Part shown: positions 1-64,000 of the stretch, in pieces
Layout of the letters: every line of letters starts with the position of its first letter
How positions within the stretch are numbered: the stretch's first letter is position 1
Source: Dudresnaya verticillata
Taxonomy: Eukaryota
NCBI GenBank assembly: GCA_977862235.1
Contig: OZ374557.1
Location: forward strand, 248,001 to 312,000
DNA: 64,000 nucleotides
Direction of reading: 5' to 3'
Notes under the pieces: model-generated
Seen by the model: the letters and a program-made list of their open reading frames with translations, nothing else
What the model was told of the DNA's origin: nothing
Databases searched by the model: none
Translations under genes and position numbers: made by a program

Positions 1-364
1 GTGGACTCTAACGGATACAGTGCCGTAAAGGTCTATAATTTGACACAAGGGCCATTTCATAGTTGGACGGCGAGGCAGAGTGCATATATTTCGCAAGGGG
101 GTGAGAAAAACGGGGGGTATTCTACTTCACTCCGCAGCGTCATGCATAGCGTAAGAGGATATGCAGGGCATCCAAATCGAAAGTAGTCGTGGCAGTGTGG
201 TAAGTTATGCCACATCAAGGACAATCAGCGTTACTTTATGCCAGCGTTAAGTTATGCCACATCAAGGGCATTCAGGGTAGGTATTGTGTGATTAGCATTC
301 CGAGGTTCACAACAATTCCCTTCTCCTTCAATCCAGGAGCGTTAAGACTTTAATGGACTATCGT

Positions 365-2480
365 GCTACGACTTCTGGACGGAGTCTCGTATTTCGTTTT
401 TAACTGCTTGGGGCAGGCATCTATTAGACTGCTTCTCAAACTCAACGAGGACAGACACGGCATCTACATCGTCCGTCCATGCCTTCTTGGTTCTGGCGTA
501 GACGGAAGGGCGATATTTCCCGTCCCACGCGTCCTGCCCTGAACCAACCTCCTATCACCTTATTGACAGGGTGCAGACGACACCCGCGCTATCCTTCTTC
601 CAGCCCTGTACCTGCGCGAACCAGACAGGCATATTATTGTCGTTAATGTTCAGGGCCACGAAACAGTTGACACCATACGTCAATTCAGCGCGCTGAGTCT
701 CATGTTCAGCGTCATCCTACTCGTCGGAGTCTCCATCTGCATGCTCCCCCAGTGCACCATCGCTTTCCACAACTTGCACCGAATTTCTATATACACCCTT
801 CTTCTCGCATACCTTTGCCAGGTCCCAATGCAGAGGCCCCTCGCGATCGGGGAAGACCTCATCGCGCAATTTTCGCAACTCCTGTAGCTTCACAGAGTCA
901 TTCATCCGTAGCTCCTCTGAGCGTAAGAGCTTGCTTACTTCGTCTTTGTCTGGCGGGGAGATTATCACAATTGGAGGTGTCTTGTCCAGCTCAGGTGGGA
1001 ATAGCAAGAAACCTTGCTGACGTCCCTTCGTGCTCAACGCCTCCCACGAATCCTTGCATCCCACTCTCACATGGCACTTCGTTTTATTATAAGCTGCAGT
1101 GGAGCTCGAGTCCAGTTCTGAGCGCGGGAATTTGAAGTATCGAAAGTGAGAGAAAGGCACAACACCGCCAATAAATTGGTCCTGTTTGCAGAGTCCTAAC
1201 CAGTTCGCGATGTGTCGCATGCACGTCACTATAGGCGCGGGTGTGTACGATTGGCGCAGTTCCTCCATCAAGTCCTGCATAGTCACTGCGTCGTGGACGC
1301 GAAGCCTCCTGGAGTTGCAACTAAACATTTGGTCGATGTCGACATCTGTGTGCCCGATTGGCAAGAAAGACATATGCACTTCAGTGAATACCCCCCACGA
1401 CACGAGCGACTCCAAGTACGCGAGTAGGAACTTGTTCTTGTTTTAACGTGTACAGTTGTCTCCTTCCAGAACAAGAGTGCCCCGCACCTCCCCTATATCA
1501 TATTGGGTTGCTAACACGCGGTGCAACGCCTCAACAATATGGTTTGCACCGGATTCGAACTCGGCAGTCATTGTTAATAACGAAAATCGATGTGCAGCGC
1601 CGTGGTCCAGTACTTCTACTAACTTTACCGCCAGCGCATCACCCGTTGTGGTTTTGATCGAACATGGAAGTGTGACAGACCATACGCCGATTGATCTGCA
1701 CCATCGATAATCATTGAGCAATACCTTGTCGGGGAGAGTTTTGCCATGTCGCATTTCTTCCGGTACTCGATTCTTTCCTGCCTTACCATCTCTATATGCC
1801 GCCTCCGGCGCTCTCTCAATCCCTCTGTTGCCGTCTGGTCCGCACCCCCGACGTCATGCGGGCACGTTGGTCCCTTACAGTCTCTCACTCGGCACACTTT
1901 GCGAATCGGTGGTTTTGCGCACTTTGATCCTTGCGCAATGTGCAGTCCAAACAGTGTAGAAGTAGCGCTGAGAGGGCGGTGTCTTTCCTCGATACAATTT
2001 GGAAAGCTCACGCACAAAGACCTCGCACACCGCCTGCTTTTGAAAGAAGGGTAGATGAAACTCGTCTCTGTCCGGCATTGCGTCAGATGTATCTTCCACT
2101 AACCTATCTAAGAAGCTCACAATGAGTTCAAGAGAGTCTTTGGAAGCATCTCGCGAGCTCTTTCCGGGGCCGCCCCGCCTTCGGGCTGTATTGTTCCTTT
2201 CGTTGACGACTGCAAGTCTCTCGAAAATCCAAATTCCCGTTCCAGAAACGTGTAACACACCGGCCTGGCGTTGAAGAAGTACGTATTAGAGTTGGGTTCC
2301 AACAGGCTTCGTAGATATGCCCGCCGAGCTGCGCCGTTCATTCCAATCGTACGCCTCGCTTCCTCCTGAATATATGTGATTTCAATTGTTGCAAAACATT
2401 TTTTGACTGACAACATAACCATGAAGAGATGTTTGTGTTATCAAGGTCTTCGAGCAGTTTCGGGCGCTTGCTGGCCATCA
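365..2480 (-). pseudogene. Frameshifted Sola-like (DUF7869-type) DNA transposase gene
   Basis: The minus-strand ORF chain 2117-2422, 1875-2258, 1625-2017, 1443-1754 and 717-1415 gives SMIIDGADQS, LEGDNCTR..NKNKF and SFLPIGHTDVDIDQMFS (D..D..GHT..D signature of Sola1/DUF7869 transposases). A C-terminal remnant VLVEFEK..RDSVQKS* ends near 365 and matches the tail of the copy at 6.3-8.1 kb. Confidence 0.75.
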
Positions 2481-2798
2481 AAGGAGCACAACGGGTACCT
2501 TTCCGCCTGCTCTGATAGTTGTAACGTCGCTTCTGCCGGGTGTGCCCTTGTGCTACGTCCACATCCCCTCTTCTGGCCCTGTGATAACAGCAGCATTTGT
2601 CTCCCCAGGAGGGCTGGGCACCGCGTTTGCCTCAACTGGTCTTTCTATTTCAGCATCCTCCTCATCTTTAGCACTATCTTTATGGTCCCCGTCACCCTCC
2701 CGTATGTATGCCTCGTCACCAGATTCTTCTGATTCCGAAGAATCCTTCGTACTCAGTCTGTGTATACCAGCTGTATTTGAAACCTCTGGTTGAGTTCC

Positions 2799-3437
2799 TC
2801 ATGGCGGTCTGGTTCGAGGGGTGTATTGCAGAGACGATGCGGTTAATGCTGGCGAAGGAGCTGTTTGCGGGGAATCGACAGTCAGCCTCTTTCCTCGTCG
2901 ACGACTCTTTGGCGGTTTTTTCATAGTAGGTTCCTCCCCGGGGAGAAGGGTCGCGGGGAGAGGTGTATCTGTGGCAGTACTGGAGCGGGTGGCAGCATGT
3001 TTGTTGCGCATCTGCGCCACATCCCAAACATGCATTCCTACCTCAAGACCGCGAAGAGTAGCAGGTGGATCTTCGACGCCCTTGTAGGTGTAACGGTAAG
3101 GCTTCGAAGCAAACTCTTCTTCTATCTTCACCTTGTAAATGTCCACCAATGTTTGCCCTTCCTCCTCGACCTCGTGCAGACAATGTCCATGTAGTCTAGT
3201 GCAATAGCACCCAGTGCTGTCCGCTGCACTAGGCTCTGGCGGTGCAAGCGGCTCAGCGGTGCCGACTATCAGCCCTTTGACGAGAAACTGAACACGCCTT
3301 CGAGTAGGGGGAGTAACAATTTCCTTCACATCATTATCTTCACGCACTGCAGCTGAAGATGTCGACATTTCTGGTCCAGCTTGCCGACCGTTGTCGTCTC
3401 TGAGTCGCGGAGATCTCCTTCCAGCTGATGATACCAC
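2799..3437 (-). CDS. Hypothetical protein (possible accessory ORF upstream of the Sola-like transposase)
   Basis: 212-aa ORF on the same strand as the adjacent transposase, with a CYC..HGHC Cys/His cluster; no family recognised. Confidence 0.25.
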   Translation of the reverse strand: MVSSAGRRSPRLRDDNGRQAGPEMSTSSAAVREDNDVKEIVTPPTRRRVQFLVKGLIVGTAEPLAPPEPSAADSTGCYCTRLHGHCLHEVEEEGQTLVDIYKVKIEEEFASKPYRYTYKGVEDPPATLRGLEVGMHVWDVAQMRNKHAATRSSTATDTPLPATLLPGEEPTMKKPPKSRRRGKRLTVDSPQTAPSPALTASSLQYTPRTRPP

Positions 3438-4516
3438 CGGGAACTAATATTGAGGAGGCGACGGAAGGTGCCGGCGCTGGTGATAAGTCTGGGAGATATT
3501 GCGAAATGGAGTGGAACCACCTGATTTGCCAGTCTGATTCTAGGAGGTTCTGATATTTTCAGAACGAGGGGAGACAAATGTATACGACCCGGCGAAATTA
3601 TATCCAGATCCACTTGCGCACGGAATTGCCTTGAGGGTAGATTATTGGGTGCGAGTGGCGTTCATTGATGTTGTAGAGTTTGAACTTGATATCGTCTCTA
3701 CCAAGCTGTTCAATGACATGTCAAAATGGAATTCAAGAAAGAGCTGTTGCCCCTACACCAAGACAATATGGCGAATGTGAAGACTCGTTTGCTCAAGTTA
3801 TTTCCGCGTGTAATGCCTCTATGGGCACCGAAGCCAGACTTTGTTGCAGGAATGAAGCTGCTCAGGGCCGATGACGACAAACAGATATCACAGGAATCGA
3901 ATGATCTGCTACGGGACGTATATTCTGTTTCTCCTCAAAACATGGCAAATCTTCTGGAAGAATTGACACGGGAAGCTCGACGGGGCGTTTTCATCGTTAA
4001 CAAGCTAAAGCGGAAAAACTCAGGGGCTCATGCACAAAGTGCAGCCAGAACTGCAAATCGAGAAATGGTTGGCCAGGTGAACCACGGCTCATGAGCCAGC
4101 AGTTCAGCAAAAGACTGATGAGAAGTGAGTAGGCAACCAGTCGAGGAGTTTAATGGAACGCTACCCCTCATTGTTGATCAGGAACGATCTTGTGCCGCTT
4201 GTTGAAGGAGGTTTGGACCTTGTGGAGAAGGTGGCGAGAATCAATGGGACAGGATGGTACAACTTGCAGACGGGTCTGTCGAATTTATTGTGGAGAGTGT
4301 GAGCATGGGCACGTACACGGAGGCGTACCCCCGTTGCACCGGATGCAGCATACGCTCTGTTGGTGCCTATGGGAGCTGTTTATGGAGTAGCTCGGATGTT
4401 GGTGGAGGTTTGCGCCAGCAGGCATCGCCATGCCATGACGTGGCTATTTATGCAGGAGGGCAATGATTACTCGTGCTGCACGGGTGTATGCTAGACGCGG
4501 CTCAATGGCGGCTGGG

Positions 4517-4560
4517 GTAACCACGGTGCAATAGCACCGTAACCACGGTGCAATAGCACC
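4517..4560. repeat. Perfect 22-bp tandem duplication, each unit containing a small hairpin
   Basis: GTAACCACGGTGCAATAGCACC x2; CGGTGC-aata-GCACCG can fold. Confidence 0.85.
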
Positions 4561-6329
4561 GAGTCGGGGATGGGACTACCCCTGCACGTTGTCCCTTTCC
4601 CTTGCTCAGCATTGGTCCTGCCCAGTTCACGCCGCATGCTGCAGGCGTAACAGGTACCGTATATATTGAATGAAGCGGTTTGTGCTCATGGAAATCGCTA
4701 TGCAGGAATCGAATCATGCTCGTGTCCTGCTTGCCTTTCCCAACAAACAAGTGCCAGAGGGAGCCCGTTAGGACACAAGCAAAAACATTGTTAGAGTAAT
4801 GGCTGTTTTGAGGGCTATCCCATCTGTTTTTGAGGTCTTGATGTTTTGAAGACTGTTCCAAAACCATGGGGGCACTTTTTTCATGCAGACCACGCCAACT
4901 CTTTCCTTTTTGCGGGCACTGCTAGGAAAAGACAAAGCTGAGAGAGAGACCAAGGAGAGTAATCGTGACAACCAGCCTCAGTCGAACGGCGCATCCTTCC
5001 GATCCCAAAGAAGAGGAATTCTAGGCCACAAACATGATGCGTAGGTAGCCTTCAGAGCAGTGCTCTTTTACTGTCAATGCCGTCCTGGCATCAGGAGCGG
5101 TGTTTAGGCTCTTCTTTCCACTACTACATTTCAGGTATGTATAAACGACGGGAAGCGGGAAAGGAGTTAGGAAGAAATGGGAGCTGAATTCACTCAACTG
5201 CTACCGCTTGTTATTATAGAAGGGAAGAACGGTTCTGGAATCATTGTAGGTGTCAAGAAGTCTTCAGACGGTAGAATGGCTTTGCACAGACCCCACAGCC
5301 AAAGATTAACCCTGAATTCGAAAGAGTGATATTCGAATCAGCTATGTGCCTAGTTTTATATTCTAGAACTTCCCATACCCCTGAAACGGCATGAAGGGCG
5401 AAATTGGACTGGCCGTTGTGAGCTCATGAGCTGAAAACACTCATTCGACGCTCATGGGCAAGGGTAGTATGAAGTCTGATGAACGCAAAAGGAACTGGAG
5501 TTTATGCTGGCGTTCGTCAGGGTCATAAAGGATACGTTGAAAACGTATCCTCCTTTGTAAATACTGCTCTGACTTCAGAGGACCCGAAAGTTGACTGTAT
5601 TATGCGCCTCGCGAGCTTCATCGAACTCTTGGTTCTGGCCCAACACGGTCCTGATTCGTAGTAAAAAACGAGGTCGAAAATCACTATGGCGACATTGGCT
5701 AAGTCTTTCTTAGAGATGAAGCCGAGAAGGGCGGATAGAGTCTCCAATAGTACATTGACTGTCGCGCATAGGGAGTCATACGCAGAGGTTCTATCCGAGC
5801 TACTTACAGCAGGTAGCGCAGTGGAACTGAAACTTCGCTGCACTTCAGCTGAAAACGTATCGTGCTGTAGTTGAAGCATGCCAGGATCGGCATAAATCCA
5901 GCGTATAGGGGCAGCTCCGGGCAATGCCCTCCAGGAGGTTTGTTGGAACGACCGCGTCCGGGTGGCGCCGTGCTCCTGATGGAGGCAATGTGCCTTGATA
6001 AGAACGCGTTCCAGATTCAGTGGGTGCGGTGGGCACCGTTGAAGGGGTGAGGTGACCCACGAGACCGGGAGGGCGGGCAGTGCTCTGCATGTTGTGGCGG
6101 TGCGCGCGTTGGACTGACGAGTAGTTCTGCAATGTTGCGGCAGCGTGTACTGCGCGGCGATGAGGCGCCCGTGGAGGTAGCCGAGGTTACCTAAAATTCC
6201 AAATTACATTTTCTCGGAAATTACCCCGAAATCAATTCTTTCAGACCCGCTGCCGGGCTAGCACGCAAACCTGCATAACTCGCGAAGTACTTCTTAGGTT
6301 TCTATTCCGTTTGCACCAGCGTGTTCAAG

Positions 6330-8071
6330 GCATGCTCCCCTTTCTAACGAATATACGTTTGAAGCGATTTTCAGTCTGTTTTTGAAAGTACATTCTGTAA
6401 CGCGGGAAACCAGTGTTCGCACTCTGTACCCTAACAGAGCTGCTTTTATAGTATCTGGCTCCGTAGCTGTCCGCAGATTAAGTTCAGACGAGCTCACCGG
6501 TTTGCAAAATGCTCCGAGTGCGAGGAGATCAAAGTTTTTCTCGTAAGAGCGGCAACGGATCTAGCGGGAACCAAAGCGCTTCGCGAGCGGCGGGCAAGGC
6601 ACGTCAGAAGGGTCATGCAGGAGCGAACAGAATATCGTAAGAAGTGTGATATGGCGTCGACATATCCGAAGAAATATTGCTCACTCATCATCGGCGGTGC
6701 TGACCAGTCCGCATTTGGACTGCCACACTTCCACATCAAGGTGACGGACACACGCGGACACGGAATGAAGGCCAAAGTAATCGACGTTTTAGAGCATGGC
6801 CAATTCCCACATCTAAACCTTTTCAAGATGACTGCCGAGTTCGAAACGACGCAAACCATGTCATCGAAACTTTGCATCGGGTATTGATGGCACGCAGAGA
6901 CAGGATGCCACTGAAGGGTACTTTGTTCCTCGAGGTCGACAATGGTACTAGGGGGAATAAGAACAGGTTTCTGTTCGGCTACTTGGAGTATCTCGTTGCT
7001 ATAGGTGTATTTCCAGAAGTTAATACGTCGTTTCTCCCTATCGGTCACACGCATGCCGATATCGATCAAGTGTTCAGCTGCACTTCGAAGAGATCACGCT
7101 CTCGAGAGGCCGTTATCATGGAAGATCTCATGCACGAACTACGGCAATCATACACTCCTCAACCGCGTGTTACGGAGATGTTGCACATTACAGATTTCTC
7201 CGGGTTGTGAAAAGAGACCAGATGCCTTGGGCGTACCGAGCCCATTTCAGAATATCGGTACTTGAGGTTCAGTGCGGAAGGAGCTAGGGACACAGACGAC
7301 GGTACGTGCAAGACTCTCTGCGAAGTGAAGAGGGGCTGCAAAGACTCTTGGAAACCGTTACATAGGCGAGATGGCCAGGGGGATTCCTATTATTTCCCCC
7401 CAACCTGCACCGGACTCCACCGACTCCCTGTCGAGCACCTTCAGATGAGCAAGAAGTAACCAAGCATCTACGATACGCCGAGACCAGAATCAACACTCAC
7501 AGTAAGCTACAGAAGCTTTTGGCACTTCGTGATAGGGTTTACGAGGGCCGTGAAGACCCATTCCACTGGGCATTGGCGGATGTGTTTGAGTTGGAAGGGG
7601 CTTACAAACCGGATGGAAGGGGCCCTAATGCACCCTCCGAATCGGGGTCAGACGCTGAAAATGTAGTGGAACAGGACCTCACCTGCACAAAGAACAGCTT
7701 TGTAGCCGTACCGAAGGATACCCGTTCTGCCTTGGGAAGGTGATGAATTGGGAGACGGACGGGGGGGCAAGGTTACCAATTTGCAAGTAGAGCGGTACGA
7801 GAGAAGGAGTACTCGAGGGAATACATTTACCGGGCGTTATCGGAAGGCGAGAATAACCGATGCAAATAGACATGTCAAACCGCGGAGCGATACAGTCCCG
7901 GGGAAGTCAGTTGTAGTGGAGTTCGCGCGTTTAACCAACTCTGGAATACTCGTCACGGTGCAGCGAAATATCAGGGAAGCACTAGAGATGCGAAAGAGAG
8001 CGGAATATAAAGGTAATAGTACTCCAGTGCAGGCGGGGGAACCGGAAGAAAATGACATGGAAAGCAACTAG
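6330..8071 (+). pseudogene. Second decayed Sola-like (DUF7869-type) transposase gene, 5'-truncated
   Basis: RFAKCSECE, SLIIGGADQS (catalytic D replaced by G), LEVDNGTRGNKNRF and SFLPIGHTHADIDQVFS across ORFs 6615-6887, 6872-7210, 7262-7459, 7519-7743 and 7748-8071; colinear with, but diverged from, the 365-2480 copy. Confidence 0.75.
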
Positions 8072-8630
8072 CCTGAAGTGAGACGGAGATGAAGCCGATA
8101 CAAGCGTCAAAAGGGTGTCAATATTCTGGCTGAAGAAATGGGAAAGAGGTAGAGTGCATGCATGTAACGCCATGGAACAGAGCGTGCACGCTGCCTCAAG
8201 AGGCAGCATCGTTGCTAGGTAAATCAGATTTCTTGTAGAATAACAGTCGTGAGATAAACAACTTTAATGCCTGCAGCATGCAAGCGAAGTGAGCGAAACA
8301 GAACCATTGGTCTCTCTTCTGCATTGGTACAGTATGAAAATTTGGCTGGCCACATGATAACGGTATCATGCTACTCGGGGTATCGCAGAATGGATGCGAA
8401 TGTCTTCAATAGTAATAAATGGAGAGTGAGTCATTGCGCCATTGCTTTCGTACACAGCATGAGGTGTGCAATAAGTCTATACGTCACCAACGGGCAACGT
8501 CAGCTTGCGGTGTTCGGTTCAAATAACCTTGATGACCATGTCGTCTCGGGGCTCAGTGTGAGGATTTCCAAACGAAGGAACCTCCTCATCACCACGCCTG
8601 CTCAACATCTTCTTGTGACAAGCAACTCAC

Positions 8631-9050
8631 ATGAAACCTGAAGCCCACCAAGAAAGACACCTCCATCTGCTGCCGCGTCGCCCAGATCGAAGTATTTATG
8701 GCGTTGTCACCTGTGGTGACAATTGGGCTTTAACAGTATCGTTCCCAGACAGTAAAGATATGCCATATCTCGAGATAGACGATCCCATCGTGAGCTTCCA
8801 ATGGTTTGGACGCGTCTCAGCTCGACTTTGTAAGCGCAAGGAGCTCTTTGAAGAAAGCTACCCACGTGCACTGCAGCTCTTTCGTGAAATGGAAAGTTCA
8901 TCTTTGGACCTGGAAGTCCACCACAGTGGTTTCGTACTCACTACGAATGCGGATGATATCCCTACTAGCGACCATACTCCATCCGTTGCACTCTTTGTCA
9001 TGAACTATTTTAACGATCACTTACATGTTGGACAGAGGCATAATTTCTAG
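8631..9050 (+). CDS. Hypothetical protein or gene fragment
   Basis: 139-aa ORF with protein-like composition converging on the channel pseudogene; no recognisable motif. Confidence 0.25.
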   Translation: MKPEAHQERHLHLLPRRPDRSIYGVVTCGDNWALTVSFPDSKDMPYLEIDDPIVSFQWFGRVSARLCKRKELFEESYPRALQLFREMESSSLDLEVHHSGFVLTTNADDIPTSDHTPSVALFVMNYFNDHLHVGQRHNF

Positions 9051-9073
9051 GGGAGCAAGGCATGCGGAAGCAT

Positions 9074-11180
9074 TCATGGGTCTACGCCTGGAGAGTCCGA
9101 ATCGTAAATGTCTTGAACCCTTTCCCGGAGCATAGCGACGTAAACTTGGTCAACCGTTCTCTTAGTTTGCAAGAACTTGACTCGCTTAGAACCGTAGCGA
9201 TTTTGTAACAGTTGAACGTCGTCATCTTCCTGCTCGTCTTCTATCACGAAGAGGTCCAGTACGAACGCTACCACGTAGTAGGATATAACCATGCTGTTAA
9301 CAGCAACACGTGAATTCACGATAGAGGTAAGCAAGAGGAACCACTTGGCCCAGTTCCCATAACCCGACGCTGATGCAATCGCTTCTGCGCTTCTGCAATT
9401 TTTGTAAGATATGCAACGATGACGGAAGAAAATAATGTGTACCATCCTGATCCCATAACGTTGAAGTTGAGTGCGCAGTAGTCGTTGCCAACATATGTGC
9501 ACAAGAGTTGATTGGTTTTGGGATTCAGTACCGGGTTCGACGCATAGATCAGACCACCAAACAGCTCAACTCCAGCGGCCGCGAAGACATACATCAAACC
9601 TTGACTGGCAACTTTCATAACCATTTCCAACATATTGAGAGCGGAGCACCCACACTCGAGAACAACAAAAAATGCTGGCATCCTTGAGAGTCCTTGTTCC
9701 GCAGATCCATTGTCGTCTCAATCAAGACGAAAATGAGATTGACGGCCATGACAACGCACATGTGATATGTCTGGGAATTAGAACGCGCATAAGAAGCAAT
9801 AGACTGCCGCCAAGATGCTTCATACACTTCCGGGAAAACATTTCAATCGGAGAGATGCTCTCGGGCTCAATGGTGAACTTGAGTTGAAGCACGTCGACTA
9901 TGTCCAAAAACTCCTTACGACTAAGGTTGTTGTCCTGATTATCACCCAGGGCTGCAAAGACTAGATCCACTCGCTCGTCATCCATGTGGCTGTGCTTGTT
10001 GTTCTTCCAAAGTTTGTCCAACAAGATTTTGATATCTGGGACCGTGCAATTTCCATCGTCACCACCCAAGATGTCGTACGGTAACCCATGATTGCAATGC
10101 CATTCCTACGCGCTTGCAGCTTATCAATGACAACTTCCTCGATATGGCCTGTGTAGAGGTTGTATATAACAGCGTGCAAGTCATTGAAAAACAGAAAGTC
10201 TCCAACGACGATGAAGACCAAGAACACCAACGCACTTGCCCGCGAGAAATCCAAAACAGCCATGATCTGTATCGGCCAATCCGCAGTTGTCAACGAAGTG
10301 AAAGCAGAGTAGAGCCCTGAGGTGAGGTCGCCGAAGTAGCGATCGACCTCTGGAACATCGTGGAACAGCAAGCTCACGAGCCAACCGAAAAAGACCGTAA
10401 ATAGAGCGACGACTGTCACGACATCGATGAAAGGGCTTACAACGGAAAGGATTCCCATCGTACACTCACAAAGGGAATCCAAGTGAAACAATGGCAGAGT
10501 TTCACGAATGTATGGTGCAGACCTGATAGGGGATGGCCGGCGTGCATTGCGACGGAAAAGAAATCGACCACGAACAGAGCGAGTATGACGCGCGAAATGC
10601 GCGGACGAGAATTGAGCTGAGCCGTGGGGAGCAAATAGGCATCGCAGATGACGTAGAAGATAAGGGTAGTGAGGAGCAAGGCATTGAAAGCGGCGGCGTA
10701 CATGGGCGGGAGATATGGGAGCCCCAAGAGAAAGAGGGAGGAGCCATCAGGTCAGACACAGGCACGGGTGGGAGAGCAATACGTCGGGAGCTCGAAGAAT
10801 GGAAGCATGAAGAGTGCGAGCACGGCAAACTGGTGGGCGAAGGCGGTATTCACAAAGAAGAGGTAGCGACGACGGGAGGCTCGGGTGCGCGGCAAAGCCT
10901 CCATGTGCTTCAGAGGCGCACTATGCATGGTCTCATCAACTATCCATGCCACCAAAGAGTGGTTTGATTACATGTCTTCTGCGGATACCCTCGCAACCGC
11001 GCGCGGCGCGCCGTTTCTGCGCGGCACGCGCGTGCGCGTGCGTGCCGCGGCAGAATCGCCCGAGATTGGCGGCATCGTCTCTATCGTCTCGAGCTTGAAA
11101 CGCGAGGAGGTGATGATGGTGGGAGACGGCGGTGACCACGAGGAGGGTGTATACGGTGAGGTTTAGGGGCGTAGAGACAT
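9074..11180 (-). pseudogene. TPC1: Two-pore calcium channel (TPC1-like) pseudogene
   Basis: Fragments give LPFFELPTYC (plant TPC1-like S1), pore 1 YFGDLTSGLYSAFTSLTTADWP, S6 FLVFIVVGDFLFFNDLHAVIYN, an EF-hand linker (DNQDNNLSRKEFLDIVDVLQLKF), and domain II AAAGVELFGG..NDYCALNFNVMGSGWYTLF..NSMVISYYVVAFVLD. There are several in-frame stops and frameshifts and an apparent deletion in domain II; no introns are evident. Confidence 0.85.
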
Positions 11181-11513
11181 GCTCCGCAACAGGCGGGTGA
11201 CCACCGGGCAGATACCAGATTGAGTGAGACTTCCGCCGGAGCTATCGGCGCATATGGATTTTTTTATAGCTCCCTGTCGCCGACAGATGTGAGAAACTAT
11301 TTTCTTAGGTTTCCCATTTCGGTGAATACGGGAGCTATAACGCTACTTTCGTAAGTTTCAGAAGAAAATTTGGCAAACAGTCTAGCACGACCCCCCACGG
11401 AATAGATCAGTCTTTAGCTCTTTGGAAAGGGAAGCTGAAATGGAGAAGAGTGGTGAAATCCGTTTTGGGATGGCACCTATACAACGGAAGTTACGGCTCT
11501 CTACATATGGCGT

Positions 11514-11655
11514 CTATACAGCACGAAACTTTCGCGAAAGTTCTGATTTATTTCGAAACCTCCTTTAAATTTTATTTCCAAATTTTGCCGTGGCACAGCG
11601 CCGCCGCCGCGCGCGCCCCGCGGTGCGCTGTGCTGTGTCCCCCTCGGTGGCGGTA
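11514..11655 (+). repeat. DNA-transposon-like terminal sequence; inverted homolog at 58107-58276
   Basis: CTATACAGCACGAAACTTTCGCGAAAGTTCTGATTTATTTCG... matches the reverse complement of 58190-58276 with about 9 mismatches in 87 nt (hand count); contains the palindrome AACTTTCGCGAAAGTT. Confidence 0.7.
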
Positions 11656-12741
11656 CTCTCGCCAGTCTGGCGCTCGTCAGGCGCAGACTCTGCCGCAATT
11701 GCGAAGTTGCTTAGCTGCGCCAACATTTACTGCGCGCCTCCCACCCCCGAACCGTGTCCCGCCGCGCTCGCGCACTCCCGCGCCCCCTCTCGTCGTGCCA
11801 CCTTCGCACGCTCTGCGGTCGCAACACAACTGCTTTATCGCGCTTGCTTCGCTGCGACACCTCCGCATTACCCCTTACCCACTATCGTCCTGCATATTCC
11901 TCTCCGCACGCTAGCATTGCCGCCCCTTGATTTTTCGCTACAACTGCCTCGCTTGGTGCGGGCCTTTGCAACACAACCACCTTGCCACGCGTCCGCTGCT
12001 GTCGCCTTGTATGTCCATTGCGGTGCGCGCTGACCCAACACACCTGCAAGAGTATCGCTGCAGCGATATGTGCATGACTCCGCTCGCACGCCATCGTTTG
12101 TGCACAGTTGTGCACAATCGTGCGCAGTTGACTACCTATACAAGCCCCCTGCCGCGTTACTCCTGACCCCGCACAGGCTCGCCATCTCGGCAGCCGACAG
12201 CACGCAGACAGCATCAGGAAATATTTCCACCACGCGGTCGTTGCCATTAATCGTTGCTGTAGTTGTACGCATGACGCAGATGGCGACGCGGTCGAGTTCT
12301 GTAGCATGCAGTTTCCCCACAAACAATTTTCGCCTCCCCAGCCGCAATGATTAAGTATTATGCTTTCTTCGCAAACTTTGTTCGAACATGCAGGTTTATG
12401 AACCAGGATCGAGGAGTCCAAATTCCCAGGCCTGCTGCCTCGCTCGCTACCGCAGCATCAGTACACAGCATATTCCTCAGCTCCTCGTGGTATTCAATCT
12501 CTACCTTCGAACCATATGGTTATCCCATTATGCCAAGAAAAAAAAGACTTAACCGTAGCCTGTTGCTTCACATCATTAATATGCCGTTAATAGTTCTCCA
12601 AGAGCCGCCCAATTCACGTCACATGAGAAAGAATGGGCTCCTGGCTGCCAACCGCCGCCATAATACTGAAGAGCATCTCATTGGCAAACCCATCCCATTG
12701 CCTTCTAGTGCTCCAGAACTGCGAGCGAAGTCTTTTGTGAG

Positions 12742-14037
12742 ATGCTGGGGCCCAACCTCTCGAGAAAAGTAACCTCTGTTGAGCGGCATTTTTCATCAAC
12801 TCGGCCAGTACTGTCATGTACCCCTGGAACCACCTATATCTGTTCACTCGTGAAGGACTGGAGGTATTGTGTTGTAAGTAAATACCCATCGGCTGTCCGA
12901 AAAGTCATGCTTGACATTCTTTGTCAATTTGACATCCTCATGCGCCTTCAGGCTGTGGAAGGAGCGGACGGTGAACAGAACGAGCTAATCGGGATACCTT
13001 CACTGCTGCCAAAGGGTTGGGAAGGGTTCTCGTGTGACACAAAGGACGGAGAGAGTGAACTAATTTTGCGAACAGAGTTTGTTGATATCCTTCCGCCAAG
13101 TCTGACAGGGTCACTGATCGCGTACCTTCACCGAACCATTGGAAGAGAGGGGACAAAACCGCCCGGGCTTCGTCAAGATGCCGTCATTCTGACCCTTGTG
13201 GGAGCATGCAGAGTTGTGGTTCGCTTTATTCCAGAAAAGATATGGATCGACTGGACTATAAGGGCGGATGCCGATGAAGCAGTGCAGGTTGCGCACCAGT
13301 GTTTGCGGGGCATGGAAAGTTTTTTGAAGGGGCCATTGCATAGGAGCAATGTAAGCTGGAAAGATTATCTGATCACCGACTGCCCTAAGCAATTGCGCGG
13401 GGGGTGTGGAAGTTCCAGTAGCGTGCGGTTGAGTATACGTCGGAATTGGGTAACAAGTACGCAGTGCCAGCCACTGGATCTAGCGGATGGTACTTGCGTT
13501 TGCGAGCAGCTTTGGACTTTCAAGCGATTGAAGCCGCACATCCTCAAAGGTGCAAGTGTTGGCTCAGGTCCCTGTCCTGTTGACGTGCGACTAGCTGCAA
13601 GACCTTTCGATGTATTTATCAGCCACGCAGGGAGCGAGAAGGGGTGCCTCGCCGTGCCGGTAATTAATGCAATGGGCATAAAGGTCAGTTGTTTCTTAGA
13701 TGAGAAAAGCCTCGAGGTATCCACAAAGACGAATAAGGACCAAATTATGGCTGCAATTCGAGGGAGCAGGGCTGCAATATTCGTACTGTCACCAGAGTTC
13801 CTGGCTCGCAAGTGGCCTATGCTAGAGTTGGAAGAATTCTTCAAACGGATAGATGAGGCGGTTGGAAGAGGCGAAAAACCTGCGTTGATTTTCCCGTTGT
13901 TCTACAAACACTCGGTCGAAGAGTGTCAGAAGGCGATGGATGTTCTCCACGGAGAGAATAATGATCTTTTCAGGAGGAGAGGGTTTTCGCGTACGAACGA
14001 CAGAGTCAATCGCTATCAACGAAAATTGCTGACTTAG
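12742..14037 (+). pseudogene. C-terminal part of a Roco-type protein: COR-like region plus TIR domain (5'-truncated)
   Basis: COR-like LDILCQFDIL..IPSLLP..ILPPSLTGSLIAYLH followed by TIR FDVFISHAGSEK..CFLDEKSL..AIRGSRAAIFVLSPEFLARKWPMLEL. No LRR or ROC GTPase is visible upstream, and a frameshift is likely near 13975. Confidence 0.75.
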
Positions 14038-15636
14038 TCGGGCGTTTAAGCTCGTTTGTTGGTATTCGGAATGACCGCGAAGAGTCAAGCGAGGACTTTG
14101 CTCAACGAGCCGCCATCAAGCTACTTCAGCAATTGGAAAGTCACTAATTGAGTTTGTCCATAGCATACGTTGTCGTTATCGTTGTAAATCGCATCGTTTA
14201 CTGCCGGAAACAATCATTATCCTTGCGCCGCCTTCTCTTCTCAATGGCCCTTCGCCCATCCTTGCGACCGGCTGCTTCTTCCAAGATGCACCTTCTTCAT
14301 TGCTCAACGGACACAAAGCTCTTGCTAGACCGGAACTGGGTAGGGATGCACCTTGTAGTACCGTGCCTGCAAGATTCTTGAAATGGGGAGCTGCGAAGGG
14401 CGTCTGGTGCGGTAGCATAACCCAGAAGTGGTAGGTCACGCCTGGGGCGACCGGATGTCCAGCAACGGTACTAGCTGGTGCAGGAAAAGGCCCGGTCGCA
14501 ATGCCAGCGAAGCCGGCAGCAGCGATTCGCGCGGATTCTTGGGTCATCCGCCGTCATTGCGCTTCGGTTATACAGCTCTTCTACTCGCCGATCGGCGTGG
14601 ATGGCGGGGCAGTTAATCGCTCCACGCAGGGTGGCGAAGGTGTGGAAGGAGCACCGTGTTTTGCTGTAAGTCGATGTCCTGCAGTCCAGCGTTGGTGGTT
14701 TTGCGCGTTTTCATCCGAGGGGTGAACGTGAATCAGCGCATGGTGAGCAGTGTGCGTGACTGGTGGCGTAGGCGGGAGACCAGCGAGCTCGTCTAGTTGT
14801 AGTATAGGTCCTATGTATCACACAGGGAAGGGACTACGGAGAAGAGCGGGAGAGTCTACTAGAGGGCAGTGCCTTGTGCACTGGATGGCGGCGATGGCGA
14901 CAAATGCCAACGGGACGCGAATGGTTTCAGAGGAACTTGAGAATGGGGTTCAAGTTGAATGGGACAAGCGGTCGGAGGAACCAGTCGTAAGGGATCTACT
15001 GACAATGGAGTAACTAAGGGTATTGTAGATAACGCAGACGGCACCCGAGTGATGAAAGACACGGACAGCTCAGTTAGTGTTTGAGATTCGGAAACTTGGA
15101 ATGTCGCGTCCAGGGCTCTCACGGGGCACCGACGCAATGCGGAAAGTGCATCAGCTGAATACGTATGAGCTATAGCCCTGGGCCGAGAATCGCGATATTG
15201 GACCGAGTATCAAATCGGTCCACGAGGCGGAGCCGAGTGGACCAATTTGAGACGAGGTCCAATGAGCGTTCGAAGGGCGGGGCAATAACTTGCTTGTCGC
15301 ACTGGCGAAAAATTGATTCCAGCCTTACCGTAGGTTCCATACCTTCTACCGGGGCTCTTATCTGGTCACGTGTGTCAAAAATGGATCCCGATGCTTTCCT
15401 GGAATGCATTTTTGACCAAGGAGAGCGAGACGTTTCGATTACCATTTTGCCGCGCCCTTCCTCCTTCTTCGAACCCAGCCAAGCCCCAGGTTTCGCACCT
15501 GACACAATCTCAGGTGGAACAACACCACACACAGCGGAAGCTCAAGCACGTCTCGGACAGTATGTCCCAGAGAACACGCAGCGCGCCACCCGTACATCCT
15601 TCCGCTCTTTCTGTGCTTTTTGTCGTGCAAACGTCG

Positions 15637-16324
15637 TGTTGATAACGAAGGGCGCCTCCGGGCCGTTCGGGAGCCCGGTGGGTAGCCGCTAGTAGCGAAC
15701 TGGGTAGAGCAGGTAGAACACGCCTAGGGCGGACTGTAAACACCCAGGGCGAGCGGACGAAAGGGGCAAAGAAACCCAAAAGGAAACACGTTAGCAACGA
15801 GTAGGAACGTGGAAACACGGATAGATAGACGCTTATGCTTCCGGGCAGCGGTAGGGTGCCCGCTGTCGCGGAAGGGAAGTCTAGACCCAAACCGGCTTGC
15901 CGGGGCTTTACTGTTACGTCCTGGACGAGGTACCTAAGTAGTACTATAGAGCCGCGGTGCAGCGGCTGCATGACGTAGCGCGCGGGAGCCCGGGATGCGT
16001 GTCGCACGGAGGTGTGTCTGACACGTCCCGGGAAAATGCAGCCGCTGTGCACCGGCGCGTGCGTCTCACAGGAGCGCGCTCGCACAGCGCGTGTAAGCGA
16101 TCCGGCTTCGGATCGCGATTGACACGTATTACAGCGGATCATGATGTCCGATCTGGATGTCGGATCTCGATGTCGGATCCGGATTCGGGCCAACCCGACG
16201 GTCGACTTCCTTACACCTCGTTGATCCCGATACATCATCCGGATCCGCTCTGCAGCGTTGCGCCGTACAGTGCGTCGGGCGTGCGCTGCGCTGCGTGGCG
16301 GCGCCCGCACGTCCGTAGGCCAAT
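15637..16324. mobile_element. Solo-LTR-like insertion (688 bp) with 5-bp TSD CGTCG
   Basis: Starts TGTTG; CGTCG at 15632-15636 and 16325-16329; excision restores the frame ANV-DDVF. The far end reads CCAAT rather than the canonical CA. Confidence 0.75.
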
Positions 16325-16761
16325 CGTCGATGACGTGTTCGCGCCAACGGCGAATGAGCCGTTTCAGGCGACCGTCCGTCGGTCGCCGAGGCCCTTGACG
16401 CCCATGGCGAGGAGATAAAAGCTCGACCCCCCGTGCGCCACACTTTTTATATAGCCCGTTGCAAGGTTTGGAAACCAGAGAAGGTGAATGAGCTACAAAA
16501 TCCAGCACTGCCCCCGGCGAGACGCAGCAATCTGTTAGAAGAGTGTGTTTCCCTCACTAAACTCTATCTACTTCGCGGAGAGCTGGATGCACCCGGCGTT
16601 TTCAGCCGCTCCCAACTTGAGAGCCTGAATGCCGCTCTCGTGGAATATGTGGCTCATTGCAGGCAACATTCCTCCAAACAAGACCTAGCACCCACTTCCC
16701 TGCGTAGCTGCATTGCATGAATACAGAGAGAAATTCGCGAGGTCTGGAATGTGGAAGTCAG

Positions 16762-17437
16762 TGTGGTGAAGTGAAAGGCACACCTGTAAGGAGAGCTAAT
16801 CAGGCAATCCCAATAAGGAGCGATCTCACACGGCACCGGGGTGGTAGAGCTTAGTTCGTAAACCGAAGGGAGTACCTCGAGCGGCAACACCTGTAAGGAG
16901 TAAAGGGACGCAACAGACAAGGGGGACGGTACAGTGCCAGGACAGCTACACCGGGACGGAGGTAAGAGGAATCCGTGCACGGGGCTGGCGAGGGGAAACC
17001 GTAAAGGAGTATGAGGGTAAGGCTTAGGGTAAGTCACTTTGCCCAGGGTTGCGTACCCGTTTACTGTAGGACTCGCGGTGGTCACCCATTAATATACTGG
17101 GAGATACGCCCCGCGGTCCGGTCCGTGTGGGCCAGACCCCAATGGGTCTGGTCCACCAGGTGGGTCCGGCCCTACTGGTCCCGGTCACCATTTCGGACAT
17201 GCTCGGCATTCTCATTGGCCGGCTGACACTACGTACTGTACAGCATGATTATAATTACCTAATTACAAATAAATCAACTACTTGGCTCCTATTGGTGGTG
17301 CGCGCAGACTCCAGCAGGGCATACAGTGCTACTGTGTCACTGCACTCCGCTTCGGCTTTTTGGCGCCAGCTCACCGGTGCGCCGGCCGCGGGTCGGCTCA
17401 ACCGTCGTCCGCACTCCGAAACGGCCGCTTCACCACA
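16762..17437. mobile_element. Solo LTR (676 bp) with 5-bp TSD GTCAG
   Basis: TGTGGTGAAG...CTTCACCACA perfect 10-bp terminal inverted repeat; GTCAG at 16757-16761 and 17438-17442; excision restores VEVS-IMSG; related to the LTR starting at 63751. Confidence 0.92.
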
Positions 17438-20400
17438 GTCAGTATCATGTCGGGACCAACTTTTGGTAATCGGGAGAATGGTGTGAGGACAGTTCTAGAT
17501 AACAAGATCCGGTCTCTGCAGGGCAACAGAATGACGCGCAAAAGTCACAACGTCTGCTCGCCTTCAGATATCAAGAAACTGCATAGCTCCACTGCACTTT
17601 CCAAGTCGCACCCAAAAGGCTTCATCACACGCATGATTTTCAACATCGCGTTCCTAACAGCATTCAGGCCTTCCGAATTGTCCAGCCTAAAGCTTGAAGA
17701 TGTGAAAAAGGTCAATGCTGGAGGCAAGACAGCTTGGCGGATTGTGGGTAGGATCGGTGGGCAGGATGGATCGTCGAGAAATCGGAGAGGGGGACTGCAA
17801 GCCGTGAACGAAAAAACACCAGAGATATACATCTGGGACCAAACCCGGGTAGGCGGCCTCGTCAACGTTTACAAAGATATTGAAGAGTATGTGGAAATAG
17901 TGCGCTCATTTCGAGGAGGAGATCAGAAGTTTTTTGCTGCAGTTAATCATCGTCAGAATGATAAGCAAAAGTTTTTTTAAGAACTGCAACTTGGGGCGGA
18001 ACTCATTCCGTACCTACATGCAGGATGCATGTCGGTAATGTGGTGTTCTTGGATCTGGAGGAAAGGACCATATGGTGTTGCATGGTTTAAGAGGGACTGC
18101 AATAACAAGAATGTTTGAGGGAGGTCATGCGGACGCTTCCGTCGCATTGCGCAGTGGTCATCGAGACCATCGCTCATTCGCCGCGTATCAGAATCTGCAG
18201 GGAAAACTAGGGATGCAACAACAAATGGACATTTTGGGGGGCGAGTCTAGTACTATTGATGACCGTGGTATGAAGAAAATCAAGATGGACGTCGTTGGAA
18301 GCGATAAGGAGAATGACAGCTCTCCCAAGAATGCTGGGGCTATGCTACAATCTGTGGAAGGGAGTGTTTCGGGTGCAGCTGGACACCCGCAGTTCTCTTT
18401 TGGCTCGGTGACTGGGAACGTTTCTGTTCACGTCAATTACTATGGCACGCAAGGACCGTCAAGTTCGGGCATTGACATCAGGTCGCGGGATGTTCCTGAG
18501 GACGGCCGGCAGAACGTCCGCATCTAACTTGGCCGATCGGTCCTGGCCACAGTAGCTGGAGACAGAATAAATCTTGCGTAGTGCTCGTGATATTACAGGT
18601 TGCACTCAGTGCTGATATATCCCATATCAGCACTGCCCCTTAGTGCGATATCGGATTTCGCCTTGCCCCACAGTGCAACAATGATGGAACACTTTTGTTC
18701 TGTCTGTGGTAGCTGGAATGATTCAACTATGGGATGCTGAAAGAAATATGTTCGAGTCTGAATCCTGGGTCATGAGTGAAATGTTTGCTGAATTCTGAGC
18801 GCAGGAGCAGCAGTCTTCAGTTTTAGCCGTTCGCCTAGATAGTGCGCGTGTAGTGAAGTGCAGAGACTGGATAGGAAAGGTTCTGCCTGATTGTGATAGG
18901 AAGCACTGCTCATCTTACCTTTCAGTAATTGCTTCTCATCGCCGTAGACCTACTGTGATTCCTCTTGCGTGCATTACTGTATCTCTGCTCTAAGATTTAC
19001 TTATGCTATTATTGCCGTCTCCCTTATGTTTATCCTAGTGTACTATTAGTACCGTGCGCACCGAGCCTGAATAGCTGGAAGGCTCAGAGAGGGGAGGCCC
19101 AATGGAGAGATGGAAACGAACCCCGGGCATCGTGAGCAAAGCAGTGAGAACCGTGACGACGCAATATTGTGATTGTCAGCGAAAGCAATCGTCAGTCAGC
19201 TTTCGCGGGCTGTTGCGGGGAGGCCAATCCAGTCGGGGTGGTGGTGGTGGGAAGGTCTCGTGCGATCAGATTGTCGTGGTTGCTTCTCTCGGTGGTGGAT
19301 GAATGTGTGGATGAGTTGGGCTCCTAGCCCGGCAGCAGCGTGCAAGCGCGGAGTGTCAGACCAGCATGGCTATCCGGGACGCAGCGAACTCGCTGTGGAC
19401 GTGCATGTAGCACGTTGAGATAAGCATTGATGCATGGGGACACACTACAGTCGCGTTGGCACATAATATGTTGTTTGGCTAGCCTGGGGCTATGTCCAGA
19501 TGTGGCAAACTAGAGAAGTAGGAGGACGAGAAGGCATGTGCGGTCGGAGGAAGAAAGTGCGGGTCTATTGTGTGCAGGTGGGTGGGAGTAGGTGGGCATC
19601 TTGGCATGCACGTAGCGTGGGTTGGGTTGCGAAGTCGGCGGTGACAGGCGTTGAGAGATGAGACATTCTAAGAATGCGATGACGTGGGCGAGACTTGTTC
19701 TTGGTTACCAGTCGACGCGTTTCGAGGACGGCGCAGAACATGGAATCAGACGCGTCTGGTCCCCCGATGAGCCACCGCCCTGCGGCCAGCCCCAGCGCAC
19801 CAGTCGTGACTTCTTTCACATAGAGAAAGGCGTACGATGGGCACCGGCGCATTGCGCTATGTGTGCAAGTGAATGAACGGAGAGGCCAGGCTGGGGAAGA
19901 GTCGTGAGCAGTGAATGCTTTTGATTTGTTTCCACTGTTGTGGAAACGTTCTGTACACGTTCCACAATTGGGCCTAGCAGTGCGTGGTTGCATCGGCATT
20001 TCGCGAACTGCAGCTCCAAATCCGCGCAGCTGTTCAGTCCTGTTGGCAGATAACTAGACCTTCACTATCAAACCTGCGAACAAGTTTTTCGCCAGTTGTT
20101 GGCCAGTTGAACTGGGAATGAATAAGAGCGGTGGTCCGGGATATTTCTTTGCAAATAACAAAGTACAGAGAGGGGTTGGTTTGTGGCCACTCAAGCAAAT
20201 GATGAATGTGGTACAGTGATGCCGTTTTCTTCGCGTGTTTTTCTCCCAACCTCTCCTGGCGGCATGTTCACCGGCACAGTTCGCCTGTGCCTTTCGTACC
20301 AGCCCTCACCCTCTCCACGTATAGCCTGAAAGAGATATTGTAGCTGGGAGGAAGTCAGGAGCGAGCCTTTCCCGCCGGCCATGTTCCTGACCAGCAGCCT

Positions 20401-21489
20401 TTCTGGTGATCTTGACCCACACGTCTGGGGGGAAAGGTTTCTTTTCCACGCCTTGATGGAAACCTGTACAGTATTGTGTTACTGTACTGATAATATTTTC
20501 CTGCTCTGAACAGACACGCGAGAACAATATCTGTTTGGAAGCTGGCACGAGATCTGCAGCATGCGTACCTGTAAAGCTCTACCGATTCCGTGCGCATAAA
20601 AAAGTGTTACAAAGCCGGGATAGAACTATTGGAATAACAGGGGACGGGTGAAGGAGGGAGGGGAAGGGGGGAGAGAGGGAGGTGTATGATTAAGGAGGGG
20701 GTGGGCTGCAGAGGAATAAAGGAAATAGCAAGTTCACGTGAGAACGGCTTTTTGACTAAGTGCAGTGCCGTTTCGCGCCGTCGGCCTATACGAGCCTAGA
20801 ACGCCACTGCCAGTTGGACCCGGCGGCCTATGCGAGCCCACAGGGCCCCCCGCCGGGAGTTCGGGCATCGGCATCGGGACAGCGCGGCAAGAAGTTGCAA
20901 GAAGCCTGCAACGAAGGCAATGTAGTAGTGTAATGCGAAATGCTTACTGTCGATGCCTTACTGTGGTGGACCACGGAGCCCGTGGAACAATACTGTGGCG
21001 GGGTAACGCTTGTAACGCATCTGTGACAGACACCCAAAGCACACGCGCGCGCCGGCGGCGGTTGCAGTTGAGTCGTAGGGGGTGGGTGCTGGCTGGGCTG
21101 CTGCTGCTGCTGGCTTCGCTGCAGGACGGCACCAAGAACCCAGACCGAAGTTGAACTTCTAGCTTTCCAATCCTTCCCCTCCTGCCTCTCCTGTTAAATA
21201 AATGTTGATGTAGACGTAGGATACCATTTTTTTAACGGAACACAGCTCTTCGAACGGCTGTCGTAGAGATGATGTACTAATATACGATGTTATGTCGCCA
21301 ACGACGCAGTAGCCTACACCTCAATATTTACAAAAATGCAGAGTTGAGATGGTGGTCTGGCAACTTAGCACGACTATCATGCAGAAGCGAAGCGAACGAG
21401 CGAAGTGAGCAGTAGGAGTAGCAAAGTGAGCAAAGACGAGATGAGCTGCGACAAAAATTCTAATTCTAATTTAGCAAGCTGGGGAGCAC

Positions 21490-21693
21490 CGTCGACAGAC
21501 TTGCCGTCGGCCTACACGGGCTCAATACAGGCCCGACGGTCCGAATAGAGTTTCTACCCGACGGTATACCGTGATCAGCCGGCGGGGTCCTAAAATATAA
21601 CGTACCCGACGGTGTTTGCGGTTTGAGCCGTCGGGTCCCCGACGGTTATTGCGGTTCGAGCTGTCGGCCTTCCAAGCCTCTAGGCCTGCAGTG
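21490..21693. mobile_element. Right terminus of a CACTA/EnSpm-like element (CACTG end with subterminal repeats)
   Basis: About 7 direct and inverted CCGACGG/CCGTCGG copies in 170 bp, ending in ...GCCTGCAGTG (reverse complement CACTGCAGGC); related motifs at about 20777-20835. No matching left end found. Confidence 0.6.
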
Positions 21694-21739
21694 CTGTGGT
21701 GAAAAACAACAGCAATTCGCCGCCGTTTCCATCATTGCC

Positions 21740-22260
21740 CCCATAACTGTACATAATAAACAGGTTCTTGACTCTTGATGAACACAGTTTAATTATTCTT
21801 CGCTAATGAAGTACAAACATTCCATACACACTTTACAAGACTTGAAAAGATGGAAAGATGCTCTATATTTATTAAACACTACAATTGCTATTTTTAGGAG
21901 TTACATGCATCTGAAAGCGTGTTCCAATTTATTAAACATTCAATTCGAATTTTCTGTGAATAATTCATGCAAACATTCTCTACCAATATTTAAACATTCT
22001 TGTTGTAGTTCCACTGAATAAAAGCAGACAGCCTCTTCAAAAATCATAAACTTGCATTTACGAATCTTCCAAACACCACAATTCACCAAGCGATGCTTTT
22101 GCAACAGAAAACATTCAACAACACTGTATTTGTGTTTAAGACACGAGAATGGCTTCTCAAACATATTAAACATTGCAGTAATTTCTGAATGAATTAGAAA
22201 CGCAATTAGTTAATCGCATTGAGTACTAATCGCAATGAGTATGCAGTTTGAAATGGATAA
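21740..22260. repeat. AT-rich tract with recurring (T)TAAACA(T/C)T motifs
   Basis: ATTAAACACT about 21871, ATTAAACATT about 21931, TTTAAACATT about 21989, ATTAAACATT about 22165; sharp drop in GC. Confidence 0.5.
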
Positions 22261-22665
22261 AGATAACCGCCACCTGTATCAGTTGAAGCAAAAACCGGTT
22301 GGTGAATTTACCTTTGTCTACCAAAAGGAAGTTAGTTGTTGGTACAGTAGCTATGAATCCTAAGTGGTACAAACCCCAATGTTTACCTTACGAGGCATGG
22401 CTTTCTACACTACAAACTACATTACCTAATTACTTTGCCTTTCGCGTACAAGAGCAGAGCACACGAGCAGAGCACACAAGACCAGAAGCACAGAACACTC
22501 ACCGGGGAAGAGGGATGAACCGTGTGGACATCTGTCACACAATATACATCAGTAGTCGCCGCAGTAAAACGACTTGGGCACGTCTTGGCTGTTCTGATGT
22601 TTTCATGGATACGAAGAAATGTACGACCATGAACGTTTCAGTTTCATTAATCGAAGGGAATTCCC

Positions 22666-24354
22666 TTACTCCGATGAATTTTGGGATGTGTCTGTTAGAG
22701 CAGCGCGACGCAACATTCGTTTTCCAGTCCGTCTAACCATCGAGTATTGATTAGAAGTTACGGTATCCCCTGTGACACTCCTACCGTGTCCAGATGCATG
22801 GAGCACTTCCCTTGTTCGTTTCGCGGGTAGGGCGACTGGGCAGACCATGTTGTTCTCTTTGTCATGCCTGATCTCCTCCAAGTACCTATCGAGTGCTTCT
22901 TCTCCAATAATTCGATCGGGTAGGTGTTTACGAATCATCTTAATTGTCTCCATGACTTTCCTCGCCCTACAACTAACAGAAACGATATCTGTCTTCAATC
23001 CCTTCACCTACAGCCCGCCCAATGTCCTGCAACGGGAGAGTCCAACGTAGACATTCCCGTTTGGTTTCCGCTGCGTCTCCCCAGTGAAGTCAATGGCAAC
23101 AGCATCCAAACCTATACCCTGACTTCTATGGATCGTCATGGCATATGCAACTAGTACTGGAATTTGTACTCTAGTGCCTATGACGCGCAGATCATTGCCG
23201 TGAACCTGGAACCCAACCGCCTTGACATTAATAACATCAACCGCATGTATACGATCACCCTCACCCTCAGCTCTCCATGACTCCAATGTTACTATCACAT
23301 CCTGGATTTTTCCCTGTCCACCACCGGAGCCAAAGCCTCCAACCTTCCAACGAGTTCCAGGGTTGTGTTCACCGCATTTTCTCGTCAGAATCACTGTGCA
23401 ACCAATTTTCAGCTCAACTACTACGCTAGCCATCATGTCAAGGCGGCGTTGAAGCGCCTGCACATTGCAGGATGAAATGATGCTATCTCTCCCTTCGAAA
23501 CGCACTAGCTCACCAGGCAGTCTTGCGAGTCGTTCTTTGTTGATCTTGGCAACCTGGTACCTTCGAAGACAGAGGCGCGTGTGACCAGCGGGAGGTTCCA
23601 TTTTAGAATTTGCGCTCGTCCGGTTAAGCGTGCTGCAGTCCTCTTCCGTCACTCCTCCGTACCTAATCCTGCGAAGCATTCGATAAAACTCGGTATCATT
23701 TGATTGTCGGTGGTTTCCATCCAGAATCCCAACGACACCGTCTCCATACGCTGTGAATGTTAGGAACTAAACTCGCGACTCGAAAAACGTTTGATACAAA
23801 CAACTCCCGTCACATACATCTATCGGTTCAAGTTGAAATGGATCGCCCGCGACTACCAGTTGACACCCGCCTAATGGCCGGGCACCCTCCTCTTCCGACG
23901 CAGTAAGCTTTCTCAGAACGAAGTCAATGGCTTCAATCTCGTTCTTCCTTATCATGGAAACTTCATCTATGATGAGAACCCGAATATCTCGCAACCGTCG
24001 TATCTTCGCCGGAAAATCTTTCAGCGACTTCCATAGAAGATCTTTAGTCCATGCAGGCCATCCGGCTTTGGTACCAAAAAGCGAGTGAAGTGTACAGCCT
24101 CCGATCCTTGTGGCAGCCTCATTTGTAAAAGCGCTGACTGCCACCCCTATTGCGCCTCCAGCAGCACTTGAAGCACGTTTAACCATTTCTTGAAGCAAGA
24201 ATGTTTTCCCCGATCCTGCTCCACCAATTATTGCCACACTTCTCCTAGCCATGAACGCATAGAGTATCTTGTTCTGCGTAGCATCGAGTAGTTGGCCATG
24301 GCCGCAATCAGAGTCATCCCCAGACCTAATTGGGTTAACCCCAAACGCTTGCAT
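22666..24354 (-). pseudogene. PIF1: PIF1-family 5'-3' DNA helicase with two in-frame TAG stops
   Basis: GGAGSGKT, GGCTLHSLFG, LIIDEVSMI, GGCQLVVAGDPFQLEP, NHRQSND, RVQIPVLVAYAMTIHRSQG and YVGLSR. ORFs 23767-24354, 23008-23679 and 22666-23007 share one frame, separated by TAG at 23767 and 23008. Confidence 0.92.
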
Positions 24355-24631
24355 TCTTTGGAAATAACATGATTGGCCTGAGAGGATCCTTGAATACGAC
24401 TAGGAGAGTCAAAGCACAAGGTCGCCCTGACTATGGTGGCAGACAAATTTCATCATCTCTCTTCCATGCACGAAGGATTGCCATGGATGACACATGTACC
24501 GAAAATAGTAATACTCCATTTGGCGCGAAAATTAGTGTCTTGTAGGACTTGAGAGAGAGGACAGTACGTGCTGAGTGTAATTCGAGATACAAGGGTGCAA
24601 AAAGGAAATTCATAATTTGTGAACACAAAGC

Positions 24632-26757
24632 TCATACCATCTCTGTAAACCTGCATTCCGGTGTATCATTTTTTATCATGGCCCCATCCCATAGCAGGCA
24701 AGTGGAACCAACTGCGTCGGTCAATTTTGTCGGGACACTACCGCCTGGAAAATGGGACAAGAGAGGCGCCTTGGCTCTTTGGCTATCGTACCATTCAGAG
24801 TAAGGATAAAGAGTGTCTCCATGCACATTGTTATTCAATTGCAGTCCGCATATAACAACAGCTCTTGAAAGTTCTACTCCCATCTTGAAGTGCCGCCTTC
24901 TTTTTCGGGTTCTTAGTGACGTAGTGCAGGTCCCTGCAGCATCCCACGGTTTGTCTTCGACAATGATGCAAGTACCAACCGGGTGGTTATACATGCCCAT
25001 TGCAATAACTCTCTTCACACCATTCCACTTCCACAAAACTGGCCGCGACATAGCCTTCGATTTCATATCTGCATCTATGCTCTCCGAGTTAAAGATGGGA
25101 TTAAAGCGCGCCATGACCTAGTCCGTAGGGATCATCCCCCATCCATAAACGTCACCAATGGGTATATCATACCAACACCAACCTCAACAATTTCGTTATC
25201 AGAGCCCCGGGATATTAGGGTACAGACAGCCCGTGGTTTCATAACGCATGCTTCCGGTCCGCCGCATACAGTCGTGCCGATATTTCTCGAGAGATTTCCA
25301 TGCTGGGTTGTGGTATGATCACCAGCTTCCTGAAGATACTTGTTACCACTGCCGGAAGATTGCACTGCACTGACATTACCCTTCTTGGATTTGGCGGAAT
25401 TAGACTTCGCTGCTGCAAGATGTAGTGCACAACTTGTAACGTTAGTTCTCCCTTTAAAAGCCAACTTCTTCAAGGCCATTAAAGCACTGCTATCCTCGCC
25501 CCGAACAAAAACATCAACGCATAACATGGCGAAATTTTTGTCCTTGCTGTTCCGATCTGGTTTCGAAACCTGCAGATTCAAAATCTTCCTAGTTCTTACG
25601 TTGAAAGCAGAGACAACGGTTCGTTTTAGTTCCTTAGAGTATTTCGAAGCACGCCGCAAAGACACAAAAGGGACGGAAATACTGTTTCCGAAGAGCTGTT
25701 CCGGGACCAAGCTCTTGTACATGAGGTCATTGATATCCTTCTTCTTTTCCTGGGCACCCTCTGAAACCTCCGCCATGCGGCGGCTATACTCAACCTCATG
25801 AAATGCGGCAATAGCTTGTTGAATCTCAAGATACTGTATGGTTTCATACTTATATCCTGACTCGTCGAGGTTTCCTGTGTGATTAGCGTGTCCAAAAGCG
25901 TCGAGAAGATAGGAAGTGACCATGCAGGATACCTCATCGGGGATTTTGAACACGTCCTTTGAATTCAATTCAGTCAACCTATTCTCTTCGGCCACTCCTC
26001 GTACCAGCTCTGCTCCTCCTCCCAATGACGGAGGCGGCCCTATTCCCGGGCCAGGAGCTTCGCCTCTTGAGCGTTCCCCTTGCGAACCTCTCTCCAACTG
26101 GTCTGTATTTAGACGCGGTGTGCTACTACGAGCGGGGGTACATGGATCCGGAGCCCGTATGCCTGATGACTTAGCATTTGGGTCAATTGTCAATTCAGTT
26201 GGGCTTCTGGACAATATCTCAGAAGGATCAAGAGGAATCGCTGTATTGCTTATATCATTGCGCGTAACCTCTCCTGCAATGAGGACTGAGCTCAGGTTTG
26301 GATCTTCATCCTCTTCCCTTGGCGTTTTGTAACTTTCCGTTTCCTCCACAGCATCAGAGAACTCTGTCAGACCCCAGAGATAAACTTTCTTCCGCGAAAT
26401 TGCAGGGCTGGCCCTGCTGCTGTTCCTAGAGCCGGTAGGGGATTGCAACAGTTTTTCTGCTCTCGCGAACAGCAGAAGCGAAACAGAACCGCTTCCTTGA
26501 TTGCGGCTCGTATTCATCGCGTCTTCCACAAACATGCAAGCAGAAATCGCCGTCGTCAACGCTGATGCGACTGCAGCAACGTCACGCGGCATGCTCTCTT
26601 CTTCCCATGAGTTTCCGTAAACCCAACTGAGACAGTTGAGGGCCTGGGTGGCAATGGCCTCAGTCTGGCGAATAGTCATCGTAGGTGTGCAGATATCTGT
26701 GCAGTGCAGAAACGGGTACCTACTCAAGTCAAGGCTGACCGTACGCAGTGCATGCAC
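24632..26757 (-). pseudogene. Large unknown ORF(s), probably the frameshifted N-terminal part of the PIF1 gene
   Basis: 541-aa ORF (25132-26757) and 160-aa ORF (24632-25114) abut each other and the helicase on the same strand with no intergenic-looking gap; the shared motif lies directly upstream (26776-26785). Confidence 0.6.
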
Positions 26758-26763
26758 TGTGCA

Positions 26764-26785
26764 CTGATAGAAAGTAATAAGCCGC
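26764..26785 (-). promoter_or_regulatory. Shared gene-upstream motif (PIF1-linked gene)
   Basis: Minus strand reads GCGGCTTATT-ACTTTCTATC-AG. Confidence 0.6.
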
Positions 26786-27387
26786 TCGCAAGAAATAGAA
26801 GAGAGGAGTTAGCATGCAGCGCTATGCACAGATCGAAGAAGGTAGATGACGAGAGCAGATCCGTGCTCAAACCACAATCTTCTTCAGAAGATAGTGCTTT
26901 GGCGCAAGAGAGAGAAGCAGTTGTTTCATACGTCGCCTGAGTGATGCTGAACGGCTCTATTACGGTATGGAGGAGAAATTCGAGATTCCAAAGAGCGCAA
27001 CCTCCCTCCTCCGAAAAATCAAACATATTTCAAAAGGCACATGCCAGGTGTGTTGCCTCAGTACATTCTCGGCCCCAGTTGCATGCGTCCACCCGTCCAG
27101 CCCCTATGCGTTTACCAATACACTCAAATTAGTATTTGTGTGTTATGTAGGTAGGAAATTGAAGATGTGGATGTTGGAAGATGTAGTGAAATAGAATATT
27201 CGGACATCACATTTTTGTGGGGGGTTTGTGGGACCAGCCCAATATTAACTTGCCCAATATCGTCACAGATATTCTATGTGAGGCCAAGTCAAGACTGTCC
27301 GCGAAAATACCCATTTGTCCCGCGAACGGGACTACCTGTACGCATACTTGAAAGCCGCTATAGCATATATCTGGGTGCTTTACTCCT

Positions 27388-27483
27388 TCTATCTCCTCTC
27401 CCTTCACCGCCGCACTCCGGCTCACGCTCACGCTCGAGCGTGAGTGAGAGCGGGAGTCCGGCGGTGAAGGGAGAGGAGCTAGA
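27388..27483. repeat. ~96-bp long imperfect palindrome (hairpin)
   Basis: CTCCTCTCCCTTCACCGCCG / CGGCGGTGAAGGGAGAGGAG outer arms and CTCACGC-TCGA-GCGTGAG core. Confidence 0.9.
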
Positions 27484-27541
27484 TCTAGAGCGTATACGCT
27501 ACGACTATAGTCAGACGTCATATGACGTCTGAGTAGCAGTT

Positions 27542-27563
27542 TCATAGAATAGGAATAAGCCGT
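27542..27563 (-). promoter_or_regulatory. Degenerate copy of the shared motif
   Basis: ACGGCTTATTCCTATTCTATG; lacks the AG at +12. Confidence 0.4.
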
Positions 27564-27803
27564 TAATTACCAAGGTTCACCGAGAGGGTGGATTGTGAGT
27601 GAGATGTGTGAAACGGATTGGCGCTGAGGCGGTGTAGCAGTTCAGCAAGGTCGTAGTGCTCCTTTCAAATCCATTCGTGGGATAATATTCCATTTGCCTC
27701 GACAGCATTAAAGAAACAATTACAGGCATAAAAAATTATAAAAAAGTTGCTTCAACATCCAAGAACATTGTCATGCCGTGCTAAGAACTGCAGCACAAAC
27801 ACT

Positions 27804-30800
27804 TCATTTTAAGGCAATGGAAATAAGCCCATTCAAGATCCTTCTCGGAAATGTCGACCTCTCTGTTGCCGAATGCAGGAGAAGCCTTAGCCTTCGCTCA
27901 CAGGTTAAGGATAGATGTATGGTAAGCCAGTAGCGCGATGTAAAGTTCTTGCCCGCAGTAACGAAGACTTGACTCGATGGATGAGATTCCGCGATTTCTC
28001 TGTTCGTGAGCCACCGAGTTAACCATGTTCCTGTCTGTTCCAACTCGTTGTGAGCTACTGGTGTGAAAGTTGGGGAACAATTGTGGTTTAAGCAGTGCAA
28101 GGCGTCAGAGGATATTTGCTGTGTCGTCAATCGCCCACCATAGTGTGTGCGCAGCACTACCATAAACTCCGCATGCAAAATCATACAGAATATTTCGTGG
28201 TGGGTCAGCAAAGCGAGACTGAATGACGTCAAGGACGGCGCGCGGGCCCTCGTTCCTATCGAGCACACGAAATCCCATTACAACGGGGTGGGCACAAGAG
28301 CAGCAGAACGTCAATGCACCCGACGTGAACGCATTTTTCTTCTGAAGATATCCTTTAGAGCAAACACCAAAAACATCCACATTGGAATGCTTCGTTAACT
28401 GATCCGAAAATGCCAAAGGCCGCACTTGAGGATGAGTAGGGAAAAACACCCCTGTTCTGCATGCCGTAACATAGCCATTTGGAACCGGCCCTTCCAGATC
28501 ACTCGCTCCCGGCAAGGCACGGTACTTGATACGAAGGTCCTCTTGTCGCTTACTCTTCCACTCGACAGCAAACTCTGCTGCTGAGCAAGATGTCCGTGGC
28601 AAGTTGTCATAAACCGCATACCATTCCGATATGCGACGACACATGTCCTCAAGCGTCCTACCAATTGCCTGTGTTAGCCCAGGCAAATACGATTCACACT
28701 CGATTACACTCAACAATCCGGCTGTCAACAAGCGTAAGTGCAGAAGGACATTGTTTTCACCAAAGCAAGCTAGCGGACCTTCTGCAGAAAAGATGTTCTG
28801 TATGCCATGGAATGCCTCGTTACCGTCAGAAACTTCGGCACAACACTTAGCTACCTCTCGTAAACTAGGGAGATATGCACGGGTGATCATCTGCGGACCA
28901 GGAGAAAGAATAAGCACTCGGAACATAGACAGCAAATCCTTCAGTAATGCTTGCGTTTCGGAGCTGTCAACGGCATCAAGCCTTGTATGCCAACAAACCT
29001 GCTGCCTTCCCGCCGTTGCAAGCTTCTCTGGACTGCATGATGTGATGAAGCGAACAATAGCGTCTTTCACCCTCTTCTGCAACGGCACTTCTGTAGAGGC
29101 TCGACTGCCGGTGTCGCTACTCTTTCGCTTCCGCCGCTGTGACTCTGAATTGCAAGACCGCAAATATTTCAGCAACGCACTGCACAAACGAACACATATC
29201 ACACTGGCGTCAAACACCGTTCGCGTCAACGTACGCAGATGATAAAGCACACTTTGTTCTCCAATGTCGTCCAAGTGATCATGGGCATTCTTCCCACATA
29301 TTGACTCGAAGCAATACTGGTGAGGAATAATATCTGGGTCTGCTAAGCGAATTGCCGATACTGCTGACGAAACACTTGATTTCGAGACATCAATGCAAGG
29401 AGAACCCTTCAATGCAAGCTCTAGAAACACAGCAGTTCGTTCACGGCGCAGCAATCCGGCGATGGGGCGCTTCGGTGTTCTGCCCATATTACCAGAATTA
29501 CCCGAAGGGTTCAAAGGCTTACAGGACTGTGAGATGTTGTAGAACGGACGTGCCAACTTTTTCTGATACCCACTCCAGATTCCGTCGGTGCAGACAGCAT
29601 GAAGTCTCCCATTCTCGCCGACGCATGTATTACAGGTAAAAAGACTTGGCTCTGGCGTCATTGTCATTAGCTGGAAAATCGCCTTGCACATCTTGTGTAG
29701 AAGCCGTGTCGTTCTCCACTTCCGGTGATGCCCGAGGATATTGGTGTCGCCATCTGGAACGTGTGTAAGCTTTGCTTCTCGGGTTGGACATTCATCCCTT
29801 CTCGCCACACATTGCGCATGCCATGCAACAATGCTTCTGACCCTCCGTTAGATTCTACGAACTGAGAGAATACCTGTCTCAAGGAAGGGGACAGCTGCGG
29901 CATAAAATATTCATAGTTTGATACCAGTTGTGCCTTCCACCTATCATGAACTCCAGATGTGGTTTCATTCCCTAGTTGTATACCAGGGACAAGTCCAGCG
30001 TCCACATTTGCTACGACCTCGGAGTGGTATTGACTCAGTCGACTGTTAAGCCTCCCATTGTTTAGAACTACGCCAATCAGCTCTCTTCGTAGGAGTACGT
30101 GTGTCGCCGCAGACGAGAGTCAAAGCAAGAGGATCCAGTGATCTCGGCCCTCGGAATGAACAGTCGCTGAGCAGTCCTGCTTGCTACAGTCATAATCTTC
30201 AACATACATTCGACAGCTTCCGCCTGTGGACAGCACGATGCCTTCTCGAAAGCGTCGAGTAGATTCCACTCGAACCGAACCGCAAATGAAGCAAATGCTT
30301 GGGGCTGAGACTACGTATGGCAGCCCCATCTGAGACAGCTGAGCAACGAGACGATCAATACGAACACTTGCAGAACAGTTGACGATGGACAAGGGGTAGA
30401 CTCAGACTCCACATCATCCATGGGGTCCCAATTTAAACCGCCTGGTAGAGGACCAGATCGCAGTGGCGAAGCACTGCCTGCGGATAAGAACTCCATTGCG
30501 GGTGGCTCACCCGCGGAGAGCGCTCTCAGTTCTGTTACATGCTGGCAATGGCGACTAGCAATCTCAGTGTCACAAAACGCGCAAAGAAAGTGGCTTCCAT
30601 CTGGCGAGACACATCGCAATGGTACGAAGCACGGCTCTGAATTGTTGCCTCTCTCTTTCCTTGCTACAACAGATACCTTTGACTTATGGCGTAGCGAAAT
30701 CATAGGAAGGCTCTGTACAAATCCTTCATATAACCCGTCTTCGTAAGCACCACGGGCAAGTCTCGTCAATATTTTCCCACAAGCGCTTCTTGATAACGTT

Positions 30801-31753
30801 GTTGCATTACTAGAAACAGATGCGAGATTGTCTAACAAAGTGTAGATTGCGGTTACATGATCACAGCAGCTCTTCTCAAAACCGTCGGAAACGAGTAGCA
30901 TTCTGTACTCTGTCTGTCCGATACAAGAACACCGACCGAACCCAGCATTATCAATCCAAGTGCAGCAACTGTAGCGTTCCTTTGACTTTGAACCCCTCCC
31001 CTGTCCTCCGGATGGTCTTGTAGATGCCGATGTAGAGAAGCGACCACAAAGTGCGATATGCGGTCCCGGTATCACCTCCAAACCTCTACATGATACTTTT
31101 GAACAGCCGTGAAAGAGTTGTTGTAAGTCCTGTTTCATCTGTGACAACACCGCTAGGTTCACCGTGGGGCATTCCTCCGTGAGAATGGAAAGGAGCATGG
31201 TGACTAACCCTTCTTCACTGCCATACATTCCGAGAAGGTGTCTAAATAAAACAGACCTACTCCTTGACGGGTATTGAGACCTTATCGCATCTGTTGCCTC
31301 CCTTCTGCGCCCTCCTGAATTGAAACTTCCGCCCCTTCGCAGCCTCGTGCCATCTGAGAAGGAAACTCTTCCCGCAGGGGTACTCCAAGACGCATAGGAA
31401 GGGTCTGCCATAACCTCGCTTAGAGCGGGGACAGAATGAAAACGAGGTCGGATTACACCTCGCAAATTTCGTGACCTTCTACTCAACACTTGTGCCAGTC
31501 GTTGCATATCAGCTCTTTCAAAGAGGCTATCCCTGCTTCGTAAAGGAACAGCGGAGTTCAGAGTTGTGGTGAGGCTCCGAAGCATTCCACGCGATAACGA
31601 CGCATTACTTTCCAACAATAGCTGCCCGGGGAAATGTTCTGGACCGCGGCCAGAGCCGTTTGCAGTATTCTGCAGCCAGGACCCAACTCGAGCTGAAACT
31701 TCATCATCATCAAGGAATCGCGCAACTCCCTCTGGTGCGGAATTCATCGTCAA
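27804..31753 (-). pseudogene. KDZ (Zisupton/HMGXB3-like) transposase with SWIM and CxC zinc domains, frameshifted
   Basis: SWIM-like CSC..SCCDHV and CAFC..HCQHV; CFICGS..YDCSKQDC; FTCNTC..VCTDG; CSK..TSGALTFCCSCAHPVVMGF..EGPRAVLDVIQSRF..P..ILYDFACG; DALHCLNHNCS; VNSVAHEQRN. Spread over ORFs 30311-31753, 30120-30392, 29667-30005, 28105-29808, 27804-28268 and 27898-28080. Confidence 0.85.
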
Positions 31754-31796
31754 ATATGTCGTTAGAGAAAAGTAGGTTGAGAAAGGAATGCACCGG

Positions 31797-31909
31797 TAGG
31801 AGAAAGCAGTACCGAAGCTTGAACGTAGCTAGGAAATAGGAATAAGCCGCACAGTCGATAACGCAAGCATTCATAAACGATAGGAGAAAGCAGTACCCGA
31901 GCTTTGCAC
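31797..31909 (-). repeat. ~84-bp tandem duplication upstream of the KDZ gene; second unit split by the Copia and continuing at 37005-37061
   Basis: Unit 31797-31880; second unit 31881-31909 plus 37005-37061; both units contain the shared motif. Confidence 0.85.
31829..31850 (-). promoter_or_regulatory. Shared gene-upstream motif (KDZ transposase gene)
   Basis: GCGGCTTATT-CCTATTTCCT-AG, about 80 nt before the first ATG. Confidence 0.65.
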
Positions 31910-32242
31910 TTAATAATGAGGAGGGAAACACGTTGTGAAGAAGGAAGATAAGACAAGATAAATGGATAGATCAAATAAGAAAGTGTATTTGAATGTGTTA
32001 TAATAGTTCTTCTCGTTCTGATGCCTTGGATCAAGAATGAACAAACTATTGAGGGTTCTTATAGACTTTCTACTTCTCAGCTTGAGAGAGTATTCTAGTA
32101 GTTCAGAAAGTCAACAATAATATAGACGTTACTACTGTATAAGTGGAAGTATTGTATCTTAGCAATATTGTATTGATCTGATATTGCATGCATGTAATGC
32201 AATATCTCTAAGCAAATATCCATCAAGGACACAAGTTAGATA
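31910..32242 (-). repeat. Copia 3' LTR
   Basis: Identical to 36667-36999 except one visible mismatch (GGACAC vs GGATAC). Confidence 0.95.
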
Positions 32243-32260
32243 TTACTTCCTTTCTTGAAG

Positions 32261-35200
32261 TCAACCAAGTGATTTGGAAGAGTTACTGTGTATTGCTTTT
32301 GTAAACTCACAACAAATCTTGCCGTCGAACATTAATAATTGTAGCACATCAACCATTGAACTTCCAACTTTGGTTAAGGCGTCGGCGACATTGATTGTTC
32401 CAGGAATCCAAATGAGGTTTTGCAGTGACTGAGTCTCATAATAATACCGAATAAGTTGAACATCAGCAAATATTGACTTGTCATTAGGAACATGACATGT
32501 AGATAGAGATGAAAAAAGGTCCTTGGAGTCAACCACTACAGAAAGTGCTACGGATCCACAGAGTAAAATTGAATACGTGGAACTGATAACTCGGCCATCA
32601 TCTACTGCCTCGCTAGCAGCCAGAATTTCTGCAGATGAACTAGATTTTGCTGGTCTTCTTGACAAGTGAGATTGCCAGCTTAGGACATGATATACAGACC
32701 CTTTCTGGAGATCACCGAAAAGTAAACCTGAAACATAAGCGAGTTGACCATTTTCTGAAGGACGTGCAGCGTCTGAGAATATTAAAACAGTCAAGGGAAA
32801 TTCCCCCTTAGCAGGAGTTTTGAAAGTCGTCACGGAACCGACTTTTTGAAGCTTTCGGATAAGATGGCATTGGCGTATCATATCTTGGACTGATGGCGAT
32901 GAACTGCGTTGTTGGAGATAGCTCGTGTAAAATGCAGCTAACGGACTAACATTTTGCCCTAAAAAACCAATGGAACCATTCTTAGATGAATACTGGTGCT
33001 TTTCCAGTGCATTAAGTTCTTCATGAACTTGCTTTCGACGGATACGGGTAAATTTGTAAGGAGAAATATTTTTGAGTTTGGAATCAGCAGATATAGAAAC
33101 CATGCCCTCATTATCTTGTGTAATTTCGAGGCCGAAGAAATAAAATGCCCCCGGTAGATGTACAATAGTTCCTAGGGTATAACGTTTTTCAAGTTCCTTG
33201 ATAAACCATTCTCGAACATCTAACCTTCCAGAAATTAGCAGATCATCCACCACTTTGGCAACCAGCAGAACAAGGACTTGATTCTCCATTTTGTAGAACA
33301 ACTGAGGAACATAAACAACCCTTGAAAGACCCATTTCTGTTAAAGTACCATCGGAATGATGTTGCCATTTAGCACTGGCGTTCACTAACCCGTAACTAGC
33401 CGTTAACAAAAGCCAGTAGAAAGATCGGTTCGGACACTCACGCGGTGGTATGACATATACATCTCGAGTTGCCGGTCCCGACTGTAAAAAGGCACTCTTG
33501 ACATCAATTTTGCTAAAGAACCATCCGAAAATTGTTGTGATAGAAAGTAATATTCTAAATCCCAGAGGAGAGCAAGACGATGAATCAGTCTTCAAATTGG
33601 TCTTCTCCTTGTCTTTGTTGCCATGTGGAGCAATGCGAGCTTTGCAAATCTTAGAACCATCATCTAAAACCTTGATTTTGTACAGTACATGGCTGGAAAT
33701 AATATTTCCATTACTAGGTACCTTTGATATGTGAACTTCTTCACATGTTCGAATAAAATTGTCTTGTTCAACAGAGTAAGAATTCTCTAGTACAGACTGA
33801 GGTAAACCTTGGGCAGCAGATAATATAAATTCCTTAGAGCCAAAGCGATCAAAGTATCTATTTAAAAATTCGTTCTCGGCGGAGCTCAAAGTGTGACCAG
33901 GACGCAGAATAATTTCTGCAGTGTTAGCCTGGCGTGCCATAGATCGAGTCACCATTTGCCGCTCATCACTTAAAACATCAGGGGTAGCAGTGTTCGGAAC
34001 ATGTGTAAGCATGTCAAGGTCAATTTCTTCCTCAGGGTTATTACCATCTGCATCTTGTATAGCAATCTCTTCACCATTAGTTTCAGATTTAAAGTAATCC
34101 AGATCATCCACATCATCACACACATTGTGTACTGGAAAATTTTGCATACGTTCCCTATGTACCGATTCGTCTTCCAACATTATGTTACATTCATCAGAAC
34201 CAATGTCAATTGCCTCATTGGACAAGATGGAAAAGTCGGCATCACTGGGCAGTGCAGGTCGCACATCTTCGATAGCTGCACAAATGGGCTTACCAGAAGA
34301 ACCAGGTACGGTTATTGACCGAGACTTCTGATCATACGTCAGAACGGGGCGAGGGGCACTCCATTTGCCACGTTTCTCTGTAGGGTGCTTAATAAAAATT
34401 TCCACAAGGTCACCAGACTTGATGTTATTATCTAAAGTGGCTTTTGAACGCATTATTGCAGTCAACTTTCGGCGTGCCGACAAATCTTCGTGTGCACGAA
34501 TAATGTCAGGTGGCACAACAATTGGTGAATTATTTGGAAACACAGGTCGAGTATATCCTTTGGCTAGCTCGTGTGCAGATGCAATGTCATTTCCATAAAG
34601 ATCATTTGAAATGCGAATGGCTTGAATTATAAGAAGCCTTGCATTAGTGCTATGATTGGCATGTCTAAGTCGATTAAATATAGACTTAATAACCCGGTGC
34701 TTTGACTCTATAGCATTTTTGCTTGGACGGCGAGGTGGAGCAGGACGAAAGCTGATACCAAGTTGTTTGAGATAAGATTTAAAATCCGAATTGTTAAAGG
34801 CAGGATCACCTTGAACTGCAATTGGAGGCCAAAAGGTAGATATCCAACATGCTTCAAGAGAATATATTGCATCTTCCATATTTTTGGTCGTAACGCAGTG
34901 CCCTGAGGAATACCTGGACATCGAGTCCATTACATGGAATACATTTAAATCCTCGGGGAAAAATGATCAATGAAGACAAGATCATTAAAACCACGCGATA
35001 AATTATTTAGAGATACAGTACGAGCCTTTTTGGGCAGGTCTGTAGAGTGACAGTCTCGACACGACTCTAGAAGCTTCGACAAGTACGATGCACATTCATC
35101 ATTCCATAGATTATTTCGTTCAAGTAAAGTCTTGATGTCATAGTAGTTGGAATGACCACAGACGTGTGCATGAACCTTGTCTATAATATGCTTCAAATTG

Positions 35201-36663
35201 TTCCATTCAATAGAGCTAGAACTACTGATAAGGTTTTGAATAAACTCATTATCAATAGAAAGATTTTGGGTACAAGTATTATCATATGGTGCAGTTTGTA
35301 CAAAACGGTCAGCAGGTAGATAGTCGAGTAAATCTTCTTTCACGATACGAATAGAATCCTGTATTCCGGCATCATTCTGAAATGGGAGTTGTAAAACGTT
35401 GCCATTCATATGCATAATGTTGCAGTGCTTCGTGATATTTTTGCCAATGACCCATTGAGACGACCCCGAAATAACAAGGTGCCTGATACGAATAGTAATT
35501 CCGCAGTCACTTATTGCATTTAAATCCACGGAGCCCAATATACATCTTACTGAACTTGAATGGGCGCCCTTTCCATACTGCCAGAATGGGCGGTCAGATA
35601 CAGAGTCAGGAAGTGGTCCTAATTTACCGGACCAATGCGGTAAAATTAAAGGTGAGAGCTCACGAAGCTCAACTATTCCCATGCCAGAATATGGAGCTCC
35701 ATCACCAAGTAGTGGATTAGGAAGACGGGAAAGAGTTTCAGAAACAGAGCCATTATTCAGAGTTACCATGCTGAAATGTACTGTCTTAGTCTTAGCAGGG
35801 ATATTGCCAGTTTCAACTTGAGCTTGTTTTACATCTGTGGATTTGTTGAGTGGACATTCCGGATCGATTGACCAGTGTCCTTTTTTCTTACATGCACGCA
35901 ACTTCTTCTTGACTTCAGTAATTTCTGATGGAGTCATGTCAGAAATCTTTTTTCTGCGAGGCGACTTCGTAGATTGTGGAGTAAAACCACTACTGGAATT
36001 TAAAGTAGAGTTGGAGGTTCCTATGATATCCTTAGGACGGTCACATGTGCGAAGAATAGTGGCTAAATCTTCGTATTTGAATTTCCGTAGCATTTCAGCC
36101 GAAGTTGCAACAGCTTCTCCTTCGGCCTGACGGGGTGCAGCTGCGGAAAGGATAGATACACGTTGATTGGAATCTACCTTAGAATTAGCCAGCAGTAGAA
36201 ACGAACATAACGACTCCGGTAATGCTGACTCCGTGGCTGTAGCATTAAAGCGGCTTAAAACAGCATCAAAGCGCATTTCAAAGGTTTTAAAACCTTCTTG
36301 ATCACCAAGTGTTGTACTTAGTAAAGATAAAAATTTCTGGAAGACATCATTCACAACCGCCAGAGGATCGGCTTTGTGAAGAGATTTTGCTATTTCAATT
36401 GCACCATTCACGCCATGAATAGTTTCAGTATCCAGTTTCATAACAATGTCTTGAGCACGACCATATAGCTGTGACTGCATCATCATTCCTTGAAGCTCAG
36501 AAGGAATCTTATTAGGATTGCTGTCAGGCAATTTATCATGAAAGGTTGACCACAACTTGACAGCATTTAGATAACGTTCTTGGTTTCCACGTCCATCGGT
36601 CCAGGGAGCATCCTTGATTGTCCACGAAAATTTGGGACGAGAGGGCAAATCAGCTGGGCCCAT
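32261..36663 (-). CDS. gag-pol: Copia gag-pol polyprotein with one frameshift in the integrase (about 34950)
   Basis: Damaged knuckle RACKKKGHW..EC; protease LLGDGAPYS; integrase HAHVCGH..CRDC, VFIDH/VMD, QGDPAF, AIESKH; RT KARIAPHG, IDVKSAFLQ, YGLVNA, KVVDD; RNase H FSDAA, AEILA, VDSKDL, NVADALTK. Confidence 0.93.
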
Positions 36664-36666
36664 AAC

Positions 36667-36999
36667 TTAATAATGAGGAGGGAAACACGTTGTGAAGAAG
36701 GAAGATAAGACAAGATAAATGGATAGATCAAATAAGAAAGTGTATTTGAATGTGTTATAATAGTTCTTCTCGTTCTGATGCCTTGGATCAAGAATGAACA
36801 AACTATTGAGGGTTCTTATAGACTTTCTACTTCTCAGCTTGAGAGAGTATTCTAGTAGTTCAGAAAGTCAACAATAATATAGACGTTACTACTGTATAAG
36901 TGGAAGTATTGTATCTTAGCAATATTGTATTGATCTGATATTGCATGCATGTAATGCAATATCTCTAAGCAAATATCCATCAAGGATACAAGTTAGATA
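36667..36999 (-). repeat. Copia 5' LTR
   Basis: Direct repeat of 31910-32242, followed on the minus strand by the PBS and gag. Confidence 0.95.
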
Positions 37000-37008
37000 T
37001 GCACGTGG

Positions 37009-37030
37009 CTAGGAAATAGGAATAAGCCGC
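37009..37030 (-). promoter_or_regulatory. Shared motif, duplicated copy displaced by the Copia
   Basis: GCGGCTTATT-CCTATTTCCT-AG. Confidence 0.6.
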
Positions 37031-37274
37031 ACAGTCGATAACGCAAACATTCATAAACGATTGGGGGTACGGGATTGGGGTTAGTGGGATGCGACTTCGG
37101 GTAGGGTAAGCGTAAAGGGTGCCGCGGTGTGTATGCTGCAGCTCTGCGCGCAAGGGCGTCATGTACAGGTACCTGCAGGTACCAGCTCGGCGGCTCACAA
37201 CAGTGTGATGAGTTCAGGCGGTGATTGTACTGTAGTTCCACGAACCCATGCTGCCATGCATTGCTGACGCCGAC

Positions 37275-37332
37275 AGAGCCACATGGTCACAGCGCCGTCG
37301 TCGAGAGCCACATGATCACAGCGCCGTCGTCG
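37275..37332. repeat. 29-bp tandem duplication in the divergent intergenic region
   Basis: AGAGCCACATG(G/A)TCACAGCGCCGTCGTCG x2. Confidence 0.85.
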
Positions 37333-39028
37333 TGACCAGATCCCACCCTGTACCAGTTCCCCTCATTTCCAAACAAGCCAAAATAATTACGGAAAAAATG
37401 GTGGAGCAATTGGATCAATCAGGTTAGAATGGGATCTAAATGTATTGGACCTCCTCTTCACGATAGCTGTAAACGTTAGTGCACTGCTTTAAACAACAGA
37501 AGCGATATCTGTCTGTGTGTTTCGACATGTTTCTATGCTTCTCAGGGTCCTAGGAATATACGCGGATCTTGAATTGGGAACTTTAGCGGCCTATGAGCGG
37601 AGATTGAGGGATGTTTGAAGCTTCAATGGACCCAAAAACGCACTTTTCGATTTCCGCTGATATCTCTGCGAGTAGTTCGTTTCATTCCAAACCGATTGGA
37701 TAGGCGTACTCTGCTCATAGAAAGGAAGCTCTAGCAACCATTTGTTTTATTCAGGTCTGAAGTGTGGTTTCAAACATTCTACTTCTGTACATTCAGAAAC
37801 TCTGTTATTGCGACATATCTTCCGAACACACAAGTTATAAAACGAACTTTCGAAAATATGCTTCGGAGTGATTGGGATTGTGGCACGGGACCCTGGGCCG
37901 AAAGCCTGGATAGTCATTGCCGTGAAAAGTGCTCTTGTTCAACCGTGGGGAATATAGAACTGGAAAGGTGGTATTTACGGCGGTATTTACGCGTTTTCCT
38001 GACCGCTTTTCTTTTTTGCCTACTTGTTTTTTCAACATTCCACCTACGCATGTGACGAAATCAGGTAAATGATTGCAGGACTCTTGCCCCTCGTAGGAAA
38101 GCGCAGCAATTTTATGCCTGTTCACTACAGTCATGGAAGGGTTGATGAATGGGACTATACATTACCAAACACGTTCTCAAGAGGGCCAGAAAGGGCTTTC
38201 TGTGGATAAACGTCAGGTGAGTGGCACGATGAGTTGCACGATGACAAGTATTTTGTAGTTGTATTTTTCTGATTGGTAGATTAGGAGCTGATCCCCTGAA
38301 ATTAAACAAAATAAGGCGCAAATGAAGAGAGAAATTATTCTTTTTTTACAGCGTCGGCTCTGAGCTGCGGCTCACCGTGCGGCCTGCGGCGGCCAGTTGC
38401 TGATACAGCTTAAGCTGCCAAATTTGCACCGGCCATACTTGCCATATGGCCCGGACCCCCACATCCGAACATCCTCTGATCCGCGTATCAACTAGCCTCA
38501 ACAAGCCTCAACTCGCAAGCCTCTGCCAACACACGCGCCCATCCTACCCTTCCCCTTCTCCCTCTTCGCCTCGCGCAACTCACAATACTTGTGCCACCCG
38601 CTCCCCCCGCCCCCCTTCTTCCCCTTGCCCCTCAAGGGGATCCCCCGCTACCCCCGGGAGGCCTGCCTGCCACGTACGCGTAAGCGTGGTACGCTCCCGA
38701 CACCCGCCTCCCTTGTTGTCGCTCTGCACGGCTCCCAGAGGCCCGGGGCCTCAACACACCCGCCCCTCCCCACGCATTGCTGTGGAACCAACCCCTAAGC
38801 TTCCTACCCTGAGAAGGTTTTCACACGCGAGTCGCGACGTCGACGACTTGTACTTAACAAACACAGACTGCCTTTGCACTGCGACGGAACGTGTCAGGGT
38901 CCGCGGACCTGAACTGTGCACGGAAACTGTTGTGCAGAAGACATCCCTACAACAAACGCGGTTGTAGGGAACCGGCCGATTGCGTTTCTAACTAGCTTTT
39001 CTCCGTGTATTGCGTGTTTTGTGTGCGT

Positions 39029-39050
39029 GCGGCTTATTCCTATTTACCAG
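39029..39050 (+). promoter_or_regulatory. Shared gene-upstream motif (SF1 helicase gene)
   Basis: GCGGCTTATT-CCTATTTACC-AG. Confidence 0.65.
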
Positions 39051-41599
39051 AACAACTCATGCTGTTGTCAACTTCGCCACTTCACTTGAAGTACGGAAAA
39101 GATCACAGCTTATGGACATGGATATTCGAGATGGTGGCGGTAATGCCGAAAAGAAGTGCGGCGGCGGTACTGAGGGCCCACCCTTTGCGGTTCCTCCCGC
39201 GGAGGATGTTTCTTTGAACGCCAAACTCATATGGCTGAAGAATGACTGCGCAGACATTATCGACGACGACCTTCACCGCTATTTTGAGGACCATCATCGC
39301 GCAATATGCGAGGATCTCGGAATAGCAACGAAGTCGTTGAGCACAATGTTCAAATTCATGTCTCTTGTGAAATCTCCTCCTTTGTTACCTGTTTGGAAGC
39401 GCTACGAATCCTTCCCCATTTTTCTGCTATTCTACGGTCCAGAACGGAAATCAAGAGATAGTGGAGAGCATGTTACTGCTGGCGGTTGCGAAAGGCGGTG
39501 TAATCCCAAGGGCGTATGAAGATCCAGTTTCTACAACATACCAATCTCAGTGGGATGACCTTGCGATCAGGTTTACACCCGATGCCCGTCGCGCCGTTGT
39601 TGCCGTGGTTCTGTGCTTCTGCTCCTTCTCGAGTACAGTCTGCGGTTCCCTTCTGGCCAAAGAAGTTTCTTCTTGTCGTGACGTCGTATGTGTGCTGGAG
39701 GAGGCGTCCCGCAAGGAATGGTGGCAGAAGGGAACGTCAGAAGGAAATGGATTCACCGGGCTTGGGATAGAAGGGCTAACTGCCGGCTGGAAACTTGGTC
39801 ATGAAATTCTTAAAGTTACGCTTGGCGGTATGTGGCAAAGCGGATCTGATGACAGGTATGACGGGAATTTGAATGTAAGGACGCTCCGCAAACTTCTCCC
39901 TAGGTGGATTCAGGATATCGTTCAGGAAACCGCGATATGGATGCTTCAAACAACTGCGCAAACTTGGACCCGAAACAGCCTCGGCGAGGTCAGCATGGAG
40001 AACATCCCAGTAGAGCAACTCCGCACTACTATGGTCGCTGTTTATCGTCTCCTCCGAAACCGGCTTTGTAGGCACACATGCATCCAGAGAATGAGCAGGT
40101 TTGAGTTCTCTGTTGATTTCAACAAGATGCTGGATGCGATCAAGTCAGGGTACGACCCAACACATGTGTGGAAGAGCCCGTATTTCAAGCTGGACTTATC
40201 CCTGGCGGGCAGGCATTTTCTTGGCGATGTCGGATCAGAAGCCGTTCACAGTGTACTTGCTTGTCTTTCCAATCGCTTGCGAGATGAAGACGAGAAGAGA
40301 GCCACCCTGCAGAGAACCCTCGCTTGCCTCAAGTCGAAAAATACCGCGGCGAGGCTGAGAATAATCGGACTTCTGGGTATGCCATCCTTTCAGCGGCTGA
40401 GAACAATGCCAGGAATAAAAGGTTTGGCATTACTGGACAATCAGAAGGGCTTATGTCATCGTCAGAAGGAGATGGGTCAGAGGAGCTGCCTACGGCCGGT
40501 CGCTTTCTTTCAAGAGATCCCGAAAGACAACGCAAATTGAGAAGCTTGTCTAGGAGGTTAAACGCTGCTCTTGGTGTGGCGGTAAAGTCGGTGCCGATCC
40601 AGAAGCCTGTCTTACAGAAACCTCGGCATTGGACATTCGGTCCAGATATTGCTGATCGTCCAAATGTACCTCTACCAAGAGCACCTTCGCGACCAAACAT
40701 TCGGCCTTCGTTACAAGCCCCGAGTACAAGGAATGGTTTTTCGATTGCCAGAATTGGCAAACGTGCGGACCATACCGATGGCTTTTACGACATGAGCGTC
40801 GACTTCGAAGAAGAGGACGCCCCATACCGCTCCTCTCCCCGTGGAGACGGCCGTCATTGCATCGATGCAGAGATCTCTTCTGACCGTAACGATGGTATTC
40901 TGCCCCGAGCGATATCGCCTGAGTCTGGAGGTGGGAGCTTCATCGCTGATTCCCCACTGAAAAGGAAGTCCTCGTTAACACCACGTTACTTGGAACCTCC
41001 AGCGACGCCCAAGAATACCGGAAATAAGCTGCCCCTGATCCTTTCTCCGGAGTCTGGGGGTGGTAGTTTTATTGCGGGGTCTCCAGGACGACTATCGCCG
41101 TATCCAGAAGGTCGTTTGGGCGCGGGTGCTGCAGAAGTTGACGCCATCATGTCACATTCGGCAGATTGCAGTGATGCTGATGAAGGCAAAGCAGAGGGTG
41201 GATTTGTGAAGCCTTGTTACACGCACTCTATTGCACCGTTATCGTCGAAGGGCCAACATCCTACATCTGAGCAAAACCCGGGATACCTCCAACCACTTCC
41301 CCCCCGTGACAGCGTCTGCAGTGATATCGAACTGAAGAACGTAACCACCGAGGAGAGTGCTGGAAAGGTTGCAGATGCAACTGATATTCAGGAAGAGGAA
41401 ACTGCAGCTGCGGAAACAGTCACATCGCCCTCCCTACAAATTGAACCTCCTGCAGAGGAGAGTGGTGAGCAGTTTGACGAAATGAATAAGCGTTACGAAG
41501 GCGTAGAAAGTGAGAGTGACTTCGGCACGGAGGAGCTGATTTCTTTTATTAACCAGCCGTATATAGTGGCCGGAAAGCCTGCTATTTCTGCTCCTGACA

Positions 41600-41965
41600 C
41601 AAGTGCAAATCCTACAACAGAAAATCCGTGTTTGGTCAGTAATGATATTCTCTTGGAGGGGATGGAGGTTCATGACAAAAATGAGAAGGAGAGCCCTGCT
41701 GGTGGCAGATCGAAAAGCGAGACAAATGCTACTACAGAGAAGCCGTGTTTGGTCAGTAATGACATCCACTTGGAGGGGATCGAGGTTGATGACAAAAATG
41801 AGAAGGAGAGCCCTGCTGGTGGCAGATCGACACACGAGACAAATGCTACTACAGAGAAGCCAGGTGTCGTCAGTAATGACATTCATGAAGTGCACTTGGA
41901 GGGCATGGAGCTTGATGACCAACAAAAGAAGGAGAGCCCTGCTGGTGGCAGATCGACAAGCGAGG
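41600..41965 (+). repeat. Three in-frame ~120-bp (40-aa) tandem repeats
   Basis: TNATTEKPCLVSNDIHLEGIEVDDKNEKESPAGGRS-like unit x3. Confidence 0.9.
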
Positions 41966-43164
41966 AGCATAACTCATCTTACAACGAAGGCAGACGAAGA
42001 ACCGATGGGGATGAAGTTGCTGAATTTATTGGCCAACAAACGTCCGGAAGTTCGCAACCTAATGCACCCAAGTGCCGTGGAAAGAGGAAGAGGCGGTTCG
42101 CTTTGGACGCACTTCGCGTACAAAGCGACTTTCTAACCAACTTTCAGGAGATGCGAAATGCCATCAACGGCGAGCCGCAGGGTACAGAACCATTCTACCT
42201 CGAACATCCTGAGTCGGACAATGAGAGAATGAACTTCTATTCAGACCTTTACTCAGTCGCCGATGGATTATGGAATGCTCCGAATGATTCATCAAAATCT
42301 CCGAAAGACTTGGAAGAGGGCCTCGCGGATGAGCTCAACACCGAGCTCGAAATCTGGCATGCTGCATGTACTTTTCTCAATGTTGACCCACGAGACCCTA
42401 TTGCCACGCGAGAGGCTGCTATTGCCGATGTTGGGGACATGGATTGGGTACAGAAATTCTTAACTGGAAACAACAGTCTTATCCTCGCGAAAACAACTGT
42501 TGCAACACATATAGCGCAGTATTGTGACCATCTCAAGGTCTTTCTGTACGCTGACTTATTCTTTACCGTCCAAGGTGCAATGAAGAAGGCCGTGCCGGAA
42601 TTGTTTCGGAGAGAGTCAGCCTACAACAGAGAAATTTTAAGAGAGGCACTGGATGCTCGAAAAGAGGGAATGCTTTCTTTTATCGTCAAGAGGGCTAAGT
42701 CTGGTAGTCTCCTTACCAACCTCAAGTGTGCTACCCGTGACCGGAGATTCAACAAGCGTACAATTACTGAGCTCGCAGGGGTTACACTGTGCCTTGGATA
42801 TTTTCAACGTGAGCCGTATTCAACTAACTCGACGTGTTCGCATGTTATGCTCTTCGTTTCTCGTAGTGTCACCTACGACGATGAAGATGTTGACGTCATG
42901 AGTGCGGAAGGAAGACTATACAAGGTAGCTGCGAGAATCTGTTGTAACAAGGTGCGTGCAGAGGCATGGACGCCGGAGAAGGGAGATATTCTTCATATCA
43001 CGGCCCTTGAGTCACTGGTTGCGATACACAGGGAATTCAAAGCAATTCACTACTTGCCTCTTGCACCTGAGAAGATTCGACGCACCTTGTTTGGCAAAGA
43101 GGTTGAGGACTTCGATGGAACATTTTGTGAGCGGAGGGAGGAGATCTAAGACAAATCACTTCGA

Positions 43165-44874
43165 GTGGACCTACGACATGGTGTTGACCCCGGTTGTCTA
43201 CAGTATTTGGATTCCTTGCGTGAAAGTATTTGCAACCCTTCGCAGAAGAACGCAATAACATGCATTCTGCGCGAAATGGGCAACTTAAAAGCGGAGTCCT
43301 CGTCGTATTCGCAGATTGTGGGCCCCCCTGGTACAGGGAAGACCACAACCATTTGTATCTTAATTGCTTCGCTACTTCATCACTCAACTGCCGGGCAGAT
43401 CTATGAAGGAGCATCTGCGAAGGATTTACTTAACTGCGAAGACGACACATTGAGATTCACCGATAGCCCAGATGGGCTTCGCATTCTTGTGTGCTGTTCC
43501 TCAAATCAGGCGGTGGATCACATCGCCCGGAAGCTATTGAACGGCATCCCGGACGGGAATGGTGGCAAGATATTCCCTAATATTCTTCGAATAGCACGAC
43601 AGCATTACTCGTATGGTGACTTGCAGCATATTTCGATTGAAGAGAAGAGTGCTCCCTTCGAAGCCCATTTCTTGGAGCTGAACGGAGGTATACATACCAC
43701 GGACAAAGATGAATTAAGCGAGGCTACACAAGGTCTCCGTGCAATGTCTCGAGAATGTATTGTCGTTCTTTCGACGCTTTCCGCATCTGCAAGCCAAGTG
43801 CTTCATGATCTTCGTGTCGGCTTCGACGTAGTTATTACGGATGAAGGTTCGCATGCAACAGAGTCGGAAACACTCATACCGATTGTTAGCGTCGCTAGGT
43901 TGCATAGGGGTTTGTGTCGTTCTCACATTGTAACTTCTGGGGACCATCACCAACTTCCACCAGTCGTGCGGTACGAACATGCCTTCTCCTACTTCCTAGG
44001 TCATAACAAGTGGTTTGAGTACAAGGACTACTTCAAGTACCAAATCATGTCGTTGTTTGAGATAATGGTTCATCGTGGACGATGTCCTGTTCTTTGGCTG
44101 TGCCAGCAATATCGCACGCATCCGGAGATCGGCAGGATACAGTCGAAGGTGATATACCGTGACGTCGTGCAACACCCCTCGTCTAGTGATCCCTACATTC
44201 GTCCCTACAACGACTTGTCTGCCGACATGGGATCATTTGCTCCGTTCACCTTCATTGATACATCCGTTACGATGGATCGGTTCGAGCTCAGCAAAGGAAG
44301 AGGGTCGTTCACAAACACGCTGGGAACCAAAGTTATTGATGAGACACTATCTCGTCTCTGCAGCATTGCAAGACTCTATGGTGGGGACGAACTACTACGG
44401 GGTGATATATTTGTTACAGCACCTTATCGTTCTCAAGTTTCTTTCCTGCAGCGTTACTTGAATAAGTCCTCCTATTCGAGAAGGGGTTGGGGAGAACGCT
44501 TAAATGTCGACATATCTTCAATTGATTCTCTTCAAGGTCTGGAACGTGGTATTGTAATCATATCGCTCACACGCAGCAATAGGAGAGCGGACATCGGGTT
44601 TCTATCTGATTCCCGGCGCATCAATGTGGCAACAAGCAGAGCCAAGTATTTGCTCATAATTATTGGTGACGCCACTACAGTTTGTCGGAGGAGCCACGTT
44701 CTTGAGAGTTACTACAGAGCTTGTCTCCAGAACTCTGCCGGTGCGGCCGTGGAGTACGTTACACCGCAGCGTGGAAGACACGATCACGAACGAAGTCGAG
44801 AAGTAGATTTGCGAACTAACAGAATCTACAGGCATAGGGACGGGTATGAATTGAGAAGCAGAAACACTTCCTAA
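43165..44874 (+). CDS. SF1 helicase domain (UPF1/SEN1/DNA2-NAM7 family)
   Basis: GPPGTGKT, ILVCCSSNQAVD, VITDEGSH, GDHHQLPP, QYRTHPEI, APYRSQV, IDSLQGLE and RRINVATSRA. Confidence 0.93.
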   Translation: MDLRHGVDPGCLQYLDSLRESICNPSQKNAITCILREMGNLKAESSSYSQIVGPPGTGKTTTICILIASLLHHSTAGQIYEGASAKDLLNCEDDTLRFTDSPDGLRILVCCSSNQAVDHIARKLLNGIPDGNGGKIFPNILRIARQHYSYGDLQHISIEEKSAPFEAHFLELNGGIHTTDKDELSEATQGLRAMSRECIVVLSTLSASASQVLHDLRVGFDVVITDEGSHATESETLIPIVSVARLHRGLCRSHIVTSGDHHQLPPVVRYEHAFSYFLGHNKWFEYKDYFKYQIMSLFEIMVHRGRCPVLWLCQQYRTHPEIGRIQSKVIYRDVVQHPSSSDPYIRPYNDLSADMGSFAPFTFIDTSVTMDRFELSKGRGSFTNTLGTKVIDETLSRLCSIARLYGGDELLRGDIFVTAPYRSQVSFLQRYLNKSSYSRRGWGERLNVDISSIDSLQGLERGIVIISLTRSNRRADIGFLSDSRRINVATSRAKYLLIIIGDATTVCRRSHVLESYYRACLQNSAGAAVEYVTPQRGRHDHERSREVDLRTNRIYRHRDGYELRSRNTS

Positions 44875-45870
44875 GGGCGACAAAGGTTGCAGTCATGGGA
44901 ACTGGAGTACTGCGGTTTAGGTGATTTGGGCCTCAACTATTCTTCTAGAAGATGTACATGAATGATGTTTATCTTATTCCTGTGCAGCACTGCTGATCTC
45001 TCAGCATACATTTTCTCCACCCTTCCCGCTTTCAGGCATCCCCTGCGGTTGCAATATTTTCTTTGCGTTCTACCTTTTCACTTCCCATCCATTCCCATCC
45101 ATCGCGTGCTACCTGCACCCGCCCGGCTTCTCCCTCCCCAGACGCGCTGTTGAAACCTACTCAAAACCGCACCCATGGGTTGTGGTCACACAGCCACAGC
45201 CGCTCTCTAACTCAGGCTAAAATGCCGCACCGCCCTCGTTTGCACGACTCCACTGCTATCTTTTCCACAAGTTGTGAAACATGTGCCCACAAGATGTGTC
45301 GGTTCTCCAATTGGAGTTACATATCTTCAGCGTGTTATTTTTTGTAATTGATATTCCCTTGCCGCGTGTTGGTAACTTCCGAATGTGCTATCCTGGTGTT
45401 CTTTACAGCGATCTTCAGCATTAGTACTCAGCAAGTTCAGCTGAAAGTCAGCTTCTGTAATGCAATGCCCCTGGCGCCTGGCATCTGTAATGCCGAGTAG
45501 CCAGGGCTCAGAGAAATTTCCTTTTTTTATTTGATTGAAGCGCACCCACACATTTGTCTCCGCCCGCTCCGCTGGACTTTTTGCTCGCTCCCTTCTTCCT
45601 TCCTCTTGCTTCGTCACTGGAATGCAGTTACAGTCGCACATCGCCGGGCTTGCCTCCTCCCCCAAACGTTGCCTCCCACCCGACACCCACCCCGCCACCC
45701 CAGTCGTTCCTCTCTCCCAGCCTGCTCCCCGCTTTCCTTTGTCGACGGCCACCTCTGGCACTGTGCCACGCAGCTGCGGATAGGTGGCATCGTCTATGAC
45801 CTTTCCGTATCCTCAAGTTGCCGTTCTCGCTACGCTTACTTCTGTTCTTGTTGTGCGGTGTGTTTACGTT

Positions 45871-45892
45871 GCGGCTTATTCATTTTGACAAG
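45871..45892 (+). promoter_or_regulatory. Shared gene-upstream motif (unknown gene)
   Basis: GCGGCTTATT-CATTTTGACA-AG. Confidence 0.65.
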
Positions 45893-46039
45893 AATTCTTA
45901 GCTCTTGAGAGCTAACCGCTTGGTGCAGAGCTACCTACGCGGGAACAGCACGCGTGGCGTGGTGGGAAAGGATCGGCTCCGAAATCTACCAGACATTGGA
46001 GGCACGCGAGACAAGCGTCTTGCGCTTGCCCCTACAGGT

Positions 46040-47881
46040 ATGGGCGCAATGGACCCCGATGAAAGTTCCCGACGCCGTAGGGGAACCCCGTCTGCAGCTG
46101 TCCGCCATGGCAAAGTCACCGAAGATGCAATGACAAGTGCAGATCATCAGGTGCGAGCCGTTCCGCAACCACAAGACGAAGTAGCCGACAAAGCTTCTCC
46201 ATTACAGCAACTGTCGCACGATGTGGGTTGTGCTGAAAAATAGAGAGGCGGCCATCTTAAGCGCAACAGGGGAATCATGGACCGGGACACAGAAGTTGGG
46301 CATACGAGGAGAGAAATGCTGCGGGGCCGAAGAGTGTTGCTCTTCGACAAGTGCCTGAACATGTCGTTCCATACTTTGTGCCATCCAGATTATCGTCCGT
46401 CCTGGGGTACTGGCGCAGGTGATTTGCAAGTAGGAGGGCTGAAAGGTGGAATGGAAGTCGCAATGCTGCGTGCATCCATGGGAATTGTACTTGATGAAGT
46501 TCAAAAACTCCCGGAAGAAAGGAGGCAACAGGTATTAGAGATAATCCGGGATATTCTCGGTCGGACGCCTGAGACTGGAATACGAGGAGGGAGGCGTGGA
46601 GTTATGCGCATCCATACCACTAACAAGCGGGTTCTTGACTGGGCCGCAGCAGAGGACATCAGATACTCTTTGTATTTGACTGTCGACCTTACAACGAAGG
46701 TTGGAGGACGCCAGGGCCCGCTCTACAAGATGGATGCATGTGCTGGGATGTTAAGGCCATTCGTAATCGGTTTACATGCCTCGATTTCTATCAAGAAGGG
46801 CCCCCTGAATGTGACTCTTTCTCCCGTCTTCATGTTGAGCCTTTCTCTTCCTCTCATTTTACATCGTTATGGGTATGGTTCTTACAGCTCAAACTGGATG
46901 GATTTTACTCAACTTCTTCGAGGTGTGGATAATTCCTGGAAGCGAATATTCACTCCCTCCGTCATTCGCGTAAGAGTTGGGGACCTTTTCCCGCTCTTGT
47001 CTGGGGATCAAGAGCTTAATTACGGTGCATTGCAGCGAGCAATCCTTTCCCAGTGCGCATTTCGTGTTTGCATGGCTATTATGGAAAGCTTGGAAGATGG
47101 AAGTTGCGGTACTATTTCATCAGACGAGGGCGCGTGCACTGCAAAGAAAGGAAATGTTGGGAAATTCCTCGTCGATAGAGGTGACAGGCTTTCATAAACC
47201 TACAACAAAGTTAACAAGTATGTAAGAGATATTGAGGAGGGCTTCGCATCTATCAATCTCGAGGTGGTGTCGTGGTTGGAGCTTTGCAATCTTCTTCATC
47301 TCAGCACGTCGTTGGCGATACAATCCGTCTCAACGCTAGAACGTGCAACGCAGTCGGGTGCACAGCAACTCAAACAGGGAAAGAGTTGCAATGGTGAGAT
47401 GCCATCCTCGCTTGCATGTGACTTGAATAGATTTCTGGGTAATGTAGCTTCTTTGGAGCACAAAATCAGGAAACTCAAGACAGATAAAGCGAAGACTGTT
47501 GTGTTAACTGAAGGAGAAGAGGAACACTCCTTCGCGAAAGCTCTTCTCAAGGACATGTTCGAGAATTTGTTGGTTGCACTTCGCCTAAGCAGAGACATCA
47601 AGAGGTTTGCAACGCGTGAAAAGTTCAAACTACCTATGAATTTCAACGACGTGGCTGTCTCGATACAAAATGAGCATGACAAACGCTGGGTTGCGAAGAT
47701 GCAGCGATTGCTTTCCCTCGCCATTGCAAGTTTGGGAGCTCCCGATGTCCTCGAGCCTGTATACGGGAAGCTCCTGGCTTTACTCTACATTAATGCGGCC
47801 AACAAATGTGCTGGAGGAAACAAGAAGAGGCACAAAGCCAGGAAGCTCTCTGATCAGTCGAATGCCTCAAAGGAAGACTAA
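46040..47881 (+). pseudogene. Unknown ~610-codon gene with two in-frame stops
   Basis: ORFs 45905-46243, 46277-47197 and 47264-47881 are all in one frame; a Cys-rich remnant (CSCCKSLSLPCTC) follows at about 47964. Confidence 0.65.
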
Positions 47882-48730
47882 CTGATTCTATTTATTCCCT
47901 TGCTGGGCTAGCGCTCTGCGCAGATGTAAATGTGATAATATCTACAGTGAAGTTGGACTGCCCATGGGATGTAGTTGTTGCAAAAGCTTGTCGCTCCCAT
48001 GTACTTGTATCTGGCTACAAGAAAGCCTTAGCCCGCAAAACGTCTACACGGCTTTACAACGCCTCTGTGGGACATGCAATGACGTCATTGCTGCTCAGTG
48101 GTGGGAGGGTATCCCTATTGTGGAGAATGATGAACTGATTTCAAAACATCTACTTCTGGCAATAATGGCTGGACAAAGTGTACTGTCATCATGTTTGTTG
48201 ATAATTGGGCGTGGGGGGCGTGGTTACCGTGTTAACCTGCGCTCTAACCTGGCGAAGCTGGTCGTCAAACACGCAGAGTCGATACATTTCAAAACTTTAA
48301 GTTTCGTGCATCAGGTAAACACCGAGTTGAAAAAAGGAAATTCCTGTAATCACCCAGCTGAGCCCGCGGGCCATGCGTGCCCGTCGTGCCTCTTTTTTCC
48401 AATGTTCATTTCTGCTCGTGCGCACTTCACTGGTCGTTGGGGATCGCCAATATCAGTGTAACGGCTTCTTCATCCTCTGTGGTCAAGGGAACCTGACCTC
48501 AAACCAGGGGACCTGGTGAGCCACGTGCACACGCACCGCAACAAGCCTTTCACTTCTGCTATTAGGGTGCTGGCTAGCACCTCGACGACTGGAACCAACA
48601 ATTGTTGTCGTAGGGTTCAAGTTATTGGAACGGTCTCTAAGTGGCAATCTGAGTGGGAACGCAAACAGGAACAGATTGCGCAGCGTTGTGTTTCTGACTT
48701 TTCTTTGTCTACTGCGTTGTTTGCGAAACT

Positions 48731-48751
48731 GCGGCTTATTTCTTTTTCTAG
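48731..48751 (+). promoter_or_regulatory. Shared gene-upstream motif (Ulp1 protease gene)
   Basis: GCGGCTTATT-TCTTTTTCT-AG. Confidence 0.65.
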
Positions 48752-48895
48752 TAGTGCGCAGTGGGGCTGCAACTCAATCGTTGGTGTATTGGGAGAACAA
48801 TGGTTGGAGCTGGACAGTCACTGCCGCCTATGGCCAAAAGGGAGCGACGGAAAAGAAGTCGTGTAGACGGGCAGGCCGCGCTCGATAGAGACTAA

Positions 48896-50878
48896 ATGGA
48901 TATCAGCGAGTCCTCCGATGAAGATTTTATGCTGCCACCGGAAAGCGATGGCGAGGGAGGAGACTGTAACATAGGTTCTGGCAAGCACGCGGGTGAGTCT
49001 GCCGACGACTCGTTGCAGCTGCGCCCCATCACGCGTGCCGAGCTTAATAACCAAGCAGTGCAGCTCAGAGCCAGTGGAAAACTAAATGCTTCAGCTTGCA
49101 CAGCTCTGCTACACAGGTACATTGGAATCTACAAAGAAGGAAACCCCGGCGTGAAGGAGATTGATGTCTTCCAACATTTCAGCGGGTACATGCCCAATTG
49201 ATCTGGTATTGAGTTTACGAAGCCGCCCTGGGAGCCGAATTATCTTCCAGAAAACTCCTCACGCAGGGAGAGGGATGCCTTCTTAGCGCGCCTGTCTGGT
49301 AGGGACCTTCAAAAGGATCCTTCTCACAACTATAGTGGAAACGCTGACGAGGCTGACGAGGCTGGGAACGGAAACGAGCGTGCTACTGGGTCGGGAAGCG
49401 CTGGAGATAATTCGCCGGCAGAAGAACCCAATCAGCAACATGCCCAGTCAAACCTCCGTGCAAAGCGAAAGCATACTACTGTTGAACCGAATGACGAGAA
49501 GCGCATTATGGTTGAGCTCAGTGCCGAGAAGCGTTCAAAAGTCGAGGGTATCACGGTTCAGAAGGTTATGCCTTGTGTAATTGAGTTATCGGATGCTGAG
49601 CCCGCACCACACAGAGAGAAGGGTTTAGATCCGTGGCCGGATGACACTGCTTGCTTATATGCAGAAGGGCGGACCATGATGACCCTCGCCGGCTTCCGCG
49701 TGTTCCATGACTACCCTGCTCTCATGTTGTGTGACGAGGGTATGCTCATGGGCATGGGATGCATTGCGGTGCTGAAGGGAAAGCTTGCGGCTGCGGAATC
49801 TCAGGAGTCGACGTATCTTTGCCGCGACACATTCCACAGCTCCGATCTCATTATAAGATTTGCAAAGGGGAAAGGTAGCCCTCTTGAGACATTCGAGGCA
49901 TTCTGCCGCGCGGGAAAACATTTACCGTGTCCATCTGAGAGTAGTTGGTTTGTGTACCCGTTTTACATTCCGGAATCGAAACATTGGACGTTTATCGCTC
50001 TTCGCGACTTGGTTCTCGCTTTCAAGGCACTTGTGAAGCGAATTAAGGAAGGGAAATCAATCGATGTCGCCAATTACGATGTCGTTCATGAATTGGAGTT
50101 AAAGGAGCCCCACTTCTTCTACATTGACAGCCTTACCGGCAATATCTCCGTATCTATCTTCAGAAGAGTTGTTGGTTTCTTTTTTATGTTGTTCGCAAAA
50201 TTTCTGAAAAAAGAGGCCGGGCAAATTCCAACCGTTCGTCTCTTCAACGATGCTCGTGAGCAATTAAGTTTGTTCTTCAGGGAGTTAGGAGTGGCGATTG
50301 ATGGCCCACGTCAGTCTGACGCAGTGTCATGTGGTTTCTATGTCTTGACACACTGTTTAAAGTCCTGTGAAAAGGGTTACTTTAAGAAACTGTCTGAAAG
50401 CGCTGTCGCGAAGATCTCGTTCCCAGTTAAGTGCAGGAAGGAGGGAGGCGGATTTAAGAAGTTCTCTATCAAGAAGATTTCCGCTGCTTCCTTCTTCAGC
50501 AAGAGCGACGTCGACGCGACCAGAGATCTAATCTTCAATTGGCTTGAGACCCAGATAAAAAAATGGCTTTCGGAGCCTGAGGTCGGTCTGCATGGGAAAG
50601 GGAAGGGTGATGGTAAGCAGGATGAAAAGGAAGAACCAGGGAAAGACGTGAGCAGTGTCAAGGGACAGAACGGGGGTAGCGGTGTCGGCGGTTTGGCTAT
50701 TAAGGTATCCAAGAAGGACAAGTCATCTTTATTGGCATCTAAATCCGGAGAAGACGTTAGAATAGATGCTAACAAGAAATCGGAGCCCAAGGACGCAGAG
50801 AACAAGGAAGTGCGAGAGGCGGGCGGAAACCCAAACCATAGTGCGCGAGCAAGTGTACATAAGGATGCCGCTAATTAA
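48896..50878 (+). pseudogene. Ulp1/SENP-like (peptidase C48) protease gene with one premature stop
   Basis: Catalytic residues intact: YPFY..SKHWTFI (His), FYIDSL (Asp), PRQSDAVSCGFYV (Gln/Cys). ORF 48896-49201 is in frame with 49508-50878 across TGA at 49199. Confidence 0.85.
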
Positions 50879-51536
50879 AAGCCCATCGCTGAAGCAGGCT
50901 CGGAAAAGGAGAAGGAATTTCAGGGTCTCCAGCGGATTCAGATAGAACCGAACCGAGGAAGAGCAAGCGCTTGAAGGGGAAGGGGCTGTGGATGAAACTT
51001 CTTCGAAGTAAGTCACAGGAACCTTGAAGCGACCGACTTAGTAGCTTTGTTGAAGTAGCATTCTCAACTTGAAAATGTTTGTGCAGGTTATTAATTTGTG
51101 TAGCTAGCTGCAGCTAGCATTGTAAATATGATGTGTTGTGTGTCAATACCAATGAACTGCGTGAAGAAGAGGCGGACATTAGCGTCGATGATGGAGGCTA
51201 ATGGAGACTGTAAAATGGCGTATACAACTTTACTGAGTTCGTAGGTAGTACAAACTAACTGAGAAGACGCAGTGGGGGCCGGGGACGCGGAACCCATTCT
51301 CTAACTACGTACAGTAGTGAGCTTACCGCGCGCAAAACGGTCATGGCCGTTAGTGAAAATGAAAGCTCTTGTTGTATTATTGTCGAATGTATGGCTAGTA
51401 TAAAATGTCCTTTGCTTGTGTGAAACACAGAGACGTTGGTCCAACTGACTCTCCTGGTGTGTTTAGCATTTATAGTCCTTGTGCAGGTTATTAGACGTGG
51501 ATCTTCGAGAATATTGAAACATAACATGGGCAATTG

Positions 51537-51715
51537 TTCTCATAATGTTGGAAGCATTAGTTAATAAAAAAACAATGCTTTGGAATAGTATAAGTACAAT
51601 ACTTGTGTTTTAGGTGAAATGTGACATTGATAACTATGTTCATAATGTTGGAAACATTAGTAAATGATAACTATTGATTTAGAATATTACAAGTACAATA
51701 TCTGTGTTATAGACA
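51537..51715. repeat. AT-rich ~100-bp tandem duplication at the right edge of the gene block
   Basis: CATAATGTTGGAA(G/A)CATTAGT..AAGTACAATA..TGTGTT at 51541 and 51641. Confidence 0.75.
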
Positions 51716-52970
51716 TTAAAGATACGGTTTGCCTGTTTGTAACATAGAAAAATTGCCGAGAATGGCTGAAACATACAAATCGGGAACTACGGCGTTAGAA
51801 ACACAGAAAATATATTTCTGGAAGTATAATCGCTATTGCCATTGTTATAGTGATTTAAACAGTGCAACTTTTCTGTCGGTGGCATTGAAGCACAGGAGCC
51901 TACATGGAGGACTGCAATGGAGCCGCACTCGGTAGAAAGTGTTCCCTGGGTCGCTATCTCCCTCGAAGGCTCCCACGGAGGCTCTCAAATAGGATTCTTC
52001 TGTCACGCGTGGGTGCCTGTGCGAGGCTCGGGCGAACGTGACAAAGACGCAGCGTTGTTCCACAAGTTCCACAGCCATTACAGTTAGATTACAGTAGCAT
52101 TACAGAATCGCACGCTGGCACGGGGGCGCCCTCCTCTGCGTCACAGCGGGGGCGCCCTTGCCTCAGCGCTCTGCTTCGCCCGCTGCGGTCGCACACCCGC
52201 TGCGTTGTGCGTTGCACAGCGCGTGGAGTTGCCCCTCATATCCAGTGCTGAATGGCCGACAGGTCCAAAGGGAGGTGTTGTTTCAAGCTCATTTAGGCCG
52301 ACGACTCGAGCGACAATTTGTTATCATAACGAGGCGGAGCGCCAAGCGAGCCGACCCCTGTTGATTCTCCTGTTGCCGGGATAATCGGCGTGCCCCGAAA
52401 ACATTTATTGGTTGGCGCCCTCGCTCATCTAAAATATCTCCAGAAAACATATTACCCAATTCCTGCTGCGCGAATGTGTTATGCGTTACTGATAATATTT
52501 TTTAGTTTTGTGGATGCAGCATCTGCCCAGACCTATATCTCTCCATCACTGGCCTGGGGCCAGGTCAGAGCAGTAAACGCGCCCTTCACGACAACGGGCT
52601 TCTGCCAGCTCTCGAAACAACCTCCGAAACGCACACGACTGCACACGCGGCGCCGCATCCGCCCACAACCACGTGCGTCACCTTAAGGTAATTGCCGGTG
52701 CCCTTGCGAAGCATCGCGGGCTCGCCGACTGCCACACCGAACAGCGCCGCTTCTCCGACAGCGCTCATCCCACGCAGAGCGGCAAAGACCGCAGAATCCA
52801 CCGCTGCGCCCTGCTTTCACACTTACATACACTTCCTGGTAAGCGCGCCCCGTCCCTCCCACTCGAACTCATCCACCAAGAACCACGCCCCCCGCCATGT
52901 TTTGCACAATCAGTCGTACGGGAATCGGCAGGTGAGCTTTCGATCTAGATTGTTATGCGGGCATTCTGCT

Positions 52971-53558
52971 TCAAAGAAGATAGCATTTTCTACGGTTGTT
53001 TCGTTTACAAACTAAGTACGAGCCTTCTCGGCCATACTGGCGGTATCCCAAGCGAAGAATTCCTTCAGGTCCTGATGCAGTTTTCTCCGCAGAGACAGAT
53101 GAGAGGCAGCGCACGAAACGCTCGACCTTCTTGACGAGTTCCTCAATGGCGTCTGCGGACGATCCGGCGAAACCGAGCGTGGCGGCTAAGCGCCCGGCCT
53201 TGTACTTGACGACGAGGGCAAAGACGACATTGGAAGCCTTCTGTTTGATGCACAACAAGAGCTTGATGAGGAGCTCCAGCTTGGCCGACGCAATGGCGTT
53301 GACATCAGGAACGCGAGAGCGGACCTCCACGACAGTGGCCAAGACAACTGCTTCCAGTACATTCTGCTGGGCGGCTTGAATGTCGTTGTGGAGGTTATCA
53401 ATGGATTCGTAGACTTTGCGTATGGCAGTTTGAATGCCATCAGCTTGTGCCTTCTGCGCAGGAGTGTTGAAGCCAAGGGCGTTTGCAATGGCAATGGAGT
53501 CTGCAAGGAAACCTATGGGATCAAGTAAAAAGGCCATGATAGAGCGGGGCACCAGCAA
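52971..53558 (-). CDS. Hypothetical helical protein (host-like, probably degraded at the 3' end)
   Basis: 195-aa ORF with coding-like codon bias and coiled-coil-like composition; probable ATG at MAFLLDPIG. Confidence 0.45.
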   Translation of the reverse strand: MLVPRSIMAFLLDPIGFLADSIAIANALGFNTPAQKAQADGIQTAIRKVYESIDNLHNDIQAAQQNVLEAVVLATVVEVRSRVPDVNAIASAKLELLIKLLLCIKQKASNVVFALVVKYKAGRLAATLGFAGSSADAIEELVKKVERFVRCLSSVSAEKTASGPEGILRLGYRQYGREGSYLVCKRNNRRKCYLL

Positions 53559-53758
53559 AGGACCTACCGCAGTGAGGAAAGAAGACGGGGAAGGCTGATC
53601 TGAACTCGAGGAAACGACAGGGGCACCGGCACTGCAGCTCAGAAATGGAGAGCTTAAATAGAGAAGCGATGATGGTTTTGGTTGTTGTCTGTTCAGAGAA
53701 AGGCATGAGTTTGAGACAATGCGATGGTTATTAGGACAGCAGGACCCTCGACAACATA

Positions 53759-54357
53759 CAGTAGATCCGCGATAATTGCATATTGACGGTTGCCGGGACG
53801 CCTATGCAGTAGGCGGTCATATTCCACTATCGGTACTTTAAGTTACATTGCTGTATCAATCAAAAAGACGTTTACTCATAGACTGTGCCGAATACCCATA
53901 CTTGCGAGAAGAACGTATCCAGCGTCGTTTGGGTTGCCGCGCACGCCCTCTGGCGTCGCAAAGCGGCCTGCAAGCGATTCATGGCGCGCATCCCCGCCCC
54001 GCCCCGCAATGCTCCGGGTTGGCGTCTAGGACTTGCTTCGCGATATCAACGGCTTTAAGTGCGGCCCGGGGTGCAGGGGCCTGTTGTGAGCTGTCCCGCC
54101 TGACGCCCGCAGCCTGAAAAGCGCGCGGTTTGTCCTCAATTACAAATCTGCAACACTGCAGGGCATAGCCCTCATTGATCCCTCTGCCTGGCTCATTCTG
54201 GACAACCTGCGATCGAGAATGACCCATGCAAATAGCGAGTTTGAATAGAGGCTGATTTGTGGTTAAAGTTTGAAGGCTCCCGTGGTGGGAGACGGATCTA
54301 TCATGCAAATACCGGAATTATACAATTATCGAGTATTCAATTATCGCGGATCTACTG
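53759..54357. mobile_element. Tc1/mariner (pogo-like) MITE, 599 bp
   Basis: Perfect 20-bp TIRs CAGTAGATCCGCGATAATTG / CAATTATCGCGGATCTACTG, with TA on both sides (53757-53758, 54358-54359). Confidence 0.92.
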
Positions 54358-55443
54358 TACTGTGACACTGCAGGCTCGAACATTTCGCAAGCCGTAACAG
54401 AGTTGCACATGATCTCGTTCCTTTCTGCCCATGGCATTACCAAAGCCCAAAGGCTCCGCGATATACGTGATCAGAGGGCCTCAAGCGACAGCAGTAATGT
54501 TGTCGCGCCTTTATTAGGCTCTCTGTTTTTCATACTTATGCTCTCGACCTGCGTAGCTATGGCTTTCTATTACTTTATATCTTGCACAACTGCGGCTCTT
54601 TCATTGCGTTTTTGTACATATCGTGGGTAATGTCAACATGCTCATCTCGCCACGACGTCGTACTCTTCCCAAACTACCTCGGAACTGGTTCGAGCACAAG
54701 TGGCGGAAACGAATACTATTGCACCACCCATCCGGATCAAGCCAGCATACTGCCGGCTAAATTGTGCATCGGAGCACATTCGTCTAACATCACATTCATC
54801 TCCCTGAACCGAGCACAAATTCAACAGCTTTGCTTTAACCTTTCCGAGGTCCAAGCAGCTTTGCACTTTTCCCAGGCCAAGTAGCTTATGGGCTCTCTCG
54901 TTGTATTACAGTTTCAAGCAGGCCAGCATAGTGTAGAACACTCAGCTCCATGCCGCATGTTGCACCTATGCTGCATGTTGCGACTCATTGCGTGTATGGA
55001 TCGCGTTTCCGACCCCAGCAACAAATCCACCAACATGCCGTGGCCTTGCACTTCTTGGACCAGTGTGCTGGCCCATATTCCAATGCTGCCGATATCTATG
55101 TTTTAGTTATGTTCCATTTCTAGAAAGCAATTAAAGCCTATTTCATCTGCTTTAGAAAAGGTAGCCTGTCTCCCCTGTCTCTTGCATTGCGGGAAATTCG
55201 CAGAAGCCCACTCTCGCCAACTTCCCAATGCACAACTAATTCAGAAGTCCCAGTATCAGGCCCCAGCCTGTTGCGTGCATTACGAACTCCTGGCGCATCG
55301 ACCTCACCATTCATGCCCAAACTCAACAAACACACACCAAACGCTCCCGCACCAATTCCCCATCTTACCTTCACTCACATGGTCAACTCGCGGCTACCTT
55401 CCGCACTGTCTCAGTGTACTGCAATAGACAAGCTCCCCACCAA

Positions 55444-56684
55444 ATGGCCGCCGCAGCCCCGCTGCAAGCTCTGCGCAACAGAAATCCTACCCAGTTTGCC
55501 AAGACAGCCCTAATCCTTTTCCTCCCTTTCTTGTGTTTAGCACTCCTCCCTACACAGACGCAAGTCAGAAGGGGGAGGCATCTTGTCCTCCTGCTTTCCC
55601 ACAGAGGTGTGTCGCATTTGACCGTTCGCGCCTTGCAAGCAAGTGGCTTTCTTGTTTCAGTCCGAACCCATCGTCTCCGCCCGCGCGGATTTGACCCTCG
55701 CTGGGCGAAGGTCTTTCAGTTGAGAGAGGCTCTTTCAGATTCAAGTACAATCTCTACAATTACCTGGCTCGATGATGACCTTACGCCAGATATGCATTGT
55801 CTGTGTCGCGCCATCACTTCCAAGCTCTACTATCCGGTCTTTGCAGGCTTTGAATACGGGAAACAAAAGCACAAGATCATGTCCAATCTGCTTGTCTTCC
55901 AAAACAAGCCCGAGTCTTTGGATTTCGTCAACCGATGGGCAGATATTCATCCCACACTCGCTGCATCAACAAGACCACCGGAATACAGGACCAAGACGCT
56001 ATCAATGAGATTGCTACGTGCCATCAAGGAGGAGTAATGTGTATGACGCACAGCTTTGCCATGATGCACACGGGTGGCGCAAGCAGCAAAAGAGTGGCCG
56101 TTCTGGACGGGGGTGCTCGCGACTACCTCTGGAATTTCCATAATGTCTTGCCGAAACTCTTCCTCTGGACTGTTTTCGCGGTACTGGCATTGCGCGCAGC
56201 CGCAACGCACGACACTGGCTGTGCCTCTGTGGTAGTACTTTTGTACAAGGGATGCACCGAGGCGGTATTGCATGTGAATACCACTTTGATTCTCATGTCC
56301 CTAGTTTGCCTCGGACTGGAAAGCATCCTGTCCATCAACGTGATCGGGGCCGAGCCGTTTCTGTTCTGTCCAAAGGCCTCACAGGCCAAGAGGATTGGAG
56401 AGAGCTCGCTCTCACTTGGCGGGCGTTGGTTAAAAGCTCATGGTGCTCTTGTGTATGCAGATTGGCTGAACAGACAGGAGCTTTTATGCTTACGGGGGCG
56501 AATGGGGTGCTTGTGGTGGCCATGGGTGATTTGGGCAATGGAACGGAAGAAGATGCTGTGGCGGTACGCAGCATCGGCAGGGTGTGTTGCCATGGGTGCT
56601 TTTGTTGGGTGCGTTGTTAGGAGCGGGCGGTCTGCTATTGTTCCTGCGTGGGATGAGGGAAAGGAGAGGCGACATGATAGTTAG
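55444..56684 (+). pseudogene. GT34 (GMA12/MNN10)-like glycosyltransferase with C-terminal hydrophobic region; one frameshift
   Basis: N-terminal TM anchor, DPRWAKVFQLREAL..ITWLDDD (DxD), SNLLVFQN..SLDFVNRW, then IQDQDAINEI in the next frame (ORF 55935-56684). Confidence 0.6.
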
Positions 56685-57371
56685 AAGAAGGGGTACAACT
56701 TGTGAAAAGGATTGTATTAAGACAGACGGAAACGAGAGGTCAGGCTACCTTCGTCGGCGGGTGCGACCTTGTGCTACTTTGGAGCAATTTGACCGCCTTG
56801 CACAAGTGTAAACGTCCAGCTTATCCGCGCCACATGCAGTCACACTTACCACGCTTGCTCACAAATGGTGCAGGCTGCTCAATAACGCTACTGCCAAGTC
56901 GGCGCCAGTGCCCTAATACTACATAGTGGAAGAGAGCTATCCACTGAGGACATCTATACAGCAGAGTCCCGATCAAAACTTTTACGTGTAACAGGGAGCG
57001 CGCGGGAAGAGCTAGGCATGGGCCAGTATGTGCGGTACTGCATACTAGAGCACGTGATACCGTTGCCAGTTGCGTTGCGCGGAAAAACGCAACCCTTACT
57101 GGTAAGTATCACTTTTCTGATGCGGGCTGCGTGCCATCCTCTGCTGCAACACGCGCGCGCGTTGGGTCAGGTGTAGCGTGGCACCGCTACGGTTGCAGGC
57201 CGATGTCGGATGCGCGGCAATGCGGTAGAGGAGCGACGGCCGACGCGAGGAAAAGCAGTTATGTTAAGTCGGAGCGCGCGCGGCAATTGCCATTAATGAA
57301 CATGCATGGCGGCAATAGTCGGGAGGCAAGGTGGTTGTGCTACGACAACGCGCCCGTGGTGACGCAGTTGC

Positions 57372-57565
57372 AGCACGGGAACAGGGGAGCGGCAAGGCAA
57401 GCGCGCAGTGAGGCAGGTGTACGGCGACGGGAGGGTGCGCGGAAAATTGTGGCGCAGCGAAGTGCGCGCGGGTTGTAGCACGGGAACAGGGGAGCGGCAA
57501 GGCAAGCACACAGTGGGGAAGGTGTCGGACGACGGGAGGGCGCAAAGAAAATTGTAGCGCAGGGA
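57372..57565. repeat. ~105-bp imperfect tandem duplication in a GC-rich repeat region
   Basis: AGCACGGGAACAGGGGAGCGGCAAGGCAAGC..GACGGGAGGG..AAAATTGT twice. Confidence 0.8.
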
Positions 57566-58106
57566 AATGGTCGTGTCCGGGAGTTGCAGTGGGTGTCGTT
57601 GCGCGGCTGCCGGTGCACCAGAGCCGCCACTGAATGGGCTTCGAGCAATTCGGGGAGCTTGTAAGGAGGGAGCCGGGTGCGCGGCGGCACCACTGGGCCA
57701 CGGCAAAATCTGAACGTCCCCGGGCGAGCCGCGGCGCGAGCATCTGCTGGCGCTCCGGTTGTCGTCCGTAGCCGGTCGACACGCGCGCGCGGCGTGAGAG
57801 TGGTGTACAATCACCGCTCTGCGGGCACGGCGCGCAGGGTCGCGGAACGCGGGGAAAGGGGCGCGAGCGGAGCGAGCGGGTCAGAGAGGTGGGCGAGGTT
57901 TATCGAATCAAGGGAAGAGGGCTACGGCAGACCACCGCGGCTGACCCAACGGACGTTCTCGTCAACGCTGCTTACTCTTCTACTTCGATCGTCCTCTCGA
58001 GGAGTGGGGGTGGTCTGCAGTGGTCAGCGGGGCTTGAAGTAGCCCAGCCAGTTGCAGTCGGGCACGCGCGTCGCGCGCGGACGGCGCGGTGGTCCAAATC
58101 GACACC

Positions 58107-58276
58107 GGTGCCGCCACTGAGTGGGGCAGAGTGCAGTGCGGGGCCCACCTGAGCGGGGCGCCGGGCGCGCGCGGCCGCACAGTGCGCACCGCTGGGCCAG
58201 GGCGAAATATGGAAATAAAATTTAAAGGAAGTTTCGGAATAAATCAGAACTTTCACGAAAGTTTCGGGCGGTATAG
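58107..58276 (-). repeat. DNA-transposon-like terminus; inverted homolog of 11514-11655; truncates the Gypsy
   Basis: Ends ...GAAAGTTTCGGGCGGTATAG and is directly followed by Gypsy pol sequence. Confidence 0.7.
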
Positions 58277-61200
58277 CAGCAGAAGCCAATTCGAGTTCCC
58301 GCGATTGGGAAGAACGCGTAGACCTTTCGAACATACCCGATGAAACTATGCGAAACGAGGTCCTCGAGATGCTACGTAAGCACGAATCGATGTGGAACGG
58401 AGACCTCGGAGCCATCCCAGCCACGGAGCATCGGATCGATCTACAACCCGGGACTCGACCTATTCGTTCGATGCCCTATCGTCAAGGGCCTGCAATACGT
58501 GAAATCGTCCGTAACGAAATCGACAGTATGCTCGAAGCCGGAGTAATCGAACCAGCCACCTCGGAGTGGGCGTCCCCCGTAGTCCTCGCACCGAAGAAAG
58601 ACGAAACACTTCGTTTCTGCGTAGATTACCGCAGACTCAATACAAAGACGCTATCCGACGCGTACCCACTTCCCCGGATGGAAGATTGTGTCGATTCACT
58701 CGGAGACGCTTCGATTTTCTCGACACTCGATTGTAACAGCGGGTACTGGCAGATTCCGGTTGCCCCGGAAGACCGCGATAAGACTACGTTTACTTCGTTT
58801 CCCGGAACTTATCGTTATCTTCGTATGCCCTTCGGATTGAAAAACGCGCCCGCTACGTTTCAACGCGCACTCGACATCATTCAATCCGGAGTCCGTTGGC
58901 AGTGCTGTCTCGTTTACCTCGATGACGTGATCGTCTTCTCCGCGAATCTTCGTGAACACATCGCGCATCTCGATCACGTTCTCACGCTACTTCGCAACTC
59001 CGGGGTTTCGCTCAAGATGAAGAAGTGCTTCCTTTTCCGAAAGCGAGTCGACTATCTCGGACACGTAATTTCCCCGGGAAGCTGAGTATGGCCGAGAAGA
59101 GCTTCGAAACATTCCGATACGCGAAGTTCCCGAAGACACTCACGCAAGTCCGTTCGTTCCTCGTCGCGTGTAACGTATACCGAAGATTCGTGAAAGACTT
59201 CGCGAAAATTGCGCGACCATTGACGAACATGACGCGAAAGGACGCGGATCCCGACTATGAAAATCCCACGGAGGATCAAGTTACCGCATTCGAAACGCTC
59301 AAACGGAATCTCGTGTCACCGCCGATACTCCGGTTACCGCAACTCGGGAAACGTTACATTATCGATACAGACGCGTCTGCGTATAAACGCGGATGCGCGT
59401 TGCTACAGGAGCAAGATAACGAAGAATTACAACCCGTGGGCTACTGGTCGTATTCGTTAAACGATGCCGAGAAGAACCACTCCGCAACCGAGAGCGAATG
59501 CTACGCAGTCGTATGGGCGGCTACTTCGTTGCGTCCGTATATCGAAGGGACCCGGTTCACCGTGCGTACGGAGCACGATGCGCTCCGATGGCTTCTTTCT
59601 CTCATCGATTCGTCCGGGCGACTCACGCGATGGAGGTTTCGCTTAGCCGAATTCGACTTCGAAATCGTGTATCGCCCCGGTCGCGTCCACCAGATTCCCG
59701 ATGCCCTCTCGCGATTGCTACTTCCGCATCGCGAACAACCCGCAATCGATGACGAAGTTCCTACGTTTGACTCGGATCAAATCGCAGCGAAGAACGAAGA
59801 ACGTTTCCGCAACGACATTACGAAAACCATCGAAAACGAAAGAGACCCGGTTCTTATTACGACGTGATCCCGCAAACGTCAATCGAAGCCCACCGCGATT
59901 CGCCACGACTCTACGCGAAAGACTACACCCGCGAAACGCGTACATCGAGCAGGCCATACGCCAGGACCCAAAGCGGTCCCCACGGGTTCCGAACCCAGCA
60001 CTCATACGTGCCACGAAGGCTGCGAACACGAACACGACGCCGAACTACGTGATGAATACGCAGGACAAAAGGACGTCTACGATGACTGCGACTTATGGGA
60101 CGATATCGATGACGATGATCCGTTTGACCTTTATCGAATTGACCCCAACGAAGAACCGAGTGACCTCACCGACGTGAAACCCGTTGACCTCCCTGCGCCG
60201 GTTACGGTAACCGAAATCCTCGAAGGACAACGTATTGATTCGTTCTGCCAAACGGTGCAATCACGACAATCGAAAACGAAGGATAGTCTCTTTCCCGAAG
60301 ATGGAGACGGTCTCCTGCGACGAACGCACCCAACGATTCCGAAGCTAACGCAAATCGTATTGCTCGAGACGCTCCGACCGCGCTTGCTCACGCTGGCGCA
60401 TCATTCGTTACTCGCTGGCCACCCGGGGCAAAATCGTATGTTCTACTCGCTTCGTGAAACGTATTACTGGCCTTACATGGCCGCCGATATCGCATCCACG
60501 GTTCGTAACTGCAAACATTGCGCAAGGAATCGAATCCGTCTTCGAAGGAATCTTCATCGCTTGAAGCTCTTCCCCGCTACGCGCCCACTCGAATCGGTCG
60601 CGATTGACATCTTAGGCCCGTTGCCATGAACGAAATCCGGACGCAAGTTCATTCTCGTGATTACGGATCGCTTTACGAAGTTGACCCAGGTGGCCACACT
60701 ACGAGTAATAACCGCGTACCACGTGGCCGTTGCCTTTTGCGAAGTTTGGATATTCAAGTACGGACCGCCAGCCTCGGTGCTCTCGGGTAACGGGAAACAG
60801 TTTACTTCGAAGTTCTTTCAGGGCGCCTGTCGCTTACTCGGGTTATCGAACGTATTCACTTCCGCGTATCATCCACAAACGAATGGACAAACCGAACGCT
60901 ATAACCGCACTATCCTCGCGATGCTTCGTAACTACGTGAACGACCACCAAAACGATTGGGACCGCTACGTTTCCGCGTTAACATATTCGTACAATTGCCA
61001 CGTTCATCTGTCTACGAAGAAAACGCCGTTCAATCTCGTTTTATCGCGACCGCCGCCCGAGTTCACCGTGAAACATCGCTCCCGGAAGCATCGACCAAAA
61101 CCCACGGAGGACCTTCGCCACGATTTCGTTAAGCGACTCGATTTCGCCATCGATTCCGCACGCACTTCGTTACAGCGAGTTCAAAATCGTTACAAACGCG

Positions 61201-61748
61201 ACTTCGATAAGCGCATCCGCCACACGAAAAGCCGCGTCAAACTCGGAGACTACGTGTACCTCGATACCCACGATGGGAAAACGAAACTCCCGAAGTTGAA
61301 ATCCCCCGCGGAAGGGCCGTACAAAGTGCTCTTCAACGACACGCGAACACTCGTAATCGATCGCAAGGGCCTCGTTGAACGCGTCTCCGCGGACCGCTGC
61401 ATCTACGCGCCACCACCTACAACTTCGCGACCGTCGATTACGCGACCCGAAGACATTGCGGAAAAGGTCACCGAAGGCCCCGAATACGTTGTCGATCGCA
61501 TCCTCGATCACTCGACCGATGACGCCGGCAAATTCGTGTTTCGTATCAAGTGGGACGGCTACGCGACGCCTAAGTGGGAACTGCGCACGCACGTGCCCGA
61601 AGAACTCGTTTCGCGCTACTTCGCAAGGCTTCGAAGCCAAGCGGACCCGCGTGATCCCTTGCTACTCGCCCACGAATGGCTCTCCGACTGGGACCCCGAG
61701 TGGTTCCGTGGCCCCGACTTCGTGCTCCGCAATTCGTCGCACGATTAA
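58277..61748 (+). pseudogene. pol: Gypsy pol (RT, RNase H, integrase, chromodomain)
   Basis: WASPVVL, RFCVDYRRLN, MPFGLKNAPATFQR, YLDDV; DTDASA, SATESEC; AHHSLLAGHPG..CKHC, AIDILGP, YHPQTNGQTERYN, GPYKV; chromodomain EYVVDRILDH..IKWDGY..WE. Frameshift about 59075 and TGA stops at 59865 and 60627. Confidence 0.95.
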
Positions 61749-62972
61749 CGCTCCCGCTCACCCGGATTGCGCGTCGCACTGTCCTCACCACTCGAAAGGC
61801 CCCGGAGCCACACCACGCTTCCCCCCGCCACGTGCTGACTACGAAGCTGCTCACTTCGATTGCCTCGGAGCATCCGATCGCCCAGTGCCGCTCGGCGCAC
61901 ATCGCGTCCCAACTTCGTGATCCTCGACTTCGTATTTCACGACGCGTCTTCGTCGCGCACGACCACAGCCCCGACACACACGCATGCCTCGGAGCAGATG
62001 GCCGCCACCTCGCACATGACGCTACCGCAGCTGCGCACTTTCGCTGGCACACGACGCCCGCCAACGCAACCCTTGGCGGCAACCCGCCGCGCCACTCCTC
62101 TGCCGCGCGCCGCACGACACCGAGGTCCTCGGAGACGACACGCCACCGCATCAACGAGATGCGATCACGAAGCCCTTGCCCTCACGAAGTTGCGCTCCAC
62201 GCCGTCGGGCGGTGTCGACCACCCCCGCCCCAACTCAGCGCCCCTCGTGAAATCCGCAAAGGCGCACCGCGCGCACCCGGTTGCACCGCGGCACTCGCAT
62301 TACAGGGGCTGACACCGCGACGGACGGACGGACACGGTGCCCTATCCGCAATTTGTCATACGCGCCTGACGTCATACTTCGAGGCCGATGCCACCCGCAA
62401 CGCGCACTTCGACTTCGCAACCCGCGCCTCACTTGCGACACGGAGCTCACCTGTTACGACGCGCCTTCGCAACGACCACGGAGTCCTCATTGTCGCCAAG
62501 CGCAATCCTCTCGCATGGCCTCGGCGCCCCATTACGCATACGTTCCGCCCGCACCGATGCGCCCCCGAAGCAGCTCGCCCACGACAGCCCCGGAGCTCAC
62601 GCGACTTGCCCTGCGCGATCATCACAACACCCGCACAGCTCTCCGAGGAGCGCGTATACGCAGCCAACCCCCCCAAGCACCTTGGCGCGGACGCCTTCGT
62701 CTTGAGGAGGGGGCCGTGCACGTGAAATTCCGAAGTCTCGATGACCCCGCCATTCGAGAACCGAAGCTGTGATTTCGAATCCGTTTTGTCTCCGTGATTC
62801 CCGAGTCTTCGCGGACTCCGAAGTCCAAGTCAATCGCGATCCGCAACTCTCGGTTTGTCGCAGTCGGACCATATCGAAATTCTGCGCTTCGTATTGCATC
62901 GTTTGCACGCAGGCCACGCCATTTCGTAATTCGTAACCCGCGACCGGGACGATCGCTCTTGAGGGGGGGCCG

Positions 62973-63702
62973 TGTGGTATAGACGCTATCCGTGAAACGA
63001 CTCCGGGGCCTACGTGAAAATATTCGAGAAATACGAACTTCGAAATGACTCCGTAAATGCGCACGCCACGATGGCAAACGTATTACAGTGCGCATACTAT
63101 GCGCGCGCCACGATGGCATACGCATTACAGCACGCACGTGATACGAAATCGCTGACACCTCCGGACGAATCCCGAACCGACTTCGTCATCGCGCGCGCCA
63201 CGATGGCATTCGCATTACAGTGCGCACCCGATACGAAATCGCTGACACCTTCGTGACTTTCCCGTTGTTTCCCGCGCGTAGCGGCACCGGGGCCCACGAG
63301 ACACGCGCACCTCCGTATGCATCGCTGGCGCCCTTCGCAACCGCCACCATACGTGAGGCGACCGTTCGTTGGCACCGAGGCCGTTACGAATCATTCGAGT
63401 ACGAACCGTCTCCCGAGTTGACGCGCATTCGTGCTCACGTAGTGTTACTTGGCCAGTCGTCTGGCACAACCTCCGAGGGTTTCCGGCAAGCGACTAGCGC
63501 CCGGACCTCGGAGTCTTCCGTAAACGCTTGTTTCTTCGAGTTCGGTGTCTTCGTCTTCGTGACCGCGGATACAGTCGAGCCTCGCTTTCGATAGCCCCGC
63601 GCACCCGGAGTCATCCCCGGTGATCGATCGCTCGAGTTCTCCCTTCCGCACACGAATACGTTGACACCGTGGTCCTTCGTGTTGGTCCTCCGCTCTACCA
63701 CG
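62973..63702 (+). repeat. Gypsy 3' LTR with internal ~90-bp tandem repeats
   Basis: Follows the PPT; TGTGGTATAG...CTCTACCACG termini; GCGCGCGCCACGATGGCA..CGCATTACAG..GATACGAAATCGCTGACACCT repeated at about 63101 and 63191. Confidence 0.75.
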
Positions 63703-63750
63703 CTACCACCCCTTTTCGTTTCTCCGTTAGGCTACGAGGCCATTCGTTAG

Positions 63751-64000
63751 TGTAGTGAAAACCCACGAACTCCGAGACGGACAGCTGGCCTGACTTTCCT
63801 TAACGGACGAGAGCAACCCTACCTCCACGGGGTGGTAGAGCAGTTCGCACCGAGACGGGAGAACAGAGAGCGGCTGACCGAGACGGATATTGGGAAGCAA
63901 CAGACAAGGGGTGGTACAAGTGCCGGGACGGACTCCGTAACGGTGGTGGTGGTAGACCGCAACGGGCTCGGCGCGGGGAAAACCGTAAAGGATTGGGCTA
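63751..64000. mobile_element. Start of another LTR, same family as the solo LTR at 16762-17437
   Basis: Begins TGTAGTGAA; shares CGGGGTGGTAGAGC..AGTTCG, CAGACAAGGGG..GGTACA and GGGGAAA..CCGTAAAGGA blocks with 16837-17010. Confidence 0.75.

Follow-up and report, generated by a model that had tools for sequence, protein, structure and literature searches.

A recurrent decamer preceding five genes in a decayed KDZ-like element of Dudresnaya verticillata, a candidate leader-intron signal

In a 64,000-nt stretch of the genome of Dudresnaya verticillata (contig OZ374557.1; "the window" below), the 10-nt word GCGGCTTATT recurs on both strands ahead of genes that are unrelated to each other. What could such a word do there: guide splicing, join a common leader, start transcription, or nothing at all? 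Our analysis favours, tentatively, a role at the 3′ end of leader introns.

The decamer and the element that carries it

Direct checking of the coordinates found all six exact copies of the decamer, and the variant ACGGCTTATT, where the original prediction had placed them (Table 1). Six copies stand against 0.16 expected, a number reached in 0 of 100 shuffles, and in Markov simulations of the block (n = 60) no 10-mer exceeded 4 copies. The exact copies are confined to 26.7–48.8 kb, with none elsewhere in the window, and lie on the coding strand 60–160 nt upstream of an ATG. The regular spacing also held: the first AG ends 12 nt downstream in five copies and 11 nt downstream in one, and a 2-nt AG window shared by five sites has P ≤ 1e-4. 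The distance from this AG to the ATG is 48–147 nt. Two parts of the earlier description need narrowing. The copies at 37021 and 31841 are the two units of a single ~84-bp tandem duplication, now separated by a Copia element, so that only five of the six sites are independent; and the decamer stands ahead of five genes rather than of every gene, as the PIF1 ORF (ATG 24354) and a Cys-rich ORF (47964–48461) lack it unless they are fused to the ORF upstream. PIF1 is a stand-alone ORF in the related locus L052. Copies with one mismatch are close to chance (9 seen, 3.7 expected); two of them had been overlooked, one at 38310–38319(−) with TTCAG at +14 and one at 41023–41032(−), antisense within a coding region. 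The shorter pattern GCGGCTYAY has 8 matches, every one within the element; the two beyond the six decamers are the donor-like sites GTGAGCCGC described below.

Table 1. Features of the window, with positions counted from its first nucleotide
Feature	Position	Strand	Remarks
Element, approximate extent	20773..52309		candidate ends, 73% inverted match over 56 nt; no TSD
Gene B with PIF1 helicase	22669..26679 (PIF1 24354-22669)	−	B has weak homologs in L002 and L004; broken
Acceptor B decamer	26776..26785	−	AG ends 26764; CTAAC with branch-like A at −46; one intervening GAG
Candidate donor for B	27425..27434	−	starts 27425; GTGAGCCGGA, 662 nt upstream of AG; weak
Variant ACGGCTTATT	27554..27563	−	before short ORF 27545-27207; no AG at +11/12, no CTRAC
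Gene A	27790..31747	−	Cys/His cluster and KDZ-like transposase; frameshifts and stops
Acceptor A decamer, second tandem unit	31841..31850	−	AG ends 31829; transposase ATG 31747 lies 81 nt further on
Copia LTR retrotransposon	31908..36964	−	splits the tandem duplication; 300-nt LTR cores are identical; flanked on either side by GTGCA
Acceptor A decamer, first tandem unit	37021..37030	−	AG ends 37009; CTAAC at −73; 84 nt AG-free
Predicted transposase leader intron, 190 nt	37009..37198	−	donor GTGAGCCGC pairs with decamer in the lowest-energy fold; splicing predicted
Candidate 80-nt intron	38296..38375	−	donor G/GTGAGCCGCA; decamer variant GCGCCTTATT at 38310-38319; no clear downstream gene
Candidate intron(s) before gene C	38217..39050	+	near donors GTACGC/GTAAGC at ~38674-38689; CAG/GTGAGTGGCA at 38217 as a more distant donor
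Acceptor C decamer	39029..39038	+	AG ends 39050; CTAAC at −60
Gene C	39112..44874	+	N-terminal part of no known kind and Sen1-like SF1 helicase; broken
Acceptor D decamer	45871..45880	+	AAG ends 45892; only CTTAC, at −55
Gene D	46040..47881	+	in-frame stops; protein without recognised family
Predicted 236-nt intron before gene E	48516..48751	+	donor G/GTGAGCCACG, one mismatch to decamer
Acceptor E decamer	48731..48740	+	AG ends 48751, another TAG 3 nt on; CTGAC at −55
Gene E	48800..50878	+	Ulp1/C48-like protease by motif alignment only; no Pfam match of its own

Judged from its sequence, the block that holds all the decamers is a decayed KDZ/Zisupton-like element of ~26 kb with predicted transposase, PIF1, Sen1-like helicase and Ulp1-like protease genes, and homologous cassettes in related loci support the original view that the motif lies within a transposon. 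Among the KDZ (Kyakuja-Dileera-Zisupton) DNA transposons are Zisupton elements of red algae that carry accessory genes (PMC12730594; bioRxiv 2025.02.11.637652). Of the homologs of the transposase, 4 of 18 match the CxC4 or KDZ Pfam families below the curated cut-off, with motifs that align; the gene A protein of the window had no Pfam match, and one cluster of homologs includes a Porphyra umbilicalis protein. PIF1 and Ulp1 cargo recurs next to the transposase in the related loci, whereas a Sen1-like helicase was seen in none of them. We would class the element as KDZ-like rather than as Zisupton. The best candidate for terminal inverted repeats (20773–20828 and 52254–52309) matches at 73% over 56 nt (E = 0.01; best ungapped match 23/30). 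Target site duplications of KDZ elements measure 8 bp, or 7 bp in Kyakuja (PMC12730594); among 1,512 direct-repeat pairs of 7–9 bp in this decayed copy, none is flanked by convincing inverted ends.

Searches with the remaining proteins added little. No near-length homologs of genes B and D were found, an Atlas search with gene B gave no usable match, and the single-sequence fold of gene D was unusable (pLDDT 32). PHROGs matched none of 10 proteins, and scans of viral contigs returned one chance match within a phage gene and no related loci. Literature searches found no account of the motif; Repbase, the Chondrus genome paper and the curated red-algal Zisupton families lay outside their coverage. 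A tyrosine recombinase is encoded at 17447–18527; a role of the decamer as its recombination site was rejected because it leaves the branch site unexplained. An origin as MITE ends, suggested by a 24-bp inverted pair that A and C form around the centre, was likewise discarded, since no such partner exists for B, D or E.

Acceptor architecture in the window and in related elements

The surroundings of the decamer resemble the 3′ end of a U2-type intron. A CTRAC lies at −46 to −73 from the AG in four of the five sites, compared with a CTRAC at −40 to −85 in 319 of 5,665 background AGs (5.6%), which gives P ~5e-5 against background and P = 1.8e-4 after local shuffling. An AG-free stretch of at least 53 nt occurs at four of the five sites (background 3.8%), and the AG is a YAG in four, the exception being D with its CTTAC and AAG. 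Together with a layout that matches the introns of related elements, these features support the 3′ splice acceptor originally proposed. The CTTAT inside the decamer, originally suggested to be the branch point, probably does not serve as one: it violates the consensus WCTRAYN (PMC2483917), while a canonical site sits upstream in four of the five. One counter-example to an upstream branch site is the 80-nt candidate intron 38375–38296, which has no CTRAC. The local folds of the acceptor regions did not surpass those of shuffled sequence (z −0.7 to 0.4), and at no site did the decamer pair significantly with the 30 nt preceding the branch site (p 0.06–0.43).

Related red-algal elements show a comparable arrangement. 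Before the transposase start, the acceptor layout was present in 11 of 14 (background 2.4%) and a private consensus donor 150–450 nt upstream in all 14 (background 28%). Branch sites in these loci lie ~50–90 nt upstream of the AG, and PIF1 introns delimited by protein homology have distant branch sites and the same layout. The window acceptors are like the relatives' U2-type leader introns in combining a candidate GTRNGY donor, a far CTRAC, a pyrimidine-rich AG-free tract and a YAG near the ATG, and the position of predicted intron A agrees with that of the relatives' transposase leader intron. The relatives differ in that no 7-mer near the AG is common to them (the most frequent occurs in 3 of 11) and that their donors pair less well with the 3′ end; the decamer itself was found in 0 of 55 related loci. 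In L004, GCAGCTTAT with an AG at +11 stands ~70 nt before the transposase ATG; with one such case among four such loci with upstream DNA, this is a hint only.

Candidate donors and the competing readings

If the AGs are acceptors, which donors do they use? Consensus donors occur within 400 nt upstream at three of the five sites (A, C and E) against a background of 1.45 per kb; at B they lie 584–668 nt away, and at D none was found within 1.1 kb. The candidate donor for B sits inside a 96-nt palindrome (27388–27483). The predicted intron before E may fall within a longer ORF shared with 47964–48461. The decamer proved to be the antisense, with G·U pairs allowed, of an extended donor GTGAGCCGC. 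Two exact donor-like sites of this sequence lie 190 and 80 nt upstream of acceptors that carry the decamer or its variant, and out of 7,469 GTs they pair best and second best with the decamer; the top complement, and the sole full 11/11 partner, is the donor at 38375(−). Beyond the splice consensus, the fit of donor positions +7 to +10 to the decamer's TGCG ranked first among 256 4-mers in windows of 900–1100 nt (p_pool 0.0008–0.019 for the five core sites), in a test designed after inspection of the data whose outcome varies with window size: at 400 nt and without the extra site it was not significant (p_pool 0.18–0.20, rank 39–43 of 256). The Fisher value for pairing over the five sites was 0.055–0.14. 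Under a uniform rule the window sites scored 17, 13, 20, none and 18 compared with 9–16 in 11 relatives (p = 0.07), and the strongest pairing of C involves bases immediately upstream of the decamer. Overall, support for pairing between the intron ends is moderate.

The reading that we prefer, at somewhat under an even chance, is that cis leader introns precede the five genes, with the decamer as part of their 3′ ends, 11–12 nt before the AG, where it would pair with the extended, GTGAGCCGC-like 5′ splice site of the same intron. The introns would be spliced with the upstream CTRAC as their branch site, following the pattern of related elements. Pairing of the ends, the weaker part of the proposal, might draw donor and acceptor together or keep the intron closed until it is unwound; that the element's own Sen1-like helicase does the unwinding is speculation. 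The outcome would be one splicing signal common to the genes of the element. Of the options originally left open (leader intron, shared leader, trans-splicing, promoter), the private leader intron is the one that suits A and E best. Points against the preferred reading are the upstream ATGs that follow the AG in B and C, the want of a consensus donor at D and the remoteness of B's partner.

The same acceptors could instead carry a decamer that binds a splicing protein or provides, with the A of CTTAT at −15, another branch point closer to the AG, the match to donors being incidental; this we consider unlikely. The decamer is invariant over five genes at a fixed distance from the AG while the donors vary, and donor mismatches have no compensating change in it, so that a protein, or one shared partner, fits better than private pairing. 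The candidate intron without CTRAC and the pairing statistics, which are no more than moderate, point the same way, and the complementarity of GTGAG and CTTAT is partly a consequence of both splice consensuses. Against this, the CTTAT has the consensus violation and the upstream rivals described above, and the donor extension CCGC(A) past the consensus is left unexplained. A shared partner would be supplied by the central 37.1–39.0 kb if it held a leader exon, or two, joined in cis or trans to alternative acceptors on both strands, with the decamer docking a single shared donor in the manner of Dscam1 or mod(mdg4); we hold this to be quite improbable. In its favour, D has no consensus donor in 1.1 kb and B none in 580 nt. 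The single full partner at 38375(−) would suit it, as would the similarity of C and E, which is limited to the stretch from branch site to AG (66 nt, 71%), the exon starts in phase 0 with their own ORF at four of the five acceptors, and the CTAAC of ORF 47964, which overlaps the stop codon of D. But A and E each come with a nearby donor and the relatives have private ones, gaps of ~1 kb lie upstream of B and D, and D and E show in-frame TAGs after the first AG. Nor did a search of the window against Rfam for an SL RNA give a match at gathering level, and the candidate SL RNA region 38285–38450 folds no better than shuffles (z = −0.12). SL trans-splicing is not known to occur in red algae. Still less probable is an element with its own splicing code, in which a U1-mimicking anti-donor word beside each acceptor captures the shared GTGAGCCGCA donor and delivers one leader to genes on both strands by alternative and trans-splicing, or locks all introns until the Sen1-like helicase opens them.

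Two further readings do without splicing. The initiator consensus is YYANWYY, a pattern of low information that TTATTYY or a close variant matches at the decamer sites, TTATTCC included. The decamer could thus belong to a DNA-level element, an initiator or a transcription-factor site GCGGCTYAY in the element's promoters with a start near TTATT, which we regard as distinctly doubtful. Its position on the coding strand ahead of the ATG would suit a promoter; both GCGGCTCAC sites can be read as inverted DNA sites, and because the differences between donors and decamer are transitions, an inverted DNA site explains them equally well. A precedent is the oomycete initiator with its flanking motif, 16–19 nt near the transcription start (PMC3599244). 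What a promoter does not predict is the upstream CTRAC, the AG-free tract and the fixed AG, as found at the intron ends of the relatives. Least credible to us is a functionless relic, be it a leader cassette that was copied, the old end of an intron-forming transposon, or a spliced leader left behind by retrocopying and since worn. A 23-nt block ending in AG ahead of each ATG could look like a relict leader, and the copies of A and C agree at 22 of 24 nt; yet the decamer is intact at all five sites although the ORFs are full of stops, and a leader relic would have no upstream branch site. Introners are intron-forming DNA transposons marked by similar copies and by a target site duplication that provides a splice site. 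An introner was rejected here: the 12 nt that lead up to the AG do not repeat the bases ahead of the donors, and apart from the 66 nt of C and E the intron interiors are unrelated.

Comparison with known systems and significance

In the (AC)/(GT) introns of zebrafish, and with the docking and selector sequences of Dscam1, splice sites are made to pair by complementary stretches at the two ends of the intron (PMC4691745). The predicted introns here are alike in having complementary ends; they differ in that the partner would be the 5′ splice site itself, the word is a fixed decamer placed after the branch site and before the AG, and the introns belong to a transposon. In trans-splicing of Drosophila mod(mdg4), a short conserved TSA motif in the 5′ intron binds U1 (PMC4387717); the decamer is likewise a short conserved motif, common to several genes, but on the acceptor side. 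For KDZ elements, the portions of the reports drawn on here describe no common expression motif (PMC12730594; bioRxiv 2025.02.11.637652). In another system, an element on the acceptor side mimics U1. The Ur element of C. elegans pairs with the 5′ splice site of SL2, a pairing with a donor like the one that we predict for the decamer.

What is new here is a decamer antisense to an extended donor, which, if the preferred reading is true, would be an element-wide splicing signal. Co-ordination of cargo genes by multi-gene DNA transposons is necessary yet little understood, and an intron signal common to these genes that paired with the 5′ splice site would mean co-regulation at the level of splicing. 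If one leader served both strands, the element would possess trans-splicing in a lineage where none is known. The distant branch sites of red-algal elements, ~50–90 nt before the AG, are in addition relevant to gene prediction.

The element and its surroundings

All genes of both arms of the block carry stops or frameshifts. The Sen1-like helicase has SEN1 as its best PDB match (E=4e-34), and the Ulp1-like protease was assigned by motif alignment. A search with the transposase gave 224 relatives at E up to 0.001; CxC4 or KDZ matches lay below the cut-off in 4 of the 18 scanned, and one cluster includes a Porphyra umbilicalis protein. A metagenome scan gave 55 related loci, with PIF1 beside the transposase and, in two loci, Ulp1 as well. 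From these matches, the red-algal protein and the neighbouring PIF1 and Ulp1 genes, we infer that the block is a KDZ-like element in a red-algal host. No target-site duplication (TSD) was found at its putative ends. In the accessible parts of the sources, accessory genes are noted in Zisupton elements of red algae (bioRxiv 2025.02.11.637652), and Zisuptons are defined by TIRs plus 8-bp TSDs (PMC12730594). Upstream of the transposase, 19 GC-rich loci share a conserved unnamed accessory gene (e.g., L024:4790-5779) ending in C..H...Q.HP, for which Pfam gave no significant match.

Elsewhere in the window, the DUF7869 ORF and the similar-looking decayed ORF are probably further transposase relics. 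The arms of the 46-kb-spaced inverted repeat are probably two copies of one repeat, since the right arm adjoins a Gypsy RT and no TSD is seen by eye.

Features of the window (window positions, except that negative values count from the AG of the site; a slash marks the exon side of a candidate donor)
Feature	Position	Description
Left arm	minus strand	Cys/His-cluster transposase; gene B, then PIF1
Right arm		gene C region joined to Sen1-like helicase; gene D; Ulp1-like protease
Candidate element ends	20773/52309	weak inverted match; putative
Direct repeat	20475-20499, 52475-52501	~27 nt (85%), just beyond both candidate ends
Palindromes	27388-27483, 27508-27535, 26868-26901	96, 28 and 34 nt; all in the 1-kb transposase/gene B gap
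Copia element	31908-36964	inserted into ~84-bp tandem duplication; GTGCA at both flanks
Candidate donor of E	-236	G/GTGAGCCACG
Candidate donor of C	-834	CAG/GTGAGTGGCA
Candidate donor of B	-662	GTGAGCCGGA
Possible motif-less acceptor for ORF 47964	47877-47912 (+)	ACTAAC over gene D stop codon, then pyrimidine tract and TAG
Intron-like 58 nt in gene C open frame	42809-42866 (+)	GTGAGCCGT...CTAAC...TAG; probably chance
Degenerate long inverted repeat	11514-12000/57320-58276	arms separated by 46 kb; 90% match over 87 nt, with additional arms
Broken tyrosine-recombinase ORF	17447-18527 (+)	weak Phage_integrase match, Crypton-like; ~2 kb from candidate left end
DUF7869 ORF	717-1373 (-)
Similar-looking decayed ORF	~6494-7600
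TIR-domain gene fragment	12742-14037 (+)
Broken ion-channel gene	9074-10900 (-)	intronless

The decamer and its probable acceptors

The decamer is a real motif restricted to the element, as seen in this one decayed copy. Its six exact copies and one variant lie where the original prediction placed them. In five of the exact copies an AG ends 12 nt past the decamer, and in the sixth it ends 11 nt past it; six copies were reached in 0 of 100 shuffles. Because 37021 and 31841 belong to the two units of one ~84-bp tandem duplication, the independent sites number five (A-E). The motif had been said to precede every gene, which is true of these five but not of PIF1 or ORF 47964, unless they are fused to upstream ORFs. 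All eight GCGGCTYAY matches in the window fall inside the element. The decamer is absent from all 55 related loci, whose acceptors yielded no common word.

CTRAC, a branch-like site, stands 46-73 nt before the AG at four of the five sites, against 319 of 5,665 background AGs (P ~5e-5; P = 1.8e-4 given local composition), and at least 53 nt are AG-free at four of five (background 3.8%), both ranges having been chosen after inspection of the sites, with the relatives as an outside check; site D has CTTAC instead. The same layout occurs at 11 of 14 transposase starts of relatives (background 2.4%), and a consensus donor precedes each of the 14 by 150-450 nt (background 28%); these 14, several of them close pairs, were those of 25 GC-rich transposase loci examined whose start could be assigned by N-terminal motif. 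A PIF1 intron was defined by protein homology in six of nine loci inspected, with GTAYGT donors and branch-like sites far upstream of the AG. For gene A, the position of the predicted intron (190 nt) agrees with that of the introns in relatives. Since the layout recurs at these starts and in the PIF1 introns, the window sites resemble the 3' ends of such introns. The acceptor reading of the original prediction is thus supported, and the decamer sites are probably splice acceptors.

The PIF1 intron is conserved in GC-rich elements (L013, L014, L024, L025, L038 and L044) but lacking in both the window and L052. Where branch-like sites were found in it, they lie ~50-85 nt before the AG.

Complementarity to candidate donors

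As RNA, the decamer (TGCGGCTTATT) is antisense to G/GTGAGCCGCA, a consensus donor plus a 4-nt extension. This complementarity to the element's own donors is unexpected. Apart from the decamers, the GCGGCTYAY matches comprise two minus-strand copies of GTGAGCCGC, at 37198 and 38375, which lie 190 and 80 nt upstream of AGs that carry the motif. These copies rank as the top two of 7,469 GTs for decamer pairing. No consensus donor was found for site D, where an in-register complement at 45780 starts with AT.

When the first four decamer bases were varied, the real TGCG ranked 1 of 256 4-mers in every 900- and 1100-nt setting (p_pool 0.0008-0.019, five sites) but only 39-43 when the setting was 400 nt and the extra site (the candidate 80-nt intron) was left out. 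Under one common rule the window sites scored 17, 13, 20, none and 18, and the scores of 11 relatives ranged over 9-16 (p=0.07; p=0.03 with the extra site); the best pairing coincided with the decamer in three of six sites. The evidence for pairing is post hoc and suggestive.

Possible roles of the decamer

CTTAT, originally proposed as the branch point, does not match the WCTRAYN consensus in the accessible text of PMC2483917, and it is unlikely that the decamer serves as a proximal branch point or protein-bound element. A leader shared through alternative splicing or trans-splicing would fit the invariant decamer, the donors missing at B and D and the phase 0 of four of five exons; given the candidate near donors of A and E, we consider it improbable. 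The C. elegans Ur element offers a parallel. Another is mod(mdg4) trans-splicing, in the portion available of PMC4387717. A DNA initiator or factor site, for which the accessible part of PMC3599244 supplies a parallel in oomycete INR+FPR, is distinctly doubtful next to the acceptor layout, and that so constant a word is a relic seems highly improbable.

We tentatively favour, with a little less than even confidence, a cis leader intron in every gene. Predicted decamer-donor pairing has parallels in AC/GT-bridged zebrafish introns and Dscam1 docking, in the part available of PMC4691745. The accessible parts of PMC5880011, PMC3594237 and PMC9297572 contain nothing on the decamer signal, and no description of it was found in the literature searched, Repbase and preprint supplements being outside the scope. 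In the favoured reading, each intron would branch at a distant CTRAC, and the decamer would pair with the donor, so that the splice sites are bridged or blocked. Involvement of the helicase in splicing control is speculation. Such pairing may place the cargo genes of the element under shared control.
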